Part shown: piece after piece, positions 1-63,146 of the stretch
Numbering within the stretch: position 1 is the stretch's first letter
Layout of the letters: the number at the start of each line of letters is the position of its first letter
Made by a program: the position numbers and the translations under genes
Notes under the pieces: model-generated
What the model saw: the letters and a program-made list of their open reading frames with translations, nothing else
Databases searched by the model: none
What the model was told of the DNA's origin: nothing
Assembly (NCBI GenBank): GCA_945865725.1
Contig: CAMBEO010000005.1
Span: 1-63,146, forward strand
DNA length: 63,146 nucleotides
Direction of reading: 5' to 3'
DNA from: Thermoflexus hugenholtzii JAD2
Lineage (GTDB): Bacteria > Chloroflexota > UBA11872 > UBA12225

Positions 1-150
1 CACGGCATGGTCGGCCATGCGGACATGGCGCGCGCCGCGATCGGCGTCCGAGTAGACCGCGACGGCCTCGGCGCCAAGCTCGTGAATGGCACGAATGACT
101 CGGACGGCAATCTCGCCGCGGTTCGCGACCAGGACGCGACGGAACATCAT
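1..150 (-). CDS. biotin carboxylase subunit of acetyl/propionyl-CoA carboxylase (5' end only; gene continues past the left edge)
   Basis: Reverse translation of 150..1 reads [50 protein letters not shown], the canonical biotin carboxylase N-terminus. It is truncated by the window edge, so it is absent from the ORF track. Confidence 0.85.
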
Positions 151-174
151 CCGGGCCCTTCCATCTGCTGGGGC

Positions 175-301
175 GGTGCTTCCCTCTCCCGCCGCAGCGG
201 GGGAGGGATTGAGGGTGGGGGCCGTCCTGCCTCCCTCTCCCGCCGCCGCGCGGGGCGCTTGCGGCCAATGGAAGGGGGCGTCCTTCTCCCCGCGCCCGGG
301 G
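175..301 (+). repeat. hairpin-repeat mosaic: A module + B module + CGTCCTTCTCCCCGCGCCCGGGG tail
   Basis: GGTGCTTCCCTCTCCCGCCGCAGCGGGGGAGGGATTGAGGGTGGGGG, then CTCCCTCTCCCGCCGCCGCGCGGGGCGCTTGCGGCCAATGGAAGGGGG. Lies in the pccB / biotin carboxylase spacer. Confidence 0.9.
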
Positions 302-331
302 AACCCGGTGGTACCGCCATCGCCGCCAGGG

Positions 332-1912
332 CTACAAGGGGATGTTCCCGTGCTTTCGCGCCGGGTTGGTCACGCGCTTGCTCCTCAAGATCCCGAGCCC
401 GGCGATGAGCTTGCGTCGGGTCTCGTGCGGCTCGATCACGTCGTCAACGTAGCCACGCGCCGCCGCGGCGTACGGGTTGGCGAACCGGTCGCGGTACTCG
501 GCGACGAGCCGCGCGCGTTCCGCCACCACGTCGGCAGATGCGGCCAGCTGGTCGCGAAAGATCAGCGGGACCGCCCCCTCGGCACCCATCACGGCGATCT
601 CGGCCCAGGGCCACGCGAAGTTCAGGTCGCCCCTGATGTGCTTCGACGACATCACGTCGTACGCGCCGCCGTACGCCTTGCGGGTGATGACGGTCAACTT
701 GGGGACGGTGGCCTCGCAGTACGCGTACAGGAGCTTCGCCCCGTGGCGGATGATCCCGCCGTGCTCCTGGGTGACGCCGGGAAGGAACCCGGGGACGTCG
801 ACGAAGGTGATGATCGGTAGGTTGAAGCAGTCGCAGAACCGGACGAAGCGCGCGGCCTTGACGCTCGCGTCGATGTCGAGAACGCCAGCGAGGGCGGCCG
901 GCTGCTGCGCGACGACGCCGACGGGGCGCCCGCCGAGGCGTCCGAAGGCGGTAATGATGTTCGGCGCGAAGAGCGGTTGCACCTCGAGGATCGATCGCCG
1001 GTCGAGGACGTGCCCGAGGACGGCCTTCATGTCGTAGGGCACGTTCGGGTCGCGCGGGACGATCGTGTCCAGTGCCGGGTCGGCGCGCGAGGCCGGGTCG
1101 TCGCACGGGACCACGGGTGGGTCGTCGAGGTGGTTGGAGGGGAGGTAGGCCAGGACCTCGCGGACGAGGGCAAGGCACTCCGGCTCGGAAGCGGTGATGA
1201 AGTGCGCGACGCCGCTGGTCGTGGCGTGAACCCCCGCACCGCCGAGGCCGTCCGCATCGACCGTCTCGTGGGTGACCGCCTTCACGACGTTCGGGCCGGT
1301 GACGAACATGTACGAGGTGCGGTCGACCATGGCCACGAGGTCGGTCATCGCGGGGGAGTAAACGGCGCCGCCAGCGCATGGCCCGAGGATGGCGGAGATC
1401 TGCGGGACGACGCCCGAGGCCATCACGTTTCGCAAGAAGATCTCGGCATACCCGCCGAGGGCGGCGACCCCGCCCTGGATGCGCGCGCCCCCGGAGTCGT
1501 TGAGGCCGATGATCGGCGCACCGCCTTGCACGGCGAGGTCCATCACCCTGCAGACCTTCTCCGCGAACGCTTCCGAGAGGGACCCGCCAAGGACGGTGAA
1601 GTCCTGGGAGAAGGCGAAGACGGTGCGACCGTCGATCCGCCCCCATCCGGTGACGACGCCGTCGCCGAGGATGGGCTCGTGCTCGAAGCCGGATTCGCTG
1701 GATCGATGGGTGACCAGCATGCCGGTCTCCTCGAAGGAGCCGGGGTCGAGGAGGAGGTCAAGGCGCTCGCGCGCGGTGAGCTTGCCGCGGGCGTGTTGCT
1801 GGGCGATCCGTGCCGTGCCGCCGCCGAGTCGGGCGCGGGCTTTCATCGCGCGCAACTCGGCGACACGCGGGTCGATGACCGGCGTCTCGTCTTCGCCATT
1901 CGTCTCAGGCAC
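332..1912 (-). CDS. pccB: propionyl-CoA carboxylase beta chain / acyl-CoA carboxyltransferase
   Basis: From ORF 332..2104. Carboxyltransferase motifs are present: [46 protein letters not shown] trimmed the start to the in-frame GTG at 1912 ([21 protein letters not shown]), giving about 526 aa. The start is uncertain. Confidence 0.9.
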
Positions 1913-2116
1913 GATGCGGCAGCATAGCACCCGGTTCCGGGCATGCCCTGTTGGGCCGTCCGGAGGCAGCGTGGGGTGGCTGCGTCCTTGGAATGCGGCG
2001 CGGTTGTCCGGGTGGCGCAACACGGCCAGCGGGACGCCGACGCTCTCGGTAGGGCCCTTGTCCATCCTCTTGCCGCAAGCGCTCCGGGCTGGGGCAGGAG
2101 GCACTGTCCCGAGGTA

Positions 2117-2180
2117 CCCCCACCATCGTCATCCGCGTACGCGGTCCCACTCCCGCCGCAGCGGGAGAGGGAACCACCAC
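2117..2180 (-). repeat. hairpin-repeat module (C-type, reverse orientation, hybrid)
   Basis: CCCCCACCATCGTCATCCGCGTACGCGGTCCCACTCCCGCCGCAGCGGGAGAGGGAACCACCAC. Confidence 0.85.
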
Positions 2181-2256
2181 GCCTCCCACGCCCGTGCCGC
2201 GGTGGCGAAGGTGGGGCCGGCAGGACCATGCATGCGGCACGGCAGGGTGATCGGGG

Positions 2257-4038
2257 ATGATCGGGGCGATGGCCACGCGTGCAATGCGCCGGACCCCGGG
2301 TGACGGGCCGTCCTGCGCCGCGCGGCGGGCCGTCGTCGCCATCTTGCTCGCGTTCGTCGCGATCGCGGCGACGGTCGGCCCATCGTTCGCCCAAGGGGTG
2401 CCAGCGACCCGGTTCGACGGATGGGAGGACTGGGAGACCCTCAACGGCGCCTTTTTCACCCAAGGGGTGGCAGGCGACGACCCGACGCAGGGCTTCGCCG
2501 TGACCGACGAGGGCGGGAAGGCGTTCTGGCGCGATTACACCGCACTTGGCGGTCGCCGATCGCTTGGCGCTCCGATCTCCCGGCGGTTCGAGGCCGATGG
2601 CTTCGTGGTGCAGGTGATGCAGCGCGCGGTGATGCAGTGGCACCCCGAGATCGGCGGGGCGGTCCTGGCGAACGTGTTCGACGACCTCTCGGCGGCGGGA
2701 CGCAACGAGTGGTTGCGTACGACGCGCGGAATCCCGCCACCGCTGGAGCTGCCCGAGGACGAGGGTGCGACGGCGCAGGACCTTTGGCAACGCCGCTTGC
2801 GGTGGCTGGACGGTTACCCGGCGCTACGCGCCGCCTACTTGAACGACGCGGACCCCCTCGAGGCGAGCGGCCTGCCGATGGCGCCCGTCTTCGACAACGG
2901 GCAAGCCCTCGTCCTGCGCACGCAGCGGCGGGTGTTCATGCAGTGGAAGGTGACGGCCCGGTTCGTCAGGGCCGGGCAAGTCTCGCTGGTGAACGGCGGC
3001 GAGGTCGCCCGCCAGGCCGGCATCTACCCGGAAGAGGCGTTCGCTCCAGACGATGCCGCTCGTCACGTCGCGGTGCCGCTGCGTCACGGACCGAGCGCGA
3101 CCGAGGCGACGGTAGACGCATGGCGCGCGGCGTTCGACCGCGTACGCCCGTCGATCGTCGAGGTCACCGATGGCAAGTCCGGTCGGGGCACGGGCGTCGT
3201 GCTCGGGGTCGATGCCTTGGGCGCGATCATCGTGACAAACAACCACGTCGTCGAGGCGGTCGATCGCGGGCGGCTCGTCGGTCGGCTTGCCGACGGGCGC
3301 GAGGCGCCTGCGGTCGTGGTAGGCAGGGATGATTGGACCGATATCGCCGTCGTGCGCCTGCCAGGGGTGTTTGACGTGCCGGCCCTGACCCGTGGGGCGC
3401 CGGTCGCACCGGGCGTGACCGTCATGGCCGTCGGGTTCGGCGCGCTCTTCCCCTCGATGCCCTCGGCGAAAGTGGGCACGGTGCGCGGCCTTGGCGGTGC
3501 GATCCAGACGTTGCGCGACTACCCGCTATCTGGCCTCATCGAACACGACGTCCTGCTGTCGCCCGGCGACTCGGGCGGACCACTCGTAACCATGGAGGGG
3601 GAGGTCGTCGGCATCGACTGCGCGATCAAGGTGACGCGCGTCCCGAGGCGCGGGCAGGAGATGACGGGGTACTCGATCCCGATCGGGCAGGCGTGGGGGA
3701 TCGCATCGCAGTTGCAGCAGGCGGGCCGCTTGGACCGGCCCGCGCTTGGCGTGGAAATCATCGACCTCGACCCGTTCACCGCGATCTCGCTGGGGTTGCC
3801 GGTCGCGAACGGCGCCCTCGCGCGCGGCGTCCCCGAGGGGGGGCCAGCGGCGATTGCCGGGATCGTGCCCGGGATGGCGATCGTCGGGTTTGATCGAAAG
3901 GCGGTCGCGTCGGTGACCGACCTCCGGCGCCTGATGGTCACGAAGGTGATCGGCGACGTGGTGCAAGTCACGGTCGTCATGCGTGGGGGTGCCCGGCAAA
4001 CCGTGGCCGTGACGTTGGCGGAGCGATCCGGCACTTGA
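2257..4038 (+). CDS. secreted/membrane-anchored HtrA-like S1C serine protease with C-terminal PDZ and an N-terminal LGFP-like repeat region
   Basis: Catalytic triad contexts are TNNHVVEAV (His), DIAVVRL (Asp) and GDSGGPLV (Ser). There is a PDZ-like C-terminus and an N-terminal hydrophobic segment (AVVAILLAFVAIAATVG). Three ATGs within the first 10 codons leave the start ambiguous. Confidence 0.8.
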   Translation: MIGAMATRAMRRTPGDGPSCAARRAVVAILLAFVAIAATVGPSFAQGVPATRFDGWEDWETLNGAFFTQGVAGDDPTQGFAVTDEGGKAFWRDYTALGGRRSLGAPISRRFEADGFVVQVMQRAVMQWHPEIGGAVLANVFDDLSAAGRNEWLRTTRGIPPPLELPEDEGATAQDLWQRRLRWLDGYPALRAAYLNDADPLEASGLPMAPVFDNGQALVLRTQRRVFMQWKVTARFVRAGQVSLVNGGEVARQAGIYPEEAFAPDDAARHVAVPLRHGPSATEATVDAWRAAFDRVRPSIVEVTDGKSGRGTGVVLGVDALGAIIVTNNHVVEAVDRGRLVGRLADGREAPAVVVGRDDWTDIAVVRLPGVFDVPALTRGAPVAPGVTVMAVGFGALFPSMPSAKVGTVRGLGGAIQTLRDYPLSGLIEHDVLLSPGDSGGPLVTMEGEVVGIDCAIKVTRVPRRGQEMTGYSIPIGQAWGIASQLQQAGRLDRPALGVEIIDLDPFTAISLGLPVANGALARGVPEGGPAAIAGIVPGMAIVGFDRKAVASVTDLRRLMVTKVIGDVVQVTVVMRGGARQTVAVTLAERSGT

Positions 4039-4121
4039 CCGTTTTATCGGAGCACTTGCGGTGGGACACTCATCGGAGGGCGGTGGGACCCGCGGGTTAC
4101 CATGAGGAAAAGGACGCCCAG

Positions 4122-4700
4122 ATGACGATCACGACCCTCCTGCAGGGCGCCGGCGAACAGAAGCGCGGGCGCCGTGCAGGCCTTGCCTTGCTTGGCGGGA
4201 TCTCGCTCGCCGCATGCGACGCCTCCAGCATGGGTACCGGGAACGCCACGCCAGTCCCGTTCCCGTCGCCGGTCGCGACGACCCGGGTGGCAACGATCGA
4301 GCTTGACAAGGGCGGGACCATCCAGATCGCCCTCTTCGGCAGCGACGCGAGCCAGACGGTGAAGAACTTCGAGACCAAGGCGACCCAGGGCTTCTACAAC
4401 GGATTGAAGTTCCACCGCGTTGAAGACTGGGTCGTGCAGGGCGGGGATCCGAGCGGCAACGGCACCGGTGGGGGCCAGATGCCGAGCGAGTACAACAAGC
4501 GCGAGTTCAAGGTTGGTTCGGTCGGGATCGCGCGCGGCCAGGACCCGCGCATCAACAACGACGCGCAGTTCTTCATCGTCAAGAGGGACTCGCCCCACTT
4601 GAACGGCAACTACACGAACTTTGGGCAGGTCACGTCCGGCCTCGAGCTAGTCGTCAAGATCGCGATCGGCGACAAGATCAAGAAGATCAGCGTGGCGTGA
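4122..4700 (+). CDS. cyclophilin-type peptidyl-prolyl cis-trans isomerase, probable lipoprotein
   Basis: FHRVEDWVVQGGDPSGNGTGGG cyclophilin core. Lipobox LAAC in LALLGGISLAACD. Start set at the ATG at 4122, preceded by AGGAAAAGGA; the ORF track begins at 4035. Confidence 0.88.
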   Translation: MTITTLLQGAGEQKRGRRAGLALLGGISLAACDASSMGTGNATPVPFPSPVATTRVATIELDKGGTIQIALFGSDASQTVKNFETKATQGFYNGLKFHRVEDWVVQGGDPSGNGTGGGQMPSEYNKREFKVGSVGIARGQDPRINNDAQFFIVKRDSPHLNGNYTNFGQVTSGLELVVKIAIGDKIKKISVA

Positions 4701-4725
4701 GGCGCGCGGCGCCGGGCCGACGAAG

Positions 4726-6321
4726 ATGACGATCGACGCGCCACGCACGACCGCCGGGGGCTTGCCCCTCGAGCCGTGGTACGTCGGCCCGGACGAGTCG
4801 GGCGAACGCCCCGGCGAGTACCCGTTCACGCGTGGCGTGCATCCCACGATGTATCGCGGCCGGACCTGGACGATGCGCCAATACGCCGGCTACGCGACCG
4901 CCGAGGAGTCGAACCGGCGCTACCGGTTCCTCCTGGACGGCGGACAGACTGGCCTGTCGGTCGCCTTCGACCTGCCCACGCAACTGGGGCTTGACCCCGA
5001 CGACCCACTCGCCGAGGGTGAGGTGGGGCGCGTGGGGGTGAGCATCGCGAGTGTCGAGGACATGGCCGCCCTCTTCGAGGGCATCCCGATCGACCGCGTC
5101 TCGGTGTCGATGACGATCAACGCGACGGCAGCGATCCTCCTTGCGTACCACGTGGCGGTCGCGATCGAACGCGGGATCGATCCGGGCTTGCTGTCCGGGA
5201 CGATCCAGAACGACATCTTGAAGGAGTACGTGGCGCGAGGCACCCAGGCCTATCCGCCGCGGCCAAGCCTCGGGCTTGTCACGGGCACGATCGCGTACGC
5301 GGCGCGCCACCTGCCCCGGTGGAACCCGATCAGCATTTCCGGCTACCACCTGCGCGAGGCGGGTGCGACGGCGGTGCAGGAGGTGGCGTTCACGCTCGCG
5401 AACGGCCTCGAGTACGCCCGTGCGGCCGTGGCGGCCGGCCTGGTGATCGACGACTTCGCGCCCCGCCTGAGCTTCTTTTTCGCGTGCCACAACGACTTTT
5501 TCGAGGAAATCGCGAAGTTTCGCGCGGCGCGCCGCCTTTGGGCGGGCCTGATGCGTGATCGCCTCGGGGCGACGCGACCGGAATCGTGGAAGTTGCGGTT
5601 CCACACGCAGACGGCCGGGAGCGCCCTGGCGGCACAGGAGGCGCCGAACAACGTCGTGCGCGTCGCGATCCAGGCGATGGCGGCCGTCCTCGGGGGCACC
5701 CAAAGCTTGCACTGCAATGCCATGGATGAGGCCCTTGCCCTGCCCACGGAGGCGACCGCGCGCCTCGCCCTGCGCACGCAACAGGTGATCGCCTACGAGA
5801 GCGGGGTCACCGGTGTCGCGGACCCGCTCGGCGGGTCGTGGTTCGTCGAGAAGTTGACGGACGACCTGGCCGGGGCGGCGGCGCGCCTGATCGACGAGGT
5901 CGAGCGGGTCGGCGGTGCGTTGCGCGCGGTTGAGACGGGCTATTACGCGCGCCAGATCGAGGAGAGCGCGTACCGGCACCAGCAGGCGGTCGATGCAGGC
6001 ACGCGCACGATCGTGGGCGTCAACCGCTTCGTGTCAGGCGACGAGGGGTCGGGCGTGCCTGACCTGATGCGCGTCGACGCTTCGGTCGGCGCCAGGCAGT
6101 CTGGGCGGCTGGCCCGGTTGCGGGCGACCCGCGACGCGCGCCGCGTCGCGGCCTGCCTCGAGGTAGTCCGCGAGGCGGCGCGCGCGTCGATCGAGGCCCC
6201 GGGAACCCCGCGCATGATGGAGGCACTCGTCGAGGGTGCGCTCGCCCGCGCGACGACCGGTGAACTCGCGGGAGCGATGCGCGACGTCTTCGGGTCATAC
6301 CGTGACGGTGGTGCCGGATGA
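4726..6321 (+). CDS. methylmalonyl-CoA mutase family, large (catalytic TIM-barrel) subunit without a B12-binding domain
   Basis: YPFTRGVHPTMYRGRTWTMRQYAGY, TIQNDILKEY and HTQTAGSALAAQE are typical acyl-CoA mutase motifs. At 531 aa the protein ends before any B12-binding domain. Confidence 0.9.
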   Translation: MTIDAPRTTAGGLPLEPWYVGPDESGERPGEYPFTRGVHPTMYRGRTWTMRQYAGYATAEESNRRYRFLLDGGQTGLSVAFDLPTQLGLDPDDPLAEGEVGRVGVSIASVEDMAALFEGIPIDRVSVSMTINATAAILLAYHVAVAIERGIDPGLLSGTIQNDILKEYVARGTQAYPPRPSLGLVTGTIAYAARHLPRWNPISISGYHLREAGATAVQEVAFTLANGLEYARAAVAAGLVIDDFAPRLSFFFACHNDFFEEIAKFRAARRLWAGLMRDRLGATRPESWKLRFHTQTAGSALAAQEAPNNVVRVAIQAMAAVLGGTQSLHCNAMDEALALPTEATARLALRTQQVIAYESGVTGVADPLGGSWFVEKLTDDLAGAAARLIDEVERVGGALRAVETGYYARQIEESAYRHQQAVDAGTRTIVGVNRFVSGDEGSGVPDLMRVDASVGARQSGRLARLRATRDARRVAACLEVVREAARASIEAPGTPRMMEALVEGALARATTGELAGAMRDVFGSYRDGGAG

Positions 6322-6327
6322 GGCGCC

Positions 6328-6439
6328 CTAGCTACCGATTGCGCTGGCATCCAGCCACCCAGTGCGCGCCGGTATCGCCCTTAACGGCACGTCGTCCGTC
6401 AACTAGCTACCGATTGCGCTGGCATCCAGCCACCCAGTG
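6328..6439 (+). repeat. perfect 37-bp direct repeat (6328-6364 and 6403-6439) separated by a unique 38-bp spacer
   Basis: CTAGCTACCGATTGCGCTGGCATCCAGCCACCCAGTG occurs twice. It contains the internal hairpin GCTGG-CAT-CCAGC. Lies between the mutase stop and the epimerase::MeaB start. Confidence 0.95.
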
Positions 6440-6478
6440 GGGGCGTTGGGTCGGCCTCGCCGGTTCCGGGCGACCGAC

Positions 6479-7963
6479 GTGATCCTCGGGATCGACCACG
6501 TCGGGATCGCGGTCGGCGATGCCACGGCCGCGGTCGACCTCCTTGCCGACCTCGTCGATCGGCCGGGGACCGAAATCGAGGAGGTCGGTGGCCAGGCGGT
6601 TCGCGTCGCGTTCGTGCCGGCGAACTGGCCCACGGTTGGCGCGCGCCTTGAGGTGCTCTCCCCGACGGACCCGTCGGGAGCGGTCGCACGATTTCTCGAA
6701 CGCCGGGGCGAAGGCCTCCATCACGTCTGCTTCCTGGTCGACAACCTCGAGGCCGAGGTCGCGCGCCTCGCACCGCGCTTTGCCTTGGTCGATGCGGCGC
6801 CCCGTCGGGGCCATGGCGGGCGCGTCGTGTTCCTTCACCCGAAAGCCGTGCACGGGGTCATGGTCGAGCTGCTCGAACGCGACGAGCCGCCGGTGGAGGA
6901 CCCTCATCATCCGCATGCGCGCCCCCCAGCTGAAAGCTCTCACGGGAGGAGGGGGGGAGAAGGGGAGGCGGACCTCGCCCGGGCGCGCGACTTGATCGAA
7001 CGGGCGAGGGGTGGTGACCGTCGTGCCCTCGCGCGCGCCCTCTCGGCGGTCGAGGCCGGCGGTGCGCCGGGGTGCGCCGTCGTCGCCGCGGCGGCCGGGA
7101 TACGCGCCGCAACCGCCTCGGTTGTCGGCATCACCGGTGCCCCGGGTTCGGGGAAGTCAACCCTCGTCGGCGCCCTCGCCCGTGCGTGGCGCGCGGCCGA
7201 CCCGGACGGCCCGGTCGCGATCCTTGCCGTCGACCCGAGTAGCCCGGTGAGCGGTGGCGCCTTGCTTGGTGATCGGATCCGGATGGAGTCCATTGCCGGC
7301 GACCCAGGCACGTACGTGCGGAGCGTCGCCGGACGGGGCGCGGGAGACGGCCTCGCTGACGCTGTCGGCGACATGCTCTCGGTGTTGCGGGTGGCGGGGT
7401 TCGGGACCATCCTCCTGGAGACGGTCGGCACGGGCCAGGATGCCTTCGCGGTGGAAAGTCTTGTCGACGTGACGGTGGTCGTGCATGCTCCCGGCCTCGG
7501 TGACGCGATCCAAGGGTTGAAGGCGGGCTTGGTCGACCTGGCCGACGTGATCGTGGTGAACAAGGCCGACCTTGACGGCGCGGCGGCGTTGGCGTCGGCC
7601 CTCAAGTTCGGACGCGGTGATGATCCCGCGTGCCTGGTCCTCGAGACGGTCGCGACGACCGGGGCGGGGGTGTCAGACGTACGCGGGAAGATCATGGAGG
7701 CCCTCGGGCGTCCGCATGACCTTGGTGCACGGGCCCGCCGGGCGATTGCGCGGGCGGCCGTCGCGATGACGCGGGCACGGGTGGCCGAGGCGCTCCGACT
7801 GGACGACCCGACAGGTGGCGCCGTCGCTGGGGTTGTCGCGGGACGCTTGTCACCGGCCGACGCGGCCTGTGCGATCCTGTACGCATCCGGGGCGCGCGGC
7901 GTGTCGGGGCAGGATGCCCCTGCCGGTCCGGGCGCACGAGATGGCGGGGGCCGAGGGCGATGA
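6479..7963 (+). CDS. fusion protein: methylmalonyl-CoA epimerase (VOC/glyoxalase fold) plus MeaB/ArgK-type G3E GTPase (mutase chaperone)
   Basis: N-terminal part: GIDHVGIAVGD, LHHVCFLVDN, VFLHPK. C-terminal part: GITGAPGSGKSTLV (P-loop), GDRIRM, LETVGTGQ, VVNKADL. There is one uninterrupted frame from 6437. The start is probably the GTG at 6479. Confidence 0.8.
   Translation: MILGIDHVGIAVGDATAAVDLLADLVDRPGTEIEEVGGQAVRVAFVPANWPTVGARLEVLSPTDPSGAVARFLERRGEGLHHVCFLVDNLEAEVARLAPRFALVDAAPRRGHGGRVVFLHPKAVHGVMVELLERDEPPVEDPHHPHARPPAESSHGRRGGEGEADLARARDLIERARGGDRRALARALSAVEAGGAPGCAVVAAAAGIRAATASVVGITGAPGSGKSTLVGALARAWRAADPDGPVAILAVDPSSPVSGGALLGDRIRMESIAGDPGTYVRSVAGRGAGDGLADAVGDMLSVLRVAGFGTILLETVGTGQDAFAVESLVDVTVVVHAPGLGDAIQGLKAGLVDLADVIVVNKADLDGAAALASALKFGRGDDPACLVLETVATTGAGVSDVRGKIMEALGRPHDLGARARRAIARAAVAMTRARVAEALRLDDPTGGAVAGVVAGRLSPADAACAILYASGARGVSGQDAPAGPGARDGGGRGR
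6901..6968 (-). repeat. hairpin-repeat module (F/C-type, reverse orientation) embedded in-frame in the epimerase::MeaB ORF
   Basis: CCCTCATCATCCGCATGCGCGCCCCCCAGCTGAAAGCTCTCACGGGAGGAGGGGGGGAGAAGGGGAGG aligns by eye at roughly three-quarters identity to the reverse complement of the intergenic copy at 53900-53960. Confidence 0.75.
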
Positions 7964-8922
7964 GACGAGAACCGGCGCGTCGGCGCCTGTCTCCGGCCAT
8001 GCCTGCCGGCATGATGGTCCCGAAGGCATTCCCCTGGCGACTGGCGCTCAGTGCGTTCGCAGCCGCCTCGGTGCTGCTCTCGATCGTCCTTGCGGTTGCG
8101 GGTAGCGTCGTTCCGTCGGCCGTCCTCGCGATCCTCGGAGTGGCCTTGGCGACCGCGGGAGGCATCGCCACGTGGCGAGCCGGCGAGAGCACCCGCCGGT
8201 CGCGGGCCCGGGCCATTCCCGGGATGTTGGACATGGAGCCCCCGGTGATCGGCCGCGACCGCTCGCGACAGTCACGGGGCACTCGCGACGGCGACGACGG
8301 CGCGGACTTCGACCTGTCTGCCATTCCCGAGTTTCGGACGCGACGCGACGTGGCGCGCCCGCTTTCCGCGCCTGCCCCGGCGCCATTGAATGATCCCGGC
8401 CCCGTAGTGCCCGTGCTTCTGATCCCGGTGCCGGACGGGGCCGAAACGGCGGTCAGTGATTTCGCGGGGGCAGTCGGCGCCATCGCCGCCGCCGTGCTGA
8501 TGCGGCGCGGTCGGCGCCTCGTCCCTGTCGCGGTCGCAGGGAACTGGGCGAACGCGCGTGCCGTCGCGCCTGATCGCGGCGGTCCGCACGGCTCGGGCCC
8601 GCCGGACGAGTCGAACGACGCACCGGGGTTCCCGATCGACGACGCCCTAGACGTCATGCTGGCGGGGATCGCAGGCGCCGTGCCCATCGAGCGATGGGGG
8701 GAGATCGAGGACGTCCCGGCGGGGATGCTTCCCTTGGTCGCGCTTGGCGACCAAGGGGTGGCCGTGGTCGTGGCGACGGCCCACCGGCAACGCCTCCTGG
8801 CATTGTGGGTCGCGTCAAGTCGCGACGGTGCGCGGCGCTACACCGACGTGGAGCTCGCCGCGCTCGAGGCCGTCGCGCGGGATCGTGCACCCGTGCTCGT
8901 GCCTGCGCTCCTCGACGGGTAA
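7960..8922 (+). CDS. hypothetical membrane protein (two N-terminal TM helices; C-terminus weakly GAF-like)
   Basis: The ATG overlaps the MeaB stop (ATGA). TM segments are LALSAFAAASVLLSIVLAVAG and VLAILGVALATAGGIA. I recognise no family, and the GAF-like impression is weak. Confidence 0.55.
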   Translation: MRREPARRRLSPAMPAGMMVPKAFPWRLALSAFAAASVLLSIVLAVAGSVVPSAVLAILGVALATAGGIATWRAGESTRRSRARAIPGMLDMEPPVIGRDRSRQSRGTRDGDDGADFDLSAIPEFRTRRDVARPLSAPAPAPLNDPGPVVPVLLIPVPDGAETAVSDFAGAVGAIAAAVLMRRGRRLVPVAVAGNWANARAVAPDRGGPHGSGPPDESNDAPGFPIDDALDVMLAGIAGAVPIERWGEIEDVPAGMLPLVALGDQGVAVVVATAHRQRLLALWVASSRDGARRYTDVELAALEAVARDRAPVLVPALLDG

Positions 8923-8930
8923 GGAAGCCG

Positions 8931-9030
8931 CCCCCGCCTGAAAACTCCCGTGCCCGGCGGGAGAGGTGGGAGACGGGACGCCCCCTCCCTCAATCCCTCC
9001 CCCGCTGCGGCGGGAGAGGGAAGCACCACC
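8931..9030 (-). repeat. hairpin-repeat mosaic (F-like + A module, reverse orientation)
   Basis: ...CTGAAAACTCCCGTGCCCGGCGGGAGAGG... followed by CCCCCTCCCTCAATCCCTCCCCCGCTGCGGCGGGAGAGGGAAGCACCACC. Confidence 0.9.
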
Positions 9031-9048
9031 GCACGGGGGGCCGGTCCG

Positions 9049-10596
9049 TCAGTGCGCCTGGCCTGCGGCTTGGCGAGGCTGCCAGCGGAGGTCGGGCTGG
9101 CGCGCGGCGCGGACCTCGTCCAGGCGCCCCACGGGCGTCAGGTGGGGCGCCGCGCGCACGATCTCCGGAGTCTCGCGGGCCTCCCGGGCGACCTCGATCA
9201 TCGCGGCGGCGAACTCGTCGAGGGTCTGCTTCGACTCGGTCTCCGTCGGCTCGATCATGATCGCCTCGGGCACGATCAGGGGGAAGTAGATCGTCGGCGG
9301 GTGGTAGCCGTGGTCGATCAAGCGCTTCGCGATGTCGAGGGTGCGCACCCCGTGCTCGCGGAACGGCCGACCATCGAGGACGAACTCGTGCATGCAGATC
9401 CGGTCGACGTAGCACTGGAAGTCGTCGGCGAGGAGGGCCTTGAGGTAGTTGGCGTTCAGGACGGCGTTGGCACCCAGCTCGGCGAGGCCGTCGCTCCCGA
9501 GTTGCAGGATGTAGGCGTACGACCGCAGGACGGCATTGAAGTTGCCGTGGAACCCGTGGACCCGTCCGATAGTGTCGGGGCGGTCGGCATCGAACGCGTA
9601 GGTGCCATCGGGATGGCGGGTGACCACCGGCGCGGGGAGGAACGGTTCGAGCGAGGCGGCGACGCAGATGGCGCCGCCACCGGGGCCACCGCCGCCGTGC
9701 GGCACCGCGAAGGTCTTGTGCAGGTTGACGTGGAGGAGGTCGACGCCCACGTCGCCGGGGCGCAGGTTGCCGACGAGGGCATTGAGGTTGGCGCCGTCGC
9801 AGTAGACGAGGCAACCGACCTCGTGTGCCAGGCGGCAGATCTCCTCGATGCGTCGCTCGAACAGTCCGAGCGTGTTCGGCAACGTGATCATGATCGCCGC
9901 GCAGTCGTCGTCAAGCTTCGCGCGGAAGTCGTCGAAGTCGAGTTCGCCGGTCGTGCGGTCGTGCCCGATGGTGATGGCCTCGTAGCCGGCCATGGCCGCC
10001 GTCGCCGGATTCGTGCCGTGGGCCGAGTCGGGGATCAGGACCTTCCGACGTGCGCGCCCGGCCTTCAGGTGGGCCGCGCGGGCCATGAGGATGCCGGTCA
10101 GTTCGCCGTGGGCACCCGCGACGGGTTGGGTCGACACGCCGGGCAGGCCGGTGATCTCGGCAAGTTGCGCCTGGATGTGGTGGATGACGTGGAGGGCGCC
10201 CTGGATGGTCGACTCGGGTTGGAGGGGGTGGAGGTTTCGGAAGCCGGAGAGGGCGGCGATCGTCTCGTCGATCTTCGGGTTGTACTTCATCGTGCACGAG
10301 CCGAGGGGGTAGAACTCGCTCTCGATCGAGTAGTTGCGCTTCGAGAGGCGGGTGAAGTGGCGCACCACGTCGAGCTCGCTCAACTCGGGCAGCGGCAAGT
10401 CTCGTCGTCGTTCGGCCAAGGGAATGATGTCGTCGAGGTCGACTGCCGGCACGTCGAGGGCCGGCAACGACCCGGCGCGCCGCCCGGGAACGCTGCGATC
10501 AAAGACGGTCGGCACGGCGGCCTGGCGCCCGGAGAAGATGCTGGTCCCCCTCGCGGGCGAGTGGCCGGTCTCGGCCGGCCGGTCGGTCGTGGTCAT
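9049..10596 (-). CDS. gcvPB: glycine dehydrogenase (decarboxylating) subunit 2
   Basis: YPLGSCTMKYNPK and NLHKTFAVPHGGGGPG (PLP-lysine region). Start set at the ATG at 10596 (MTTTDRP); the longer ORF would overlap gcvPA. Confidence 0.9.
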   Translation of the reverse strand: MTTTDRPAETGHSPARGTSIFSGRQAAVPTVFDRSVPGRRAGSLPALDVPAVDLDDIIPLAERRRDLPLPELSELDVVRHFTRLSKRNYSIESEFYPLGSCTMKYNPKIDETIAALSGFRNLHPLQPESTIQGALHVIHHIQAQLAEITGLPGVSTQPVAGAHGELTGILMARAAHLKAGRARRKVLIPDSAHGTNPATAAMAGYEAITIGHDRTTGELDFDDFRAKLDDDCAAIMITLPNTLGLFERRIEEICRLAHEVGCLVYCDGANLNALVGNLRPGDVGVDLLHVNLHKTFAVPHGGGGPGGGAICVAASLEPFLPAPVVTRHPDGTYAFDADRPDTIGRVHGFHGNFNAVLRSYAYILQLGSDGLAELGANAVLNANYLKALLADDFQCYVDRICMHEFVLDGRPFREHGVRTLDIAKRLIDHGYHPPTIYFPLIVPEAIMIEPTETESKQTLDEFAAAMIEVAREARETPEIVRAAPHLTPVGRLDEVRAARQPDLRWQPRQAAGQAH

Positions 10597-10664
10597 CGTG
10601 TCGGTTCCCCAGGCGTGTCCGGAAATGTGCGCGTGGCAGGAGGCGGGATGCGCTTGGCGGAGTG

Positions 10665-12017
10665 TCATAGGGTCCGCAGGACGCGCACGAGGCGGTCGAT
10701 GTCGGCTCGGGACGTCACCTCCGTGCAACACAGGAGGAGCGCGTCGGCGAGGTCGGGCGAGTACTGGCCGAGGTCAAAGCCGCCGACGATGCCCTCGGCG
10801 AGCAGGGCGCGGTTCACGTCGGCGGCCGGGCGCGGGCACCGTATCGGCACCTCGTACAACCACGGCGCGGTTGGCAGGACGGCGTAGCCTGGCAAGCGGC
10901 CGATTTCCGTGGCGAGGTATCGCGCCTTGGCGATGGACTGCCCGGCGACCTCCCGCAGGCCCTGGGGCCCGAGTTGGCACAGGTAGATGGTCGTCGCGAG
11001 GGCGATAAGGGCCTCCGCCGTGCAGATGTTCGAGGTGGCCTTCTCGCGCCGGATGTGCTGTTCGCGGGTCGCCAAGGTCAGGACGTACCCCGGGCGCCCG
11101 TCGCCGTCGACGGTCGCGCCGACGATGCGCCCGGGCATCTGCCGGACGTAGTCGCGGCGGCAAGCGAACATGCCGACGAGGGGGCCGCCGAAGTCCACCG
11201 GACCGCCGGTCCACTTGCCCTCGGCGGTGACGATCCCGGCGCCGTACTCGCCCGGGGAACGCAGGACGGCGAGGGAGACCGGGTCGGCGACGACGACAAG
11301 GATCCCACCAGTAGTGGCGAGCGCGGCGGCGAGGCCGTCAACCTGTTCCATCCACCCGAGGAAGTTCGGCTGCTGGACGATCAGGCAGGCGACCGAGCCG
11401 TCGATCCACGGCGTGAAGTCGGTCACGCGTGACAGGGTGCCGTCGCCTTCGCGGCGCCATGCCGGGACCGTGACGACCTCGATCCCGGGACCGGACGTGT
11501 ACGTGGCGAGGACGTCCCGGTAGCTGGGGTTGACGGTGTCGAGGACGAGGACCCGATGGCGGCGGGTCAGCGCGCATGCCATGCGCGCCGCCTCGCCGAC
11601 GCCGGTGCCGGCGTCGTAGACCGAGGCGTTCGACACGTCCATGCCCGTGAGCGCGCAGACGATCGACTGCCATTCGTAGATGGCCTGCAGGGTGCCTTGC
11701 GAGACCTCGGGCTGGTACGGCGTGTACGACGTCAGGAACTCGGCCCGGGAGACGAGGTGGCCGATGGCGGCCGGCGCGTAGTGGCGGTAGGCGCCGGCGC
11801 CGAGGAACGACGGGTGGCGGTCGAGGTCGAGGTTCGTCTCCGAGAGGGCGCGCAGGGACTGCCATGCCTCCATCTCGCTCAGGCCAGGTGGCAAGTCGAG
11901 GGTGGGCCGGTAGTGCTTGGCGGGCAGGTCACGGAACAGGTCGTCAAGCGTGGCGACGCCGATGCGCGCGAGCATCGCCTGCTGTTCGGCGGGGGTCGTC
12001 GAGATGAAGCCGCTCAC
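10665..12017 (-). CDS. gcvPA: glycine dehydrogenase (decarboxylating) subunit 1
   Basis: FLGAGAYRHYAPAAI and TPYQPEVSQGTLQ. The GTG at 12017 is preceded by GGAGG with a 6-nt spacer. N-terminus VSGFISTTPAEQQAMLARIGV. Confidence 0.9.
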   Translation of the reverse strand: MSGFISTTPAEQQAMLARIGVATLDDLFRDLPAKHYRPTLDLPPGLSEMEAWQSLRALSETNLDLDRHPSFLGAGAYRHYAPAAIGHLVSRAEFLTSYTPYQPEVSQGTLQAIYEWQSIVCALTGMDVSNASVYDAGTGVGEAARMACALTRRHRVLVLDTVNPSYRDVLATYTSGPGIEVVTVPAWRREGDGTLSRVTDFTPWIDGSVACLIVQQPNFLGWMEQVDGLAAALATTGGILVVVADPVSLAVLRSPGEYGAGIVTAEGKWTGGPVDFGGPLVGMFACRRDYVRQMPGRIVGATVDGDGRPGYVLTLATREQHIRREKATSNICTAEALIALATTIYLCQLGPQGLREVAGQSIAKARYLATEIGRLPGYAVLPTAPWLYEVPIRCPRPAADVNRALLAEGIVGGFDLGQYSPDLADALLLCCTEVTSRADIDRLVRVLRTL

Positions 12018-12036
12018 GCCATGCCTCCGGGGAGTG

Positions 12037-12136
12037 GGGTGGTGCGGGAAGGTCCGCGGGCGTCCATTACCGACCCCGCGTTGGGGAATCGGGTCGTTCG
12101 GGAAGGGCCGTGGGCGTCCTTGCCCGTTCCGGTGGG
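12037..12136 (+). repeat. two D-type modules in the gcvH-gcvPA spacer
   Basis: GGTGGTGCGGGAAGGTCCGCGGGCGTCC and GGGAAGGGCCGTGGGCGTCCTTGCCCGTTCCGG resemble the D core GGTCCGCGGGCATCCYTGCCCGCC. Confidence 0.7.
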
Positions 12137-12225
12137 AACGGTCTGCGGCCAACCTGGCCCGAGTCCCGCCGCCCGGATCGTACCGGGCAGGAGACTGACC
12201 GGGGCGCTACAGGCGCGCGCCGGCC

Positions 12226-12603
12226 TCAGTGCAGGGTGGCCAGGAAGGCGTCGTAGGAGCCGGCATCGATCAGGTCCCCCGTGCTACCGGTAACACGCAC
12301 CTTGATCATCCACCCGTCGCCGTAGGGGTCGGTGTTCACGAGGTCAGGTGTGGTCGCGAGCAGGCCGTTCACCGCGACAACCTCGCCGTCGCAGGGTGCG
12401 TAGAGGTCGGACGCCGCCTTGACGGACTCGACGACGCCGAACGACCTGCCGGCGGTGATTGTCGAGCCGATGGCCGGCAACTCGACGAAGACGACGTCGC
12501 CGAGGGCGTCTTGCGCGTGGTGGGTGATCCCGATGACCGCGACCGTGCCCGCGTCGCGGAGCCACTCGTGCTCTTTCGTGTACTGGAGGTCGCTCGGGTT
12601 CAC
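12226..12603 (-). CDS. gcvH: glycine cleavage system H protein
   Basis: YTKEHEWL and VESVKAASDLYAP (lipoyl-lysine motif). I prefer the GTG at 12603 (VNPSDLQYT). The alternative start is the GTG at 12669, abutting the gcvT stop. Confidence 0.85.
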   Translation of the reverse strand: MNPSDLQYTKEHEWLRDAGTVAVIGITHHAQDALGDVVFVELPAIGSTITAGRSFGVVESVKAASDLYAPCDGEVVAVNGLLATTPDLVNTDPYGDGWMIKVRVTGSTGDLIDAGSYDAFLATLH

Positions 12604-12665
12604 GTCTCGGGTCCTCGCTCGGGGTGGCGCGCCGGCATCGATCCAGACACCGTCGCCGGCATCCG

Positions 12666-13859
12666 TCACCGGTCAGGAGAGCTGGTCGGTGCAGGGCGCC
12701 GCGTCGTCGGACGCTTGTAGAAGGGCAACGGGACGACGACGGCCGCGTGTGCCCGACCGCGGATCTCGATGGCGAGGGCAGTGCCTGGCGACGCCATCGC
12801 CGCCGGGACGAGCGCCATCGCGATCGACTTCTTCAGGGTTGGTGACGGTCCGCCACTGGTCGTCTCGCCAACGCGGGCGCCGGTCGGATCGAGCACGGGG
12901 TACCCGGCGCGGGGCACGCCGGCGACGGTTAGCTCGAGACCGACGAGGGCGCGGGCGCGCCCGGCGGCGGCGACTAGTGCCAAGGCGTCCCGCCCGACGA
13001 ACGTGCCCTTGTCGAGGCGTACGAGACGTTCGAGATTGGCCTCGAACAGGTTCACGTCGCGAGTCAACTCGTGGCCGTAGAGGGCCATGCCGGCCTCGAG
13101 GCGGAGGGTGTCGCGCGCGCCGAGGCCACACGGCATGACGCCCGCGCTGGCACCAGCCTCGAGGAGGGCTTCCCAGATGCCGACCGCCGCCGTCGACGGG
13201 ACCGACACCTCATAGCCGCGCTCGCCGGTGTAGCCGGTCCGGGCGACGAGGCCCGGCGTTCCGGAGATGGTTGCCGGAAGGGCGCGGTAGTACCCGAGGG
13301 CGGTCAGGTCGGTATCGGCGATGCGTTGGAGGACCTCGAGTGATCGAGGCCCCTGGACCGCAACCAGCGTGCGCGCGTCCCCATGGGAGACCAGGTCGAT
13401 ACCGGCAGGGTCGATGCCGTGGTCGGGGTTGGCGAGGCACGCGCGCATCCAAGCGACGTCGGCGTCCGCGTTCGCGGCGTTGACGATGAGCAGGAAGCGG
13501 TCGTCGCCAAGCCGGTAGATGATGATGTCGTCGATGGTGCCGCCGTCAGGAGCGCAGAGGAGCGAATACTGCGCCTGCCCGAGCTCAAGGCGTGACACGT
13601 CAGTGGGGACGAGCCACTGGAGCCAGGCAAGGGCGCCGGGGCCAGCGACGTCGACCTGGCCCATGTGGCCGATGTCGAAGAGGCCGACGCCGGCCCGAAC
13701 CGCGTGGTGCTCGGTCAGGACGCCGGTGGCGTACTGGACCGGCATGTCCCATCCGCCGAACGGGACCATCCGGGCACCGTGGGCGACGTGCCATCCATGC
13801 AAGGGCGTGCGGCGCAGGGTCTCGCCAGCGGCGAGGCCGCCCGCATCAGGGCCGTTCAT
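12666..13859 (-). CDS. gcvT: aminomethyltransferase (glycine cleavage T protein)
   Basis: MVPFGGWDMPVQY, GLFDIGHMG, ARTGYTGERGYE. Start is the ATG at 13859 (MNGPDAGG). The 817-aa ORF in the track is an upstream read-through artefact. Confidence 0.9.
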   Translation of the reverse strand: MNGPDAGGLAAGETLRRTPLHGWHVAHGARMVPFGGWDMPVQYATGVLTEHHAVRAGVGLFDIGHMGQVDVAGPGALAWLQWLVPTDVSRLELGQAQYSLLCAPDGGTIDDIIIYRLGDDRFLLIVNAANADADVAWMRACLANPDHGIDPAGIDLVSHGDARTLVAVQGPRSLEVLQRIADTDLTALGYYRALPATISGTPGLVARTGYTGERGYEVSVPSTAAVGIWEALLEAGASAGVMPCGLGARDTLRLEAGMALYGHELTRDVNLFEANLERLVRLDKGTFVGRDALALVAAAGRARALVGLELTVAGVPRAGYPVLDPTGARVGETTSGGPSPTLKKSIAMALVPAAMASPGTALAIEIRGRAHAAVVVPLPFYKRPTTRRPAPTSSPDR

Positions 13860-13937
13860 CGTCAAACGATGATACGAGACCTCGTCAAGCCCGCACCGGG
13901 TACCTTGGCGGCCAGTCGGCTCGGCATACTTCCGTCC

Positions 13938-14852
13938 ATGCCAACCGGTTCCGTCCCCCCGCGTCGCGTGCGTTTCCTGGCCCTGGACATCGACGGCACG
14001 ACGATCCGCGACGACGGCACGGTGTCGACGGCGGTGATCGACGCGGTCGGGCGGGCGCGGCGGGCGGGTGTCCATGTCGTGCTTTGCACGGGCCGTCCCT
14101 ACCACGTCGGCGTGGGCGGCATTGCCGCGGCCCTGCGCCTCACGGACGACACGGCGCCCGGGGCGATTCCGCAGGCAATCGTGAACAACGGGAGCGCCTC
14201 GATCAGCCTGATCGAGGGGGCGGTGCGATGGGAGCGCCTCGTGCCGGCGATGCATGGGCGCGCGATCGTCGAGGCGATCGAGTCGGTCGGCGCGACGCCT
14301 CTCGTCGAACAGGCCCCGTCCGACGGTCCCCGGATGTTCACGTGGGACACCCGGGACGCACACTCGGCCGCCCGCTGGTACGCGCATGCGTGGATGCGGA
14401 TCGACGACGTCGAGCCGGTGGGCCGTGACACCCTGCTGAGGACGGCCGACCGTGCGACGTGGATTGGCGCGTGCGGAGACCATGACACCACGAAGCGCGC
14501 GCTTGACCGATTGAGTCGGTTCGCGGCGGGCCCGGATCCGGTGGACCTCGTGTGGAGTGCCTCGTGGCTGCACGCCACCGCGCCAAACCATGTCGTCGGC
14601 GTGCGACCGGCCGGGGTTCACAAGGCGTACGGCCTTGCGCGGTACGCCGCCGAGTTCGGGGCCACCCTCGAGGATGGCGTCGCGGTCGGTGACGAGATGA
14701 ACGACTTGGAAATGGTGTGCGACGTCGGCCTCGGCATCGCGATGGGCCAGGCGCCCCGTGCGCTCAAGGCGGTCGCCCGGGCGATCGTCGCCTCCAACGA
14801 GGACGACGGCGTCGTCGAGGCGATCGAACGGTTTGTCCTGCCTTACGCCTGA
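13938..14852 (+). CDS. Cof-type HAD-IIB family hydrolase/phosphatase
   Basis: LALDIDGTT (DxDGT nucleophile motif), VVLCTGRP, GDEMNDLEM. Start is the ATG at 13938, in frame within ORF 13665..14852. Confidence 0.8.
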   Translation: MPTGSVPPRRVRFLALDIDGTTIRDDGTVSTAVIDAVGRARRAGVHVVLCTGRPYHVGVGGIAAALRLTDDTAPGAIPQAIVNNGSASISLIEGAVRWERLVPAMHGRAIVEAIESVGATPLVEQAPSDGPRMFTWDTRDAHSAARWYAHAWMRIDDVEPVGRDTLLRTADRATWIGACGDHDTTKRALDRLSRFAAGPDPVDLVWSASWLHATAPNHVVGVRPAGVHKAYGLARYAAEFGATLEDGVAVGDEMNDLEMVCDVGLGIAMGQAPRALKAVARAIVASNEDDGVVEAIERFVLPYA

Positions 14853-14887
14853 CGGGTCACCGGGCGGCTGACAGGCCGTCAGGGCGA

Positions 14888-16252
14888 CTACAGTCGCGCG
14901 TACCCGGTCAGTTCCACGTAGCCCCGGCCGACGAATCCGCCGGTCACGGAGTCCTGCAGGCGCACGGCCCCCTCCCAGTAAGTGACCCCGGTGCTGTGGG
15001 TCGTCACGAGTTCCTGGTCGCGCAGGACGGGGACCCACTCGGCATCGATGCGGTGCTGCGGCAGGGAGACCCGCCACCCGGACGGGTACCGGACCCCCGA
15101 GCGAGGGCTCGTCCACCAACCTGTCGGTTCGATTCGGAACGCCCCGGGATCGAGGTGGGTCGCGTCGCCGTTCGGTGCGGTGAGCGTGCCGTGGCTCTGG
15201 ACGACGCGTCCCGTCTCGTCACGCACCACCGAGATCGTGAGGTCGCGCCCATCGGCGAGGTGGGCGGAGAACCAGTCCCACCCGCCCCCGCCGAGGACGA
15301 GGAAGTCGCCCCACTGGTGGTCCATCCAGGCGGTGCCGCGGACGGGAGCCTCGCGGCTGCCGATGCCCAAGGTGCCGGTACTGGCCATGCGCGTCCGCGA
15401 GTAGTAGTAGGAGTACCCGGCGGGGCCGAAGGAGATCAGGCCAGGGGTGCCTGGCGGGTCGCCGTCGTGCAGGGTGGGGGGACGCCCGGCGACAAGCGAG
15501 AGGTCGAACCGGTAGCCCTCCCCGGCTGCCCACAGGCGGTCGCTTCCCTCATGCCCGCGCATGCGCCACCCCCCCATTGACAGGTCGAAGCCGCCGGTGT
15601 CGGGTCCTAGGGAGACGACGCCGCCCGGCCGATCAGTCGGGGCGAACGCTAGGGCGGGCATCGTGCGACTGGTGACCGCCCCGGCCGGCGGGCGCGGGTC
15701 GGCGTCCGGGAGGGCACCGTGCCTCGTCGCGGGGGTCGGGGCCTCCCGGAGGGCGACTTCGACCCGTTCGTCATACGTGAAGGTCCCCCCGTCCACGTCG
15801 GTCAACGCGAGATGGGCCGCGTAGCCGGGGGGACGGTTCCCGCGGATCCCGCGGAAGAAGACGAACTCGAAGCCAAAGGCGCGTTCGCCCGGGCGCAGGT
15901 GGTCGGCGGTGGCGGGCGGCTCCCGGCGGTCGGTCTCGTCGACCAGTACGGTCGCCTGAGCCTCGCGGGCACCCGTCACCGGGAAGGCGTCGCGCGGGGC
16001 GTAGAGGTGGCCGGTGTAGTACCACCATTCGGCAAGGGCGTCGTGAGGGCCCTCGTCGCGGGGCAGGCGTACCGGCGGAAGCGTTCGTGCCGAGGGGTCA
16101 GGCACGCGCGGGACCGGGATCGCCTGCTGCGACCGCACATCGTCACTCCCTGAGGGAAGGCAGGCGGCGAGGCCCGGTGCACCCAGGGCGGCAAACAGGC
16201 GCCGCCGCGCCAGGCGGAAGGCAAGGCGTCGTCCCACGGCCGAGGGGATCAT
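14888..16252 (-). CDS. AttH/CrtC-like (lipocalin-fold, COG5621-type) secreted lipoprotein
   Basis: EWWYYTGHL, YSYYYSRTRM, AWMDHQWGDF. Signal peptide plus lipobox (GLAACL). The ATG at 16252 overlaps the MMPL stop (ATGA); an alternative GTG lies at 16258. Confidence 0.75.
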   Translation of the reverse strand: MIPSAVGRRLAFRLARRRLFAALGAPGLAACLPSGSDDVRSQQAIPVPRVPDPSARTLPPVRLPRDEGPHDALAEWWYYTGHLYAPRDAFPVTGAREAQATVLVDETDRREPPATADHLRPGERAFGFEFVFFRGIRGNRPPGYAAHLALTDVDGGTFTYDERVEVALREAPTPATRHGALPDADPRPPAGAVTSRTMPALAFAPTDRPGGVVSLGPDTGGFDLSMGGWRMRGHEGSDRLWAAGEGYRFDLSLVAGRPPTLHDGDPPGTPGLISFGPAGYSYYYSRTRMASTGTLGIGSREAPVRGTAWMDHQWGDFLVLGGGGWDWFSAHLADGRDLTISVVRDETGRVVQSHGTLTAPNGDATHLDPGAFRIEPTGWWTSPRSGVRYPSGWRVSLPQHRIDAEWVPVLRDQELVTTHSTGVTYWEGAVRLQDSVTGGFVGRGYVELTGYARL

Positions 16253-18576
16253 GGGCACGCGTCCACCCCCGCCCCGGGCGCTTCCCTGGCGTCAGCGGGT
16301 GAGGGCCAGTGGGGGGTGGTCCATCCGAGCGGGGAGGCGATCCACCCCGGCACCCACCAGTTCCAGTCGCCGAGCAGGCGCATCGCCGCCGGGACCATCA
16401 GGGCGCGGACGATCGTCGCGTCGACGAGGACCGCGAGGGCGATGCCGAGGCCGAGGGCCTTGATCTGGACCACGTCCGCGGCGAACGCGAAGGACCCGGC
16501 AACCGCCACGACGATCGCCGCGGCGCCGGTGATCACGCGCGCGCTGGCGCCGATCGCGGTCGTCACCGATTGCAGGTTGTCGCCCGTGACCAGGTAGGCC
16601 TCGCGCACGCGGCTCAGCAGGAACACCTCGTAGTCCATGGACAGGCCGAACACCGTGCAGAACAGGAGGATGGGCAGCGTCGACTCGACGAAGCCCATCG
16701 CCGGGAAGGCAAAGGGCGCGGGCAACCCGGCCAGTGCCCCGTCCTGGAAGACGAGGACAAGCGCGCCGTAGCTCGCCCCGAGGGACAGGAGGTTCATCGC
16801 GATCGCCTTGATGGGCAGGAGGATCGATCGGAACGTGAAGAACAGGAGGACGGCTGTCGTCGCGAGGATGAACGCGACGACGCGCGGGAACGCACCGTAG
16901 AGCGAACGGGTGAGGTCGAGCGCGTTCGCGCTGATGCCGCCAACCTCGAGGCGCCATCCCGGCGCGGGAACCGTCGCGCGGATCGCGTCGACCAGGCTGG
17001 ACGTGTCCTTGCCGAGCGGGTCGCCCGACGGGGACACGGACAGGAGGGTGAGGCTTCCGCGCACGAGGGTGGCGGCGATGCCCCGCGTCCACGGGTCGGG
17101 ACCCTGCCCGAGGTTCGCGTAGAGCAACCGGTACTGGGCGGTGGTGAGGCGCGGGTCGAGCGACACGATCCCGTCGACGCGGGCGACGCGCGGGTCCCGG
17201 GCAAGCGCCTCCGACAGGTCGCGGAGCGTCGCGAGATGCTCGACCTCGATGATCGGTCCGGGGGCGCGGACGAGGACCAGGAGCGGCGTGCCGCTGCCAA
17301 GGTCGAACTCGGCGGCGGCCAGTGCCGACGCGCGCCGCGTCGGGAACGACTCCGGCAGGATGCGCGAGTCGGGGGTAGAGAGGCGCGCGCCGAGGAAGGG
17401 CCAGGCCGCGCCGACGAGGACAACGAACGACGTGGCGAGGATCGGCCACGGGCGCCGGGTGACGAACGACGCGAGGCGCACCCAGGTGGTGCCGCCCGTC
17501 TCGCCTCGCCGGGCGCGCACGCGTAGCGCGTCGATGCGGTACCCGATCAGGCCGAGAAGGGCCGGAAGAAGGGTCATCGACACGATTACGGCGCCAGCGA
17601 CGGCGGCCAGGCCGGCGAACCCGAGTGAGCGGAGGAAGTCGATCGGAAAGGCGACGAGGCCGGCCAACCCGGCGAGGACCATCCCCGCGGAGAAGAAAAC
17701 TGCCCGCCCGGCGGTGGCGACCGCGCGCTCCACCGCCTCGGCAGGGGAGGCGCCCGCATCGATCTCGTCGCGGAAGCGGCTGGTGACGAAGAGGGCGTAG
17801 TCCGTGCCAAGGCCCAGCGCCAGCATCGTGGCGAGGTTGAGCGTGAAGACCGACATGTCGACGGCGAAGCTCAGCGCGAAGATGCCGCCAAGGCCGAGGA
17901 CCGCGGTCGCGGCGCCGGCGACGACGGGCACGCCGGCGGCGACGACCGATCCGAAGACGGCCAGGAGGGTGAGGGCCGCGACGGGGACGGTGACCAGTTC
18001 GGCCCGGCGCAGGTCGTTCGACGTGGCGGCGGCCAGGTCGCGGAAGAAGGCGTCCGAGCCTACAAGGAGCGTCTCGATCGTCACCCCGGCATCGACGGGC
18101 ACGGCGACGGCGCGTTCGAGCGCCGCGAGGTGGCCGTCATCGCGTCCTGGGCCGTCGTGAAGGGCGAGGAGGGCGATGGCGGCGCGCCCGGACTTGCCGA
18201 CCCGTCGGCTGTCGAGGTCCGGGCCGATCACGGCGGCGACGCCCGGCACGGCCCCGGCGCGGGCGAGGGAATCGCTGACGGCACGTCGGACCGCTGGTTC
18301 GGCGTAGTCGCGCCCTTCGATCCGGTAGAGGACGGCCGCGGACCGGGTCGGGAAGCCAAGTTCATCGCGCAGGGCGGCGAGGGCCCGCGACGAAGGGAGC
18401 GAGGGGTCGTCGAACCCACCGGTGAGGACACGTCCAGGGAGGAGCGGGATCGTCGGCACGATGGCGAGGATGACCGCAAGCCAGAGCCACGAGACGACGT
18501 GCCGGTGCCGGTAGAGGCCGTGCCCCCACGCGGCGAATGCTCGTGACTGGTGCGGGTCTGCGGGGCGGGCATTCAC
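16249..18576 (-). CDS. MMPL family (RND superfamily) membrane transporter
   Basis: 775 aa with two repeated halves of hydrophobic helices and large loops, typical MMPL architecture. GTG start with GGGAGG about 10 nt upstream. Confidence 0.85.
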   Translation of the reverse strand: MNARPADPHQSRAFAAWGHGLYRHRHVVSWLWLAVILAIVPTIPLLPGRVLTGGFDDPSLPSSRALAALRDELGFPTRSAAVLYRIEGRDYAEPAVRRAVSDSLARAGAVPGVAAVIGPDLDSRRVGKSGRAAIALLALHDGPGRDDGHLAALERAVAVPVDAGVTIETLLVGSDAFFRDLAAATSNDLRRAELVTVPVAALTLLAVFGSVVAAGVPVVAGAATAVLGLGGIFALSFAVDMSVFTLNLATMLALGLGTDYALFVTSRFRDEIDAGASPAEAVERAVATAGRAVFFSAGMVLAGLAGLVAFPIDFLRSLGFAGLAAVAGAVIVSMTLLPALLGLIGYRIDALRVRARRGETGGTTWVRLASFVTRRPWPILATSFVVLVGAAWPFLGARLSTPDSRILPESFPTRRASALAAAEFDLGSGTPLLVLVRAPGPIIEVEHLATLRDLSEALARDPRVARVDGIVSLDPRLTTAQYRLLYANLGQGPDPWTRGIAATLVRGSLTLLSVSPSGDPLGKDTSSLVDAIRATVPAPGWRLEVGGISANALDLTRSLYGAFPRVVAFILATTAVLLFFTFRSILLPIKAIAMNLLSLGASYGALVLVFQDGALAGLPAPFAFPAMGFVESTLPILLFCTVFGLSMDYEVFLLSRVREAYLVTGDNLQSVTTAIGASARVITGAAAIVVAVAGSFAFAADVVQIKALGLGIALAVLVDATIVRALMVPAAMRLLGDWNWWVPGWIASPLGWTTPHWPSPADAREAPGAGVDACP

Positions 18577-18621
18577 TGGTGCCGAGCCTCCCGAGGAACG
18601 CTAGCTGGCGGACCGGACGCG

Positions 18622-18970
18622 ACGGGAGCGGAGGTGCGGGCACGGGAGCGGAGGTGCGGGCGGGGTGGTGCTTCCCTCTCCCGCCGCAGCGGGGGAGGGA
18701 CTGAGGGTGGGACTTGTTAGCGGTATATCAGGCGCATCATATACCGGCCTCTCCCGCCGCAGCGGGGGAGGGACTGAGGGTGGGGGCGTCTCCCCCTCTC
18801 CCGCCGCCTTCACTGGGAGCGTTCCCCTCCGCGTCCCGCCGGCCGTCATTCCCTCTCCCGCCGCAGCGTTGAGGCGCTTGCGGCAGATGGAGGGGGCAGC
18901 GCTTCCCCCTCCCGCCGCAGCGTTGAGGCGCTTGCGGCAGATGGAGGGGGTCGTCTCCTCGCCCCGGGCC
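18622..18970 (+). repeat. repeat array: 2 x 20-bp tandem, A, AT-rich palindrome island, A, degenerate unit, 2 x B-variant
   Basis: ACGGGAGCGGAGGTGCGGGC x2; A modules at 18664 and 18748; GGTATAT-N10-ATATACC at 18721-18744; CCCTCTCCCGCCGCAGCGTTGAGGCGCTTGCGGCAGATGGAGGGGG x2 (57-bp period). Confidence 0.9.
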
Positions 18971-18980
18971 ACGGGCGGCG

Positions 18981-20363
18981 CTACTCGGAAAGGCGTTGCG
19001 GTGCCAAGGACTCGAGCAACTCGACGGCGAGAGCCGCTTGCGGTGACTCGGGGGACAGGTCGATCACGCGCCCCAAGGAGACGCGGGCGGCGTCAGGCTG
19101 GTTGAACAGCACGGCGTACCGGCCCATGACGAGGCAGGCGTGCGGGGAGTCTCCGTCGATCGTGACGGCGGCGCGGGCGGCCGGCAGCCCGCGATGGGCG
19201 ACGCTAACTGCCTGGGCAGGATCGACGGACCGGATGACTTGCGACGAGTCGAGGAATGCCGTGGCAAGCTGCACGAGGGCGTGGATGCTCAGGGGTTCCG
19301 CCTCGACCCACTGGCGCGCGACCTGGACCAGGAGGTGCAGGATGGCGAGGGTGCGTGGCGCGTCCCGGGCCTCCCGCGCCTGTTCGGCCGCGTCGACGAG
19401 CCAACCGCAGCCGAACTGGAGGAAGCGGACGGCGGCCGCGGGGTTCCATACGACGCCGTCGGGCGGCGAACCGCCGGGCATGGGCGCGGGCGCCGTGGCG
19501 GCGACTAGGGTGATCCCTTGCAGGGCGGAGGTGGGCAGCCCGAGGCCGTCGCCATCAGTCGCGACGACCGGAAGCCAATCGGGCAGCGGCCACCCGTAGA
19601 GTTCCTCGGTGGCCTCGACCTCGGCGCGCGAGACCCAGGAAATGGGCGGGGTCGACATGCGCTCAGCGTCGGTTTCCGCGTCTTCCGCCTGATCCGTCTC
19701 GGCCATCGTTGCCGAAGCGTCCGCGCCGTCGGCGTCAGGGTTGCCCGCGGCGCTGGCGCGCACGATCGCGGCGAGGGCCTCGCACGCGAGCGCACGGCGA
19801 CGGTCGTCGGCCTCGCAGACGAGGATGCCGTCAAGGTTGACCCCCGGCGCGAGGTGGTCGAACAAGGCGCGCGCGAATGCGGCCGCCATGACGGGCGGCG
19901 GCTCGGTCGCGGTGCCCGGGCGCAGGCCCATCAGCGACATTGACAAGGCCCGTGCCTCCATGTCGAGGCCCATCGCGATGGCGTTGCGCACCGCGGCGTA
20001 CACGGTCTGGGGCGTCGCGGGGACGCGTCCCTCGAAGGAACCGCGGCGCGGGTAGAGGCTTGTGACGACGTGGATGACGGCTTGGCGGGCGTCGTCGTCC
20101 GCGAGGCCGTGGCCCCGCGCGGGCACGGCCGCACCGGGTGGGACCCCCTCGTCGGGCGTGGCTGCGATGACGGCGCGCAGGTCAGCGGCGTAGGCATCGC
20201 CCGCGCGGGTCATCACCTCGCTGGCGACGCTTCCCGGCTCCGGCTGCAACCAGTTGTTCGAGGCGACGACGATCGCCGGGGTCGGTGCGTCGAGCAGGCC
20301 AAGGGAGAGGACGGCGACGGTCGTGCCGCCAATCCGAAACACGGCGTCGGGTGCCATAGCCAT
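18981..20363 (-). CDS. macro-domain-like protein with acidic linker and an uncharacterised C-terminal domain
   Basis: The N-terminal ~210 aa resemble a macro domain: AIVVASNNWLQPEPGSVA fits N-x6-G-[GS]-V, and ALSMSLMGLRPG matches the second loop. The ATG at 20363 is preceded by GAAGGA. The C-terminal ~200 aa belong to no family I recognise. Confidence 0.55.
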   Translation of the reverse strand: MAMAPDAVFRIGGTTVAVLSLGLLDAPTPAIVVASNNWLQPEPGSVASEVMTRAGDAYAADLRAVIAATPDEGVPPGAAVPARGHGLADDDARQAVIHVVTSLYPRRGSFEGRVPATPQTVYAAVRNAIAMGLDMEARALSMSLMGLRPGTATEPPPVMAAAFARALFDHLAPGVNLDGILVCEADDRRRALACEALAAIVRASAAGNPDADGADASATMAETDQAEDAETDAERMSTPPISWVSRAEVEATEELYGWPLPDWLPVVATDGDGLGLPTSALQGITLVAATAPAPMPGGSPPDGVVWNPAAAVRFLQFGCGWLVDAAEQAREARDAPRTLAILHLLVQVARQWVEAEPLSIHALVQLATAFLDSSQVIRSVDPAQAVSVAHRGLPAARAAVTIDGDSPHACLVMGRYAVLFNQPDAARVSLGRVIDLSPESPQAALAVELLESLAPQRLSE

Positions 20364-20395
20364 CGGGGTTGATGTCCTTCGGGAGGTGCCGCGCC

Positions 20396-21454
20396 CTACC
20401 AGCGTTCGATGCCGCCCCACCGTGAGGGGAGGCGGTCCTCGGCCGCGGGAAACGGCGGGAACGGCTTGTGCGGGAGGGTCTGGTACCAGTAGGCGGTCGA
20501 GCACCAGTCGCCGGCCTTGTCGTTGGCGTGACCGTGCTCGATGCTGAAGAGGAGGCTGCTCGTGAACCGGATCGGGTCCTCCACGTGGAACCGGTATTGC
20601 GAGTGCTTGCCGGTGTAGTCGGCGTTCGTCTTGAAGTGGTAGCCGAAATACGGCGTGTCGAACGTCCGGTTCAAGTTGTTGTAGTTCCACGCGCCGCAGA
20701 AGTAGTCCTCGGTGCCGGTGCCGTGCAAGCGCGGTGGCCACGGTTCGCCATCGATGAAGAACATGTCATCGCCCTCGCCCCACCATCCAGGGGTCGGCAG
20801 GTCGACGTCGATGTGGCAGCCGACGTAGTGCCCGCGGCCTTCCGCCTCGAGGACGACGTAGTTGTGGCGCCCCGTGACGTTCAGGCGTTCAGGCTGCCCC
20901 GCCCGGCTGCCCCATCCGTCCGGTTCCTCCACGGCGGTCGAGATCTCGCGCCGCCACTGGCAGTGGAAGCGCCCCAGCTGGTCGGCGTCGTCGAGGCGGT
21001 CGTAGGCTTCGAAGTCGACGTAGTAGTAGTAGATGGCCGGTTCCTCGGACTCGTTCGTGACGGTGATGCGGGCGTTCGAGGCGAACGGCATCGGGAACCA
21101 GCAGTTGAGGGCGCGGTCGGTGAACTGCAAGGGAAGGCTGGTGAAGTAGCCGCGCTGGCTGTGCCCCAGGCCGAAGAAGTCGCCGACTGGCGCCTCGACG
21201 CTAGGCGTCTCGCTGCCGTCCCAGTACATGCGGAGGACGAGCTTCCGGAAGTGAAAGGGGTCCTTGCAGGAGATGGTCGTCCAGATGTGGGTGATGCACC
21301 CGGCGCCCTCGTGTTCCATGAGGGTGGCGGTGGCGCCTGGGGCGATGTGCAGGCGGTCGTCGTTGCCGCCGGTCCGGTCCCAACTGGAGGCGCGCATCGA
21401 CCGCGCGTCACTCAGGCGCGCCAGGTCGCGCAGGGACGACGATCCCATCTTCAT
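20396..21454 (-). CDS. DUF2961 / glycoside hydrolase family 172-like protein
   Basis: RASSWDRTGGNDD, GAGCITHIWTT and GTGTEDYFCGAWNY are typical DUF2961 motifs. ATG start with GAAAGGA upstream. Confidence 0.8.
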   Translation of the reverse strand: MKMGSSSLRDLARLSDARSMRASSWDRTGGNDDRLHIAPGATATLMEHEGAGCITHIWTTISCKDPFHFRKLVLRMYWDGSETPSVEAPVGDFFGLGHSQRGYFTSLPLQFTDRALNCWFPMPFASNARITVTNESEEPAIYYYYVDFEAYDRLDDADQLGRFHCQWRREISTAVEEPDGWGSRAGQPERLNVTGRHNYVVLEAEGRGHYVGCHIDVDLPTPGWWGEGDDMFFIDGEPWPPRLHGTGTEDYFCGAWNYNNLNRTFDTPYFGYHFKTNADYTGKHSQYRFHVEDPIRFTSSLLFSIEHGHANDKAGDWCSTAYWYQTLPHKPFPPFPAAEDRLPSRWGGIERW

Positions 21455-21508
21455 GGTGGCGGTCCTTTCGTGGTGGCCGGGGCGGCGGTCCCGGGCGCGG
21501 AGAGGACG

Positions 21509-21605
21509 ACCCCCTCCCCCAATGCCACTCGTCCGCTTCGCGGGAGACGGGAGACAGGTCCGCGGGCATCCCTGCCGGCCGGGGTGGGGTCCGGGTCTCC
21601 CTCGA
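21509..21605 (+). repeat. hairpin-repeat mosaic (E-like + D module)
   Basis: CCCCTCCCCCAATGCC...CGCTTCGCGGGAGACGGGAG, then CAGGTCCGCGGGCATCCCTGCCGGCCGGGGTGGGG. Confidence 0.75.
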
Positions 21606-21685
21606 GGACGACGACAGTCCGAACGGTCAGCCCCTCGTTCGTCCCGCGCCTCGGCGGGTCCCCAGTCTACCGGCCGCCCCGCACC

Positions 21686-22690
21686 TCATCGGCCGCGCGC
21701 GTCGCGCGCGTGCCACGACGCGTAGAGGGTCGCGATCACGTCGTCGATCGGCGGGCGATGCGTCTCGACGTCGAGGATCGTCGCTTGTGCCTCGGCCTGG
21801 GCGAGGAGTGACGGCAGCGTCGTCGCGCCGGCGTCGTAGGCGTACTCGTGGGCGCCGTCGCGAGTCTCGAGGAAGGCCGCATCTTGGAGGACCGGCGCAG
21901 GACCGGACGTGACGAGGCGCAGCCGGCGCTGCAGGCCGACCGTCGCCCGCAGGCGGTCGAACTGCCCGTCGAACGCGACCTGCCCCTGGTGGACCATGAC
22001 GATGCGTCCGGCAAGGGCCTCGAGGTCGGAGAGATCGTGGCTCGTGACCACGATCGTGACGCGCCGAACGCGATTGATCTCGCGGCAGAAGTCGAGGACG
22101 TCGCGCTTGGCAAGGACGTCGAGACCGACGGTCGGCTCGTCGAGGATGACGAGGTCGGGTTCCGGCAGGAGGGCGAGGGCTAGGTCGGCGCGCATCTTCT
22201 GGCCGAGGCTGAGTTCGCGCGCGGGCACGCGCCAGATGTCGCGCAGGCCCAGCATCTCCGTGAGGGCGCCGAGGCTACGGTCGTACTGGAGTCGAGGGAG
22301 GTTCCATACGACTCGTTTCCAGTCGAAACTGGACGCGACGGGATGGTCCCACCACAACTCGGTGCGCTGCCCGAAGCAAACGCCGATGCGCGAGACGTAG
22401 CGCAGGCGGTCGCGAATGGGGTCGCACCCGAGGGCGACGACGGTGCCCGTATCTGGCGCGAGGAGGCCCGACAGCAACTTGACGGTGGTGCTCTTGCCGG
22501 CGCCGTTCGGCCCGGCGACGGCGACGATCTCGCCGCGGGCGATGGACAGGTTGATGCCGCGCAGGGCCTCGACGACGCGGATGCGGGGGCGGACGAGGCG
22601 GGCGAGGACCTCGCGCGGGGACGTCCCCCGCTCCCGCAGGCGATAGGTCTTCCAGACGTCGCGCAGGACGACCGCCGGCTCGTCGCTCAT
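21686..22690 (-). CDS. ABC transporter ATP-binding protein (ABC-2 / COG4586-like)
   Basis: Walker A GPNGAGKSTT, signature LSLGQKMR, Walker B LVILDEPTVGLD. The ATG at 22690 overlaps the upstream permease stop by 4 nt. Confidence 0.85.
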   Translation of the reverse strand: MSDEPAVVLRDVWKTYRLRERGTSPREVLARLVRPRIRVVEALRGINLSIARGEIVAVAGPNGAGKSTTVKLLSGLLAPDTGTVVALGCDPIRDRLRYVSRIGVCFGQRTELWWDHPVASSFDWKRVVWNLPRLQYDRSLGALTEMLGLRDIWRVPARELSLGQKMRADLALALLPEPDLVILDEPTVGLDVLAKRDVLDFCREINRVRRVTIVVTSHDLSDLEALAGRIVMVHQGQVAFDGQFDRLRATVGLQRRLRLVTSGPAPVLQDAAFLETRDGAHEYAYDAGATTLPSLLAQAEAQATILDVETHRPPIDDVIATLYASWHARDARGR

Positions 22691-23538
22691 CGACGGTGGC
22701 CGAAGTCGGTGTAGCGGGACGACCCGACCTTTCGGTACTGGCGGAGGCCCGCGCGGAAGGCGACGGCGCCGACGATGGCGAGTCCCGCCGCCGCGGCCGG
22801 CGTCGCCCACGTGGGGGTCATCGCGCCACCGATCCCGAGGAGTGCGCGGGCGGGCAACCACGCGACGAGACCAGCGGGCACGACTGCGACGAGACCAGCG
22901 GCGAGGGGTCCGCCGAGACCGTCAAGGGGGAACACGCCGAGGGAGGTGAGCGCCTCGTGGACGTTCGTGGCGACCTCCTCGGCGGCGACCGGTGCCCAGA
23001 AGGCCAGCGACGACCACGCGAACATCGCGCCGAGGATGGCGACCACGGAAGCACCGAGGTTTGCGAGGAAGAGTCCCCACCACACGGGATCGGGCATGAC
23101 TGGCAAGTGCGCGATCGACCACGACAGGATCACGATGCCTGCCAGCACTGCGGCGCCGCCGCTTAGGGGGGCGAACCCCTCGGAGACGAGGGACAGCCAC
23201 AAGGGCTGGGGTTGCACGAGGAGGTGGTCCAACTGCCCGCGACCGATCCGGCGGCTGACGTGACTGACGTTGTACGTGAACGCGACCGAAAGGATTCCCT
23301 CGACAAGGGTCGCGTAGCCCAGGAGGAAGGTGACCTGTGCAACCGACCACGCGCCGATGCCCGAGAGGCGTTCGGCCAGGAGGAAGGTGGCGGCGCCGGC
23401 GGCGGGAGTGAGGATGGCGTCGAGGGTGAGGTAGTAGGCGGCGAGGCCGGGGCTTCGCAGCACGAACGCGAGGTCCATGCGGAAGCCGAGGGCGTACCGC
23501 GCGGGGACGCGAGCGACGTACCACCACGTCGAGCGCAC
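22687..23538 (-). CDS. ABC-2 family transporter permease
   Basis: Polytopic hydrophobic protein directly upstream of, and overlapping, the ATPase gene. GTG at 23538 (VRSTWWYVARV), 8 nt after the preceding permease stop. Confidence 0.7.
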   Translation of the reverse strand: MRSTWWYVARVPARYALGFRMDLAFVLRSPGLAAYYLTLDAILTPAAGAATFLLAERLSGIGAWSVAQVTFLLGYATLVEGILSVAFTYNVSHVSRRIGRGQLDHLLVQPQPLWLSLVSEGFAPLSGGAAVLAGIVILSWSIAHLPVMPDPVWWGLFLANLGASVVAILGAMFAWSSLAFWAPVAAEEVATNVHEALTSLGVFPLDGLGGPLAAGLVAVVPAGLVAWLPARALLGIGGAMTPTWATPAAAAGLAIVGAVAFRAGLRQYRKVGSSRYTDFGHRR

Positions 23539-23545
23539 ACGGGGT

Positions 23546-24349
23546 TCACCCACCGTAGCCCACCAGTCGCTCGCGCTGGGTGCCCCACGCGGCGAGGGCG
23601 GCCACCCATCCGACGGTGGCCCATGCGACCTGACCCGCGACAAGGTGTACAGGGTCGCCGTCGCCGGTCCAGATGCGCAGGGGGGCCGAGGCCATCGAGG
23701 CCAGCGGAAACCATGGCAACCAGTCGGCAAGACCCCAGGGCATGTACGCCAAGGGGACGATGGCGCCGGACAGGACCGTGCCGAAGGCGACGCGCAATCG
23801 CCGCATGTCCCACAGGCTCCACCCGGTACGAGCCATGAGGGAGACGAGCAGCAGGTCGAGGGCGAAGCCGATGGCGATGGCGAGGCCGAGGCTCGGGATG
23901 AAGGCGAGGCCGGAACCGAGCGACGCGGGGCGGGGGTCGACGCCGGCGAGGGGGGCGAGGAGGAGGACGGGCAACGTGTAACCGAGGAGGGAAGGAAACC
24001 ACCGGCCGATGGTGTTGGCGACGGCGAGGCCGAAGACGCGGACCGGCGCCACGAACCATGTGGCGATGCGCCCGTCCCGGATCGCGTCGCCGATGTCCGT
24101 CATGGCGTCCAGCTGCATCGCGAATGCGCCGGCGATGAGGGTGTAGGTCAGGACGCGCGAGAGTTCGGCGTGGTCGGCGGGCGAGTCGCCGTCGAGGGTT
24201 CCGCGCCAGATGGTGAGGAGGACGAGGAGGCGAACGAGGCGGATGACGTACCGCACGACGGAATAGAGGCCGTCGCCGGCGGCGCCGGTCGCGGCAAGCC
24301 AGGCGCTTGCCCGGTAGCGGGCTAGCGGGATGGCGCGAAGGTCCAGCAT
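23546..24349 (-). CDS. ABC-2 family transporter permease
   Basis: Polytopic hydrophobic protein and first gene of the permease-permease-ATPase unit. ATG at 24349 (MLDLRAIPLARY). Confidence 0.7.
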   Translation of the reverse strand: MLDLRAIPLARYRASAWLAATGAAGDGLYSVVRYVIRLVRLLVLLTIWRGTLDGDSPADHAELSRVLTYTLIAGAFAMQLDAMTDIGDAIRDGRIATWFVAPVRVFGLAVANTIGRWFPSLLGYTLPVLLLAPLAGVDPRPASLGSGLAFIPSLGLAIAIGFALDLLLVSLMARTGWSLWDMRRLRVAFGTVLSGAIVPLAYMPWGLADWLPWFPLASMASAPLRIWTGDGDPVHLVAGQVAWATVGWVAALAAWGTQRERLVGYGG

Positions 24350-24399
24350 CGGCCCGAAGGGTACTGGCCTCGCGAGCGCTACCGGGATGCGACGGACGG

Positions 24400-24510
24400 C
24401 CCCCACCCTCAGTCCCTCCCCCGCTGCGGCGGGAGAGGGAAGCACCGCCCCCTCCCCCGTTGGTCCGCGGGCATCCCTGCCCGCCGGGGCAGTGGGGAGA
24501 GGGAAGCACC
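24400..24510. repeat. hairpin-repeat mosaic (A module reverse + D module forward)
   Basis: CCCCCACCCTCAGTCCCTCCCCCGCTGCGGCGGGAGAGGGAAGCACC, then CCTCCCCCGTTGGTCCGCGGGCATCCCTGCCCGCCGGGGCAGTGGGGAGAGGGAAGCACC. Confidence 0.9.
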
Positions 24511-24541
24511 GGCCCGATCCGCGTCGGGCGGCCCGGTCGAC

Positions 24542-25687
24542 CTAACTGCGGGCGAACAGGCGCCGACGTTGGGCGCGTGGCTCGACGTACATGCGCTCGA
24601 GGTTCGCGGAGGTCACGGCGGCGACGTTGTGGGTGCCGGGGTGGCGCAAGAGGGCCGCCTCGTCGATCTCCACGCCGAGGCCCGGGCGGCGGGGCACGTC
24701 GATGTAGCCGTTCACGACCGGCAGTTCCGTGCAGATCTCGTACCGCCACGGGACGTCGTCGGCGCGATGCTCGAGGATGATGAAGTTGGGGATGCTGGCC
24801 ATCACGTGGACGGCGGCGGCCTCGCACAGTGGACCGTTCGACCCGTCGTGGGGCGCCATCATGATGTGGTGCGCCTCGGCTTGCGCCGAGATCTTCTTCA
24901 TCTGGGAGATGCCGCCAACCCGCCCCATGTCGGGCTGAAGGACGTCGACGATCTCGCGCTCCACGAGTTCGCGGCACCCGTAGATCGTGCTCGACCGCTC
25001 ACCCGCCGCGACCGGCAGGGACAGCGCATCGGCGACCTTCTTGAGGGAGTCCATGTTCTCGGGCGGGACCGGGTCCTCGTAGAAGAGGAGGTCGAACTCC
25101 TCAAGGGCCTGCCCGACGCGGACGGCGTCGGGGACGGTCAACCACGGCGGCCCATGGACGTCGATGCAGAGGTCGACGTCGTCGGGCAGGGCGTCCCGCA
25201 AGCGCGAGATCGTCCTGACCGGATTACGGAGGCCGCCCGCCTTGAGGCAGGTGTAGCCCTGCGCGACGTACCGGAGGGCCGCTTCCGGCTCGCTGGCGTG
25301 CGCGTACGTGCGGACCCGTTCCCGGCACATGCCGCCGAGGAGGTCGACGACCGGCACGCCCAGTCGCTTGCCGAGGATATCCCAGAGGGCGACCTCGATG
25401 CCGGTCATCGCACCGGCACCGACGACGCCGGTCATGCCATGGCCCATCATGGCCAGGAGCATCTTCTGCCAGATCAGCTCGATCCGGCCTGGGTCAAGGC
25501 CGACGAGGACGGACTTGAGGTCCTGGACGGCGGTCTCGATGACCCGGGGCCAGCCGGAGGCCTCGCCCCACCCGACGATGCCCTCGTCGGTCTCGACCTT
25601 GACGAAGAGCCAATTGCGCCCGCCGCCGCCCCAGCCACCCGCTGGTGTCGCATCGACGAGAAAGGTCTTGATGTCAGTGATCTTCAC
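24542..25687 (-). CDS. enolase-superfamily (mandelate racemase/muconate lactonizing enzyme family) sugar-acid dehydratase, galactonate dehydratase-like
   Basis: N-terminus KITDIKTFLV...NWLFVKVETDEGIVGWGE, with metal-ligand regions DVHG / FYEDP / QPD. GTG start at 25687. Confidence 0.82.
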   Translation of the reverse strand: MKITDIKTFLVDATPAGGWGGGGRNWLFVKVETDEGIVGWGEASGWPRVIETAVQDLKSVLVGLDPGRIELIWQKMLLAMMGHGMTGVVGAGAMTGIEVALWDILGKRLGVPVVDLLGGMCRERVRTYAHASEPEAALRYVAQGYTCLKAGGLRNPVRTISRLRDALPDDVDLCIDVHGPPWLTVPDAVRVGQALEEFDLLFYEDPVPPENMDSLKKVADALSLPVAAGERSSTIYGCRELVEREIVDVLQPDMGRVGGISQMKKISAQAEAHHIMMAPHDGSNGPLCEAAAVHVMASIPNFIILEHRADDVPWRYEICTELPVVNGYIDVPRRPGLGVEIDEAALLRHPGTHNVAAVTSANLERMYVEPRAQRRRLFARS

Positions 25688-25736
25688 GGGTTGGCGATTC
25701 CTTCAGTGGGGCGTTCATGCCCGGCGCGGCGGACGG

Positions 25737-26327
25737 TCAGCGCCGGTCGGGGAGGGGGAGGGTAGCGCGCGCCCAACGCAAGGCGCGTGCATGCCAGGCC
25801 AGGTCGGCGATCATCGTGTCGACGCGACCGTTGAACTCGGGGCGCGCGAGTGACCCGTCCTCCGCGAACAGGTTGCGCGCATCGCCGAAGTGGACGGACT
25901 CGCGGATGGGAAGGGCGCGCATCTCGATCAGGACGGCCTTGAGCGCCTCGGTCGCGCGGATTCCGCCGTGCCCGGCGCCCGAGAGGCCGCACGCTGCCAC
26001 CGGCTTCCGGCGCAACTCGTCGCCGACGTGGTCGATGGCGTTCTTGATGGCGCCGGTGTAGGCGTGGTTGTACTCCGGGCTGAGCCAGACGGAGGCGTCG
26101 GACCGGGCGAGGGCGGCGCGAAAGGCGACGACCCCGGGATGCGAGTCTTGCTCGTCCGCACCGGTGAAGATCGGCAGATCGAGTTCGCGCAAGTCGAGGA
26201 TCGGGGCTTCGTGGCCCGCGGCCTCGAGGCGGTCATGGAGGACCCGGGCCGCGTGATGGCTGCGGCGAGCGTCGCGCACGCTGCCGAGGATGACGGGCAC
26301 GACGAGGGGGACGTCATTTTCAGGCAT
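25737..26327 (-). CDS. NADPH-dependent FMN reductase family protein
   Basis: VVPVILGSVRDARRS and SPEYNHAYTGAIKNAIDH are typical of the FMN_red family. Confidence 0.8.
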   Translation of the reverse strand: MPENDVPLVVPVILGSVRDARRSHHAARVLHDRLEAAGHEAPILDLRELDLPIFTGADEQDSHPGVVAFRAALARSDASVWLSPEYNHAYTGAIKNAIDHVGDELRRKPVAACGLSGAGHGGIRATEALKAVLIEMRALPIRESVHFGDARNLFAEDGSLARPEFNGRVDTMIADLAWHARALRWARATLPLPDRR

Positions 26328-26396
26328 CGGGATCGTGGCTTCCTTCGCTTTGAGGTGGTCATGGAGGACCCGGCAAGAGCGGGTGGCGGCGAGTGG

Positions 26397-27485
26397 CTAG
26401 CCGCCGAACGAGACTCCGAGGCTACGGGCCGCGCGGACCAGCTCGCCGTCGGGGTCGACAAGCTTCGGCTTCGCGATCGCATCGACGATGGCGCAATCAA
26501 TGATGTCGGCGCCGCGCAAGGCGACCATGCGCCCCTTGGCACCGCTGGCGACGAGATGTGCGGCGGCGCACCCGAACCGCGTGGCGAGGACACGGTCGAA
26601 CGGGCTTGGCGAACCGCCCCGCTGCACGTGCCCGAGGACGGTGGCACGCGTGTCGGCGCCGCATGCCTCGGCGATGTCTTCCGCAACCTGGTTGCCGATG
26701 CCCCCGAGGCGCCGAGCGGCCGAGTGGGTGCTGGCCGGGCGGTCGAGGTACATCGCCCCGGCCCCGGCCTCGGCCGCGCCCTCGGCGACGACGACGATCG
26801 ACGACTTCTGGCCGCTGCGGGCGCGCTTCACCAGGGAGGTGACGACGACGTCGATGGCGTACGGGATCTCGGGGATCAGGATGACGTCCGCGCCCCCCGC
26901 GATGCCGGCGTGCAGGGCGATCCACCCGGCGTCACGCCCCATGACCTCGACGATCATGACGCGGTGATGGCTGTCCGCCGTGGAGTGGAGGCGGTCGATC
27001 GCCTCGGTGGCGACCTGCACGGCCGAGTCGAAGCCGAACGTGACGTCGGTAATGAGAAGGTCGTTGTCGATCGTCTTCGGCACGCCGACGAAGTTGACGC
27101 CCAGGTCCTGGAGTTGCGCCGCGATCTTCATGCTGCCGTCGCCACCGATGGTCACGACGGTGTCGATGTCGAGGTCGTTCAGGCGCCGGATGATCTCCTC
27201 GGAGCGGTCGACGGTACCCCCGCCCTCACGGGGCATCGCGAAGGGGCTGCCGCGGTTGCTCGTGCCCAGGATGGTGCCGCCCTCGGGGAGGATGCCGCGG
27301 ACGGTCGCCTCGGTCAGGGGACGCACCCGCGCGCCGCCCCGGCCGAGGAGGCCGTCGTACCCGGTCTCGATACCGAAGACCTCGATGCCGTAGTCACGGA
27401 TGAGGGTCGTCGCGACCGCCCGGATGACGGCATTCAGCCCCGGACAGTCCCCACCGCCGGTCGAGACGGCGATTCGCCGCGCCAT
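26397..27485 (-). CDS. pfkA: 6-phosphofructokinase
   Basis: MARRIAVSTGGGDCPGLNAVIRAV, GIPKTIDND-like VGVPKTIDND, VMGRDAGWIAL. ATG at 27485; the longer ORF runs into a repeat array. Confidence 0.9.
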   Translation of the reverse strand: MARRIAVSTGGGDCPGLNAVIRAVATTLIRDYGIEVFGIETGYDGLLGRGGARVRPLTEATVRGILPEGGTILGTSNRGSPFAMPREGGGTVDRSEEIIRRLNDLDIDTVVTIGGDGSMKIAAQLQDLGVNFVGVPKTIDNDLLITDVTFGFDSAVQVATEAIDRLHSTADSHHRVMIVEVMGRDAGWIALHAGIAGGADVILIPEIPYAIDVVVTSLVKRARSGQKSSIVVVAEGAAEAGAGAMYLDRPASTHSAARRLGGIGNQVAEDIAEACGADTRATVLGHVQRGGSPSPFDRVLATRFGCAAAHLVASGAKGRMVALRGADIIDCAIVDAIAKPKLVDPDGELVRAARSLGVSFGG

Positions 27486-27520
27486 ACGTGCCTGCTCCCG
27501 TGCTGCCCCGGCAATCGCGT

Positions 27521-27709
27521 CTCCCCCTCTCCTCCCGGGAGAGGGGGCAAGCGGTGAGGGTCGTGCCTCCCTCTCCCGTTGGTCCGCGGGCATCCTTGCC
27601 CGCCCCGGGGTGAGGGAGGGGTGGTGCTTCCCTCTCCCGCCGCAGCGCGGGGCGCTTGCGGCCAATGAAGGCGGATAACGATGGAGGGGGCCGTCTCCTC
27701 GCCCCGGGC
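27521..27709 (+). repeat. hairpin-repeat mosaic (9-bp-stem hairpin, D, B, tail)
   Basis: CCCCCTCTC-CTCCCGG-GAGAGGGGG; D at 27567-27620; B at 27621-27690, ending GGCGGATAACGATGGAGGGGG; tail CCGTCTCCTCGCCCCGGGC. Confidence 0.9.
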
Positions 27710-27735
27710 TGGTGGCGGCGCTTAGAATACCGGCG

Positions 27736-28686
27736 ATGGTCGAACCGCCACGAGAGATGGTAGGCCCCGCACCGCCCGTGCCGCTCCCGACGAACACGCG
27801 CGTCCACGCCGAGGGCGCGGTCGGCGTCCACCTCAGCAGCTACGTCTGCCGTGCGATCGCCTCGGTCGCGCCCGAGAGCGCGCACGCGGTCGCGATCCAG
27901 CCCGGTCGGGTGGACACCGTCGTCGCGGCCATCATCGAGGCGGTGCATGCGGTCGCGTCGTCGCCGCAACTCGTCGTCATCGGACTGCCCGGCAACGTGG
28001 ACGAGGCGCACGGCTCGGTGAACGCGGCCTCAAACTTGGGCTCGGAGTGGCAGGGCGTCGTGCCCCTGGCGCAGCGCGTCGCGGAACGCCTCGGATGCCC
28101 GGTCGAGTTGCGGAACGACACCGACACGGCGATGCAAGGCGAACGGCGTCGCGGGGCGCTGATCGGGTGCAGCGACGGGGCGCTCGTGACGTTGTCGACC
28201 GGGGTCGGCGTCTGCCTTCTCCGGGATGGGGTGCAGTTCCCGACGGAGCTTGGGCATTCCGTATCGCAGTTCGGCGGGCCGCGGTGCCTCGGGCGCGCGC
28301 ATGCGGGCTGCTACGAGACGTACCTCGGGGGCTGGGCGTTGCCGCTGCGCTATCGCGAGTGGCATCCGGGGTTCGAGGGGACTCACCACTCGCAGATCCC
28401 GGACGACGCGGCGTTCTGGCACGAGTGCGGGCGCCGACTCGGCGACCTGGTGCTGACGATGTGCTTCAGCGGTCAGCCCCTGGAGGCGGTCAGCTTTATC
28501 GGAAGTGTCTCCCTCGCGCGGCAGCACCACCTCCTGCCGGCAGTGCACGAGAGGGTGCGGGAGGAGATTGCGCTCTTAGACACGGTGCCCCGTAGCCTGA
28601 GGGTGACCCCCCTCGGCGAGGCGACGGTGGTCCTCGGCGCGTTCCTGCACGCGCGCGACCTGCTCTTCCCCTTCCTCGCGGCGTAG
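27736..28686 (+). CDS. ROK-family-like protein with degenerate ATP-binding and zinc motifs
   Basis: ROK-like core: VELRNDTDTAMQGE, LSTGVGVCLL, ELGHSV...CLGRAHAGCYETYLGG. The N-terminal DxGGT motif is replaced by VHLSSY. The start is uncertain (ATG 27736 or GTG 27712). Confidence 0.6.
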   Translation: MVEPPREMVGPAPPVPLPTNTRVHAEGAVGVHLSSYVCRAIASVAPESAHAVAIQPGRVDTVVAAIIEAVHAVASSPQLVVIGLPGNVDEAHGSVNAASNLGSEWQGVVPLAQRVAERLGCPVELRNDTDTAMQGERRRGALIGCSDGALVTLSTGVGVCLLRDGVQFPTELGHSVSQFGGPRCLGRAHAGCYETYLGGWALPLRYREWHPGFEGTHHSQIPDDAAFWHECGRRLGDLVLTMCFSGQPLEAVSFIGSVSLARQHHLLPAVHERVREEIALLDTVPRSLRVTPLGEATVVLGAFLHARDLLFPFLAA

Positions 28687-28739
28687 TTGCCCGCAGGGGC
28701 ACGCGCCCTTCCGGACCCAGCCCTGTCCCGCCGGCACCG

Positions 28740-31079
28740 CTATTCCGGCAGCAGCAAGCAGGCGCGAGTACCGCGCGTGCCATCGACGCGGTTCTCGAAG
28801 CTCAGGTGGCCGCGCAACTGCTCCACCGCCAGGCGCTGGATGATCGTCAGCCCGAGGCCAGCATCGCGACCGGCGTCGAACCCGTCCGGGAGGCCGTCCC
28901 CGTCATCGACGACGACCACCTCGATCGTGCCCGTGCCGTTCTCGCTGCCGACGCGCCGCGCCGTCACCGTCACGTTTCCAGTCGTCCGCTGGGAGAAGCC
29001 GTGCTCGATCGAGTTGCAGAAGAGCTCGTTCAGGATCAACGCCAGGAGCGTTCCGCGACGCGCGCCCACGTCGGCGTGCGCGTCAGTGGCAATGAATGTC
29101 ACGCGCGTGTCCCGGGGGAGGAGGTCCGCGATCGCGATGTCCGCAACCCGCCGGGCAATCTCCCCGACCGTCGCCCGGCCCATTTGCGTTCCCGAGGTCG
29201 GCGAGTCCTGAGACAACAGGTCGTGTGCCGCGCTGAGGCTCTCGACCTGCGAGCAGGACACGGCGAGGGTCGCGCGGGCCTCACCGCTGCGGGTGCGCCG
29301 CATCTGCATGCGCAAGAGCGACGCCATCATCTGGAGGTTGTTCTTGACGCGGTGGTGGAGCTCCTGGAGCAGCACGCTCTTCATCTCGAGCGCCTGGCGC
29401 GTCTCGTCGTACAGGCGGGCGTTCTCGATCGCAATCGCGGCGTCGTCGGCGAAGGCGGTCAGCATGTGGATCTGGTCGCTCGTGAACTCGCGCCGTTCCC
29501 GGGTGTAGACCGACACGCCTCCGAGGGCGCGCCCACGGCTCATCACCGGAACCGAGAAGACCGAGCGATACCCCTCCTCGATGACCCAGCGGGCGACGGA
29601 CGGGGCCTGCAGGCGCACGTCCTCCTGGGCATCGAAGATGACGACCGGCTGGCGACTGGCGACGGCGAGGCCGACCGCGCCCTCGCCGACGGGCACGGCG
29701 ATCCCGCGGTAGGCGTCGGACAGGTTGTACGAGGCCGCCATGGTGAGGAGGCCGGTCCGCTCGTCCAGGACGAAGATGCCCGCCATGTCGGTGTTGGTGA
29801 TCTGGGCGGACTGGCGCGCCACCTGGTCGAGCACGTCCTCGAGGTCGAGGGTGGAGACGATGGAGGCGTTGACCCGCTGCAAGGCCTCGAGCTGCCGCAC
29901 CTTCTCCCGGAGCCGCCCGTCCGTCAGGCCGTAGAGGCGGGCATTCTCGATCGCGATGGCGACCTGGCCAGCGACGGCCTCGACGAAGGCGACCTCGTCG
30001 GAGGTGAAGGCCTTGACGGCGCGCGTCATGAGGCCGAGGACGCCGACGAGCTTGTTCGTGGCATCGGCGGACCCCGTGTCGCCGGTCCGGAACAGGATGA
30101 TCGGGACGGAGAGCCACCCGTGGAACTGCTCCTCCTGGAGCGACGGCACGTAGCGCCAGCGCTCGTCCTGCCAGGCGTCCGCGACGGTCACGGGCGTCCC
30201 GTGGCGGGCGGTCCACCCGGTGATGCCCTCGCCGATCGCCAAGCTGTGGCTGCCGACCATGTCGGCGTTCAAGCCGTTGGTCGCGCGAAGCACAAGCTGG
30301 TTGCCCCCTTCGAGGAGGTAGATGTTCGCGGCATCGACGTGGGCGACCTCGCGCACGACGGCGATCGTCTGGTTGAGGACGCGCCCGAGGTCGAGGCTCG
30401 AGTTGATGACGGCGTTGATCCGTTCGAGCGCGGCAAGCTCGGCGACACGCGAAGCGAGGGGGTTAAGGGCGCGGTGCGCGTCACCGGGGGTCCACTCGAC
30501 CGACTGGTAGCCAGCGACCAGGGCCTCGAGGATGACCGGGGCGGCACTTCGAACCGCCCGGACTTCCGGCGCGAACGGTGCCGAGGCGGCGGCGATGCCC
30601 GCAAGGCGTTGCACGGTGCGGCCGACGGCACCGGACAGGGGATCGTCACCGGACAGGGGATCGTCACCTTGGCCCGACGGCCCGCGATCCCGCCCCGTCC
30701 CCCGTGCCTCGGCATGTCTCTCGGCGAGGAGGGTGCCTTCCTGGCGCATGACCCGCCGGAGGTTCCGGAACCCCGAACCGGTCTCGAGCACGAGGATCCG
30801 CTGCCAGCCCGCGAACCGCAAGTCCCGCCCGCGCATCCGTTCGGGCGCGCCATCCGTCAGGCGCCCTGGTGCCTCCGGCCCCGTTTCGGCCTCGTCCGGG
30901 GCATCCGGGCCAGGTTCGAGGAGCCACCTGGTGAAGGCGGCAACCTCATGCGCCGGCGCGCCGCTGCGGGACGGCCCCGCCTCCACGGTCGGGCGTCGCC
31001 AGGCACTTGCCGGGCGAGGGCTACTTGCCGGGCGAGGGCTACTTGCCGGGCGAGGGCTACTTGTGCGGTCAATGGACAT
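28740..31079 (-). CDS. multi-GAF-domain sensor histidine kinase (HisKA_2-type)
   Basis: H-box HHRVKNNLQMMASLLRMQ, N-box ELFCNSIEHG, G1 VVDDGDGLP. Three GAF-like segments lie upstream. The N-terminus carries an (SPRPAS)x3 repeat. Confidence 0.8.
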   Translation of the reverse strand: MSIDRTSSPRPASSPRPASSPRPASAWRRPTVEAGPSRSGAPAHEVAAFTRWLLEPGPDAPDEAETGPEAPGRLTDGAPERMRGRDLRFAGWQRILVLETGSGFRNLRRVMRQEGTLLAERHAEARGTGRDRGPSGQGDDPLSGDDPLSGAVGRTVQRLAGIAAASAPFAPEVRAVRSAAPVILEALVAGYQSVEWTPGDAHRALNPLASRVAELAALERINAVINSSLDLGRVLNQTIAVVREVAHVDAANIYLLEGGNQLVLRATNGLNADMVGSHSLAIGEGITGWTARHGTPVTVADAWQDERWRYVPSLQEEQFHGWLSVPIILFRTGDTGSADATNKLVGVLGLMTRAVKAFTSDEVAFVEAVAGQVAIAIENARLYGLTDGRLREKVRQLEALQRVNASIVSTLDLEDVLDQVARQSAQITNTDMAGIFVLDERTGLLTMAASYNLSDAYRGIAVPVGEGAVGLAVASRQPVVIFDAQEDVRLQAPSVARWVIEEGYRSVFSVPVMSRGRALGGVSVYTRERREFTSDQIHMLTAFADDAAIAIENARLYDETRQALEMKSVLLQELHHRVKNNLQMMASLLRMQMRRTRSGEARATLAVSCSQVESLSAAHDLLSQDSPTSGTQMGRATVGEIARRVADIAIADLLPRDTRVTFIATDAHADVGARRGTLLALILNELFCNSIEHGFSQRTTGNVTVTARRVGSENGTGTIEVVVVDDGDGLPDGFDAGRDAGLGLTIIQRLAVEQLRGHLSFENRVDGTRGTRACLLLPE
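31006..31063 (-). repeat. coding tandem repeat, 18 bp x 3.2 (SPRPAS)n at the histidine kinase N-terminus
   Basis: CTTGCCGGGCGAGGGCTA repeated perfectly three times plus a partial CTTG. Confidence 0.95.
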
Positions 31080-31143
31080 CGGTGTGGCCGTGTTGGGGAC
31101 CGGTCCTGGGAGACCGGTCCCGTGGCGTCGGGATACGGGCGCT

Positions 31144-31200
31144 AGGGTAGCCCCACGGGGTCAGGGTAGCCCCACGGGGTCAGGGTAGCCCCACGGGGTC
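31144..31200 (-). repeat. perfect tandem repeat, 19 bp x 3, spanning the GH3 stop codon
   Basis: AGGGTAGCCCCACGGGGTC x3. The GH3 TGA (31180-31182) is formed at a unit junction. Confidence 0.95.
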
Positions 31201-33096
31201 GTAGGTGGCGCGGACCTGACCACCGGTCGCGAGTTCGACGACGGGAGGGGCTGCCCAAGGCAAGGGCGCGGTCGCGCTCGAGGGGAACGCGCCGGTCGCC
31301 CGCGCGACGTCACCGGCGCGGAGGGTCTCCCGGCCGGTTTCGTCCGGACGATTCCCGGCGGATGGAGCTGGCAAGCGGGCAATCCCGCGCGCATACGGGC
31401 GCACGACCCATCGACCGAGGCGCGAGGCTGGCGCGGTCGCAGGCCCGAGGTGCGCGTCGACCGGAGGGAGCCCGTCCGGCTCGGCGTCGGCAGGCGCATC
31501 GCTGGCGGCCCATCCGTTAGCCAGCAGCCAAGCGTCCACCACGTGGCGTGGCATGCCGGCGGCGAGGATGGCGTCGAACCCGTCAAGCAGCTCGCTTTCG
31601 CCGTCGACGGGGCGCCACCGCAGGAGGCCGCCTTCGAGGAGTTGCACGACGTCGTCACCGAGGGCGAACCGACGCGAGAGCGGGAGCCCCAGGCGCACCG
31701 CGCCACCCAGGTTGACGTAATCACGGTAGAGCATGATGCCCTGCTCGTCGGTGATGGTGAAGCCCGAGCCGATGCCGGGCGCGCGCGTGCCGATCTCGAC
31801 GGGTGCGGGGAAGAAGCGCCCGTCGGCCCCGTCCGGCCCGGCGCGGAAGGCGACGGCAGCGGCGAGGCGCTCCCCGCGCCATGCCTCGACGCGCCGGGCG
31901 GCCCCCGCGCTGAGCAGGCCGAACGAGGACTTGAGGTGCAGGACGCGCGCGAGGGCGCTGGCGAGGCGTTCGCCGGCAAGCGAGCCGTCGGCACACGCCG
32001 CCTCGAGGCCCTCGACGACGGACCGGTGTTCCGCGGGAGAGTAGTCGGAGAGGATCAGGTCCACCCCGGCCGTGAGGGCCGCGATCGCGGCATCGACGAC
32101 GTCACGCTCGTCGGAGACCGCGCGCATCTTCAACTCGTCGGTGATGACGACGCCGGCGAAGCCGAGGTCCCGGCGCAGGAGGCCATTGACGACGGGTCCG
32201 GAGAGGGACGCGGGAGCGGTCGGGTCGATCGCGGGCACGAGGACGTGGCCGACCATCACCATGCCCGGTCCACCGGAGCGGAGGGCCTCGGCGAACGGGC
32301 GCAGGTCTTCCGACCTCAGTCGTTCCTGGTCGTGGGCGAGGACGGGCAGGAGGAGGTGGGAGTCGCCGGTGGCGCGCCCGTGACCGGGGAAGTGCTTGAG
32401 GACGGGCACGATGCCCCCGGCGCGCAGGCCATGGGCGTACGCGGTCGCCAGCGATGCGACGGCAGGCGCGGTGGACGCGAACGCGCGGGAGCCGATGAAG
32501 CCCCCGGACGGCAGGCTGATGTCCGCGACGGGTGCGAGGTTGACGTTGATGCCGAGCGCCCGGAGGACGGCGGCGTCCGCCTCGCCACGGGCGGTGACGC
32601 CCGCCTCGCCGCCACCGGCGAGCTGTGCCGCCGACGGGGTCGGGCCGGTGATGGCGCGGAGGGCGTTGACGGTGCCGCCCTCGAAGTCCGTGGCAATGAA
32701 CGGGTCGATCCCGGCGGTCGCGGCGCGCGTCGACGCGTGGATGCCGCCGACAAGGGCAGACAGCTGGTCGCGGTCCTGGACGTTGCGCCCGAGGAGGAAG
32801 ACGCCGGCGGGGGCGGTTTCCTCGACCCGGGCGCGGAGGGCGTCCGAGAAGGTGGTCCCGGAGATGCCGAGGACCAGGAGTTGCCCTACCCGCTGGCGTA
32901 CCGACCAACCGTCGGCGAGGTGCAGGAGGTCGGCGTGGTCGGCGTCTGCTCCGACCAGCGGCGCGCCGGCGAGGGGCGCATCGCAGCGCAAGGGGGCGGC
33001 GCTTGCCGTGTGGGCAGGGACTGACGAGGCGGCAATGATCGCCAGCGCGCCGGCCGCACGCGCGGCGCGGCTGACCCACGTGCGGGCATCGTTCAT
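31180..33096 (-). CDS. secreted glycoside hydrolase family 3 (NagZ/beta-N-acetylhexosaminidase-like) with a C-terminal LGFP-like module
   Basis: KHFPGHGRATGDSH and VVITDELKM. Signal peptide MNDARTWVSRAARAAGALAIIAASSVPAHTASA. ATG at 33096; the longer ORF is read-through of the repeat array. Confidence 0.8.
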   Translation of the reverse strand: MNDARTWVSRAARAAGALAIIAASSVPAHTASAAPLRCDAPLAGAPLVGADADHADLLHLADGWSVRQRVGQLLVLGISGTTFSDALRARVEETAPAGVFLLGRNVQDRDQLSALVGGIHASTRAATAGIDPFIATDFEGGTVNALRAITGPTPSAAQLAGGGEAGVTARGEADAAVLRALGINVNLAPVADISLPSGGFIGSRAFASTAPAVASLATAYAHGLRAGGIVPVLKHFPGHGRATGDSHLLLPVLAHDQERLRSEDLRPFAEALRSGGPGMVMVGHVLVPAIDPTAPASLSGPVVNGLLRRDLGFAGVVITDELKMRAVSDERDVVDAAIAALTAGVDLILSDYSPAEHRSVVEGLEAACADGSLAGERLASALARVLHLKSSFGLLSAGAARRVEAWRGERLAAAVAFRAGPDGADGRFFPAPVEIGTRAPGIGSGFTITDEQGIMLYRDYVNLGGAVRLGLPLSRRFALGDDVVQLLEGGLLRWRPVDGESELLDGFDAILAAGMPRHVVDAWLLANGWAASDAPADAEPDGLPPVDAHLGPATAPASRLGRWVVRPYARGIARLPAPSAGNRPDETGRETLRAGDVARATGAFPSSATAPLPWAAPPVVELATGGQVRATYDPVGLP

Positions 33097-33098
33097 TG

Positions 33099-33555
33099 CC
33101 CTCTCCCGCCGCAGCGGGGGAGGGATCGCGTACGCGGATAACGATGGTGGGGGTGGTGCTTCCCTCTCCCGCCGCAGCGGGGGAGGGACCGCGTACGCGG
33201 ATAACGATGGTGGGGGTCGTATCGGGGCTGGGGTGGTGCTTCCCTCTCCCGCCGCAGCGGGGGAGGGATCGCGTACGCGGATAACGATGGTGGGGGCGTC
33301 CTGCTTCCCTCTCCCGCCGCAGCGGGGGAGGGACTGAGGGTGGGGGTGGTGCTTCCCTCCCCCGCCGCAGCGGGGGAGGGATCGCGTACGCGGATAACGA
33401 TGGGGGGGGCGTCCTGCTTCCCTCTCCCGCCGCAGCGCGGGGCGCTTGCGGCCAATGCAGGCGGATAACGATGGTGGGGGACGATGGTGGTGCAACCCTC
33501 TCCCGCCGCCGCGTGGGAGTTTTCAACCGCGTACGCGGATAACGATGGTGGGGGC
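33099..33555 (+). repeat. largest repeat array: 7 head-to-tail modules (C, C, C, A, C, B, F/C)
   Basis: Units start at about 33099, 33154, 33233, 33297, 33347, 33410 and 33481. All share one orientation. The array begins 3 nt upstream of the GH3 ATG. Confidence 0.95.
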
Positions 33556-33568
33556 ATCCGCTGTCCGG

Positions 33569-35653
33569 CTATCGCCTGGTTGCCGTGACCCGGAAGTCGA
33601 CCGGCAGTTGCGTCGCCGGGACCATCGGCGAGATCGCCACGATCACCCGCGTCACGGTGCGGCCAAAGTCCGGAACGACGAGCGTGCCACTGGCGCGACC
33701 GTCGGCGCCACGTGCCATGGGGATCACCTCGACGCGCGTCGCCCCGGTCCCTTCCACGATCGCGCGTGACGCCCACTCGACGGAGACGGCATTGGTCGTC
33801 TCCACGAAGCCGAGCGACCGCCAGCCGGCATCGGTCCCAGTGGACGCTCCCCTCCCCGTCATGCGGAGGTTGGTGATGGCGAGGCCGGGCCCGTGAAAGG
33901 CTTGGTCCGTGACTTGGAAGACGCGGACCTGGGCGACCTTCCCGGCCGCCGCGGCGAGATCGAACCGCATCGGTAGCCATTGCGGTGCGCTGCCGTCGCC
34001 GCTGCGCCCGGTCAGCGCGTGACCGGGGTTCTGGCCAACCGGGTTCGCCTCGGTCGTGCCCGTCCCGGCAACGGTCCGCCACGTGCAACCGCCGTCGAGG
34101 GAGAGCGCGACGCCGGCATGGTCGTAGTCCGCCTCGAGGTCCCAAGCGGCGTCGAACTCAAGGGCCGGCATCGCCGCGCCACGCAGGTCGACCACGAGCG
34201 ACAGGGTTGCGTTTACCTCGTCCGCCGGGTAGGCCCACCAGAAGTTGCCGCCGCCCGGAGGCTCGTCCGCGACGGCACGCGCGGTGGCGTCGCCGTCGAT
34301 CCGGAGCTCCAGGTCCCCGCCGTCCGGGGGACCGGTCGGCACGACCTCGAGCACGCGCGCGCCGTACGGGGCGAGGGCGCCACTGGCGGTCGCGGGCGCG
34401 ATCGCGTCCCCGACCACCATGCGCTCCGACGGCGCGCCGCGTTCCGCGAGGGTCGGCAGGTGATCAAAGGCAAAGCGCCCGTCGCCGATGCCCGGGTCGT
34501 CGAGGACGGTGGCCACGAGGAAGTCGGCGAAGAGGTCGTCGAATGTCGATGGGGCCGCCGGCGTTCCCGGCGGCCGGGCCGGGACCGGGCCGGCGAAATA
34601 CCGGTCGATCACCTGGGTCGACGTGCCCGAGGTCTCGATGATGGCGCGCAACCGGTCGTTGCCTCCGGCTCGGAACCCGAGGTACCGGACGATCAGCGAG
34701 GCCGCGCCGTAATGCGGTACGGCATCCGAGGGGCGGATTGCCCACCCGGTCACCGGCGTTTCGAGGCGATGCAGGTACGAGCGCACCGGCGCCGTCTGCG
34801 GATGTCCGGCCAGGGCCATCGCCAGTTCCGATGCGCCCTCGTTCAGCCACGAGTCCTGCTGCGGGTGGCGGACGAAGTGGAGGAAGTGCTGTACCTCGTG
34901 CGCGAGGACGCCGTCGAAGGACGGGTGCCCCGGCCGGTGGACATCGCTGTTCATGTAGACCATCACGCGCTCGTTCGAGTGCGGCGAGATCGAGGCGGGG
35001 ACAAGGTCGCTCGAGCTGAAGTACCCGCCGACGCCGGGGACGTGGCCACTGAAGACGGTGACGCGCGACGGCGACGGCATCGGGCCGAACGTCGCTTCGA
35101 GCGCCGGAAGCGTGACCCGCTCGAACGTCTCGACGGTGGACGTGACGGCCTCGGGCGCGACGCGCACCCCGTCCTCCACGTAGAGGAGCAGGTGGTCGGA
35201 GACAGCCCTCAGGGTTGCCTGGGCGTCCATGTACGTGCGACGGCGCTCGTCCAGGACCTTGAAGCGGCGCGGCTCGCCAATCGCAGCGTCGTGCCAGAAT
35301 GGCACCGGCGTCGGCATCGGGTCGGTGCACGTCCCCTTTAGCTGCCGGGCGAGGGCGATCTCGTCCCGTGCCGGGGGCGTCTCCGTCGACAAGAAGCGGC
35401 GGGTGCGGTCCGCCGCGATCGCAAGCTGGTTGGTGTCAAGCTGGACAGGCGTCGCCCCGGCCTCGGCGCCGGTGCGAGGTGCGACGGGGGCCGCGATGAG
35501 GGCGCACGCGAAGGTGGCGGCGACGAGGCTCCACGCGAGGGGTGCCATCCTTTGGCCTGGGCCGGGACGGGGGCGCGAACCATCGACCATGCGCGGGAGC
35601 ATATCCGTGGGGCGATCGGGCGCGGGGGCCGGCCGTCCCGTTTTTCGCGCCAT
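33569..35653 (-). CDS. secreted MA-clan zinc metalloprotease (Peptidase_MA_2-like)
   Basis: VLAHEVQHFLHFV...WLNEGASE gives HExxH plus a downstream Glu. N-terminal signal-like segment MAPLAWSLVAATFACALIAAPVA. Alternative start at 35548. Confidence 0.65.
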   Translation of the reverse strand: MARKTGRPAPAPDRPTDMLPRMVDGSRPRPGPGQRMAPLAWSLVAATFACALIAAPVAPRTGAEAGATPVQLDTNQLAIAADRTRRFLSTETPPARDEIALARQLKGTCTDPMPTPVPFWHDAAIGEPRRFKVLDERRRTYMDAQATLRAVSDHLLLYVEDGVRVAPEAVTSTVETFERVTLPALEATFGPMPSPSRVTVFSGHVPGVGGYFSSSDLVPASISPHSNERVMVYMNSDVHRPGHPSFDGVLAHEVQHFLHFVRHPQQDSWLNEGASELAMALAGHPQTAPVRSYLHRLETPVTGWAIRPSDAVPHYGAASLIVRYLGFRAGGNDRLRAIIETSGTSTQVIDRYFAGPVPARPPGTPAAPSTFDDLFADFLVATVLDDPGIGDGRFAFDHLPTLAERGAPSERMVVGDAIAPATASGALAPYGARVLEVVPTGPPDGGDLELRIDGDATARAVADEPPGGGNFWWAYPADEVNATLSLVVDLRGAAMPALEFDAAWDLEADYDHAGVALSLDGGCTWRTVAGTGTTEANPVGQNPGHALTGRSGDGSAPQWLPMRFDLAAAAGKVAQVRVFQVTDQAFHGPGLAITNLRMTGRGASTGTDAGWRSLGFVETTNAVSVEWASRAIVEGTGATRVEVIPMARGADGRASGTLVVPDFGRTVTRVIVAISPMVPATQLPVDFRVTATRR

Positions 35654-35660
35654 CGGCGGG

Positions 35661-35835
35661 CGCGTACGCGGAGGATGCCCCCACCCTCAGTCCCTCCCCC
35701 GCCGCAGCGGGGGGAGGGATCGCGTACGCGGAGGACGATGGTGGTGCTTCCCTCTCCCGCCGCAGCGGGGGAGGGACTGAGGGTGGGGGTCCTTCCCCCC
35801 TTCCCCGCTGACGCGGGAGTTTTGAGGAGCGGGGC
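35661..35835. repeat. hairpin-repeat mosaic (chimeric A-reverse/C-forward, A, F)
   Basis: CCCCCACCCTCAGTCCCTCCCCCGCCGCAGCGGGGGGAGGGATCGCGTACGCGGAGGACGATGGTGG; then an A module at 35741-35789; then CCTTCCCCCCTTCCCCGCTGACGCGGGAGTTTTGAGGAGCGGGG. Confidence 0.9.
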
Positions 35836-37162
35836 GGGCGATCTGCGGGAGGCGACGATCCAGGACGCGTGGGCCGCGACGGCCGGGCGTGTCGTTCCGG
35901 TCCGCGCGGGCGTCCCCCTTCGCGTTCGCTATCCCGGGTGGCGCAATCGCGGCGCCGGGCCCGACTTTCGTGACGCGGTCCTTGACGAGGGAAACGCCAC
36001 GCTTCGCGGCGACGTCGAGGTGCATCGCGACGCCCGCGACTGGGAGCGTCATGGTCACGGTGGCGACGCGCGGTACGCGAACGTGGTGTTGCACGTCGTT
36101 GGTGACACCCCCGAGGAGGGCGCTCCCGGTCCTGCGCGCGTCGTGCTGTTTGCCTCGCTCACTGGTGGCGACCCGCCACGTGAAGCGTCGCCGTTCGCCT
36201 GCCGGGCGGGAGAAGGGGCTATCGATCCGGCCGAGGTGGCACGACGCCTTGTCTCGATGGGCCTCGCGCGCCATCGCGCGGCGTCGGCTCGGATTGGCGC
36301 CCGGCGTGCAGGCTCCATCACCCCAAGGGGCGTGCCGGGAGTGCCAGACGCGACGCGGGCCGGGGAAGCCGACCTTGATCAAATCTCCTTCGAGGAGATC
36401 GCGAGCGCCCTCGGGTACGCCGGGAATGAGGGGCCGATGCGACGGTGCGCGCGTGCCCTGCCGTTGGCGGCGATCCGCGCGATGCCCGCCACCTCCGGCC
36501 CGAGCGACCCGGACGATGGGGCTGTCGACCCGGCGGTGCGGGCGCTTCTCGACGTGGCGGGTCTCGGTGCGCCTGACGGCGGCACGATCCAACGGCGATC
36601 ATCCCCCGCGACGGGCAATCGGCTGGCAGGCGGCGCGATCCGGTGGGCGCTTGCCGGAGCGCGACCGGGGAACCATCCGCGCCGGCGCCTTGCGCAGCTG
36701 GTCGCGATCGCGCGGTCGTGGCCGCAGGGCGGGATGGTCGCCGCCGTGCAGGCAATCATGAACGAGACGGGGGGATCGCCCCGCCGCGCAGGGCCGCGAT
36801 TGCGCGCGCTGGTCGCGACGGGGGCGCGCCTGGTGGGTGCCGCCCGGGGTGGACCCGCGCCGTCGACGTCCCGGGCGGGCGACATCGTCGTGAACGTGCT
36901 GCTGCCGTTGGCACGCGCGGTGGCGAGGCGCGCCGGAGATGACGTGGGTGTCGCAAGGGCCGACGCGGCGCTCGTGGCGCATCCGCCGCTCGCGACCAAC
37001 GCGGTGATTGCGCGCGTCGCGGAGCGCCTCGGGTACGCCCCGCGGGATGTCGCGCGTACCGCCGCGGCGCAACAGGGGCTGATCGCCATCTGGGACGGCC
37101 CGTGCCGCCCGCTGCAGTGCGCCGGGTGTCCGCTGGCCGTCAAGGTGCCCCACGACGGGTGA
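35822..37162 (+). CDS. DUF2851 family protein
   Basis: GWRNRGAGPDFRDAVL, GDVEVHRDARDWERHGH, YANVVLHVV. The only in-frame starts upstream of the conserved N-terminus are the TTG at 35822 and the ATG at 35738, and both lie inside repeat modules. Confidence 0.65.
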   Translation: MRSGAGDLREATIQDAWAATAGRVVPVRAGVPLRVRYPGWRNRGAGPDFRDAVLDEGNATLRGDVEVHRDARDWERHGHGGDARYANVVLHVVGDTPEEGAPGPARVVLFASLTGGDPPREASPFACRAGEGAIDPAEVARRLVSMGLARHRAASARIGARRAGSITPRGVPGVPDATRAGEADLDQISFEEIASALGYAGNEGPMRRCARALPLAAIRAMPATSGPSDPDDGAVDPAVRALLDVAGLGAPDGGTIQRRSSPATGNRLAGGAIRWALAGARPGNHPRRRLAQLVAIARSWPQGGMVAAVQAIMNETGGSPRRAGPRLRALVATGARLVGAARGGPAPSTSRAGDIVVNVLLPLARAVARRAGDDVGVARADAALVAHPPLATNAVIARVAERLGYAPRDVARTAAAQQGLIAIWDGPCRPLQCAGCPLAVKVPHDG

Positions 37163-37200
37163 AGGCCGGCCGGGTCCGCAGCCCGCACGTCACCCAACAT

Positions 37201-37489
37201 CCCGGAGCGGGCAAGGTCTTTCACCCGCGAGACCAGACCCCACCATCGTTATCCGCCTTCATTGGCCGCAAGCGCCCCGCGCTGCGGCGGGAGAGGGAAG
37301 CACCGCCGCCCCGGGACGGCCCTTTCATTGGCCGCAAGCGCCCCGCGCTGCGGCGGGAGAGGGAAGCCCCGCCGCCCCGGGACGGCCCTTTCATTGGCCG
37401 CAAGCGCCCCGCGCTGCGGCGGGAGAGGGAAGCACCGCCGCCCCCCGCCCCGGAGCGGGCAAGGTCTTTCACCCGCGAGACCAGACCCC
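37201..37489 (-). repeat. 3 x 66-bp tandem B modules (reverse orientation) bracketed by a perfect 41-bp direct repeat
   Basis: CCCGGAGCGGGCAAGGTCTTTCACCCGCGAGACCAGACCCC occurs at 37201-37241 and 37449-37489. TTCATTGGCCGCAAGCGCCCCGCGCTGCGGCGGGAGAGGGAAGC... units start at 37258, 37324 and 37390. Confidence 0.95.
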
Positions 37490-37557
37490 GGATCACTTCA
37501 ATGACGGGACCCCGGCTGGCCACGCGAACGGGCGTCGTGCGGCGGTGCGACGCGATG

Positions 37558-38490
37558 CTAGGCGGTGATCGAGATGCCGAGTTCCCGCACGCGCGCACCA
37601 ACGACAGCGACCTCGTCGGCGTCCGGAGTGTGCAGCGGGGCGGCGAGGACCGGGTGGGTGATGACGCCCAGGGAGGTGAGGGCAGCCTTCATCCCCCCGA
37701 AGCTGCGCGCGTGGCGACCGCCGGCCGTCAGGTCGAGGAGGCCCATCGCGCCATCAACCATCAGTTGCGCGGCGCGCGCGGTGTCGTGGTTCCCGCGCAA
37801 AGTCTCGTGCCAGGCGTCGACGCACGCCCGTGGCACGACGTTCGCGATCCCCGGGATGCACCCGTGGATGCCGGGGATGAGCGCCACCTCGGTCATGGCC
37901 TTCGACCCGAGGAAGATGCGAAGGGGTACGCCGGCGGCGGCGATGGCGCCAGCGAGGTCGCGCGCCCACGGCACGTCGCCCTGACTGTCCTTGATGCCGG
38001 CCACCGTGCCTTCGGTCGCCAGCTGCACGATGGTGTCGATCTCGACGCGGGTCTTGACCGTGGACGGGATGTTGTAGACGTACAACGGCAGGGCGATCGC
38101 GTCCCGCACGCGCCGGTAGAGGTCGAGCAGTTCCTCCTGGCTATTGGTGTAGTAGTAGGGCGGGGTGACGGCGATCGCGTCCACGCCGGCGGCGTCGGCG
38201 CGCCGGGCATGGTGCAGCGTCAGTCGCGTGCTGCAGTCCGACACGTTGGCGATGACCGGCAACTTGCCGTCAAGGGTCTCCACGACCGTGGCGATGACGT
38301 GTTCGCGCTCGTCAGCATCGATGCAGGCGAACTCGCCGGTGGTGCCGCAGGCCCAGATGCCGTCGACGCCCCCGTTGGCGAGGTAGCGCACGAGGCGCGC
38401 GAGGGACCGGAGGTCGACCTCGCCGCCGGGCGTGAGAGGGGTAAGGATCGGCGGCACGATACCGCCGAGGGGTTCGAGTTCTGCAGACAT
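37558..38490 (-). CDS. dihydrodipicolinate synthase/N-acetylneuraminate lyase family (class I aldolase) protein
   Basis: GIVPPILTP, GIWACGTTGEF, YNIPSTV, GIKDSQG (Schiff-base lysine context). The ATG at 38490 has GGAGG 6 nt upstream. Confidence 0.85.
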   Translation of the reverse strand: MSAELEPLGGIVPPILTPLTPGGEVDLRSLARLVRYLANGGVDGIWACGTTGEFACIDADEREHVIATVVETLDGKLPVIANVSDCSTRLTLHHARRADAAGVDAIAVTPPYYYTNSQEELLDLYRRVRDAIALPLYVYNIPSTVKTRVEIDTIVQLATEGTVAGIKDSQGDVPWARDLAGAIAAAGVPLRIFLGSKAMTEVALIPGIHGCIPGIANVVPRACVDAWHETLRGNHDTARAAQLMVDGAMGLLDLTAGGRHARSFGGMKAALTSLGVITHPVLAAPLHTPDADEVAVVGARVRELGISITA

Positions 38491-38557
38491 CGGTGCCTCC
38501 AGTGGGCGCGCACGGGCGGCGAAAGGTGCCGTCACCGGTTCCTATTGTGACGCCTTG

Positions 38558-39850
38558 CTACGCGAGGCGCATCTCGTGGCGGGTCGCCCCTGCGATTGCG
38601 CCGGTCGCGGCGGCGCCATTGAGAGCGATCGCCACGGATGGCGCGAAGTACGGGAAGTCCCACGAGACGCGGTCGCCCGCCCGCTTGCCCGGAACCGGGA
38701 AGAGCCGCGCGGTCAGGGGCTTGTCCAGGCGCACCGCGAGGGTCGCCATGTCGAGGATCACGGCGCCGAGGGTGGCGCCATCGACGTCGCCCGGCAGGGG
38801 AACGGTGTCCAGTCCAAGGCCACAGACCGTGCTGGCGAGGAGGAGGCGGTCGATCGACACGTGGCCCTCGGCGGCGCGCACGGCGAGGGTCGCGTCCTCG
38901 AGGACGGGCATCATCAGCCCCGAGAACCCGGCGGGGCGGAAGGCGCCGGCGGCGGTGCGTCCGGCCATGCCGGTGCGGCCCGCCACCTCGTGGAGGCACT
39001 CGGTCAGGAAGCTGGCGACGAACGTCGTTCCCGGGCCGCCGAACGCGGGCAGGCCGATGGCCTCGAAGGCGGCACCGATCGACGATCCGGCTGCGGGGAA
39101 CGGTGCCGGGGAGAAGTCGACGCCGACGAAGCGCGCTCCGGGATGCTTCGCGACGGCCGCGCGTGCCAGTCCGGCGACCCGGTCGACCGCGGTAGCCAAG
39201 CCGTTGACGAGGCGGGTGCGGGCGTCCTCGAGGTCGCGCGCGCCGCCGAAGGCCGCCTCCACGACATCAGCGCACTCGAGGGCGAGGCCGACGGCCATCC
39301 CCGGAGCGCGGTCGTGGTAGGCGGCTGGGAAGAACGGCACGTGCGCGCCGCAGTTCGCGATCGCGGCGAACCGGAGGTTGCCGAAGCCGTCGTTCCCGGT
39401 CTGCGCGATGGCGGCGACGACGTCCCCGGCCATCCGGCAGGCATCCATGGCGATCGTGCCGGCACCCGCGGAGGTGCGGCTTCCGACCGTCGCGGTGATG
39501 GCGACCCGCCCGGTTCCCCCCACGATCGCTGGCGCGGCCTCGAGGAGCGGTTGCCAAGCGCCGTCGGGCAAGGCGACGGCGTCGATGGTGCCCAGCGAGA
39601 CGAACCCGAACCCGTGCGCCGGGGCGAGGGTGTCGAGGGCAAGCGCGAGGTCCCGGAGGCGAGCGGCGCCGTCCGTGCCGGTGCCGACGGTGTCGACCGG
39701 TGGGAGGGCGATGCGGACGGTCTGTACTTCGAGGTCGGCCGCCTCGAGGGCGTGGCGGACGGCATCTGCGAGGGTCTCGGCGCCGCGCATGGCGGAGATG
39801 GGGTCCGCCGGGTCGACGGCGGCGAAGACGGTGACGGCGCGCACCTTCAT
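38558..39850 (-). CDS. UPF0210/DUF711 family protein
   Basis: About 430 aa with N-terminus MKVRAVTVFAAVDP, typical of UPF0210. ATG at 39850. Confidence 0.7.
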   Translation of the reverse strand: MKVRAVTVFAAVDPADPISAMRGAETLADAVRHALEAADLEVQTVRIALPPVDTVGTGTDGAARLRDLALALDTLAPAHGFGFVSLGTIDAVALPDGAWQPLLEAAPAIVGGTGRVAITATVGSRTSAGAGTIAMDACRMAGDVVAAIAQTGNDGFGNLRFAAIANCGAHVPFFPAAYHDRAPGMAVGLALECADVVEAAFGGARDLEDARTRLVNGLATAVDRVAGLARAAVAKHPGARFVGVDFSPAPFPAAGSSIGAAFEAIGLPAFGGPGTTFVASFLTECLHEVAGRTGMAGRTAAGAFRPAGFSGLMMPVLEDATLAVRAAEGHVSIDRLLLASTVCGLGLDTVPLPGDVDGATLGAVILDMATLAVRLDKPLTARLFPVPGKRAGDRVSWDFPYFAPSVAIALNGAAATGAIAGATRHEMRLA

Positions 39851-40041
39851 TTTGGGATGGTCCTTGGGTCGTTGAAGTGCGGGAATGGTGCCATTGAGTG
39901 GCGCGATCGGGAGGCATCCTGCCGGCCGCCAAGCCCGCACGTCGCTCGGGAAGGAGGGTCGGGCAGGCGCGCGACGAGGATGGTGGCGCGCGTGGGGGCA
40001 CCGGGTGGTGCACGGTCCTAGCCCACCACCCGACGCGCAGT

Positions 40042-40134
40042 TGAATGAGGACGTTCACGATGCTCGCGCCAACGAACGCAAACGTTCATAACGTTCGCGC
40101 CAATGAACGAGAGCATTCATAACGAGGTAGCCTT
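40042..40134 (+). promoter_or_regulatory. three 31-bp iterated units, each starting with a 16-bp imperfect dyad TGAAYG-N4-CRTTCA; candidate operator/iteron upstream of fic
   Basis: TGAATGAGGACGTTCA (40042-40057), CGAACGCAAACGTTCA (40073-40088), TGAACGAGAGCATTCA (40104-40119). Exact 31-bp spacing in a locally AT-richer spacer between the divergent UPF0210 and fic genes. Confidence 0.6.
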
Positions 40135-40178
40135 GCGAGGTTGCCACCGAGGTCGGCGACTCGTAATGGAGCGGAGTA

Positions 40179-41363
40179 ATGGGCGGGGCAGCCACGAAGC
40201 GGGTCACTGGCTATTACGACCGGGCGGTCGCGTCTGGCGAACGGTGGGGCGCTTTCGTCCCGTTCGACCTGCCTCCGTTCGACCCGCCGCTGGCCGTGTC
40301 GGCCGAGGCGGTCGCCCGGGCCGAGTCCGCCTTGGCGCGCCTGCGCGACGCGTCGCCGCTCGTCCCCTCGGTCGACTGGTTCACCTTTGCCTTGGCGCAG
40401 AAGGAAGCGGTCCTTACCTCGCAGCTCGAGGGCACGCGTGCGACGATGGGCGACGTACTCGACTGGAGGGCGCGGTCCGGCGGGGGCGTGGGCGTCGGGC
40501 CGTCCGGAGACGTCGCGGAGGTCGCCAACTACACCGAGGCGATGGCGTACGCGTTTGACCAAATCGCGTCGCCGGCTGGCCTGCCGATCTCGTCCCGCCT
40601 GCTGGATGGGGCGCACCGAATCCTCCTTCAGGGAATGCGCTCGGCGGACCGCCTTCCCGGCGAGGCGAGGCGGTCGCAGAACTGGATCGGCGGCACCCGC
40701 CCGGGAAATGCCACGTACGTGCCTCCACCGCATGCCGAGGTCGCGCGACTGCTTTCGGCCCTGTTCGGGTACGTCCACCGCGGCGATGGCGCCCATTCCC
40801 CGGTCGTCCGCACGGGCCTCGTCCACGCCCAGTTCGAGATGATCCACCCGTATCTCGACGGTAACGGCAGGATCGGGCGGCTCCTTGTAGCGCTGCTCCT
40901 GGCACACTGGGGCCTCCTCGAACGGCCAGTGTTGTATGTCAGTCTGGCGCTGAAACGACGGCGCCGCGAGTACTACGACCGCTTAGCAGACATCCCAGCG
41001 CGCGGCGACTGGGAGGGGTGGATCGGGTTCTTCCTCGATGCGATCGCGGAGGCATCGGACCAAACGGTGTCCGACATCCACGCCCTCGCGCGAAGCGTCG
41101 AGTCGGACCGTCGGAGCATCATCGACCTTCCGGACGTGACGGTGGCGGCGATCCGGTTGTTCGAGTTACTGCCGCGCTACCCGGTAGTCTCCGTGGCGAC
41201 GGTTGCGCACCAGCTTGGGCTGTCGAAACCGACGGCGACGCGCGCGATCGAGACGGTCGTGCGCGCGGGTGTGCTGACCGAACAAACTGGGCGGGCACGG
41301 GGGCGCCAATGGGCGTACGGGGCATACCTCGCCACGCTCGTAGCCGAGACGGAACTGCCGTAG
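40179..41363 (+). CDS. Fic family protein (class II, N-terminal inhibitory helix) with C-terminal winged-helix domain
   Basis: Fic motif HPYLDGNGRIGRLL. Inhibitory motif TSQLEG, matching [ST]xxxE[GN]. C-terminal wHTH-like segment VATVAHQLGLSKPTATRAIE. Confidence 0.9.
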   Translation: MGGAATKRVTGYYDRAVASGERWGAFVPFDLPPFDPPLAVSAEAVARAESALARLRDASPLVPSVDWFTFALAQKEAVLTSQLEGTRATMGDVLDWRARSGGGVGVGPSGDVAEVANYTEAMAYAFDQIASPAGLPISSRLLDGAHRILLQGMRSADRLPGEARRSQNWIGGTRPGNATYVPPPHAEVARLLSALFGYVHRGDGAHSPVVRTGLVHAQFEMIHPYLDGNGRIGRLLVALLLAHWGLLERPVLYVSLALKRRRREYYDRLADIPARGDWEGWIGFFLDAIAEASDQTVSDIHALARSVESDRRSIIDLPDVTVAAIRLFELLPRYPVVSVATVAHQLGLSKPTATRAIETVVRAGVLTEQTGRARGRQWAYGAYLATLVAETELP

Positions 41364-41427
41364 GCGCAGGTGCTCAGCGCCACGTTCGGGTCGAGGCGCC
41401 CGAGGGCGAGGGGGAGAAGGACGCAGT

Positions 41428-41500
41428 TCCATCTGCCGCACTCGCCCCACGCTGCGGCGGGAGGGGGAGGCACCACCCCCTCCCACGCTGTGGCGCGAAC
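41428..41500 (-). repeat. hairpin-repeat module (B-variant, reverse orientation)
   Basis: CCATCTGCCGCACTCGCCCCACGCTGCGGCGGGAGGGGGAGGCACCACC resembles the reverse complement of the 18846-type unit. Confidence 0.75.
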
Positions 41501-41524
41501 GCGGGGAAAACACCGCGCGACGCC

Positions 41525-41540
41525 TATATTTACGTTTATG
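41525..41540 (+). promoter_or_regulatory. candidate -10 box (TATATT) 7 nt upstream of the helicase ATG; possible leaderless transcript
   Basis: CGCCTATATTTACGTTTATGG is the only strongly AT-rich stretch in the spacer. There is no Shine-Dalgarno sequence before the ATG at 41538. Confidence 0.35.
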
Positions 41541-44500
41541 GTGACGACCCAAACCGAAGGCGGGCCGGAAGCGGACGCGACGCTTCCCCGCGTGCCGCGC
41601 CCAACCCCCGAGGTCGCCGCGGCGGTCGCGGCATTCGCGGCGCGCTACCCCTTCCCCCTTGACGTCTTCCAGGTCGAGGCGGCCCATGCCCTCGAGGCCG
41701 GCCGCTCGGTCCTGGTCGCCGCGCCGACCGGTACGGGCAAGACGGTCGTGGCCGACTACGGCGTCGAGCTCGCGCGACGGCTCGGCATGCGCGCGATCTA
41801 CACCGCGCCGATCAAGGCGTTGTCGAACCAGAAGTTCCACGACTGGCGGGCGGTACACGGCGACGACGTCGGCCTCCTGACGGGCGACGTCTCGGAGAAC
41901 CCGGACGGAAGCGTCCTCGTGATGACGACCGAGGTGCTCCGCAACATGCTGTTGCGCGGCGGCGACGCGTTGCGCGACACCGCGGTCGTCATCTTCGACG
42001 AGGTGCACTTCCTCGCGGACCCGGAGCGCGGCACGACGTGGGAGGAGGCCATCCTCTCGTGCCCGCCCCACGTCCGCCTCGTCTGCCTGTCAGCGACGAT
42101 CTCGAACGCCCCCGAGATCGCGCGATGGATCGGGCGCGTCCACCGCGAGGTCACCCTCGTCGAACACCCGGTGCGGGCGGTGCCGATCGACCACCTGTAC
42201 CTGCACGACGGCGCACTGTGGCCGCTGGTCGATGCCGACGGTACCCGCCACCAGCCATCGCGCACCGGCGGCGAATTGCGGGTTCCCCGCCCGGTCGGCG
42301 TGACCCGCGGCGCCCGCCCGAATGACCCGCCCCATCCGCGCGACGTCCTCGGCATTCTCGGGTCGCATGGGATGCTGCCGGTGATCTGGTTCCAGTTCGG
42401 TCGGCGCGCCTGCGAGGTTGCCGCCTCGGCGTGCTTGCAACCGGGCGGGCGTGGCGGCGTGCCGGTCGACTTCGGCGGCGACCGCGAGATGCACCGGCGG
42501 CGCACTGAACGCGTCGCGGCGACGCTTGCGGTCCTTCGGCCCGAGGATCGCGCCCTTCAACAGGTCCAGGAGATCGTGCGCCTCGTCGACCACGGCCTCG
42601 CCTTCCACCATGCGGGCGTCCTGCCGGTCCTCAAGCAACTGGTCGAGGGGCTGTTCACCGACGGCCTATTGGCCGCCGTCTTCGCGACGGAGACGCTGGC
42701 ACTGGGCGTCAACATGCCGGCGCGAAGCGTGGTGGTGACCGAACACACCAAATACGACGGTACGTCGCGCCGCGTGCTGTTGCCGAACGAGTACCAGCAA
42801 CTCGCCGGGCGCGCGGGGCGGCGAGGCATGGACGCGCGGGGCTTCGCGGTGAACCTCGAGAGCCCGTGGACGACGTGCGCCGAGGTGCAGGACATCGCCA
42901 CGGCGCCGCTCTTCCCGGTGCGGAGTGCGTTCACCGCCCGCTACCACACGGTGGCGAGCCTGTGGGACGGCACGGTGCGCGGGCGCGACCGCCTCGAACG
43001 GCTGTTCTCGTCAAGCCTGCGCCAGTTCCAGACGGACGACGCGCTCCGGGCGGTCGTCGACGAGGTCGAGGAGTTGCGCACGGAAGTGCGGGCGCGCCAT
43101 TACACGTGTCCCGTGGACGGGGTTGCGGACGACGCCGTGGTGGAGTACGGCGCGTGGCGTCGCGACCTTGCCGAGGCGCGTCGGCAGGTCGTGCGCGGGC
43201 GCACCGCGCTCGCAGGGGCGGCGCGCGATGCGGGACACCTGCCGTGGACGCCGCCGGCGCCGGGGATGGTCAAGCGCGCGATGGGGGCGTTCACTGGCGG
43301 CGAGGTCGTGCACCTCTCCGACTGGCGGGCCGGAACCGACGTGGCGGTCTCGGCCGCCGGGCCGGGCGCCTGGGCGGTCTTCCTGCGTCGGGAGGGCACC
43401 GGGCCGGGAGTGTTTCTCGTCGGCGAGGAGGTCGTGCCGGTACCGCAATGGGCGATGATCACGCGCCTCGGCCCCCCGCGAGGTGGGACGACGCGGATTG
43501 CGGTGCCGGCGGCGTTGCGGGACGCGCTCGTGGGGGATCCCGTCGACGCGTACGAGGCAAGCCTGCGCGCGGGCGTGTCGGGACGCCTGGTCGCCCTCGA
43601 CCTGCCCGACGCGTCGCGCCACGAAGCGAACCGCGAGGCGCGCCAGGCGGCCCTGGAAGCGCGCCTCCTGACGCCGCACCTCGAACGTGAGGCGTCCCTC
43701 GCGACCGGGTTGGTCGCCCACGCGTGCCACGCCTGCACGTACCGGGCGACGCACGAGCGCGCGTGGAAGCACGAGCGCGAGGCACAGGTCTCCCTGCAAG
43801 CGGCGGAGGCCGAGGCATCGAGCGTCGAACGCCTCGCGGCGACGCAGGCGACGCGGACCCTCGACGCCATCGTCGGCGTGCTCGGCGAGTTCGGGGTCTT
43901 GACGCCGACGCGCGACGGCCTCGCCGCGCCGACCGACATGGCGATCGCGCTGACGTCCATCTACGACCCGACCGGCCTGTTGCTCCTGAATGCCGCACGC
44001 CGGGGCTGGTTCGACCAGCTGAACCCGGCCGACATGATGGAGGTCGTGTCGTGGTTCTGCTTCGACCGCGACACGGTGCGGTGGAACCGGTTCCGGGTAT
44101 CGACGCTCGTGCGGGAGGTGCGCGACCGGCTATCCGAACTGTCGCAAGCGCTTGCCGATGCCGAGGAGCATGCGGACCTTCCTCCAACCTCGGGTCCGAG
44201 CGTCGTGCTTGAGGGGCCGGTGACCGCGTGGTGCCGGGGCGCGACGTTCGCCGACCTCCTTGACGGCATCGGCGTCGCCGAGGGCGACCTCCTTCAAGTG
44301 CTCAACAAGACCTTGGACCTGGCGTCGCAACTGCGCGAGGGCGCGCGGGCGATGGGCATGGGCGAGGCTGGTGACACCGGGCACCCGGCACCGCGGATTG
44401 TCAACCGGGGACGGGCGCGCCGATCCGATGCGTCCTACGCCCGCGAACCGGGCGAGACTTCGGCAGGGGATCCGGGGCAACCCGCGGGGCAGTCGCTGGT

Positions 44501-44741
44501 GGCGCGCCTCGAGGAGGGTGACCGCCTGGTCCGGCGAGGCCTCGTCTCGGAGTCGCTGCGCCTGATCGTGGCTGGGGCAGGGCCGGAGACGACATCGACT
44601 GACGCGGCGGTCGCCGGAGCGCTCGCTGCCGCCGAGCGCGCCGCGCCGGCCCGTGAGAAGCCGCGCCGACGCCGTGTCGCGACGCTGCGACGAACGCCCC
44701 CTCCCCCAGCCCCTCCCCCGCTTCGCGGGAGAGGGGAGTAG
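41538..44741 (+). CDS. Ski2/HelY-like DEAD/DEAH-box (DExH) helicase
   Basis: AAPTGTGKT (motif I), IFDEVHFL (II), LSATISN (III), HHAGVLP, QLAGRAGRRG (VI). ATG at 41538. The last ~15 codons and the stop lie in a repeat module. Confidence 0.85.
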   Translation: MVTTQTEGGPEADATLPRVPRPTPEVAAAVAAFAARYPFPLDVFQVEAAHALEAGRSVLVAAPTGTGKTVVADYGVELARRLGMRAIYTAPIKALSNQKFHDWRAVHGDDVGLLTGDVSENPDGSVLVMTTEVLRNMLLRGGDALRDTAVVIFDEVHFLADPERGTTWEEAILSCPPHVRLVCLSATISNAPEIARWIGRVHREVTLVEHPVRAVPIDHLYLHDGALWPLVDADGTRHQPSRTGGELRVPRPVGVTRGARPNDPPHPRDVLGILGSHGMLPVIWFQFGRRACEVAASACLQPGGRGGVPVDFGGDREMHRRRTERVAATLAVLRPEDRALQQVQEIVRLVDHGLAFHHAGVLPVLKQLVEGLFTDGLLAAVFATETLALGVNMPARSVVVTEHTKYDGTSRRVLLPNEYQQLAGRAGRRGMDARGFAVNLESPWTTCAEVQDIATAPLFPVRSAFTARYHTVASLWDGTVRGRDRLERLFSSSLRQFQTDDALRAVVDEVEELRTEVRARHYTCPVDGVADDAVVEYGAWRRDLAEARRQVVRGRTALAGAARDAGHLPWTPPAPGMVKRAMGAFTGGEVVHLSDWRAGTDVAVSAAGPGAWAVFLRREGTGPGVFLVGEEVVPVPQWAMITRLGPPRGGTTRIAVPAALRDALVGDPVDAYEASLRAGVSGRLVALDLPDASRHEANREARQAALEARLLTPHLEREASLATGLVAHACHACTYRATHERAWKHEREAQVSLQAAEAEASSVERLAATQATRTLDAIVGVLGEFGVLTPTRDGLAAPTDMAIALTSIYDPTGLLLLNAARRGWFDQLNPADMMEVVSWFCFDRDTVRWNRFRVSTLVREVRDRLSELSQALADAEEHADLPPTSGPSVVLEGPVTAWCRGATFADLLDGIGVAEGDLLQVLNKTLDLASQLREGARAMGMGEAGDTGHPAPRIVNRGRARRSDASYAREPGETSAGDPGQPAGQSLVARLEEGDRLVRRGLVSESLRLIVAGAGPETTSTDAAVAGALAAAERAAPAREKPRRRRVATLRRTPPPPAPPPLRGRGE

Positions 44742-44796
44742 CGCCCGCCTTCTGCCGCAAGCGCCCCGCGCTTCTCCGGAGAGGGGAGTAGTGCCC
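44696..44796 (-). repeat. two E-type hairpin modules overlapping the helicase 3' end
   Basis: CCCCTCCCCCGCTTCGCGGGAGAGGGGAGTAGCGCCC and GCCGCAAGCGCCCCGCGCTTCTCCGGAGAGGGGAGTAGTGCCC. The helicase TAG (44739-44741) lies within the first unit. Confidence 0.8.
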
Positions 44797-44804
44797 TTGA
44801 TCGA

Positions 44805-46343
44805 CTAGGCGGGACGCGTCGCGCCGTCGATGGCCGGGTACAGGGCGACGTAGCGCCGGAAGAGGTCGTCGTACGTCGCGCGGTGCGCCGGGTCAGGGAG
44901 GATCGGGTCACCGAAACGGACCATCCCGTCGCTCGCAACGTCGAGTGACGCGAAGTCCCCGGCGCCGGTCGCGGCCAGGATCGCGCTGCCGAGGACGCCG
45001 TTCTCCGTCGTCTCGCACGGGCGCATGGCCAAGCCGGTCACGTCCGCCTTGATGCGGTTCCAGAGGTCGATTCGCGCCCCCCCGCCGGCGACGCGGACCT
45101 CGCGGATGGGCGTACCGCCGTTCTCGACCGCCAGGCCGAGGATGTGGCGGATGGAACAAGCGACACCCTCGAGGACGGCGCGAACCAGGTGGCCGGGTTC
45201 GGTGGCGGTCGACAGGCCGGTGAAGGCGCCCCGGACCCGCGGGTTCCAGATCGGCGCGCGCTCCCCTTCGAGGTATGGCAGGAAGGTGACGCCCCCGGCG
45301 CCCGGGTCGACGCCTTCGGCAAGGGCGACCGCGGCGGCGTGCGCCGCCTCGCCCGGCATGTGGCTTGAGGGCAGCGCGATGGTGCGCGCGACCCACCCGA
45401 GCGAGGCGCCGCTTGCCTGCGTCGGGCCGTAGATGATCCACCGGCCGGTATCGACGATGCGCGCGGCCATCAGCGGTCCGAGGCGCGGTGGCGCGCCGGC
45501 GATGGTCACGCCGGTGACCTCCGACGTGCCCGAGACGTCGCCAGCGAGCCCGGGATGCCCGAGGGCGCCGGACCCGAGCATCGCGGCCATCGCGTCGGTC
45601 CACCCGCAAGTGACGGGGATTCCCGCGCGCAGACCCGTGGCACGTGCCGCTTCCTTGGTCACCCTCCCGACGACGTCGCGAGGCGTGCCTGCAGGCGGGA
45701 CGAGGGCGCCGGGCAGGCGTCCGAGCGTCTCGATGCCGTCGATGGTGCGCATGGTCGCCTGATGCACCAGGCCCTTCGCGGACCAGGCGTCAGTGCGCAT
45801 CTCGCCGGTCAAGGAGTAGTGGACGAAGTCCTTCGGGAGGAGGATGTGCGCCGCGCGGGCGAGCGTCTCCGGTTCGTGAGCCGCAAGCCAGCGACCGCGC
45901 GCCAGCGGATTCGACGCGTCCACGGGCCACGACATGCCGATGAGGTCGGCCATCGTCGCGGCCGGCACCTCGCGTGCCAAGTCGGCCGCCTCGGCGCCGG
46001 CGCGGGTGTCCTGCCAGAGGATTGCGGGACGGACCGGTTCGCCGCGGGCGTCGAGGAATAGGTGCGTCGGGGCCTGCCCGGACCCGCAGAGGCCGGCGAT
46101 CCGTGACGCGTCGATGCCGGGTGACGCGAGCAACTCTCGGATGCACCGCGTCGCGGCGTCGACGTAGTTGCAAGGATCCTGTTCGGCCCATCCGGGGCGC
46201 GGACGCGAGACCGGGTAGGGGACGCTCGCCACTGCGAGGAGGTGCCCGGTGGCATCGACGACGGCCCCCTTGGTGGAGGTGGTCCCGATGTCGAGGCCGA
46301 CGTAGAGGGGGGCACGGGACGAGGCGGCGGCAGGTCCGTTCAC
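44805..46343 (-). CDS. FGGY-family carbohydrate kinase (xylulokinase-like)
   Basis: LYVGLDIGTTSTKGAVV and GWAEQDP. About 510 aa. GTG start at 46343. Confidence 0.85.
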   Translation of the reverse strand: MNGPAAASSRAPLYVGLDIGTTSTKGAVVDATGHLLAVASVPYPVSRPRPGWAEQDPCNYVDAATRCIRELLASPGIDASRIAGLCGSGQAPTHLFLDARGEPVRPAILWQDTRAGAEAADLAREVPAATMADLIGMSWPVDASNPLARGRWLAAHEPETLARAAHILLPKDFVHYSLTGEMRTDAWSAKGLVHQATMRTIDGIETLGRLPGALVPPAGTPRDVVGRVTKEAARATGLRAGIPVTCGWTDAMAAMLGSGALGHPGLAGDVSGTSEVTGVTIAGAPPRLGPLMAARIVDTGRWIIYGPTQASGASLGWVARTIALPSSHMPGEAAHAAAVALAEGVDPGAGGVTFLPYLEGERAPIWNPRVRGAFTGLSTATEPGHLVRAVLEGVACSIRHILGLAVENGGTPIREVRVAGGGARIDLWNRIKADVTGLAMRPCETTENGVLGSAILAATGAGDFASLDVASDGMVRFGDPILPDPAHRATYDDLFRRYVALYPAIDGATRPA

Positions 46344-46481
46344 CGGCGCATCGTACTGGCGGGCGATCAGGTGCCTTGCCGCGGGTGCGATGGGGTCGCG
46401 TGACGCAGTGGCACCACTGGCGGCGCGACGGCCAGTGTCGCTGGGGCACGGATCCCTACCGGGACCAGCGAGGCTAGGAGG

Positions 46482-47708
46482 CTAGATCGAGAGCAGGTGC
46501 TCGCGCTCCGCGTTGCTGACGGCGCGCTGCGACCGGATGGTGTCCATCATCTCGCGCCGGACGCGGATGTCACCGATCAGGGCGGCGCCGGCAAGGCGTC
46601 CCTCGTGGAAGAAGAGCCGGCGGTACACGCCCCGGTCCAGGTTGAGGCGCGTGACCGCCTCCATGTCCGGCACGGACTCGGGCATGATGCCGATGGCGGC
46701 CATCTGGCTATCGAACATCGTGCTGGTGTAGTAGGGCACCTCGCGGAACTCCGTGCGGTTCCCGAGCATGTTCGCGGCCGCGACGCGCCCATGTGCCCCG
46801 GCGCTGTTCCACGTGCCCATCTGGTTGTATGCGCCGATCGACACGTCGTAAAACTCGGCGACGTCCCCGGCGGCGTACACGTCCGGCACGTTCGTCTCGA
46901 GGTACTCGTTCGTGACGATGCCCCGGTTCACCTTGATCGGCGTGCCCTCGAGGCACTCGAGGCGCATGCGCAGGCCCAAGCCCGCACCGAGCAGGTCGCA
47001 CTCGATCTCGCGCCCCTTAGAGGTCACGAGCGAGACAAGCTCGCCGTCGGCGTCGGCGCGGACCTCGCCAACCGAGTCCCCGTAGACGGTCTCGACGCCG
47101 ACCTCGCGGGCGAGATGGTCGACGAACCGCCCGCCGTCCTCGTCGAGGATGCGGTGCAGGAAGCGCGACCCCCGGATGAGCCACGTCGTCGCGACGCCGT
47201 GGTGGCGGAAGCCCTCGGTCAACTCGTAGGCGATGAAGCTCCCGCCGGTCGTGACCGCGCCCTTTGAACGGCGCACGCGGTCGAGGATGGTCTTGGTGTC
47301 CTCGAGGGTCTGGAAGTTGTAGACGCCGTTGGTGCCGGCGGTGCCGGGCACGTTCAGCGGGTTGGGCGTGCCGCCCGTCGCGACGAGGAGGGAGTCGTAG
47401 GCGTACGTCTCGCCGTCGTCGGTCACGACCTGGCGGCGCTCGGTGTCGATGACCGAGGCCGTGGTCGTGAGGCGCAGCTCGACACGATTGTCGACGTGCC
47501 AAGGCAGCGACTTGATGATCGTGCGCTCGGGCGCGGTGACGCCCTTGAGGACCTTCGGGAGGGCCACCCGGTTGTAGAGGGGGTGCGGCTCGTCCCCGAT
47601 CAGGACGACCCGCGCCTCGGGGTCACCCTTGCGCAAGGTCTCGGCTGCGGTGGTCCCGGCGATGCCGTTTCCGATGATGACGAAGGTACGGGACCCGGAT
47701 TTGACCAC
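46482..47708 (-). CDS. NAD(P)/FAD-dependent pyridine nucleotide-disulfide oxidoreductase (ferredoxin/rubredoxin-reductase-like)
   Basis: FVIIGNGIAGTTAAE (FAD GxGxxG) and YAAGDVAE. I take the GTG at 47708 as start, with no clear SD, so the start is uncertain. Confidence 0.78.
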   Translation of the reverse strand: MVKSGSRTFVIIGNGIAGTTAAETLRKGDPEARVVLIGDEPHPLYNRVALPKVLKGVTAPERTIIKSLPWHVDNRVELRLTTTASVIDTERRQVVTDDGETYAYDSLLVATGGTPNPLNVPGTAGTNGVYNFQTLEDTKTILDRVRRSKGAVTTGGSFIAYELTEGFRHHGVATTWLIRGSRFLHRILDEDGGRFVDHLAREVGVETVYGDSVGEVRADADGELVSLVTSKGREIECDLLGAGLGLRMRLECLEGTPIKVNRGIVTNEYLETNVPDVYAAGDVAEFYDVSIGAYNQMGTWNSAGAHGRVAAANMLGNRTEFREVPYYTSTMFDSQMAAIGIMPESVPDMEAVTRLNLDRGVYRRLFFHEGRLAGAALIGDIRVRREMMDTIRSQRAVSNAEREHLLSI

Positions 47709-47852
47709 CCGGAGAGGATACCGGTCTTCGTCGCCGGGACCGGCCAAGGGAAGGACCCTGCCCGGTGGTCGGCTACACTCGGGCGGTACCACGACGGTGA
47801 CCCCGTCGTGGCGCATGCGACCCTGAGTGGCCCGGGCGACGGCGAGGACACG

Positions 47853-48146
47853 ATGACGGAACCCTTGGACAACCACCAGGACGGCGCGGGATCGTCGGTC
47901 GGCGTTGTCGCCCGCGAGGCGGTCGATGGCGTTGTCGCCCGCCTCGAAGCGGCGATCGAGATCCTGACCGGGCGGGTGTCTGGAGAGGGGTCGCGTGGAT
48001 ACGCCCTGGACGCGCTTGCCGACGAGAGCATCGAGCACGTGCAGCGGGCGCACGAACTCCTGCAGGAGTGCACCGGCGAAGTCGGGCGCGCGCTGTGGTT
48101 CCTGAGTCGGCAGGCGAGCGAGGGTGCCGACGGCCACGCCGCCTGA
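47853..48146 (+). CDS. hypothetical small helical protein (97 aa)
   Basis: The in-frame ATG at 47853 inside ORF 47496..48146 fills an otherwise 415-nt gap. The predicted protein is helical and acidic, and its end overlaps the next gene by 23 nt. No recognisable family. Confidence 0.35.
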   Translation: MTEPLDNHQDGAGSSVGVVAREAVDGVVARLEAAIEILTGRVSGEGSRGYALDALADESIEHVQRAHELLQECTGEVGRALWFLSRQASEGADGHAA

Positions 48147-48789
48147 GGGCGTCGCGCACCGCGTCCGCGCGGTACGGGAGGCCATCGGTGCGGGAGGCCC
48201 GGACGTACGATCGCGCCGGTTCCTCGTGTCGCTCGCAGGAATGCCGGGATCGGGCAAGTCCCACCTCGCGGAAGCGGTGCGGGTGGCCATCGGGACGGCC
48301 GTCGTGAGGACGGACGAGGTTCGCTCGATCCTGTTCCCGGTACCGACTTTTGCGCCGTCCGAGAGCGCCGCCGTTTACCTCGCGTGCTTCGCGACGGTGC
48401 GCGCCCTCCTGCGGGACGGTCACGCGGTGGTCTTCGATGGCACGAACGGGCGCCAGTCGGGGCGTCGGCGCCTGGCGAGGATCGCCCGGGAGGAGGGTGC
48501 GGGGCACGTCTCGGTGCTGGTACGCGCGGCGCCGGAGGTGGTGCGCGCGCGCATCGTGCGGCGAACGGCCGGTGAGGCCCCCGCGTTCGGCAGCGGCGCC
48601 GGGATCGAGGTTTACGAGCGCATGGCCCAGTCGGAGGACTACGGTGGGCGGTTCGGGATGGTCGTCGATGCGAGCGGGGAAATCGCTTCGGCGGTCGCGC
48701 GGATCGTGGCGGTGATCGGGGAAACCGAGTCCATCGACGGGATCGGGTGGCGGTCGGTGCGGGCGGGCAGGAAAGGGAAGGGCCAGTGA
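48124..48789 (+). CDS. P-loop kinase (AAA_33 / zeta-toxin-like fold) protein
   Basis: Walker A GMPGSGKSHLA, followed by RTDEVR and FDGTNGR. Start is the GTG at 48124 or the GTG at 48226. The stop overlaps the pyrF start (GTGA). Confidence 0.65.
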   Translation: MPTATPPEGVAHRVRAVREAIGAGGPDVRSRRFLVSLAGMPGSGKSHLAEAVRVAIGTAVVRTDEVRSILFPVPTFAPSESAAVYLACFATVRALLRDGHAVVFDGTNGRQSGRRRLARIAREEGAGHVSVLVRAAPEVVRARIVRRTAGEAPAFGSGAGIEVYERMAQSEDYGGRFGMVVDASGEIASAVARIVAVIGETESIDGIGWRSVRAGRKGKGQ

Positions 48790-49622
48790 CGGGGTACGTC
48801 GCGAAGCTTGGCGCCGCCGTGGCGCGGAATTCGAGCCTGTTGTGCGTCGGCCTGGACGGCGAGCACTCGAGGCTGCCGGACCACTTGCGGGACCTTCCGC
48901 CCGCGGAAGCGCTGGTCGCCTTCAACCGCGCGCTGATCGACGCCACGTTTGACGTGGTCGCGGCTTACAAGCCGAACCTGGCGTTTTACGAGGCGCTTGG
49001 CCCGGCCGGTATGGAGGCCTTCAGGCAGACCGTGGCACACGTGCCCGCGGGCATCCCGGTCATCGCCGACGCGAAGCGAGGGGACATCGACCACACGACG
49101 CGGGCGTACGCGACGGCGCTGTTCGACGTGTACGGGTGCGATGCGGTGACGGCGAGCCCGTACCTCGGGCGAGACGCGCTTGCGCCATTCCTCGACCGGG
49201 CGGATCGCGGCACGTACATACTTTGCAGGACGTCGAACCCGGGCGCGGCGGACATCGCGGAGCTTGACGTTGCGGGCGAGCCGCTGTACGTCCGGGTGGC
49301 GGAGCGGGCACCGAAATGGACGACCCACGGGAACATCGGGCTGGTAGTAGGGGCGACGGCACCAGCGCAACTGGCGCGGGTGCGGGCGGTCGCGCCAGGG
49401 GTGCCGATCCTGCTGCCCGGGGTGGGCGCGCAGGGGGGCGACCTGGAGGCGTCGCTGGCAGCGGGCCTGGACCAGGCGGGAGCGGGGCTACTGGTGGTCG
49501 CCGCCCGGCAGGTCATGTACGCCTCAAGCGGCCGACAGTTCGCGGAAGCCGCGCGGACGGCGGCGCTGGAACTTCGGGAGCGGATCGAGAGCGCACGCGC
49601 GACCGTCGTCGCGGCCCGCTAG
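48786..49622 (+). CDS. pyrF: orotidine 5'-phosphate decarboxylase (type 2)
   Basis: LCVGLD and IADAKRGDIDHT. The GTG at 48786 overlaps the upstream stop. Confidence 0.85.
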   Translation: MTGYVAKLGAAVARNSSLLCVGLDGEHSRLPDHLRDLPPAEALVAFNRALIDATFDVVAAYKPNLAFYEALGPAGMEAFRQTVAHVPAGIPVIADAKRGDIDHTTRAYATALFDVYGCDAVTASPYLGRDALAPFLDRADRGTYILCRTSNPGAADIAELDVAGEPLYVRVAERAPKWTTHGNIGLVVGATAPAQLARVRAVAPGVPILLPGVGAQGGDLEASLAAGLDQAGAGLLVVAARQVMYASSGRQFAEAARTAALELRERIESARATVVAAR

Positions 49623-49699
49623 GCCCGCCCCCGCCCGAGATCGATCCGCGCGCCCTTGGCTCGACGCCGCCACCGCCCCGGTACGACCCGAAGGTCCCG

Positions 49700-49981
49700 A
49701 TGACCTTCGAGGTTGATGACCAGGTCCGCCTGCGCAAGGCGCACCCGTGCGGTGGCACCGATTGGGTCGTCTTCCGCCTTGGGGCAGACATCGGGTTGCG
49801 ATGCGGCACGTGCGGCCACCGCGTCCTCGTCCCGAGGCGCGAGCTCGAGCGTCGGGTGGTCCGCCTCCTGCGCCCGCAGGAGGCTGAAGCGTCACCCGGT
49901 GTTGCCCCCGCCGGGGGCGGCGGCGCGCCGACGTCGTCCGGGCGACCGCGCGGTGCCGATCCAACCGCGGCGACCTCCTAG
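49700..49981 (+). CDS. DUF951 family small protein
   Basis: VRLRKAHPCGGTDWVVFRLGADIGLRCGTCGHRVLVPRRELE matches the DUF951 pattern. ATG at 49700 with GAAGG upstream. Low-complexity C-terminal tail. Confidence 0.65.
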   Translation: MTFEVDDQVRLRKAHPCGGTDWVVFRLGADIGLRCGTCGHRVLVPRRELERRVVRLLRPQEAEASPGVAPAGGGGAPTSSGRPRGADPTAATS

Positions 49982-50880
49982 GACGCGCGCGGGGCCAGGC
50001 CGACCACGCCGATGACCCCGAGGCCGGCCAGCGCAAGCAAGCCGTACTCGAGGGCCACCCGGGCCGTCAGGCGTGCATGCAGGGCGTAGGTCAGGATTCC
50101 CGTCGTCACGTAGTAGACGGCGAGGAGGAAGGCGCCGCCCTGAAGGCCGTTGAGCGGCCAATAGTTCAAGGCCCATGTCACCTCGCCGACGCCAAGCCCG
50201 GTGACGGCCGCGTAGGCAAGGGTGCGACCCCATGAGGGCGGGACCGCGAGATGGCGACCGCTGGGCGTGACCATGCCGGTGATCGCAGGGAACCGCCCGC
50301 TCAACCGGAGCCGTTCCGGCACGCTGAGCGTCGCGAGGTCCGGTGCGGGTTCGGGGTCTGGCGTGCGATCCGGGAACGCGACCTCGGTCAGGCGCAGGTG
50401 ACGCGCGGCGAGCAGGACGGAGACGGCGACGATGGCTGACGCCGAGAACAGGCTGCGGGCGCGCATCTGGTAGATCGCCCCGAAGAGCACGAAGGCCGTG
50501 ACGTAGCCGACCAACGCGAGGACCGTCTCCCCGCGTTCCCGGGGGACGGCCTCCCGCGCAAGCGCCCATTCCGTCCACAGGACGACGAAGAGGACGACGG
50601 CGAAGGCGGCGAGGCAGGCGACGAACGGCGCGCCGGTCGGCACGAGGGGAAGGAACAGCAACGCGCCGAGGACGACGGCGGGGGGCAGGACGAACTGCTC
50701 GAGGCGCGACCGCGTGCGGGCCTCGCCGCGCATCACAAGGTCGAGGCCGGCGCTGACGGTGAAGACGAGGGCAACGGCGAGACCGACGAGGGGCGCGCCG
50801 GACGAGCCAAGGCTGAGCGCGACGCCAAGGATGACGACCGCGACGACGACGATGATCTTCTCGACCGTGCGTACAGGCAT
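49978..50880 (-). CDS. hypothetical polytopic membrane protein
   Basis: Multiple hydrophobic helices. ATG at 50880 (MPVRTVEKIIVVVAVVILG). Its end overlaps the DUF951 gene end by 4 nt (convergent). Confidence 0.55.
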   Translation of the reverse strand: MPVRTVEKIIVVVAVVILGVALSLGSSGAPLVGLAVALVFTVSAGLDLVMRGEARTRSRLEQFVLPPAVVLGALLFLPLVPTGAPFVACLAAFAVVLFVVLWTEWALAREAVPRERGETVLALVGYVTAFVLFGAIYQMRARSLFSASAIVAVSVLLAARHLRLTEVAFPDRTPDPEPAPDLATLSVPERLRLSGRFPAITGMVTPSGRHLAVPPSWGRTLAYAAVTGLGVGEVTWALNYWPLNGLQGGAFLLAVYYVTTGILTYALHARLTARVALEYGLLALAGLGVIGVVGLAPRAS

Positions 50881-50975
50881 GCGACGACAAAGGGTAGCCC
50901 GCCCGCCCGCGTTGATCCGGCCGTCCCGGTGCCGGGATCGCCGGGGTCGCGACGGCTTGTTCCCCCATCGCGACA

Positions 50976-51022
50976 CCCAGGCGGGCAGGGATGCCCGCGG
51001 ACCGGTCCCCGCCCCGGCAGGG
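50976..51022 (-). repeat. D module (reverse orientation)
   Basis: GGCGGGCAGGGATGCCCGCGGACC is the reverse complement of the D core. Confidence 0.85.
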
Positions 51023-51104
51023 ACGCGCCACCGCTGCGCAGGCGCGGAAGCGGGCCCTCGTGAACCGTTGGGGCGAGGCCCGTGACCGCGTCGGCGGCAC
51101 TTCG

Positions 51105-51668
51105 GTGCTAGGCTCCGGCGCGGTGGTGGTCATCCCGGGCACCGCGTCGCCCCGCGGCGGCGTCCTGGTGCTGAACCTCGACGACGAGCCGCTCAACATT
51201 TGCGGCATCGGCCGCGCCATTGCCCTCATCGGATCGGGCAAGGCCGAGGTGGTCGTGACCCGGTGCCGACCGGTGCGCACGTCAAGCGTCGAGCTTGAGC
51301 GCCCGTCCGTCATCCGGTTGCAGAAGCTTGTCCGCCGCCCGCGGTTGGCCGCGCGCTTGACCCGGCGCGAGGTGTTCGCGCGCGACAACTTCACGTGCCA
51401 GTACTGCGGCGTGCGCGCCCGCGAACTGACGATCGACCATGTCGTGCCCCGGCGACTGGGCGGCAGGCACACGTGGGAGAACGTCGTGAGCGCCTGTCGC
51501 TCGTGCAATGCGCGAAAGGGCGGCCACCCGTTGTCGGAGACGCGGATGCGCCTCGCGCGGGTGCCGGATCGACCGTCGTACGGCCTCTGGTTCCTGTGGG
51601 TGAACCGGCCGGACGCCGAGGCCGCGGCCGCGTGGACGCCGTACCTGCCGGGGGCGTCCCGCGCCTGA
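51105..51668 (+). CDS. HNH endonuclease
   Basis: CQYCG...LTIDHVVPRRLGGRHTWENVVSACRSCNARKGG, with the conserved N-terminus VLVLNLDDEPLNI. The start is ambiguous (GTGs at 51105, 51123, 51126 and 51168). Confidence 0.8.
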   Translation: MLGSGAVVVIPGTASPRGGVLVLNLDDEPLNICGIGRAIALIGSGKAEVVVTRCRPVRTSSVELERPSVIRLQKLVRRPRLAARLTRREVFARDNFTCQYCGVRARELTIDHVVPRRLGGRHTWENVVSACRSCNARKGGHPLSETRMRLARVPDRPSYGLWFLWVNRPDAEAAAAWTPYLPGASRA

Positions 51669-51718
51669 CCCGCGCCGGGGCTGACGATCTGAATCGACCC
51701 GCCGCCCCCCGGGCATGG

Positions 51719-52300
51719 TCACTCGCCGGACGTGACGATCCCGGTCGCGCCAGCGGTACCGGCGCCATGGCGGGCCAGTTCGGCGGCGATAGTCGCCCGC
51801 ACGTGTCGCTCGGTCGCGCGGGCGACGAGCCTCGCGACAACCCAACCCGCGATACCGACGGCGACGAGGACCCACGTCGCCGGCCCGAGGTCGCGCGACC
51901 AGGCCCAGGCGCCGAGGGCGAGGATCGCCATGGCGAGCCAGCGCGCGGTCGCGGCGATGAAGCCCATCGCCATCGACTTGCGGTCCGTGGCGCGGATCGA
52001 CCACTCGACGACGCGTGACGCGAGCGCGCTCGCAACCGTGGGCCTGCCCCCGGCGAGGCGTTCCTCGTCCGCAATCCAGTCAAGCCACTGGTCGACCGGA
52101 CGGCCATCGAGGACGAAGCGATCACGCAAGGCCGCGAAGAACAGGTACCGGCGCGCCTTCACCCGCTCGTACGCCAGGTCACCGTCGTCGTCGCCGTCGG
52201 CATCGCGACCGAGTGCCCGCGCCTCGTCGGTCGAGAGGAAGACGCGTTGAACGGTCAACTCGTCCTTCAAGATGTCGATGAGCGGCGACAGGCGATCCAT
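51719..52300 (-). CDS. hypothetical protein with two C-terminal TM helices
   Basis: The ORF has coding-like composition, an acidic N-terminal region, and TM segments MGFIAATARWLAMAILALGAWAW and WVLVAVGIAGWVVARLV. No recognisable family. Confidence 0.5.
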   Translation of the reverse strand: MDRLSPLIDILKDELTVQRVFLSTDEARALGRDADGDDDGDLAYERVKARRYLFFAALRDRFVLDGRPVDQWLDWIADEERLAGGRPTVASALASRVVEWSIRATDRKSMAMGFIAATARWLAMAILALGAWAWSRDLGPATWVLVAVGIAGWVVARLVARATERHVRATIAAELARHGAGTAGATGIVTSGE

Positions 52301-52428
52301 CGGGCAGAGTCTACGGGGGTGGCCGTCCGCATACGCGGGCGCACGGCGCGCGCACCGACGACCGCCGACCGCGGCACGTGCCCCCTTGGCCCTCTGCTAC
52401 GCTAGGACGGAAGGATCATGGAGAGCCG

Positions 52429-52809
52429 ATGACGACTGCGACGGCACTACCGCTGGTCACGCTCAGCGAGCGGGCCTCCGACGAGTTGCGGCGCTTGATC
52501 GACGCTGAAGGGCGCGACGATGTCGGCCTGCGCGTCTTCGTCTCCCCCGGCGGCTGCTCCGGCCTCTCCTACGGCATGTCGCTGGAGGACGAGTCCGACG
52601 ACGGGGACTTCGTCGTCGGCCACGAGGGGATGCGGATCTTCGTGGACGAGTTCAGCGCCAACTTCGTGAAGGGGGCGCGGATCGACTACGCCGCGGGTCT
52701 GATGGCTGCCGGCTTCACGGTCCAGAACCCGAACGCGAAGAAGAGTTGCGCCTGCGGCCAGTCGTTCGATACTGGCGAGAACGCCACCACCGCGCAGAAG
52801 TGCAGCTAG
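52429..52809 (+). CDS. HesB/IscA/ErpA-family iron-sulfur cluster insertion protein
   Basis: GGCSGLSYGM and the C-terminal CACGQSF cysteine motif. ATG at 52429 with GGAGAG upstream. Confidence 0.85.
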   Translation: MTTATALPLVTLSERASDELRRLIDAEGRDDVGLRVFVSPGGCSGLSYGMSLEDESDDGDFVVGHEGMRIFVDEFSANFVKGARIDYAAGLMAAGFTVQNPNAKKSCACGQSFDTGENATTAQKCS

Positions 52810-53861
52810 GACCCGGGAGCGTTCCCCCGCGGGACGGTCCGCCGCCGGCGGTTCGCGTCCGTGACCTCGCCAGGCACTACGTCGTCCATCGCAAGGCCCC
52901 GGGCGTCCTTGGATCGCTGCGAGCCCTCGTGCGTCGCGAGCATGACCTCGTCCGGGCGGTCGACGGGGTGACCTTCGACCTCGCCGAGGGCGAGATCGTC
53001 GGCTTCCTCGGACCGAACGGCGCGGGCAAGACCACCACCCTCAAGCTCTTGTCTGGCCTGCTCCACCCGACGGCTGGCGAGGCGCGCGTCCTCGGGCACG
53101 ACCCGTGGCGTCGCGACCACGTCCTCTTGCGCCAGTTGTCGCTGGTGATGGGGCAGAAGAACCAGTTGTGGTGGGACATCCCCGCGCGGGAGACCTTCCT
53201 CCTGAACAAGGAGATCTACGAGATCCCGGACCGGCAGTACCGGGAGTCCGTGGACGAACTGGTTGACCTCCTCGACCTCGGGCGCGTCCTCGACGTCCAG
53301 GTGCGGCGCCTGTCGCTCGGCGAGCGGATGAAATGCGAGCTGGCCGCGGCGCTCCTCCACCGCCCGCGCATCCTGTTCCTGGACGAGCCGACGATCGGGC
53401 TGGACGTCGTCGCCCAGAAGGCCATCCGCCAGTTCATCGACGCGTACCGGCGCCGGCACCGCGCGACCGTCATCCTGACCTCGCACTACATGGATGACGT
53501 GAAGGAACTGTGCGAGCGGATCGTGGTGATCGACCACGGGCGGGTGATCCACGACGGGGCGCTCGCCGAGGTAGTGGCGGCGTTTGCCGGGTACCGAGTG
53601 GTCGAGGTGCGGTTTGATCGCGCCGTTGCACGCGCGGACCTCGAGGCTCACGGCGTCGTCGCCGCGCACGATGGGGCAACGGCGACGCTGCACCTGCCAC
53701 GCGAGGAGGTCTCGGCTCGCGCCGCGCGCCTCCTGTCGAGCCTGCCGGTCGCGGACCTCACGATCGAGGAGCCGCCGATCGATGACGTGATCCGGCAGGT
53801 GTTCGCGACTGGAAGGGGACGCGCACCCGAGCCGGTCGATAGCGCGGTGGCGCCCACGTAG
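52800..53861 (+). CDS. ABC transporter ATP-binding protein (COG4586-like), no adjacent permease
   Basis: Walker A GPNGAGKTTT, signature LSLGERMK, Walker B LFLDEPTIGLD. It is a paralog of the 21686..22690 product. The only plausible start is the GTG at 52800, overlapping the iscA-like gene by 10 nt. Confidence 0.8.
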   Translation: MQLGPGSVPPRDGPPPAVRVRDLARHYVVHRKAPGVLGSLRALVRREHDLVRAVDGVTFDLAEGEIVGFLGPNGAGKTTTLKLLSGLLHPTAGEARVLGHDPWRRDHVLLRQLSLVMGQKNQLWWDIPARETFLLNKEIYEIPDRQYRESVDELVDLLDLGRVLDVQVRRLSLGERMKCELAAALLHRPRILFLDEPTIGLDVVAQKAIRQFIDAYRRRHRATVILTSHYMDDVKELCERIVVIDHGRVIHDGALAEVVAAFAGYRVVEVRFDRAVARADLEAHGVVAAHDGATATLHLPREEVSARAARLLSSLPVADLTIEEPPIDDVIRQVFATGRGRAPEPVDSAVAPT

Positions 53862-53898
53862 ACTGGATCAGGCAGGGCACGGCTTGTGATGCGTCGCG

Positions 53899-53962
53899 TC
53901 CTTCCCCCCTCTCCCCCTGTGAGAGTTTTCAGCAGGGGGCGCGTACGCGGATAACGAGGGTC
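53899..53962 (+). repeat. F/C-type hairpin module
   Basis: CCTTCCCCCCTCTCCCCCTGTGAGAGTTTTCAGCAGGGGGCGCGTACGCGGATAACGAGGG. Confidence 0.9.
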
Positions 53963-53997
53963 GTCCAGTCCCCCGCTGAACGGAGGAGCAGCACGCC

Positions 53998-54690
53998 ATG
54001 TTCTTCGACCCGATGTACTTCGTCTTTGCGTTGCCGGCCCTGGCCTTCGGGTTGTGGGCCCAGTTCAAGGTCAAGTCGACGTTCGCCGAGTACTCGACCG
54101 TCGCGAACTCGACCGGCTACACTGGGGCGCAGATCGCGCGACGCCTCCTCGACGCGCAGGGCCTGCGCGACATCGCCGTCGAGGCGGTCCCGGGCGAGAT
54201 GACCGACCATTACGACCCGAAGTCCCGAGTGGTGCGCCTGTCGGAGTCGACGATGCACCGCAACTCGGTCGCGGCGATCGGTGTCGTCGCCCACGAGGTC
54301 GGCCACGCGATCCAGGACGCCGAGAACTACGGGCCGATGCGGACGCGCGCGGCGCTGGTCCCGATCGCGAACATCGGGAGCATGGCCGGCCCGTTCGTCT
54401 TCATGCTGGGCATGGTCCTGAACGCCTTCAACCTCGCGTTGATCGGTCTCGTGCTGTTCCTGGGCGCGGCGGCGTTCATGGCGATAACGCTGCCGGTGGA
54501 ATACAACGCGAGCAACCGGGCGATGCGGTTGCTCGAGGACCACGGCCTGGTGACGTCATACGACGCGGGCATGGCGCGCAAGGTCCTCGACGCCGCGGCG
54601 CTGACGTACGTCGCTGGCCTGCTGCAGGCGATCTCGCAGGTGCTTTACTACGCGATGATCCTCAGTGGCATGCGACGTCGCGACGACTGA
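53998..54690 (+). CDS. membrane zinc metallopeptidase (Zn_peptidase_2 / YugP-like)
   Basis: MFFDPMYFVFALPALAFGLWAQFKVKSTF and VAHEVGHAIQ. Confidence 0.85.
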   Translation: MFFDPMYFVFALPALAFGLWAQFKVKSTFAEYSTVANSTGYTGAQIARRLLDAQGLRDIAVEAVPGEMTDHYDPKSRVVRLSESTMHRNSVAAIGVVAHEVGHAIQDAENYGPMRTRAALVPIANIGSMAGPFVFMLGMVLNAFNLALIGLVLFLGAAAFMAITLPVEYNASNRAMRLLEDHGLVTSYDAGMARKVLDAAALTYVAGLLQAISQVLYYAMILSGMRRRDD

Positions 54691-54706
54691 GCGGGAACGG
54701 GCATAC

Positions 54707-55846
54707 GTGACACCAATCGCACTGGCGCCGCACGTCGATGGCGCGGAACTGGGAGGCGAGGCCCTCCCGCCGATCGGCGACCTGTCGCTCGCAGGGCTGC
54801 GCGACCTCTCGGTCGAGATGGGCCATCCGGCCTATCGGGGCGACCAGGTTGCCGCCTGGCTGTACCGGTCGACGGTGCGGTCGTTCGCCGACATGGGCAA
54901 CTTGCCGATGGCGTTGCGCCAGGCGCTGGCGGCGCGCTTCCGCATCGATGCGATGGCGGTCGAGGCCGAGGCGGTGTCGGCCGACGGCGAGACCCGCAAG
55001 GTCGCGCTCCGCCTGCCCGACGGGGATCTCGTCGAGACGGTGCTGATGCGCTATCCGGTACGCGACGACGGCACCGGCGCGGAACGCGCAACCGTCTGCG
55101 TCAGCACGCAGGTCGGGTGCCCGGTGAAGTGCGCCTTCTGTGCCACCGGCCTGATGGGCTTCACGCGGAACCTGTCGACCGGCGAGATCGTCGGACAGGC
55201 CCTGCACTTCCTGCGATGGTCGCGCGAGGTGCCGCCGGTCGTCCGGAACGTCGTCTTCATGGGGATGGGCGAACCGCTCATGAACTACGACGCGACGATG
55301 GGCGCAGTCGCCCTGCTTGTCGAGGGAGCGGGGCTAGGCGTCCACCGCCTGACCGTCTCCACTTCCGGTTGGCTGCCGGGGATGGAGCGCCTCGCGGCGG
55401 ACCCGTTCCCCGTGCGCCTCGCGGTATCGCTTCACGCGCCAGTGGACGACCTGCGCTCGACCCTCGTCCCGCTCAACCGGCGGTTCCCCCTGCCGGTGCT
55501 GCTTGACGCGTGCTGGGACTACCAGGCGAGGACGGGCCGGCGGGTGACGTTCGAATACGTGCTGCTGGACGGGGTGAACGACACGCCCGCCCTCGCGCGC
55601 GAGCTCGTGCGCATCCTTCGAAACCATGACGTCCACGTCAACCTGATCCCGATGAACCCGGTGTCGTCGCTCCCGTTCGGCGCGTCGCGCCCCGAGGCCG
55701 TCGAGGCGTTCCACGGCGTGCTTCGCGTGGCCGGGATGATCTGCACGGTGCGCCGCGAGATGGGGCGCGACATCCGTGCCGCCTGCGGCCAGTTGCGCAC
55801 GGAGGTCCGTGAACGGGCACGCGCGGCCGTCGCGGTCGCGCCGTGA
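54707..55846 (+). CDS. rlmN: 23S rRNA/tRNA (adenine-C2)-methyltransferase, radical SAM
   Basis: CVSTQVGCPVKCAFCATG (CxxxCxxC), GMGEPLMNY, CGQL. I take the GTG at 54707 as start. Confidence 0.9.
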   Translation: MTPIALAPHVDGAELGGEALPPIGDLSLAGLRDLSVEMGHPAYRGDQVAAWLYRSTVRSFADMGNLPMALRQALAARFRIDAMAVEAEAVSADGETRKVALRLPDGDLVETVLMRYPVRDDGTGAERATVCVSTQVGCPVKCAFCATGLMGFTRNLSTGEIVGQALHFLRWSREVPPVVRNVVFMGMGEPLMNYDATMGAVALLVEGAGLGVHRLTVSTSGWLPGMERLAADPFPVRLAVSLHAPVDDLRSTLVPLNRRFPLPVLLDACWDYQARTGRRVTFEYVLLDGVNDTPALARELVRILRNHDVHVNLIPMNPVSSLPFGASRPEAVEAFHGVLRVAGMICTVRREMGRDIRAACGQLRTEVRERARAAVAVAP

Positions 55847-56568
55847 CCCCGGGGCGGCGCGTCACCGTCGCGCCGTCGGTATATGCCGCGCCCCTGCTTG
55901 AACTCGGTGACGCGGTGCGCGCGGCGGCGGACGGCGGTGCCGACGCCCTGCACCTCGACCTGATGGACGGCCACTTCGTGGCGCCGATCTCGTTCGGGAC
56001 CCTGGTCGTGCAGGCCGTCCGGAAGGCGACGACACTGCCCCTCGACGCGCACCTGATGGTGACGAACCCCGGAGACCACCTTGGATGGCTCGCGCTGGCC
56101 GGCATCCGGACGGTCACCGTTCATGCGGAGGCGTTCTCAGGCGCCGGTGAGGGCGTCGCCATCTTGCGCGCCATCCGGGCGGCGGGGATGCGCGCCGGCA
56201 TCGCGATGCGCCCTGGCACTCCGGCGGCCGGTGTCGTGGATGCCTTCGTCGGCGAGGTCGACCACGTCCTCGTGATGACGGTCGAGCCTGGCGCCTCGGG
56301 TCAACCGTTCGTCGAGGCGATGCTGCCGAAAGTGGCCGAGGTCGCCCAGAGGTTCGGGCCGGCCGTCGAGGTGGGCGTAGACGGGGGAATCGACGTCACC
56401 ACCGGGCTCGCATGCGTGGCGGCGGGAGCGACCTACCTCGTCGCCGGGAGCGCGGTGTTCGCACACGGGCCACCCGGCGTCGCGGGAGCGATCGCGCGCC
56501 TGAAGGACCTCGGGAGGGCGGGACCGGAGGCCCCGCAGGGGGGGTGGAACGCGGCTACGAGGTCTTGA
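55843..56568 (+). CDS. rpe: ribulose-phosphate 3-epimerase
   Basis: LHLDLMDGHFVAPISFG, DAHLMV, MTVEPGASGQPF. The GTG overlaps the rlmN stop (GTGA). Confidence 0.9.
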   Translation: MTPGRRVTVAPSVYAAPLLELGDAVRAAADGGADALHLDLMDGHFVAPISFGTLVVQAVRKATTLPLDAHLMVTNPGDHLGWLALAGIRTVTVHAEAFSGAGEGVAILRAIRAAGMRAGIAMRPGTPAAGVVDAFVGEVDHVLVMTVEPGASGQPFVEAMLPKVAEVAQRFGPAVEVGVDGGIDVTTGLACVAAGATYLVAGSAVFAHGPPGVAGAIARLKDLGRAGPEAPQGGWNAATRS

Positions 56569-56764
56569 CGAGTGTGCGCAGGCAACGCGTACACAGGTCG
56601 GCCTTGACCGGGATGCCCTGGAGCATGACCGTGGCCGGGCGCACGTTGGCCTTGAAGGTGCGGTTCTTCTTGGGCGCGCGACGGGCCCATCCGGCGGAGA
56701 CGTTGCTGGAGATGGTCCGGCCGTGGGCCGTCCCCTTGTTGCACATGTCGCACTTGGTAGCCAC
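56555..56764 (-). CDS. rpmB: 50S ribosomal protein L28 (Cys-containing form)
   Basis: (V)ATKCDMCNKGTAHGRTISSNVSAGWARRAPKKNRTFKANV...CTRCLRTL. GTG at 56764. Convergent 14-nt overlap with the rpe end. Confidence 0.85.
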   Translation of the reverse strand: MATKCDMCNKGTAHGRTISSNVSAGWARRAPKKNRTFKANVRPATVMLQGIPVKADLCTRCLRTLVKTS

Positions 56765-56962
56765 TGCCTGACCCCGTTCCTGGTGATGGTGCGTGCGCCA
56801 GCACGCCGGGAGCATCTGGCAGGTGGAGGATGCCGTGCTATCCTCGAACCGCCCCGAATGCGCCCGTTCGCGAGGCGCCACCGCGCAGTCCGCCAGATCG
56901 TGGGCGGGAGCCGCGACGGGGTGGCGCGATAACGCTGAACTGTAGCATCCCCGGCGTCGCGG

Positions 56963-57036
56963 TCCGGAAGGGCAGGTCCGCGGGCATCCTTGCCCGCCCC
57001 TCGTAGCACCCCTGACGCTGCACGGGGGAGGGGAGA
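56963..57036 (+). repeat. D module + hairpin module in the rpmB / DAK2 divergent spacer
   Basis: GGCAGGTCCGCGGGCATCCTTGCCCGCCCC, then CCCCTGACGCTGCACGGGGGAGGGGAG. Confidence 0.8.
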
Positions 57037-57045
57037 AGCGTCGCG

Positions 57046-58845
57046 ATGGATGCGAGCACGGTGCCGGACGACGAGGCTGAAGCGGCCCACGAGGGCGAGC
57101 GGGCGCATCTCGATGGCCCCGCGATCCGGCGCATGTTCGAGCATGCCGCGGAGTGGATCGAGCAACACGTCGGCGCGGTGAATGCGCTGAACGTCTTCCC
57201 GGTGCCCGATGGCGACACCGGGACGAACATGCACCTGACGATGCGCGCGGCGGTCGAGGCGGTGCGCCGGGTCGCTGACGAGGGGGCGAGCGCCGTCGTC
57301 CGAGCGGCCGCGAGCGGCGCCGTTCTCGGTGCGCGTGGCAACTCGGGGGTGATCCTCTCCCAGATTGTCGCCGGCCTCGCGAAGGGGCTTGGCGACGCCC
57401 GGACGGTCGCGCCGGCCGCCCTTGCCGGGGCGCTTGCGGAGGGTGCAGTCGCGGCCTATGGTGCGGTCACGCGGCCCGTGGAAGGCACGATCCTGACCGT
57501 CGCGCGGGCGGCGGGCGACGCGGCGGTCGCGCGCGTGTCGCAAGCCCGTGCCAGCGCGCACGCGGTCATCGGGGCGGCGCTCGAGGCCGCTCGCCAGGCC
57601 GTTAGCGACACGCCCTCGCAACTGCCAATCTTGAGGGCGGCGGGTGTCGTCGATGCCGGTGGCGAGGGCCTGCGGCTGATCCTCGAGGGCATGGCGTTCG
57701 CGATCCGCGGCGAGGCCGTGCCGCGTGCGCCGCGCGCCACGACCGAGCCAATCCTCACGGATGCAAGCGCTACCGGTGCCCTGGACAGCGGGACGGCCGC
57801 GACCGAAGACGACCCGCTTGCAGGCGAATGGGGATATTGCACCCAGTTCGTGATCGTCGCGCCTGATGGGGCCGACCTTTCGCTGGCGCGGGTGCGTGAG
57901 GTCATGCACGAGGTCGCGGACACGACGATCGTCGTGGGTGGGGACGGGTTCGTGCGGGTGCACGGGCACGCCGAGGATCCCGGCGCGTTCCTGACCCGTG
58001 CGGTGGGGTTCGGGCGCGTCCATCGCATCTCCATCGAGGACATGGACGCGCAGGCGGCGGAATGGCGCGCGTCCACCGACCGGATCGCCATGTCGTCCAG
58101 TCCCGACGCGAGTGCCGACGCCTTCTTGGACGCCCCCGTGGGCGTGTCAGATGGCGGGCAGGTCAGCAACCTGGCGTTCCTCGCGGTCGCGCCCGGCGAC
58201 GGCTTTGCGCGGGCGTTCCGGGACCTTGGGGTCACGGCGGTCGTGGCTGGCGGGCAGACGATGAACCCGAGCGCGCAGGAGATCCTGGATGCCGCGCGTG
58301 CGGCGCGGGCACGGGTCACGATCGTCCTCCCCAACAACGGGAACGTGGTCATGACCGCGCACCAGGCGGCATCGGTGGCGCCTAGCGCCTTGGGGGACGG
58401 ACGGTCGCTGATCGTGGTCGCCTCAAGGACGGTCCCGCAAGGGATCGCGGCGATGATGGTGGCGGGCCTCGAGGGCGACGGCGACCCGGTCCTGACGGCG
58501 GCGGCCATGGAGGCTGCCCTCACGACGGTTCGCACGGTGGAGGTGACCCGCGCGACGCGCGACGTGGAGATTGACGGCATCGCGGTCCGGCAACGCGACT
58601 ACCTCGGCCTGGTCGACGACGCCCTCGTCGCATCCGGGACCGACCTCTTCCAGGTGTCGCGCGATGCGCTCGGGCGGGCCGGGGCGGGCACGGCGGAGCT
58701 GCTCACGATCTATCGTGGCGCCGACGTCGCGCCCCCGGACGGCGAGGCGTTCGCCACGATGGTGCGCGACGCGTTCGCAAGGGCGACCGTCGAGCTGGTC
58801 GGCGGCGGGCAACCGCACTACGACTACATCATCTCGGTGGAGTGA
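57046..58845 (+). CDS. DAK2-domain fusion protein (YloV family)
   Basis: FPVPDGDTGTNMHLTM and ARGNSGVILSQ. Conserved position between rpmB and recG. Confidence 0.85.
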   Translation: MDASTVPDDEAEAAHEGERAHLDGPAIRRMFEHAAEWIEQHVGAVNALNVFPVPDGDTGTNMHLTMRAAVEAVRRVADEGASAVVRAAASGAVLGARGNSGVILSQIVAGLAKGLGDARTVAPAALAGALAEGAVAAYGAVTRPVEGTILTVARAAGDAAVARVSQARASAHAVIGAALEAARQAVSDTPSQLPILRAAGVVDAGGEGLRLILEGMAFAIRGEAVPRAPRATTEPILTDASATGALDSGTAATEDDPLAGEWGYCTQFVIVAPDGADLSLARVREVMHEVADTTIVVGGDGFVRVHGHAEDPGAFLTRAVGFGRVHRISIEDMDAQAAEWRASTDRIAMSSSPDASADAFLDAPVGVSDGGQVSNLAFLAVAPGDGFARAFRDLGVTAVVAGGQTMNPSAQEILDAARAARARVTIVLPNNGNVVMTAHQAASVAPSALGDGRSLIVVASRTVPQGIAAMMVAGLEGDGDPVLTAAAMEAALTTVRTVEVTRATRDVEIDGIAVRQRDYLGLVDDALVASGTDLFQVSRDALGRAGAGTAELLTIYRGADVAPPDGEAFATMVRDAFARATVELVGGGQPHYDYIISVE

Positions 58846-58846
58846 C

Positions 58847-61447
58847 GTGGGCGGCTCGAACGGCCCCGAGGCGCGCGCGCGAAGGATCCTCGAGTTCGAG
58901 CGGTCGCTCGGCCACAACAACCGGGCGGTCGTCGGAGGCATCGCGGCGTTCGCGGGACGCGTCGACGGGACGTGGGGCCCGTGGGGCGAGGCGGTCCAGG
59001 CGGCGCTTGCGGGCTACGCCGCGAAGACGCCGTCGGCGCGGGAGCGGGCCATCGCGACCGCCCTTGACGCGATCGGGTCCGCGGCACCGGACGTTCGAGA
59101 CGCTCCCCCGCGGGCGGCACGTGGACGCCCGGTCCCCTTACGCGGGGAAGCCACTTCGAGTGAACCGGGTCCGCCACCCGGCCGCGAGGCGTCGCCAGGC
59201 GGTGCGCCTGTGCCCGGCACTGGCGCTCGTGGCGCGACAAGCGCCCCCACCCTCAGTCCCTCCCCCGCTGCGGCGGGAGAGGGAAGCCCCGCCCCGCCCT
59301 CCCGAGGTCCTTCAGGCGCGCGATCGCTCCCGCGACGCCAGGCGACCGGTACCGCCGCACCCGACCCGGCGGTCACGGTAGTCCGAATCGAGTCCGCACG
59401 CCCGTCCGACCCGGTTTCCATCCTGCCGGAGGTCGGCGCGCGTGCCCTCGCCGCCTTCGCCAAGCTCGGCATCGCGACGCTCGAGGACCTTGCGTTTCAC
59501 CTGCCCCGGCGCCATGTCGACCGTCGCAGCGTGACGCGCATCGCCGATCTCGTGCCGGGACAGGTGGCGAACGTCCTCGTGACCGTCGCGTCGGTGAGCC
59601 GGAAGCCGACGTCACGACGGGGCCTGACGGTCACGCAAGCCATCATCCGCGACGACTCCGGGCATGCGCAGGCGACGTGGTTCAACCAGGCGTACCTGCT
59701 GCGACGCCTCGGGCTTCCGGGGACCGTACTGATCAGCGGTCGCCCTGAGCTGACACCCGGCGGCGCCCTCCAGTTCACGTCGCCAGACTTCGAGTTCGAC
59801 GTCGCCGAGTCGCTCCACGCCGGGCGCCTGGTCCCCTTCTACGCGAAGTCGGAAGGCCTCACCGACAAGGCGATCCGGACCGCAGTTCGGCAGGTTCTCG
59901 ACCTCGTCGGCGACCGGTGGGTCGACTTGGCGCCCCCAGAGGTACGGCGCTCCGAGGGGCTGCCTTGCGTGGCGGAGGCCCTCGCGGTGGCGCACTTCCC
60001 GGTGGCGGTCGAGGACCTCGCGGAGGCCGTGCGGCGCCTCGCGTTCGACGAGCTGCTGGGGATCCAGGTGTGGGTCCTGCAGCGGCGATACCAGCGGCAG
60101 ACGGAACGGCCGGGCGTTGCCTTGGAGGCACCGGATGGGACGCTCGAGGAGTTCGAGGCGCAGCTCCCGTTTCGACTGACCGGGGCACAGCGCCGGGCAA
60201 TCGCGGAGATTGCCGCCGACATTCGTCGGCCGGTGGCGATGGGCCGGCTGTTGCAGGGCGAGGTGGGATCCGGCAAGACGGCGGTCGCGGCGGCGGCGTG
60301 CCTGATGACGGTGCGTGCCGGGCACCAGGTCGCGTTCATGGCGCCGACGGACATCCTGGCGCAGCAGCACGAGCGTGGTCTTGTCGCCGTGCTCGCGCCG
60401 CTCGGCGTGCGCGTCGCGCGCGTGACCGGGAGCCAGCGCCCGCGCGAGAAGCGTCAGGCCTGGCTTGCCGTCGAGATGGGGTTGATCGACGTCCTCGTCG
60501 GCACCCATGCCCTGATCGAGGACGCCGGCAGGTTTGCGCGCCTCGGCTTGGCAATCGTCGACGAGCAGCATCGGTTCGGCGTCCGCCAACGGCAGGCGCT
60601 GGTGGGCAAGGGCACGAACCCGCACATGCTGGCGATGACGGCGACGCCGATCCCGCGAACCCTTGCCCTTTCCGTGTTCGGTGACCTGGAACTGTCGATC
60701 CTCGACGAGTTGCCACCGGGGAGGCTGCCGATCCGCACGATCATGGTCCGTCCGGAGCGCCGTGGCGAGGCGTACGAATACGTCCGCACGCAGGTCAAGA
60801 CCGGGCGCCAGGCCTTCGTGATCTTCCCGCTGGTCGAGGAGTCCGAACGGGTCGAGGCGCGCGCGGCGACGGTGGAGTTCGAGCGCCTGCGCCGCCAGTT
60901 CCCCGACTTGCGGCTGGCGCTCGTGCATGGACGCCTGTCCCCGCGTGACAAGGACGACGTGATGGCGCGCTTCCGAGACGGGCAGTGCGACGTGCTCGTG
61001 GCGACCGCGGTCGTGGAGGTCGGGATCGACGTCCCGAATGCGTCGGTGATCCTGATCGAGGGTGCGGACCGTTTCGGCCTGGCGCAACTGCACCAGTTCC
61101 GTGGGCGCGTCGGGCGTGGGCCCCACGCAAGCTCGTGCCTGCTGTTGACGGAGAGTGACTCGGAGGCGACGCTCAGCCGCCTGCGGGCGCTCGAACGGAC
61201 GTCGGATGGTTTCGTGCTCGCCGAGGAGGACCTCCGGATGCGGGGGCCAGGCCAGTTTTTCGGGACGCGACAGAGTGGCCTGCCGGACTTGCGGGTGGCC
61301 AGCTACGGGGATCGCGAGACGCTCGTGCGCGCGCGCCACCAGGCGGGGGCACTGCTCGCGTCCGACCCGGCGCTGACCTTGCCGGAACACGCGGCGCTCG
61401 GCGCGAGGGTGTCCGCGAACGAGGCGAAGTCGATGGGAGCCGGATGA
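58847..61447 (+). CDS. recG: ATP-dependent DNA helicase RecG with N-terminal helical extension
   Basis: GSGKTAVAA, DEQHRFG, MTATPIPRT, TAVVEVGIDVPNA, QLHQFRGRVGRG. The GTG at 58847 sits 1 nt after the DAK2 stop. The only other in-frame start codon I see downstream is the GTG at ~59209, which is still upstream of the embedded repeat. Confidence 0.88.
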   Translation: MGGSNGPEARARRILEFERSLGHNNRAVVGGIAAFAGRVDGTWGPWGEAVQAALAGYAAKTPSARERAIATALDAIGSAAPDVRDAPPRAARGRPVPLRGEATSSEPGPPPGREASPGGAPVPGTGARGATSAPTLSPSPAAAGEGSPAPPSRGPSGARSLPRRQATGTAAPDPAVTVVRIESARPSDPVSILPEVGARALAAFAKLGIATLEDLAFHLPRRHVDRRSVTRIADLVPGQVANVLVTVASVSRKPTSRRGLTVTQAIIRDDSGHAQATWFNQAYLLRRLGLPGTVLISGRPELTPGGALQFTSPDFEFDVAESLHAGRLVPFYAKSEGLTDKAIRTAVRQVLDLVGDRWVDLAPPEVRRSEGLPCVAEALAVAHFPVAVEDLAEAVRRLAFDELLGIQVWVLQRRYQRQTERPGVALEAPDGTLEEFEAQLPFRLTGAQRRAIAEIAADIRRPVAMGRLLQGEVGSGKTAVAAAACLMTVRAGHQVAFMAPTDILAQQHERGLVAVLAPLGVRVARVTGSQRPREKRQAWLAVEMGLIDVLVGTHALIEDAGRFARLGLAIVDEQHRFGVRQRQALVGKGTNPHMLAMTATPIPRTLALSVFGDLELSILDELPPGRLPIRTIMVRPERRGEAYEYVRTQVKTGRQAFVIFPLVEESERVEARAATVEFERLRRQFPDLRLALVHGRLSPRDKDDVMARFRDGQCDVLVATAVVEVGIDVPNASVILIEGADRFGLAQLHQFRGRVGRGPHASSCLLLTESDSEATLSRLRALERTSDGFVLAEEDLRMRGPGQFFGTRQSGLPDLRVASYGDRETLVRARHQAGALLASDPALTLPEHAALGARVSANEAKSMGAG
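59244..59287 (-). repeat. A module (reverse orientation) embedded in-frame in recG
   Basis: CCCCCACCCTCAGTCCCTCCCCCGCTGCGGCGGGAGAGGGAAGC is 44/44 identical to the intergenic copy at 24400-24443. Confidence 0.95.
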
Positions 61448-61477
61448 CCCTTTCCCGCCCTCGTGCCCGTTGCCTCA

Positions 61478-61600
61478 CCCCCATGCCCCCTCTCCTCCGG
61501 AATGGCCCCCCTCCATCGGCCGCAACAGGCACCCCCCAGCGCTGCGCGGACCCGGGAGAGCACCACCGCCCGAGGGGCGCGCATGCGCATAACGATGGGA
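61478..61600 (-). repeat. degenerate B-type module plus palindrome/ATAACGATGG module upstream of rsmD
   Basis: CCCCCCTCCATCGGCCGCAACAGGCACCCCCCAGCGCTGCGCGGACCCGGGAGAGCACCACC, then GCGCATGCGCATAACGATGGGAG. Confidence 0.7.
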
Positions 61601-61610
61601 GTGTCATGCC

Positions 61611-62156
61611 ATGCGGGTGATTGCCGGCGACGCGGGTGGCCTCGTGCTCGTCGCGCCTCGTGGATCGGCGACGCGCCCCACCACCGACAAGGTGAAGGGC
61701 GCGATCTTCGGGATGCTCGGCGAGGCTGGCGCGGCGGGGCGCGTGCTCGACCTCTTCGCCGGCTCCGGGGGCCTTGGGATCGAGGCGCTAAGCCGGGGGG
61801 CAACGTGGTGCGACTTCGTCGACCGGTCGCCAGATGCCATTGCAGCGATCGTCGCGAACTTGGCTCATACGCACCAGGCTGGGGCCGGGCAGGTCCACCG
61901 CGTTGAGGCGCTCCGTTTCCTTGACGGAATCGGGACGCCGTTCGACCTCGTGCTGTGCGACCCGCCGTACGGGTGGGTGGCGATGGATGACCTCCTCGGG
62001 CGCCTCGCTCGGCCCGAGGTGACGCGCGAGGGCGGGATCGTCGTCCTTGAGACCGGTCGGCGTGACCCGGCGCCGTCGCCGCCTGCGCGCCTGGTTGTCG
62101 ACCGCACCCGAATCCACGGCGACACGGTCGTGACGATCATGCGCGCGTCGGGTTGA
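61611..62156 (+). CDS. rsmD: 16S rRNA (guanine966-N2)-methyltransferase
   Basis: RPTTDKVKGAIFGML, LDLFAGSGGLGIEALSRGA, CDPPY. Confidence 0.9.
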   Translation: MRVIAGDAGGLVLVAPRGSATRPTTDKVKGAIFGMLGEAGAAGRVLDLFAGSGGLGIEALSRGATWCDFVDRSPDAIAAIVANLAHTHQAGAGQVHRVEALRFLDGIGTPFDLVLCDPPYGWVAMDDLLGRLARPEVTREGGIVVLETGRRDPAPSPPARLVVDRTRIHGDTVVTIMRASG

Positions 62157-62301
62157 CGCAACGCTGCCGGACGCGGTTCGTTCAGACACGCAGGTAGCCG
62201 GTGGCAGGTCGAGCCGCCGGGGCGTGCCCGCGCGGCCGCGCGGAGCGCATTGGCGGTGACGGGTCCTCCCGGGCCCGTGCCGTTGCGAGAGGAATTCGCG
62301 G

Positions 62302-63146
62302 TTGGCCGACGCTGGGTCGTGGACCATCGCACTCCTCGCGATCTTGCTGGCCGCGCCCGTGACGGCGGCGGTGGCCGTCCTCGTGGCGATGGTCGCGCAG
62401 GGGGCGAGCGGGGCGATCCTTGCCCCCGATGGCCCCGGGAACCGGCCGCCGCCAGCCGGAGGGGCGCCGATCCCGGGACCCCGCGGAGGCCGGCGACCCT
62501 GGCCAGCGACCGGCGGTCGGCGTATTACGACCCTTACGGTCTTCCCTTCCCAGGGCGAGTTCCACGACCGGATCACCAGCATCTCGTCGCCCCGTGGTGC
62601 CCGCGGTCGCCCTGACGCGGGGGTGCCCGACGACGTGCCGTACCCGTCACCGACGTGGCAAGCGACCCGGCCCCTGACGGATGGGCCAGTCTCGACGACG
62701 CCCCGGGCGCGTCGGCGCGCCCCCGTTCCGGCCGGGACGGCTCAGCCCCCTGGTCCGGCACCGGTCCGTGCAACGGCGCCCGTTGACGCCGTCGAGTGGG
62801 TGGCGCCGACCGTGGTCCTCCCACCGATCGTGATCCCTGCCGGCCCGACGCCGGAGGAACGGGTCCGCCATGCGGAGGAGGCCCGCGTCGCCGACGAGGC
62901 CCGTCTCGCGGAAGAGACCCGTCTCGCCGACGAGGCCCGTCTCGCGGAGGAGGCCCGTCTCGCGGAGGAGGCCCGTCTCGCGGAGGAGGCCCGCCTTGCG
63001 GAGGAGGCCCGTCTCGCGGAGGAGGCCCGTCTCGCGGAGGTCGCGCGGCTTGCGGAGGAGGCCCGTCTCGCGGAGGAGGCCCGTCTCGCGGAGGAGGCCC
63101 GTCTCGCGGAGGAGGCCCGTCTCGCGGAGGAGGCCCGTCTCGCGGA
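62302..63146 (+). CDS. membrane-anchored Pro-rich protein with (EEARLA)n hexapeptide repeat (3' end beyond the window)
   Basis: I translated this frame by hand; it is open to the window edge, so it is absent from the ORF track. The TTG at 62302 follows GAGAGGAA. TM helix WTIALLAILLAAPVTAAVAVLVAMV, then a Pro/Arg-rich linker, then 15 copies of an 18-nt repeat. Confidence 0.6.
   Translation, partial: MADAGSWTIALLAILLAAPVTAAVAVLVAMVAQGASGAILAPDGPGNRPPPAGGAPIPGPRGGRRPWPATGGRRITTLTVFPSQGEFHDRITSISSPRGARGRPDAGVPDDVPYPSPTWQATRPLTDGPVSTTPRARRRAPVPAGTAQPPGPAPVRATAPVDAVEWVAPTVVLPPIVIPAGPTPEERVRHAEEARVADEARLAEETRLADEARLAEEARLAEEARLAEEARLAEEARLAEEARLAEVARLAEEARLAEEARLAEEARLAEEARLAEEARLA
62875..63146 (+). 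repeat. coding tandem repeat, 18 bp x 15+ (EEARLA)n, runs off the window
   Basis: 9 of the 15 complete units are the identical 18-mer GAGGAGGCCCGTCTCGCG. Variant units encode EEARVA, DEARLA, EETRLA and EVARLA. Confidence 0.95.

Follow-up and report, generated by a model that had tools for sequence, protein, structure and literature searches.

BoxC/PIT/TMECO elements of Escherichia coli are reportedly treated in earlier work by Bachellier and by Hoyne and Maher (in 2000), and we know of no case in which BoxC/TMECO elements have been tied to a transposase, a point that counts against the reading we favour below. In E. coli, TMECO has been described as an intrastrand triplex motif (Holder et al., 2015; PMC4666352), and the BoxC/PIT/TMECO motif is also covered by Kaplan et al. 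(2016; PMC5100583). A second group of short repeats comprises the GTAG- and CGTC-tagged REP superfamilies (Di Nocera et al., 2013; PMC3733652). In REP clusters and BIMEs orientation typically alternates, and the GTAG-23 REPs of Thermomicrobium roseum, which are nested in small palindromes, provide a precedent for nesting (PMC3733652).

Here we describe hairpin repeats that crowd the intergenic spacers of a 63,146-nt stretch of DNA (the window). The analysis confirmed that they are real; they are a variant, specific to this lineage, of repeat types already described in E. coli and other bacteria. Under our preferred reading, to which we give a probability of roughly 0.65, the repeats form a BIME-like mosaic on the chromosome of an uncultured freshwater Chloroflexota bacterium: they are small hairpins that neither code for protein nor move autonomously, and they combine two element classes, a REP (module D) and a BoxC/TMECO-type palindrome (module A).

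Abundance and architecture of the repeats

Copies were located by BLAST of module consensus sequences together with a repeat search. About 40 units of five modules (A, B, C, D and F) were found in 19 of the 34 window spacers of at least 40 nt, close to the 17 or so spacers proposed in a sequence-only reading, all of whose listed copies were recovered within a few bases. Family segments sum to ~2.3 kb by self-BLAST, or ~2.5 kb with F, degenerate D and palindrome-only copies added, in agreement with the 2.6 kb (4%) tallied earlier by hand; the units make up ~4% of the window and about one third of its non-coding DNA. Occupied spacers are co-directional (11), divergent (5) or convergent (3) and hold units in both orientations, as that reading had claimed. 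The units are listed below (window coordinates, strand, description, basis).

175–221 (+): module A, triple-block (C-block, G-block 1, G-block 2); 97.9% to consensus, fits the relaxed TMECO pattern
229–278 (+): module B, forming an A-CCGTCCTG-B dimer with the preceding A; whole dimer again in contig L097 at 94% identity
2117–2178 (−): module C (A hairpin, palindrome CGCGTACGCG, tail GATGACGATGG); 88.7% over 62 nt
6895–6957 (−): module F with palindrome tail, in-frame linker of an epimerase-MeaB fused ORF; consensus BLAST, F-loop search
8929–8975 (−): F-like hairpin followed by TTTT; consensus BLAST, F-loop search
8981–9027 (−): module A; 95.7%
12051–12130 (+): two degenerate D-like hairpins (12051–12076, 12105–12130); 81% identity to reference D
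18667–18786 (+): two A units (18667–18711, 18748–18786); 100% over 45 and 39 nt
18849–18982 (+): two short B units (18849–18896, 18902–18950) with a shared 3′ extension, CGTCTCCTCGCCCCGGGC..., also found after the B unit at 27691–27722; BLAST to consensus
21530–21582 (+): module D (21557–21580, 1 mismatch) with an upstream C/G-rich hairpin; D 24-mer search
24400–24446 (−): module A; 100% over 47 nt
24450–24510 (+): head-D-tail, in which a C-rich head and an inverted canonical head enclose D; D 24-mer search; Logan contigs L081 and L082 terminate within it
27520–27560 (+): variant triple-block unit CCCCCTCTCC...GGAGAGGGGG...GGTGAGGG; sequence reading
27563–27621 (+): head-D-tail nested hairpin; DNA fold −20.6 kcal/mol, z = −4.2
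27623–27690 (+): long module B; 98.5% over 68 nt
33099–33554 (+): seven-unit head-to-tail array C-C-C-A-C-B-F/C, filling the spacer between the InhA-like and GH3 genes, its ends 10 nt past the stop codon on one side and 2 nt short of the start codon on the other; BLAST, repeat search
35658–35835 (+): mixed cluster of a lone palindrome, an A(−)/C(+) pair on one hairpin, A(+) and F-like(+); consensus BLAST
37201–37489 (−): three tandem B units, 66-nt period, within a 41-nt direct repeat CCCGGAGCGGGCAAGGTCTTTCACCCGCGAGACCAGACCCC; repeat search
41428–41474 (−): diverged short B between Fic and helicase genes; 88%
44697–44800 (−): A-like and B-like units, the A-like one giving the helicase gene's last ~15 codons and stop; BLAST, relaxed TMECO
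50980–51003 (−): module D, exact 24-mer; D 24-mer search
53901–53960 (+): module F with palindrome tail (reference copy); BLAST, F-loop search
56975–56998 (+): module D, exact 24-mer; D 24-mer search
59244–59287 (−): module A, within the RecG ORF's N-terminal extension or upstream of it; 100% over 44 nt
61572–61599 (+): degenerate palindrome tail (CGCGCATGCGCATAACGATGG), providing a GGGAG 9 nt ahead of the start of RsmD; repeat search

Every module core is far above chance. The shared C-rich head CTTCCCTCTCCC, with one mismatch allowed, has 22 matches in the window against 0.38 expected; at up to three mismatches the D 24-mer has five, CGCGTACGCGGATAACGATGG nine and the B core nine, and the F loop GRGAGYTTTSAR has five, the chance expectation for each of these other cores being 0.00–0.02. 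All modules follow one plan, in which a variable inner hairpin is enclosed by the C-rich head paired with a G-rich tail, and they have discrete boundaries in common (GGTG...GGGGG(C)CGTC). Folding of B, D and F gave head–tail pairing around the inner hairpin; the DNA fold z-score is −2.3 in A, −3.8 in short B and −4.2 in head-D-tail. The earlier REP/BIME-like interpretation is thus supported: the hairpins are nested, short and rich in GC, have ends in common and occur in all three kinds of spacer. Pfam detected no transposase, RAYT or integrase among the 50 window ORFs, and tblastn with two RAYT proteins gave no match in the window, in line with what had been noted by eye. Target-site duplications were not seen at the units.

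Module A, the triple-block hairpin

Module A occurs at 175, 8981, 18667, 18748, 24400, 33302, 35678 (half unit), 35743 and 59244, with weaker copies at 44697 and 27520. Its C-block CCCTCTCCC pairs with the G-block GGGGGAGGG and is followed by a second, mirror-symmetric G-block, GGGTGGGGG, on which basis A can be classed as a BoxC/TMECO-type triple-block palindrome. With relaxed loop lengths, the published TMECO blocks (PMC4666352) match seven window loci against 0 expected, while the strict published pattern has no match in the window. The G-rich strand of A could in principle also adopt an intrastrand triplex or a G-quadruplex. The suggestion that the family was not a described one holds in so far as Rfam returned no match; it does not hold for the BoxC/PIT/TMECO architecture of A (PMC4666352, PMC5100583), nor for REPs nested in small palindromes, already reported from T. 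roseum, a member of the Chloroflexi (PMC3733652).

In relatives, A takes the form CCCCTCTCCCGTCGCAACGGGGGAGGGG-CTA/CCG-GGGGTGGGGG, with a compensatory change from C:G to T:A at one loop-proximal pair compared with the window. An identical 26-nt A hairpin is also found in unrelated metagenomic and viral contigs, so the high identity of copies cannot be read as recent transposition.

Module D and its link to a RAYT

The 24-nt module D (GGTCC-GCGGGCA-TCCY-TGCCCGC-C) is a classical REP. Copies lie at 21557, 24462, 27581, 50980 and 56975; two further copies, at 12051 and 12105, have degenerated and match the reference copy at 81% identity. In GTDB representative genomes the exact 24-mer was matched at 35 loci, of which at least 32 belong to Chloroflexota MAGs, with flanks that all differ, and related freshwater Chloroflexota MAGs carry D dispersed. 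The RAYT search suggested earlier was productive in a related genome, LaPlata bin-061, where a 202-aa ORF (locus L129) is a RAYT by NCBIfam NF047646 (90.7 bits, cut-off 80) and scores 30 bits for Pfam Y1_Tnp (cut-off 23). This gene lies between inverted D copies at 238–261(+) and 1001–1024(−), and an A-type hairpin is present at 168–200 of the locus. By analogy, D is probably RAYT-mobilised in the window genome as well. Two observations count against this part of the preferred reading: no RAYT or other transposase of the window organism was found in ~83 kb (window, 14 kb of flanks and L097), and D is without the canonical GTAG tag, its window copies being singletons rather than inverted REPIN doublets.

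Dispersal and lineage specificity

The family is dispersed rather than window-confined, for it is also carried by L097, a separate contig of the ENA assembly whose 123-kb contig holds the window locus. There, A+B and A+C dimers occur in three spacers with unit boundaries identical to those of the window. Units are lacking from the flanks of the window (5.3 kb upstream, 9 kb downstream), so their density is uneven. In a syntenic relative (L104–L106) gene order is kept and the InhA-like protein has 64% amino-acid identity, and the repeat family is absent from the orthologous spacers.

Module B was found at 232, 18849, 18902, 27623, 33415, 37238/37324/37390 and 41428 (partial copy at 44751), C at 2117, 33099, 33155, 33235, 33348 and 35691, and F, the loosest of the module families, at 6895, 8929, 33496, 35790 and 53901. 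All three were found only in the window organism; 256 kb of loci from relatives contain none of them, which, together with the unit-free spacers of the syntenic relative, supports a lineage-specific expansion. The histories of the five modules thus differ, the A hairpin and D being clade-wide.

Window sequences recur in independent ENA and Logan assemblies at 99.5–100% identity. Short-read contigs break exactly at units, which we count as a sign of multi-copy status. The one presence/absence difference among assemblies concerns bases 37242–37448 (the B array), missing from a single MEGAHIT-style (k141) contig of one assembly; in three other assemblies the filled allele is present and contigs break inside the array, so the gap could stem from the assembler skipping a loop.

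Proposed origin of the mosaic

Under the preferred reading, the D hairpin, in single-stranded DNA, would be the substrate of a REP-associated tyrosine (HUH/Y1) transposase whose gene lies elsewhere in the genome and which would move D in trans, by analogy with known RAYT/REP systems. B, C and F resemble A-type hairpins in which the loop is larger, and we infer that the modules other than A and D arose by such loop enlargement: head-D-tail units would hold the D REP inside the loop, B a second hairpin, and C and F the CGCGTACGCG palindrome with GATAACGATGG. Head-to-tail growth of the arrays would reflect two processes: repeated insertion beside units already in place, and tandem duplication or slippage, the latter supported by the 66-nt tandem array of three B units. 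Effects on genes would be by-products; they include SD-like GGGAG/GGAGG stretches ahead of start codons, ends made of a hairpin and a T-tract, and in-frame linkers free of stops.

Alternative explanations

A possible, if doubtful, alternative is that the units are selected structural DNA motifs, the G-rich strand forming an intrastrand purine-motif triplex or a G-quadruplex/hairpin switch with a role in replication, supercoiling or nucleoid-protein binding, and that they spread by recombination, gene conversion or slippage instead of transposition. This would fit the three mirror-symmetric blocks kept in A, the conservation of the 26-nt A hairpin across unrelated lineages, the slippage suggested by the tandem B array and the sequence GGGGGAGGGACTGAGGGTGGGGG, which reads as a canonical four-tract G4 motif. 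The TMECO element adopts a triplex in vitro and is a marker of unstable loci (PMC4666352), and a G4–hairpin switch has been proposed for the same motif (PMC5100583). Further, G-block 1 GGGGGAGGG of the window clade goes with G-block 2 GGGTGGGGG, block 1 GGGAGAGGG of E. coli and environmental copies goes with block 2 GGGTGAGGG, and the positions changed between these states are those that would lie in one triad. However, this covariation is based on two sequence states only, B and F are without a second G-block (in C it lies ~20 nt away), and shared discrete boundaries and whole dimers at unlinked loci fit element-like movement better.

An RNA-level role as terminators, 3′-end stabilisers or intercistronic processing/attenuation signals, as proposed for E. 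coli REPs, appears unlikely. The RNA hairpins are stable (−25 to −40 kcal/mol), 11 of the 19 occupied spacers are co-directional, and F units consist of a hairpin then TTTT, those at 53901 and 8929 lying in sense orientation after an ABC ATPase gene and gcvP2, respectively. Nevertheless, orientation to transcription is mixed (in co-directional spacers ~5–6 antisense and 2 sense), five of the occupied spacers are divergent, no U-tract is present in A, B, C or D, and a terminator scan of 33000–38000 flagged no unit. Arrays of up to seven units also exceed the need, and RNA fold z-scores of A, C and long B are unremarkable (−0.8 to −1.6).

That the palindrome CGCGTACGCG with GATAACGATGG is a regulator's operator or promoter element, the remainder being incidental, is very improbable: the perfect 10-nt palindrome has nine copies, of which those at 53940, 61578 and 2123 sit 10–40 nt upstream of start codons, but five of the nine lie in one array downstream of and antisense to a gene, one lies within an ORF, the motif is missing from 256 kb of related genomes, orthologous promoters included, and promoter calling gave no sigma-70-like promoter. 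That the repeats are an artefact of assembly or of a chimera, as contig breaks at units and one array varying between assemblies might suggest, is scarcely credible, given that at least six ENA and Logan assemblies, all independent, have the same units at the same positions.

Comparison with known systems

Read as a BIME-like mosaic, the family has likenesses to several systems. It resembles MITEs and Rickettsia palindromic elements (RPEs) in its short units with complementary ends, variable interior and occasional in-frame ORF insertion (the epimerase-MeaB linker in the window, an ABC–ABC fusion in L097), although its units are much shorter (45–70 nt), show no target-site duplications and have no known cognate DDE transposase.

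Module A is like BoxC/PIT/TMECO in its block order (CCCTCTCCC, GGGNGAGGG, mirror G-block) and in being intergenic, without strand bias, sometimes paired and with no transposase nearby, and environmental copies (CTTCCCTCTCCCGCCGCAGCGGGAGAGGGTCAGGGTGAGGG) bridge it and the E. coli TMECO forms. It differs from strict TMECO in loop 1 (8 nt vs 3–6), loop 2 (5 nt vs 3), G-block 2 (GGGTGGGGG) and host, a Chloroflexota, whereas the strict pattern is reported only from Proteobacteria. Three further contrasts with TMECO are the derivative modules B, C and F, the arrays in which up to seven units follow one another head to tail, and the nested REP.

Similarly, D shares with REP/RAYT systems (REPtrons, REPINs) a 24-nt GC-rich imperfect palindrome that is multi-copy, intergenic and conserved across the clade, with inverted copies flanking a RAYT gene in a relative. 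Its 5′ tag, GGTCC, is neither GTAG nor CGTC, and, unlike in those systems, the window copies are singletons and the ~83 kb searched of the window organism holds no RAYT. Although (C)CGTC follows roughly half of the A, B and C units, the stems of these units are unlike CGTC-family stems. Compared with E. coli BIMEs, the motif sequences are unrelated and A, B and C units are mostly head-to-tail, which counts against the preferred reading; as in BIMEs, however, an intergenic REP is combined with other conserved short motifs in limited arrangements, and composite dimers are found again at unlinked loci.

Distribution of the repeat units

The hairpin repeats occur in the window far more often than expected. 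The shared C-rich head CTTCCCTCTCCC has 22 matches at <=1 mismatch against 0.38 expected, and the module D 24-mer, the CGCGTACGCGGATAACGATGG tail, the B core and the F loop have 5-9 matches each against 0.00-0.02 expected. Every copy listed in the sequence-only reading was recovered by a repeat search and blastn-short with module consensus sequences, and the same searches yielded three additional features:

44697-44800, an A-like plus a B-like unit
27520-27560, a variant triple-block unit
2072-2095, a B-core remnant

Family segments delimited by self-BLAST amount to ~2.3 kb, or ~2.5 kb once F, degenerate D and palindrome-only copies are added, which agrees with the earlier hand estimate of ~4% of the window. 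Core units account for ~1.9 kb of the ~6.3 kb of intergenic DNA.

The window has a G+C content of 71% and an ordinary chromosomal gene content, including propionyl-CoA carboxylase subunits, methylmalonyl-CoA mutase, the glycine cleavage system, phosphofructokinase, RecG, RlmN and ribosomal protein L28. On a gene map combining Pfam hits with gene calls attached to other assemblies, 19 of the 34 spacers of >=40 nt are occupied (11 co-directional, 5 divergent and 3 convergent), and the reported presence in all three spacer types and in both unit orientations is borne out. Antisense units are somewhat commoner than sense units in co-directional spacers, a difference that is not significant. The absence of mobile-element genes noted earlier also holds, with no transposase, integrase or RAYT (REP-associated tyrosine transposase) among 50 Pfam-scanned ORFs and no RAYT found in the window by tblastn with two RAYT proteins.

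Anatomy and folding of the modules

All modules share a common plan, in which the C-rich head (GGTG)CTTCCCTCTCCC is paired with a G-rich block. The 5' ends of A, B and C read GG(T/C)GGTG and are set apart from the stem, and about half of the units (~12 of 22, read from the sequence of the window and of L097, a second contig of the same ENA assembly) have (C)CGTC after the G-rich tail. Module A consists of the head, the loop CGCA with two extra G:C pairs, GCGGGGGAGGGA, ACTGA and a second G-block, GGGTGGGGG. In module C, the ACTGA loop is swapped for ~20 nt carrying the palindrome CGCGTACGCG and GATAACGAT. Module B encloses an inner hairpin, GCCGCAGCGC-GGG-GCGCTTGCGGC, by pairing of the head with a distal GGAGGGGG, and the head-D-tail units (27563-27621 and 24450-24510) have D as their inner hairpin. 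Module F is a hairpin containing the head, with TTTT(C/G)A after it and often the same palindrome tail. The nested stems are supported by DNA folds of head-D-tail (-20.6 kcal/mol, z = -4.2), short B (-16.2 kcal/mol, z = -3.8) and A, C and F (z about -2).

Units are joined head to tail. In the extreme case, at 33099-33554, seven units span a whole spacer, from 10 nt past one stop codon to 2 nt ahead of the next start codon. Slippage has visibly contributed to local growth in the 66-nt tandem B array. Two start codons lie close to repeat sequence: the G-rich arm of a unit (GGGAGAGGG) is 2-3 nt ahead of that of GH3 (33094-33125), and a degenerate tail (GATGGGAG) is 9 nt ahead of that of RsmD (61595-61610). 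The repeats may thus be a source of Shine-Dalgarno-like sequences for both genes.

Module D as a REP

Our knowledge of REP/RAYT biology rests almost wholly on Proteobacteria. Module D is present in the window in five copies with <=1 mismatch, and GTDB representative genomes contain its exact 24-mer at 35 loci, of which at least 32 belong to Chloroflexota MAGs (LaPlata bin-061, a Lake Biwa "TK10" MAG, UBA2235, Baikal and others), with different flanking sequence at each copy. A locus of LaPlata bin-061, a related freshwater Chloroflexota MAG (L129), contains a 202-aa ORF that matches the NCBIfam model for REP-associated tyrosine transposases (NF047646, 90.7 bits against a cut-off of 80) and Pfam Y1_Tnp (30 bits against a cut-off of 23), and carries HUH (NHVHVVV) and YVHANPV motifs. 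Inverted D copies surround it at 238-261(+) and 1001-1024(-), 105 nt beyond the stop codon and 27 nt ahead of the start codon, and an A-type hairpin lies just outside. This layout is the canonical RAYT/REP arrangement. The sequence-only reading had proposed looking for a RAYT elsewhere in the genome; a D-flanked one was found in this relative, and none in the ~83 kb reachable for this organism.

D resembles the REPs of REPtrons in being a short (20-40 nt), imperfect, multi-copy and mostly extragenic palindrome. However, it lacks a GT(A/G)G foot tetranucleotide, beginning instead with GGTCC after variable upstream bases, and inverted doublets (REPINs) do not predominate, D in the window being a singleton or nested in head/tail stems. 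D is a REP, very probably moved by a RAYT through its hairpin in single-stranded DNA, a mobilisation drawn from established knowledge of RAYT/REP systems, with the D-RAYT linkage coming from the relative L129 only. In a further locus (L136, 773-1139), D and D-like units stand in tandem with a period of ~34-35 nt; this contig is binned as Verrucomicrobia, comes from the lake shared with LaPlata bin-061 and may be mis-binned.

Module A as a BoxC-type palindrome

BoxC-type elements have been orphan repeats since the 1990s. They are widespread, and to our knowledge neither a function nor a means of spread has been established for them.

Searching full texts for the block sequences turned up two descriptions of TMECO, the E. 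coli triplex motif earlier named BoxC or PIT element. It is defined as CCCTCNCCC-N3-6-GGGNGAGGG-N3-GGGNGAGGG, is intergenic without strand bias or linked mobile genes, adopts a triplex structure in vitro and has been linked to instability of its loci (Holder et al., 2015, PMC4666352); the motif has also been interpreted as a G-quadruplex/hairpin switch (Kaplan et al., 2016, PMC5100583). Module A has the identical block order (C-block, complementary G-block and second, mirror G-block, with short loops), and the units here are likewise intergenic, without strand bias and without mobile-element genes alongside. However, module A fails the strict published pattern, which has 0 matches in the window, and needs longer loops and a free block-2 position. 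With the pattern relaxed in this way (loop 1, 3-8 nt; loop 2, 3-5 nt; GGGNGNGGG), there are 8 matches, spread over 7 loci, where 0.00 are expected.

Environmental single copies of CTTCCCTCTCCCGCCGCAGCGGGAGAGGGTCAGGGTGAGGG join the head and loop of the window to the blocks of E. coli, and three viral contigs carry the identical 26-nt hairpin followed by TTA-GGGGTGGGGG; the palindrome tail has 0 matches in viral contigs. In D-bearing relatives, A-type triple-block units have 3-nt second loops (CTA or CCG) and a compensatory change from C:G to T:A beside the loop. Module A is a BoxC-type palindrome. The blocks covary, in that G at position 4 of block 1, the state of the window's clade, goes with G at the mirror position 6 of block 2, and A in block 1 goes with A in block 2. 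This pattern would fit a triplex, on the basis of only two sequence states. Triplex or G4 formation is a potential of the module A sequence, and the ViennaRNA folds used here model neither structure.

Dispersal, strains and relatives

The locus lies on a 123-kb ENA contig (ERZ27280310 k141_385980), reached by exact-protein look-ups, whose overlap with the window is 99.7-99.8% identical. A six-frame concatenate of repeat-encoded peptides gave one useful match, protein P0001, which led to L097, a separate 5-kb contig of that assembly with ABC ATPase and GH32 genes. A 96-aa repeat-encoded peptide used as a query gave no matches, nor did phmmer with such peptides against 1.8 billion representative proteins. 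L097 carries A+C-like, A+B and A-like units across three spacers, and the A-CCGTCCTG-B dimer of the window (172-278) recurs there at 94% identity, with homology that begins and stops at the unit ends. The family is therefore dispersed beyond the window. Unit density is uneven, with none in the 5.3 kb that precede the window or the 9 kb that follow it. Short-read contigs break off exactly at units, as expected of multi-copy sequence. The exact module A 30-mer has 0 matches in GTDB representative genomes, and a 21-mer of head and loop occurs only as single copies in unrelated MAGs, JGI metagenomes and the three viral contigs, which implies that the organism itself is absent from those collections.

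Bases 37242-37448, within the B array, are missing from one assembly, where a flanking 41-nt direct repeat is single and the surrounding 22 kb are 100% identical. Because three other assemblies have the filled allele, each broken inside the array, we downgrade this indel to a possible polymorphism; the empty allele could be an assembler artefact. Elsewhere, ~40 of the 45 SNPs between the window and the 123-kb contig (over 16 kb) fall in a 750-nt tract at 3707-4460, covering the HtrA C-terminus and the PPIase N-terminus, which suggests recombination between strains.

The InhA-like protein is only ~64% identical to its nearest homologues. The contigs of these homologues, from a syntenic relative (L104-L106), have the same gene order as the window, and the family is missing from the orthologous spacers, which hold only two lone triple-block-like hairpins and an unrelated local repeat. 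In 256 kb of the relatives' loci there is no B, F, palindrome tail or window-type A tail, and B, C and F appear to be lineage-specific modular derivatives. The divergent ROK-PFK spacer of the relative contains a four-copy repeat of its own, CGCAGTAGCTTGCG(G/C)CCCCGT (L104 17692-18121), where the window instead holds A2, head-D-tail and B units. Between its helicase and DUF711 genes, the window has a Fic/DOC-family gene (40179-41363) that is missing from L104, where these neighbours are adjacent and divergent; it looks like a gain by insertion in the window's lineage or a loss in the other.

Repeats and gene models

Some units are read into ORFs. A single unbroken ORF at 6437-7963 (+), present in five assemblies, encodes both methylmalonyl-CoA epimerase (Glyoxalase_4, aa 20-132) and MeaB (aa 198-445), and part of its linker comes from an F unit (6895-6957) that lies antisense and is read in frame; this 60-nt unit has 3 SNPs in two strains, two of them non-synonymous. 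P0001 (688 aa, L097 1007-3073) similarly joins two complete ABC ATPase genes in one called ORF through an A unit and a C-like unit (1995-2110) read in frame. The reverse complement of A is stop-free in all three frames, so that units can merge neighbouring gene models. The called ATG of an HNH endonuclease (50991) falls in the D hairpin loop (GGGATGCCC) at 50980-51003, and its true start is uncertain. The units break short-read assemblies, lead to ORF calls that are too long and to fused gene models, and may supply SD-like sequences, so that annotators should mask them in these MAGs.

Two other repeats are distinct observations. A 37-nt direct repeat (CTAGCTACCGATTGCGCTGGCATCCAGCCACCCAGTG; 6328-6364 and 6403-6439, period 75 nt) between the mutase and epimerase genes is single in strain L152 (ERZ27265269) and unrelated to the hairpin family. 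From 62808-63146 into the continuation of the window's 3' end (L098, ~11743), an 18-nt tandem repeat encodes (EARLAE)n within a 447-aa ORF that has no Pfam match and inside which the window ends; its copies vary among assemblies.

Origin of the family and alternative explanations

The best-supported reading is a BIME-like (bacterial interspersed mosaic element) mosaic of two non-autonomous element types, one of BoxC/TMECO type and one of RAYT type. A RAYT would act on the D hairpin in single-stranded DNA, and D would come to be seated in the loop of an A-type hairpin, as in head-D-tail. By extension, B, C and F would be A hairpins carrying other inserts, and arrays would grow locally by slippage. 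We think it improbable that the two types are functionally coupled, with the A loop as a preferred REP landing site or the RAYT also mobilising A, B and C. If true, such coupling would provide the first mobilisation mechanism for BoxC-type elements and explain the diversification of one hairpin into a modular family.

A purely structural role in DNA, as triplex or G4, is compatible with module A and is not exclusive of mobility. A role at the RNA level, as terminator or stabiliser, fits two F copies, but the mixture of orientations, the occupied divergent spacers and the lack of U-tracts speak against it as a general role. The palindrome is unlikely to be an operator, since it is found in arrays and relatives lack it. 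An assembly artefact is excluded; the same locus is found in several other ENA and Logan assemblies.

Other repeat classes were also considered. A CRISPR array was ruled out by inter-hairpin sequences that are themselves repeated and by the lack of cas genes among the window ORFs, and generic intrinsic terminators by orientation and missing U-tracts; riboswitch or sRNA and coding-repeat readings were rejected. Rfam gave 0 hits at the gathering threshold and only two spurious miRNA hairpin matches at E<=1.

Significance and comparison with known systems

BoxC/TMECO-type and REP-type elements co-occur, physically nested, in a poorly sampled Chloroflexota lineage, where one of the two has recently diversified into several modules. 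This offers a natural system for studying palindrome multiplication, RAYT use of palindrome loops and the DNA-structure basis of triple-block symmetry.

MITEs have terminal inverted repeats and target-site duplications (TSDs). The units here have a complementary head and tail, and no short TSDs were found around solitary units in the window, the sole flanking direct repeat being the 41 nt at one array. CGTC-tagged REPs have an unpaired CGTC tag, an 8-9 bp stem beginning AT, a 4-5 nt loop and a CCA tail (PMC3733652); despite the (C)CGTC after the tail, the units here differ in stem composition and tag polarity. The nesting of head-D-tail is the same arrangement as in Thermomicrobium roseum, whose GTAG-23 REPs sit inside small palindromes (Di Nocera et al., PMC3733652). 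As in BIMEs, REP-type D and other conserved motifs are clustered in recurrent intergenic arrangements (head-D-tail then B at 27563-27690, for example), which supports the REP/BIME-like mosaic first read from the sequence. Unlike in BIMEs, successive palindromic units do not alternate, with seven in the same orientation at 33099-33554 and three at 37238-37436, and the arrays are unusually head-to-tail. The kinds of component are thus known already; what is new is the combination of BoxC/TMECO- and RAYT-type elements, the lineage-specific B, C and F modules and the head-to-tail arrays.

Follow-up and report, generated by a model that had tools for sequence, protein, structure and literature searches.

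The locus analysed here belongs to a 71% G+C Chloroflexota bacterium from lake and freshwater metagenomes. It raises the question of how one reading frame came to encode a methylmalonyl-CoA epimerase, the mutase chaperone MeaB and, between the two, a segment that resembles an intergenic repeat present elsewhere in the window (i.e., the whole 63,146-nt stretch of DNA that was analysed). The initial annotation had proposed that the repeat joined two separate genes, had given an assembly or frameshift error as the alternative and had known of no other fusion of these two domains. The fused ORF and the membership of the linker in the repeat family stood up to the analyses below, whereas the repeat-made fusion, the assembly alternative and the novelty of the architecture did not. 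We consider it quite probable that the fusion is old and that a species-specific, in-frame copy of the repeat occupies its disordered linker, where it is passively tolerated.

The epimerase::MeaB gene and its operon

The fusion gene, the parts of its product and the neighbouring mutase gene are located as follows:

4726-6321, + strand: methylmalonyl-CoA mutase large (catalytic) subunit gene, directly upstream of the fusion in the same operon, without a B12-binding domain
6479-7963, + strand: epimerase::MeaB fusion gene, from the ORF list (longest ORF 6437-7963, 508 aa, from GTG 6437)
6491-6880, + strand: VOC-fold methylmalonyl-CoA epimerase domain, residues 19-148 of the 508-aa ORF
6881-6979, + strand: interdomain linker, residues 149-181 (EPPVEDPHHPHARPPAESSHGRRGGEGEADLAR), delimited as a non-conserved block and by AlphaFold disorder
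6893-6965, - strand: repeat-derived segment of ~73 nt, codons V153-G176, in the orientation opposite to the gene, from sequence identity, Smith-Waterman and profile comparisons
6980-7963, + strand: MeaB (G3E P-loop GTPase) domain with C-terminal helices, from Pfam, NCBIfam and PDB matches

The ORF list and the domain models agree with the initial annotation that 6437-7963 is a single fused ORF, as both domains lie in one frame: Pfam places Glyoxalase_4 at residues 20-132 and MeaB at residues 198-445 of the 508-aa ORF, and the NCBIfam models cover 19-147 (epimerase, TIGR03081) and 193-449 (MeaB, TIGR00750). GTG 6479 is the probable start, yielding a 494-aa product, because 494-aa products beginning MILGIDH are called in four other assemblies (one of the four is 100% identical). 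The 494/508-aa ORF is a genuine bifunctional gene and no annotation error. The name that NCBI gives to members of this clade, 'VOC family protein', conceals the MeaB chaperone.

The epimerase half matches Glyoxalase_4 with 55.8 bits (cut-off 27) and TIGR03081 with 94.8 bits, under the equivalog cut-off of 114.95. Its best PDB matches are methylmalonyl-CoA epimerases (6xbr, 6e-19; human 3rmu, 6.5e-13; 1jc4, 6e-11), and the AlphaFold model of the fusion has strands and helices over residues 21-148. Residues H21, E72, H95/H96 and E144, presumably the metal-ligand and catalytic His and Glu residues, are invariant in the clade alignment and match conserved positions in solved epimerases. A Val is found at the position of the P. 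shermanii catalytic Glu48. An inactive epimerase domain, suggested by this Val in place of the catalytic Glu of the Streptomyces and Propionibacterium enzymes, was considered and dropped: human MCEE (3rmu) and a free-standing Anaerolineae epimerase also have Val, and the domain is therefore a normal subtype.

The MeaB half matches Pfam MeaB (PF03308) with 185.2 bits (cut-off 23.1), TIGR00750 with 197.3 bits, under the cut-off of 240.75, and NF006958 with 165.4 bits for a cut-off of 329. Its PDB matches are 6cum (1e-45), M. extorquens MeaB 2qm7 (3.7e-35) and IcmF 4xc6 (1.2e-34). The P-loop GAPGSGKST (234-242), the switch II motif ETVGTGQ (328-334) and NKAD (375-378) are invariant in 17 aligned clade sequences. 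As both domains score under the NCBIfam equivalog cut-offs, their exact activities are deduced from Pfam, PDB relatives and gene context; the MeaB half is a divergent member of its family.

The mutase ORF 4726-6321 matches Pfam MM_CoA_mutase (685.8 bits) and TIGR00641 acid_CoA_mut_N (714.7 bits). A mutase large subunit gene adjoins the fusion in every relative inspected, and carboxyltransferase and biotin carboxylase genes lie near it in syntenic relatives. IcmF is an isobutyryl-CoA mutase fused to a MeaB-like G-protein chaperone, and the present fusion is alike in that a MeaB-type G3E GTPase, with matches to IcmF structures at 1e-34, is joined to a further enzyme of acyl-CoA mutase metabolism. 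However, the partner in IcmF is the mutase itself, whereas here it is the epimerase, the mutase large subunit being encoded by the separate upstream gene; the IcmF model is matched by the GTPase segment of the fusion only (138.5 bits, cut-off 1500). The propionate-to-succinate operon encodes epimerase and MeaB chaperone in a single polypeptide, which would work as an epimerase plus chaperone tethered to the mutase.

Could two genes look like one because of a frameshift, a lost stop codon or a misjoin at the repeat within a GC-rich hairpin? The region is GC-rich, has a run of seven G and belongs to a repeat family at which assemblies often break; the LaPlata bin-061 contig (L158), for instance, stops exactly at ELIERD. 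Independent sequence was taken from Logan contigs of four public runs in three studies and from four ENA assembly variants. The Logan contigs cover 6410-8000 with two haplotypes and no indels, and they agree with the ENA MEGAHIT k141 contigs base for base except at SNPs. The L046 sequence is 99.5% identical to the window over 14.4 kb, gap-free, with 10 SNPs and no indels in the fusion gene. The four protein variants of the fusion, each of 494 aa, retain the 494 codons, and both domains share one frame, as they do in 15 related fused clusters. Furthermore, single reads and k=141 words exceed the 73-nt module in length, and two loci cannot therefore have been collapsed at it. The error that the initial annotation had allowed for thus has no counterpart in the independent contigs, in which the same 494-codon ORF crosses the junction with neither stop nor frameshift, and we give an artefact practically no credence. 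A repeat-like sequence within a gene need not imply misassembly.

The linker as a copy of an intergenic repeat

Four intergenic copies of the module in the window served as the training set of R1, a sequence-only profile from which the linker was excluded:

8924-8977, - strand: loop-bearing half, just downstream of the gene that follows the fusion; R1 37.7 bits
33486-33554, + strand: composite module at the end of a tandem repeat-module array (33080-33560); R1 58 bits
35785-35833, + strand: loop-bearing half; R1 36.3 bits
53891-53967, + strand: copy closest to the linker, between ORFs 52746-53861 and 53998-54690; R1 55 bits

Their intergenic placement rests on the ORF lists and on the L046 gene calls. 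Gene calling by GC3 was also tried for this purpose and proved too crude, choosing an antisense frame over the fusion gene. The module has arms made of C runs and G runs and, in this subtype, a loop of 13 nt (GAGAGYTTTCAG); a CGCGTACGCGGATAACGA unit is attached to it. The linker copy contains, in order, the C-rich arm, the GAGAGYTTTCAG loop, the G-rich arm and CGCGYAYGCGGATRAYGA.

The linker peptide DPHHPHARPPAESSHGRRGGEGEA corresponds to codons 155-178, encoded by 6899-6970, within 2 nt of the positions 6901-6968 that the initial annotation had given. Window positions 6893-6956 are 82.8% identical over 64 nt, with one 1-nt gap, to the reverse complement of the 53.9-kb module (53967-53905), where an identity of roughly three-quarters to 53900-53960 had been estimated by eye. 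The alignment contains both matches that had been pointed out, in the palindrome part (CTGAAAGCTCTCAC versus CTGAAAACTCTCAC) and in the loop (ATCCGCATGCGCG versus ATCCGCGTACGCG); the palindrome-part pattern with up to two mismatches occurs three times in the window against 0.24 expected. The Smith-Waterman score of the linker against the 53.9-kb module is 76, compared with a mean of 17 (sd 2.7, maximum 35) for 5000 dinucleotide shuffles. The linker is the top non-self match of this module in the window, the next repeat copies scoring 47. Profile R1 finds 6899-6963 on the - strand with 32.1 bits (E ~4e-9), its best match outside the training set, and every other match that it gives with E < 0.01 falls between long ORFs.

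A Pro/Gly-rich linker in a 71% G+C genome might resemble a C/G-rich repeat through its composition: C and G runs are abundant in both, and short matches such as CAACGGGGGAGGGGG also occur between the linker of a relative and the window. However, the score of 76 compares not only with the shuffle maximum but also with values of 37 or less for other segments of the fusion gene, the linkers of relatives, of similar composition, score at background, and the match takes in the A/T-rich loop and GATRAYGA parts, which are rare in this genome. Given also the profile E-value, the probability of a chance likeness is negligible. These data indicate that the linker is a member of the intergenic repeat family, in frame and free of stop codons, as had been proposed.

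Within the 63 kb, one intragenic copy of the family was seen. Another copy, with the same CATGCG core variant, is carried by a second contig of the same depth (runs X1-X3), and the CGCGTACGCGGATAACGA core is present in other Chloroflexota MAGs, including a Thermoflexus MAG that also has a fused gene. An Rfam search of the whole window returned no known RNA family, and a scan of JGI metagenome contigs for GTGAGAGYTTTCAGCNGGGGG gave one unrelated coding-region site as its sole match. The intergenic 53.9-kb copy has a 7-bp CCCCCTG/CAGGGGG stem and is slightly ahead of shuffles in RNA folding (z -1.4 and -1.65); the linker copy has no such advantage (z +1.4 and +2.2).

Age and origin of the fusion

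If the repeat had inserted between separate genes in this lineage, erased a stop and a start codon and thereby created the fusion, as the initial annotation had it, near relatives would be of interest for the state of the junction. The 15 nearest homologue clusters (P0002-P0016, Chloroflexota, 46-62% identity) are all fused in the order VOC-linker-MeaB, and the five loci inspected share the synteny PCC / protease / PPIase / MCM / fusion / hypothetical / Gcv. The linkers of the relatives, about 13-60 aa long, are unrelated and without similarity to the repeat family: in Smith-Waterman comparisons, with their own loci as with the window, they score no higher than controls. R1 has no match in 67 kb of the loci of four relatives, nor in the fusion-gene loci of eight GTDB Chloroflexota MAGs (L151-L158), which come from a search with a clade-specific degenerate DNA pattern. 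GTDB genome scans with generic MeaB peptides gave no close orthologue among the matches listed, and no relative was found at an identity between 62% and 99%. The repeat-like linker is limited to the cluster at least 99% identical to the window.

Two linkers that looked by eye like repeat carriers were discarded. The long linker of P0004 (locus L065), with an apparent CCATCGTT..CGCG and a C/G hairpin resembling another module, was at background in BLAST, Smith-Waterman controls and the profile; the GGGCGCGCGCTCCGCGGATGCCGAGGG stretch of the P0002 linker, together with the 15-nt match of that linker to window positions 24448-24462, was at background in BLAST and Smith-Waterman controls.

Comparison of orthologous loci did reveal separate epimerase and meaB genes, though only in more distant members of the clade (L153, L154 and L155), which group with the fused P0015 and P0016 at 57-63% identity, and none of the three has this repeat. 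In L155 a stop codon follows ELLQRD and the GTG start of MeaB overlaps by 8 nt, in L153, which comes from a hybrid assembly, the genes share a TGATG overlap, and in L154 a TAA stop is followed by a spacer of ~250 nt. The position of the repeat exactly at the domain junction, without an in-frame stop, and the separate genes of these distant members speak for a repeat-made fusion; the L154 spacer contains repeats as well, but short tandem ones unrelated to this family. Nevertheless, the 15 nearest clusters, including those of identical synteny, are fused without a trace of the repeat, the repeat-like linker is confined to the one cluster named above, and genes that overlap by 4-8 nt can be fused by a small indel without any repeat. 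Since fused relatives are repeat-free, the fusion is older than the repeat copy. A repeat-made fusion is thus very improbable, and the fusion is, judging from these sequences, ancestral to the whole subclade of the species. It would most likely have arisen from epimerase and meaB genes that lay side by side and were translationally coupled, an origin favoured by the distant clade members that are still so arranged.

Fusion of the two domains is also not confined to this clade, nor is it new. A protein database check for the VOC+MeaB architecture found it in both domain orders: the best 120 matches of the fusion protein all have both Pfam domains, and the reverse order, MeaB-VOC, was found in six of six sampled low-coverage matches, one of which is named by JGI 'LAO/AO transport system ATPase/methylmalonyl-CoA epimerase'. 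Acidobacteria have a bifunctional 'MeaB + Mce' fusion according to a 2017 preprint (10.1101/197269). The MeaB+Mce proteins of Acidobacteria and others have the same two domains of the methylmalonyl-CoA pathway in one polypeptide, and both types are widespread in databases. However, MeaB is N-terminal and the epimerase C-terminal in MeaB+Mce, whereas the epimerase comes first in the fusion of the window, whose clade is found in Chloroflexota only; the reversed order implies an independent fusion event.

Acquisition and fate of the repeat copy

In an alignment with 16 fused relatives, the linker is the sole non-conserved block, between ...VELLERD and ...GDRRALARAL. The AlphaFold model, of moderate quality (mean pLDDT 67.5), has pLDDT < 50 for residues 152-174 and no secondary structure over 149-172, the first MeaB helix beginning at residue 173; the module codons 153-176 fall within this predicted disordered linker. 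The linker is 33 aa long here and 31-34 aa in the close relatives P0002, P0003, P0005 and P0008, a length that a simple insertion of 24 codons does not predict. In this species only, a copy of the dispersed, REP/MITE-like intergenic repeat supplies ~73 nt (24 codons) of the ~33-residue linker. It would have arrived either (i) as an insertion, with most of the previous linker being lost, or (ii) as a patch replacement, by way of illegitimate recombination or gene conversion. As no relative at 62-99% identity was found, the state just before acquisition is unseen and the two routes are indistinguishable. The copy would be tolerated because the site needs no fold, its length keeps the frame, and two of the three frames of the module are stop-free in this orientation. 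It is translated as a Pro/His/Arg/Gly/Glu-rich disordered tether.

The SNPs between the two haplotypes bear on the fate of the copy. Three of the 10 in the gene fall within the 73 nt (Poisson P ~0.014), which corresponds to a substitution rate ~eight times that of the rest of the gene, and two of the three change the amino acid. We infer that the copy is neutral; it would be a passive, decaying passenger that seems to have lost its hairpin potential. The three SNPs are linked and lie within 49 nt, and at all three the haplotype-B allele is nearer the family consensus (35.8 bits for the L046 copy versus 32.1 bits); gene conversion from another copy could equally explain their clustering and linkage.

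This pattern, with one haplotype uniformly nearer the consensus, would also suit an ancient origin, in which a repeat gave rise to the linker throughout the fused clade and the window copy was kept recognisable by continual gene conversion from intergenic copies. The CGCGTACGCGGATAACGA core in other Chloroflexota MAGs, one of them the Thermoflexus MAG with the fused gene, and a weak P-x-E pattern common to the aligned linkers point the same way. However, no linker of a relative has detectable DNA similarity to the repeat, including that of the Thermoflexus MAG, which has related repeats elsewhere; a P-x-E column is to be expected when Pro/Glu-rich linkers are aligned, and a recent single acquisition is more parsimonious. 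We therefore regard an ancient origin as very unlikely.

Alternatively, the copy might be kept as a protein-binding DNA site, a translation-pausing RNA element or an internal start for MeaB. Its G-rich GGGAGGAGGGGGGGAGAAGGGGAGG stretch is Shine-Dalgarno-like, and the linker has the same length as in relatives. Against this exaptation, the nearest in-frame start after GGAGG (6964-6968) is TTG 6992, 23 nt away and too distant, the hairpin seems not to be maintained in the linker copy, the segment shows the raised substitution rate and amino acid changes described above, and the relatives function without a repeat copy. Exaptation is thus improbable, and an internal start for a separate MeaB was rejected because no start codon lies at a workable distance from the linker GGAGG.

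In the preferred reading, a tolerated repeat copy within an older fusion, the event has precedents. Ogata and colleagues reportedly described in 2000 Rickettsia palindromic elements (RPEs) lying in frame inside protein-coding genes. RPEs are 100-150 bp long, A+T-rich, found in reduced intracellular genomes and inserted in frame in protein-coding genes (PMC1779305, PMC3733652). As with RPEs, a member of a dispersed, mostly intergenic family lies in frame and stop-free inside a functional ORF whose orthologues are without it, and adds its peptide at a structurally permissive place. In contrast to RPEs, the window copy is ~73 nt long and very G+C-rich, belongs to a free-living Chloroflexota, has no sequence relationship to them and replaces an existing interdomain linker with no lengthening. 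Like the window family, intragenic REPs are short, G+C-rich, mostly intergenic, often clustered in mosaics and occasionally contained entirely in ORFs whose products are known proteins (PMC3733652); REPs are stem-loop repeats, a character that the window family may share. GTAG/CGTC-tagged REPs are mobilised by RAYT transposases. For these families Di Nocera et al. (2013, PMC3733652) describe stems of 8-9 bp that begin with A/T pairs, loops of 4-5 nt, a GTAG or CGTC tag at the end and a CCA tail, an architecture from which the window modules, by inspection, seem to depart, although CGTC does occur in connectors (GGGGGCGTCC). By analogy with RPEs or intragenic REPs, the repeat copy in the linker would belong to a known and probably harmless type of event.

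The three clustered, consensus-ward SNPs of the linker hint at an RPE-like colonising by the repeat family. That the family as a whole colonises coding sequence in this free-living, high-G+C lineage, repeatedly entering or overwriting disordered segments, perhaps by gene conversion between copies, is a speculative and unlikely extension; if it were true, the epimerase::MeaB linker would show, in one instance, how repeats provide and renew the tethers between domains.

Taken alone, the case raises no new question. For genome evolution, it is another instance of an intergenic repeat translated within a working protein, in a new phylum and in a base composition opposite to that of Rickettsia, and it sits where this is cheapest, in a disordered linker. 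For B12 enzymology, the epimerase and MeaB are found joined in either order, and one Chloroflexota clade contains the fused as well as the unfused state. Taken together, the two orders and the mixed states suggest that the epimerase works physically near the mutase-chaperone complex.

A fused epimerase-MeaB gene with an intact reading frame

The plus-strand reading frame 6437-7963 is open across 508 codons and encodes, as the initial annotation had described, an epimerase (VOC) domain, a linker and a MeaB GTPase domain in a single ORF. GTG 6479 is the likelier start, because the fusion products called in other assemblies begin there (MILGIDH..., 494 aa). Both domains were recognised by Pfam and NCBIfam:

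Domain matches in the fusion product (plus strand)
Residues 20-132, +: Glyoxalase_4 (Pfam)
Residues 198-445, +: MeaB (Pfam)
Residues 19-147, +: methylmalonyl-CoA epimerase model (NCBIfam, under the equivalog cut-off)
Residues 193-449, +: MeaB model (NCBIfam, under the equivalog cut-off)

Among solved structures, the first part is closest to methylmalonyl-CoA epimerases (6xbr, 6e-19; human 3rmu, 6.5e-13) and the second to MeaB/ArgK GTPases (6cum, 1e-45; 2qm7, 3.7e-35; IcmF 4xc6, 1.2e-34). No internal start codon that could serve a separate MeaB was found, the first in-frame one past the GGAGG at 6964-6968 being TTG 6992.

An assembly or frameshift error had been put forward as an alternative to a genuine fusion. 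The contig L046, from another sample (ENA), is 99.5% identical to window positions 3566-17963 with zero gaps, and within the fusion gene the two differ at 10 positions with 0 indels. Logan contigs from four public lake/freshwater metagenome runs (three studies) span 6410-8000 without insertions or deletions and resolve two haplotypes. In addition, all four protein variants from different assemblies have 494 residues, one of them, on a 123-kb contig (NCBI/ENA), being identical to that of the window. Both the reads and the k=141 words that span the repeat module in the linker are longer than its 73 nt, which excludes a misjoin caused by the repeat. The fusion is not an artefact.

The supposed novelty of the architecture did not hold either, as epimerase/MeaB fusions are already known: both domains are present in all of the best 120 database matches, and 'MeaB + Mce' appears among the bifunctional fusion genes of peatland Acidobacteria in a 2017 preprint (10.1101/197269). 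In 6/6 of the low-coverage matches that were sampled, from Acidobacteria and others, the order is reversed to MeaB-epimerase, one bearing the JGI name 'LAO/AO transport system ATPase/methylmalonyl-CoA epimerase'.

The linker DNA and the intergenic repeat family

The G+C content of the window is 71%, and modular repeats are abundant between its long ORFs, often as tandem mosaics. The linker (6893-6956) is 82.8% identical to the reverse complement of the intergenic module at 53905-53967 over 64 nt with one 1-nt gap, an alignment that takes in the A/T-containing loop and the ATCCGC-palindrome unit. Its local alignment score of 76 (blastn-type scoring) compares with 17±2.7 and a maximum of 35 when the linker was dinucleotide-shuffled 5000 times. 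When the window was cut into 1911 sliding 99-nt pieces, the top non-self match of the 53.9-kb module was the linker, other repeat copies scoring <=47, and the 14-mer CTGAAARCTCTCAC has 3 matches with <=2 mismatches in the window versus 0.24 expected. Four intergenic copies, without the linker, were used to build a sequence-only profile, which matched the linker at 6899-6963 on the minus strand (32.1 bits, E ~4e-9) as its best hit outside the training set; all remaining matches with E <0.01 fall between long ORFs. In runs X1-X3, a second contig of depth equal to this genome holds another copy that shares the CATGCG core variant. The family has no match in Rfam. Judged from these alignments, the linker DNA is a copy of the window's intergenic repeat family read in frame, as initially proposed.

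Translated in the orientation of the gene, the 53.9-kb copy yields DDPRYPRTRP... in one frame and ...PPAENSHRGRGG in another, with a stop in 1/3 frames; the 1-nt length difference between the copies therefore gives the linker peptide DPHHPHAR followed by PPAESSHGRRGG. Folded as RNA, the linker copy is no better than shuffles on either strand (z +1.4 and +2.2) and the intergenic copy slightly better (z -1.4 and -1.65).

Other features of the window are the following:

Further repeats and the downstream gene
7960-8922, +: conserved hypothetical gene, 320 aa, ATG overlapping the fusion stop (ATGA)
33080-33560; 37258-37444; 18669-18972; 35650-35835: mosaic tandem arrays of several repeat modules, between ORFs

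Modules of the mosaic arrays include the hairpin CTTCCCTCTCCCGCCGCAGCGGGGGAGGGA, the unit CGCGTACGCGGATAACGATGGTGGGGG and a 66-nt unit in 2.8 copies. At 62872-63146 an 18-nt tandem repeat, GCGGAGGAGGCCCGTCTC (15.3 copies, 89% identity), continues past the window end; as its period equals 6 codons, it suggests a repetitive protein segment. The mutase stop (6321) and the fusion start (6479) are separated by 157 nt, a spacing that is ~13 nt or an overlap in relatives; this gap holds the 37-mer CTAGCTACCGATTGCGCTGGCATCCAGCCACCCAGTG in two exact copies 75 nt apart (6328-6439), the only two window-wide. Logan contigs break and loop at this pair (joint 6439->6400), so its copy number may be variable. 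The product of 7960-8922 has no Pfam match and, judged by eye, an N-terminal hydrophobic stretch; its counterparts come after the fusion in those relatives that were inspected (263-348 aa; 166 aa in loci L068/L069), and the gene may be functionally part of the operon.

Relatives and the origin of the fusion

Apart from the 99% cluster, a search of 5.8 billion proteins returned 15 clusters with 46-62% identity and 80-98% query coverage, all with both Pfam domains. In their alignment the order epimerase-linker-MeaB is invariable, with strong conservation of both domains and unrelated linkers of ~13 to ~60 residues. The named relatives are Chloroflexota MAG proteins, labelled 'VOC family protein' at NCBI. 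Five fetched loci share the order carboxyltransferase, trypsin/PDZ protease, peptidyl-prolyl isomerase, mutase, fusion, conserved hypothetical, glycine-cleavage genes. The relatives' linkers showed no similarity by BLAST to the repeat modules or the window, and their Smith-Waterman scores equalled those of control segments from the same genes. The repeat profile had no match in 67 kb from four relatives' loci, nor in L151-L158, the loci of the fusion gene in eight GTDB Chloroflexota genomes carrying the clade-specific PRRGHGG.V.FLHP motif. Among these eight, a Thermoflexus MAG carries related CGCGTACGCGGATAACGA repeats at other sites and has an ordinary linker in the fused gene. By these comparisons the fusion is older than the repeat copy, and the proposal that the repeat mediated the fusion is not supported, the 15 nearest clusters being already fused through linkers devoid of repeat similarity. 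Whether orthologous loci hold separate genes flanking the repeat had been posed as a check; the five syntenic loci are all fused, and separate genes were found in three genomes of the broader clade.

In another of the eight, LaPlata-5m-a_bin-061, the assembly breaks at the linker: the contig (L158, 1-40) ends exactly at ...ELIERD, the final residue before the linker of P0002-type fusions. The bin also has contigs with the CGCGTACGCGGATAACGA repeat at 71% G+C (L050, L051); the P0002 loci L047 and L048 have 67% G+C and are without the repeat. The bin may be mixed.

The three unfused genomes differ at the junction. In L155 the epimerase stop directly follows ELLQRD and the meaB GTG start overlaps by 8 nt. 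L153 encodes an epimerase with a tail of 40 residues; the gene's TGA and the meaB ATG overlap (TGATG), a frameshift error being possible in this hybrid assembly. In L154, a groundwater Chloroflexota MAG, a TAA stop is followed by a ~250-nt spacer before meaB (4480-4735, minus strand) with short tandem repeats of its own (CAGCGGTCAGC-like; TGTGCATCTG in three copies) that are not related to the family in the window. This junction appears prone to rearrangement. Because the unfused MeaBs share 57-63% identity among themselves and with those of the fused clusters P0015 and P0016 (49% with the window), fused and unfused genes are mixed in that subclade; the window's own subclade has fused genes throughout. 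Where a stop and a start overlap and are coupled, a small indel would suffice for fusion, with no repeat required, and the fusion probably arose in this way.

Directly upstream of the fusion gene, 4726-6321 encodes the catalytic large subunit of methylmalonyl-CoA mutase. In outgroup Chloroflexota a B12-binding small subunit is encoded between epimerase and meaB or adjoins meaB (~137 aa in L009 and L001, lying between the two or just before meaB). In the window and the relatives' loci the large subunit lacks a B12-binding domain and no small-subunit gene adjoins; epimerase and meaB may have become neighbours when that gene was lost or moved elsewhere.

Accommodation of the repeat in the linker

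In an AlphaFold model built with a 17-sequence alignment (mean pLDDT 67.5), both domains are folded, and residues 152-174 form the only interdomain segment with pLDDT <50. Residues 149-172 have no secondary structure, and the first MeaB helix begins at residue 173. As the module spans codons 153-176, coinciding with this unstructured segment, the model would place it at the sole site where sequence hardly matters.

The window's linker has 33 residues and those of several close relatives 31-34, so simply adding 24 codons to a linker of that length would have given ~55 residues, unlike the 33 observed. The repeat could have been inserted with loss of most of the old linker, inserted into a short old linker (that of P0015 has ~13 residues), or acquired by recombination of a patch with a repeat copy. 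All three routes are possible, since the collections searched (5.8 billion proteins) hold no relative at 62-99% identity.

Three of the 10 haplotype differences fall within the 73 nt, ~8x the rate elsewhere in the gene (Poisson P ~0.014), and 2/3 change an amino acid (H157R, G173E). In haplotype B, that of L046, all three alleles are nearer the family consensus (35.8 bits versus 32.1 in the window), which fits either a copy decaying in the window or a conversion event in haplotype B. The linker SNPs (6906, 6928, 6954) are always linked in both haplotypes (four runs, five assemblies), and SNPs elsewhere in the gene assort otherwise, the protein variant P0142 combining the window's linker with variants common to P0144, a pattern that hints at recombination or at one conversion tract.

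PMC1779305 and PMC3733652 describe Rickettsia palindromic elements in frame within functional genes, which the window's linker resembles; it also resembles intragenic REPs in that the repeat lies within a gene (PMC1779305, PMC3733652), although the family does not match the published architecture of GTAG/CGTC REPs. By analogy, the repeat in the linker matches, as a further case, the phenomenon known from Rickettsia palindromic elements and intragenic REPs.
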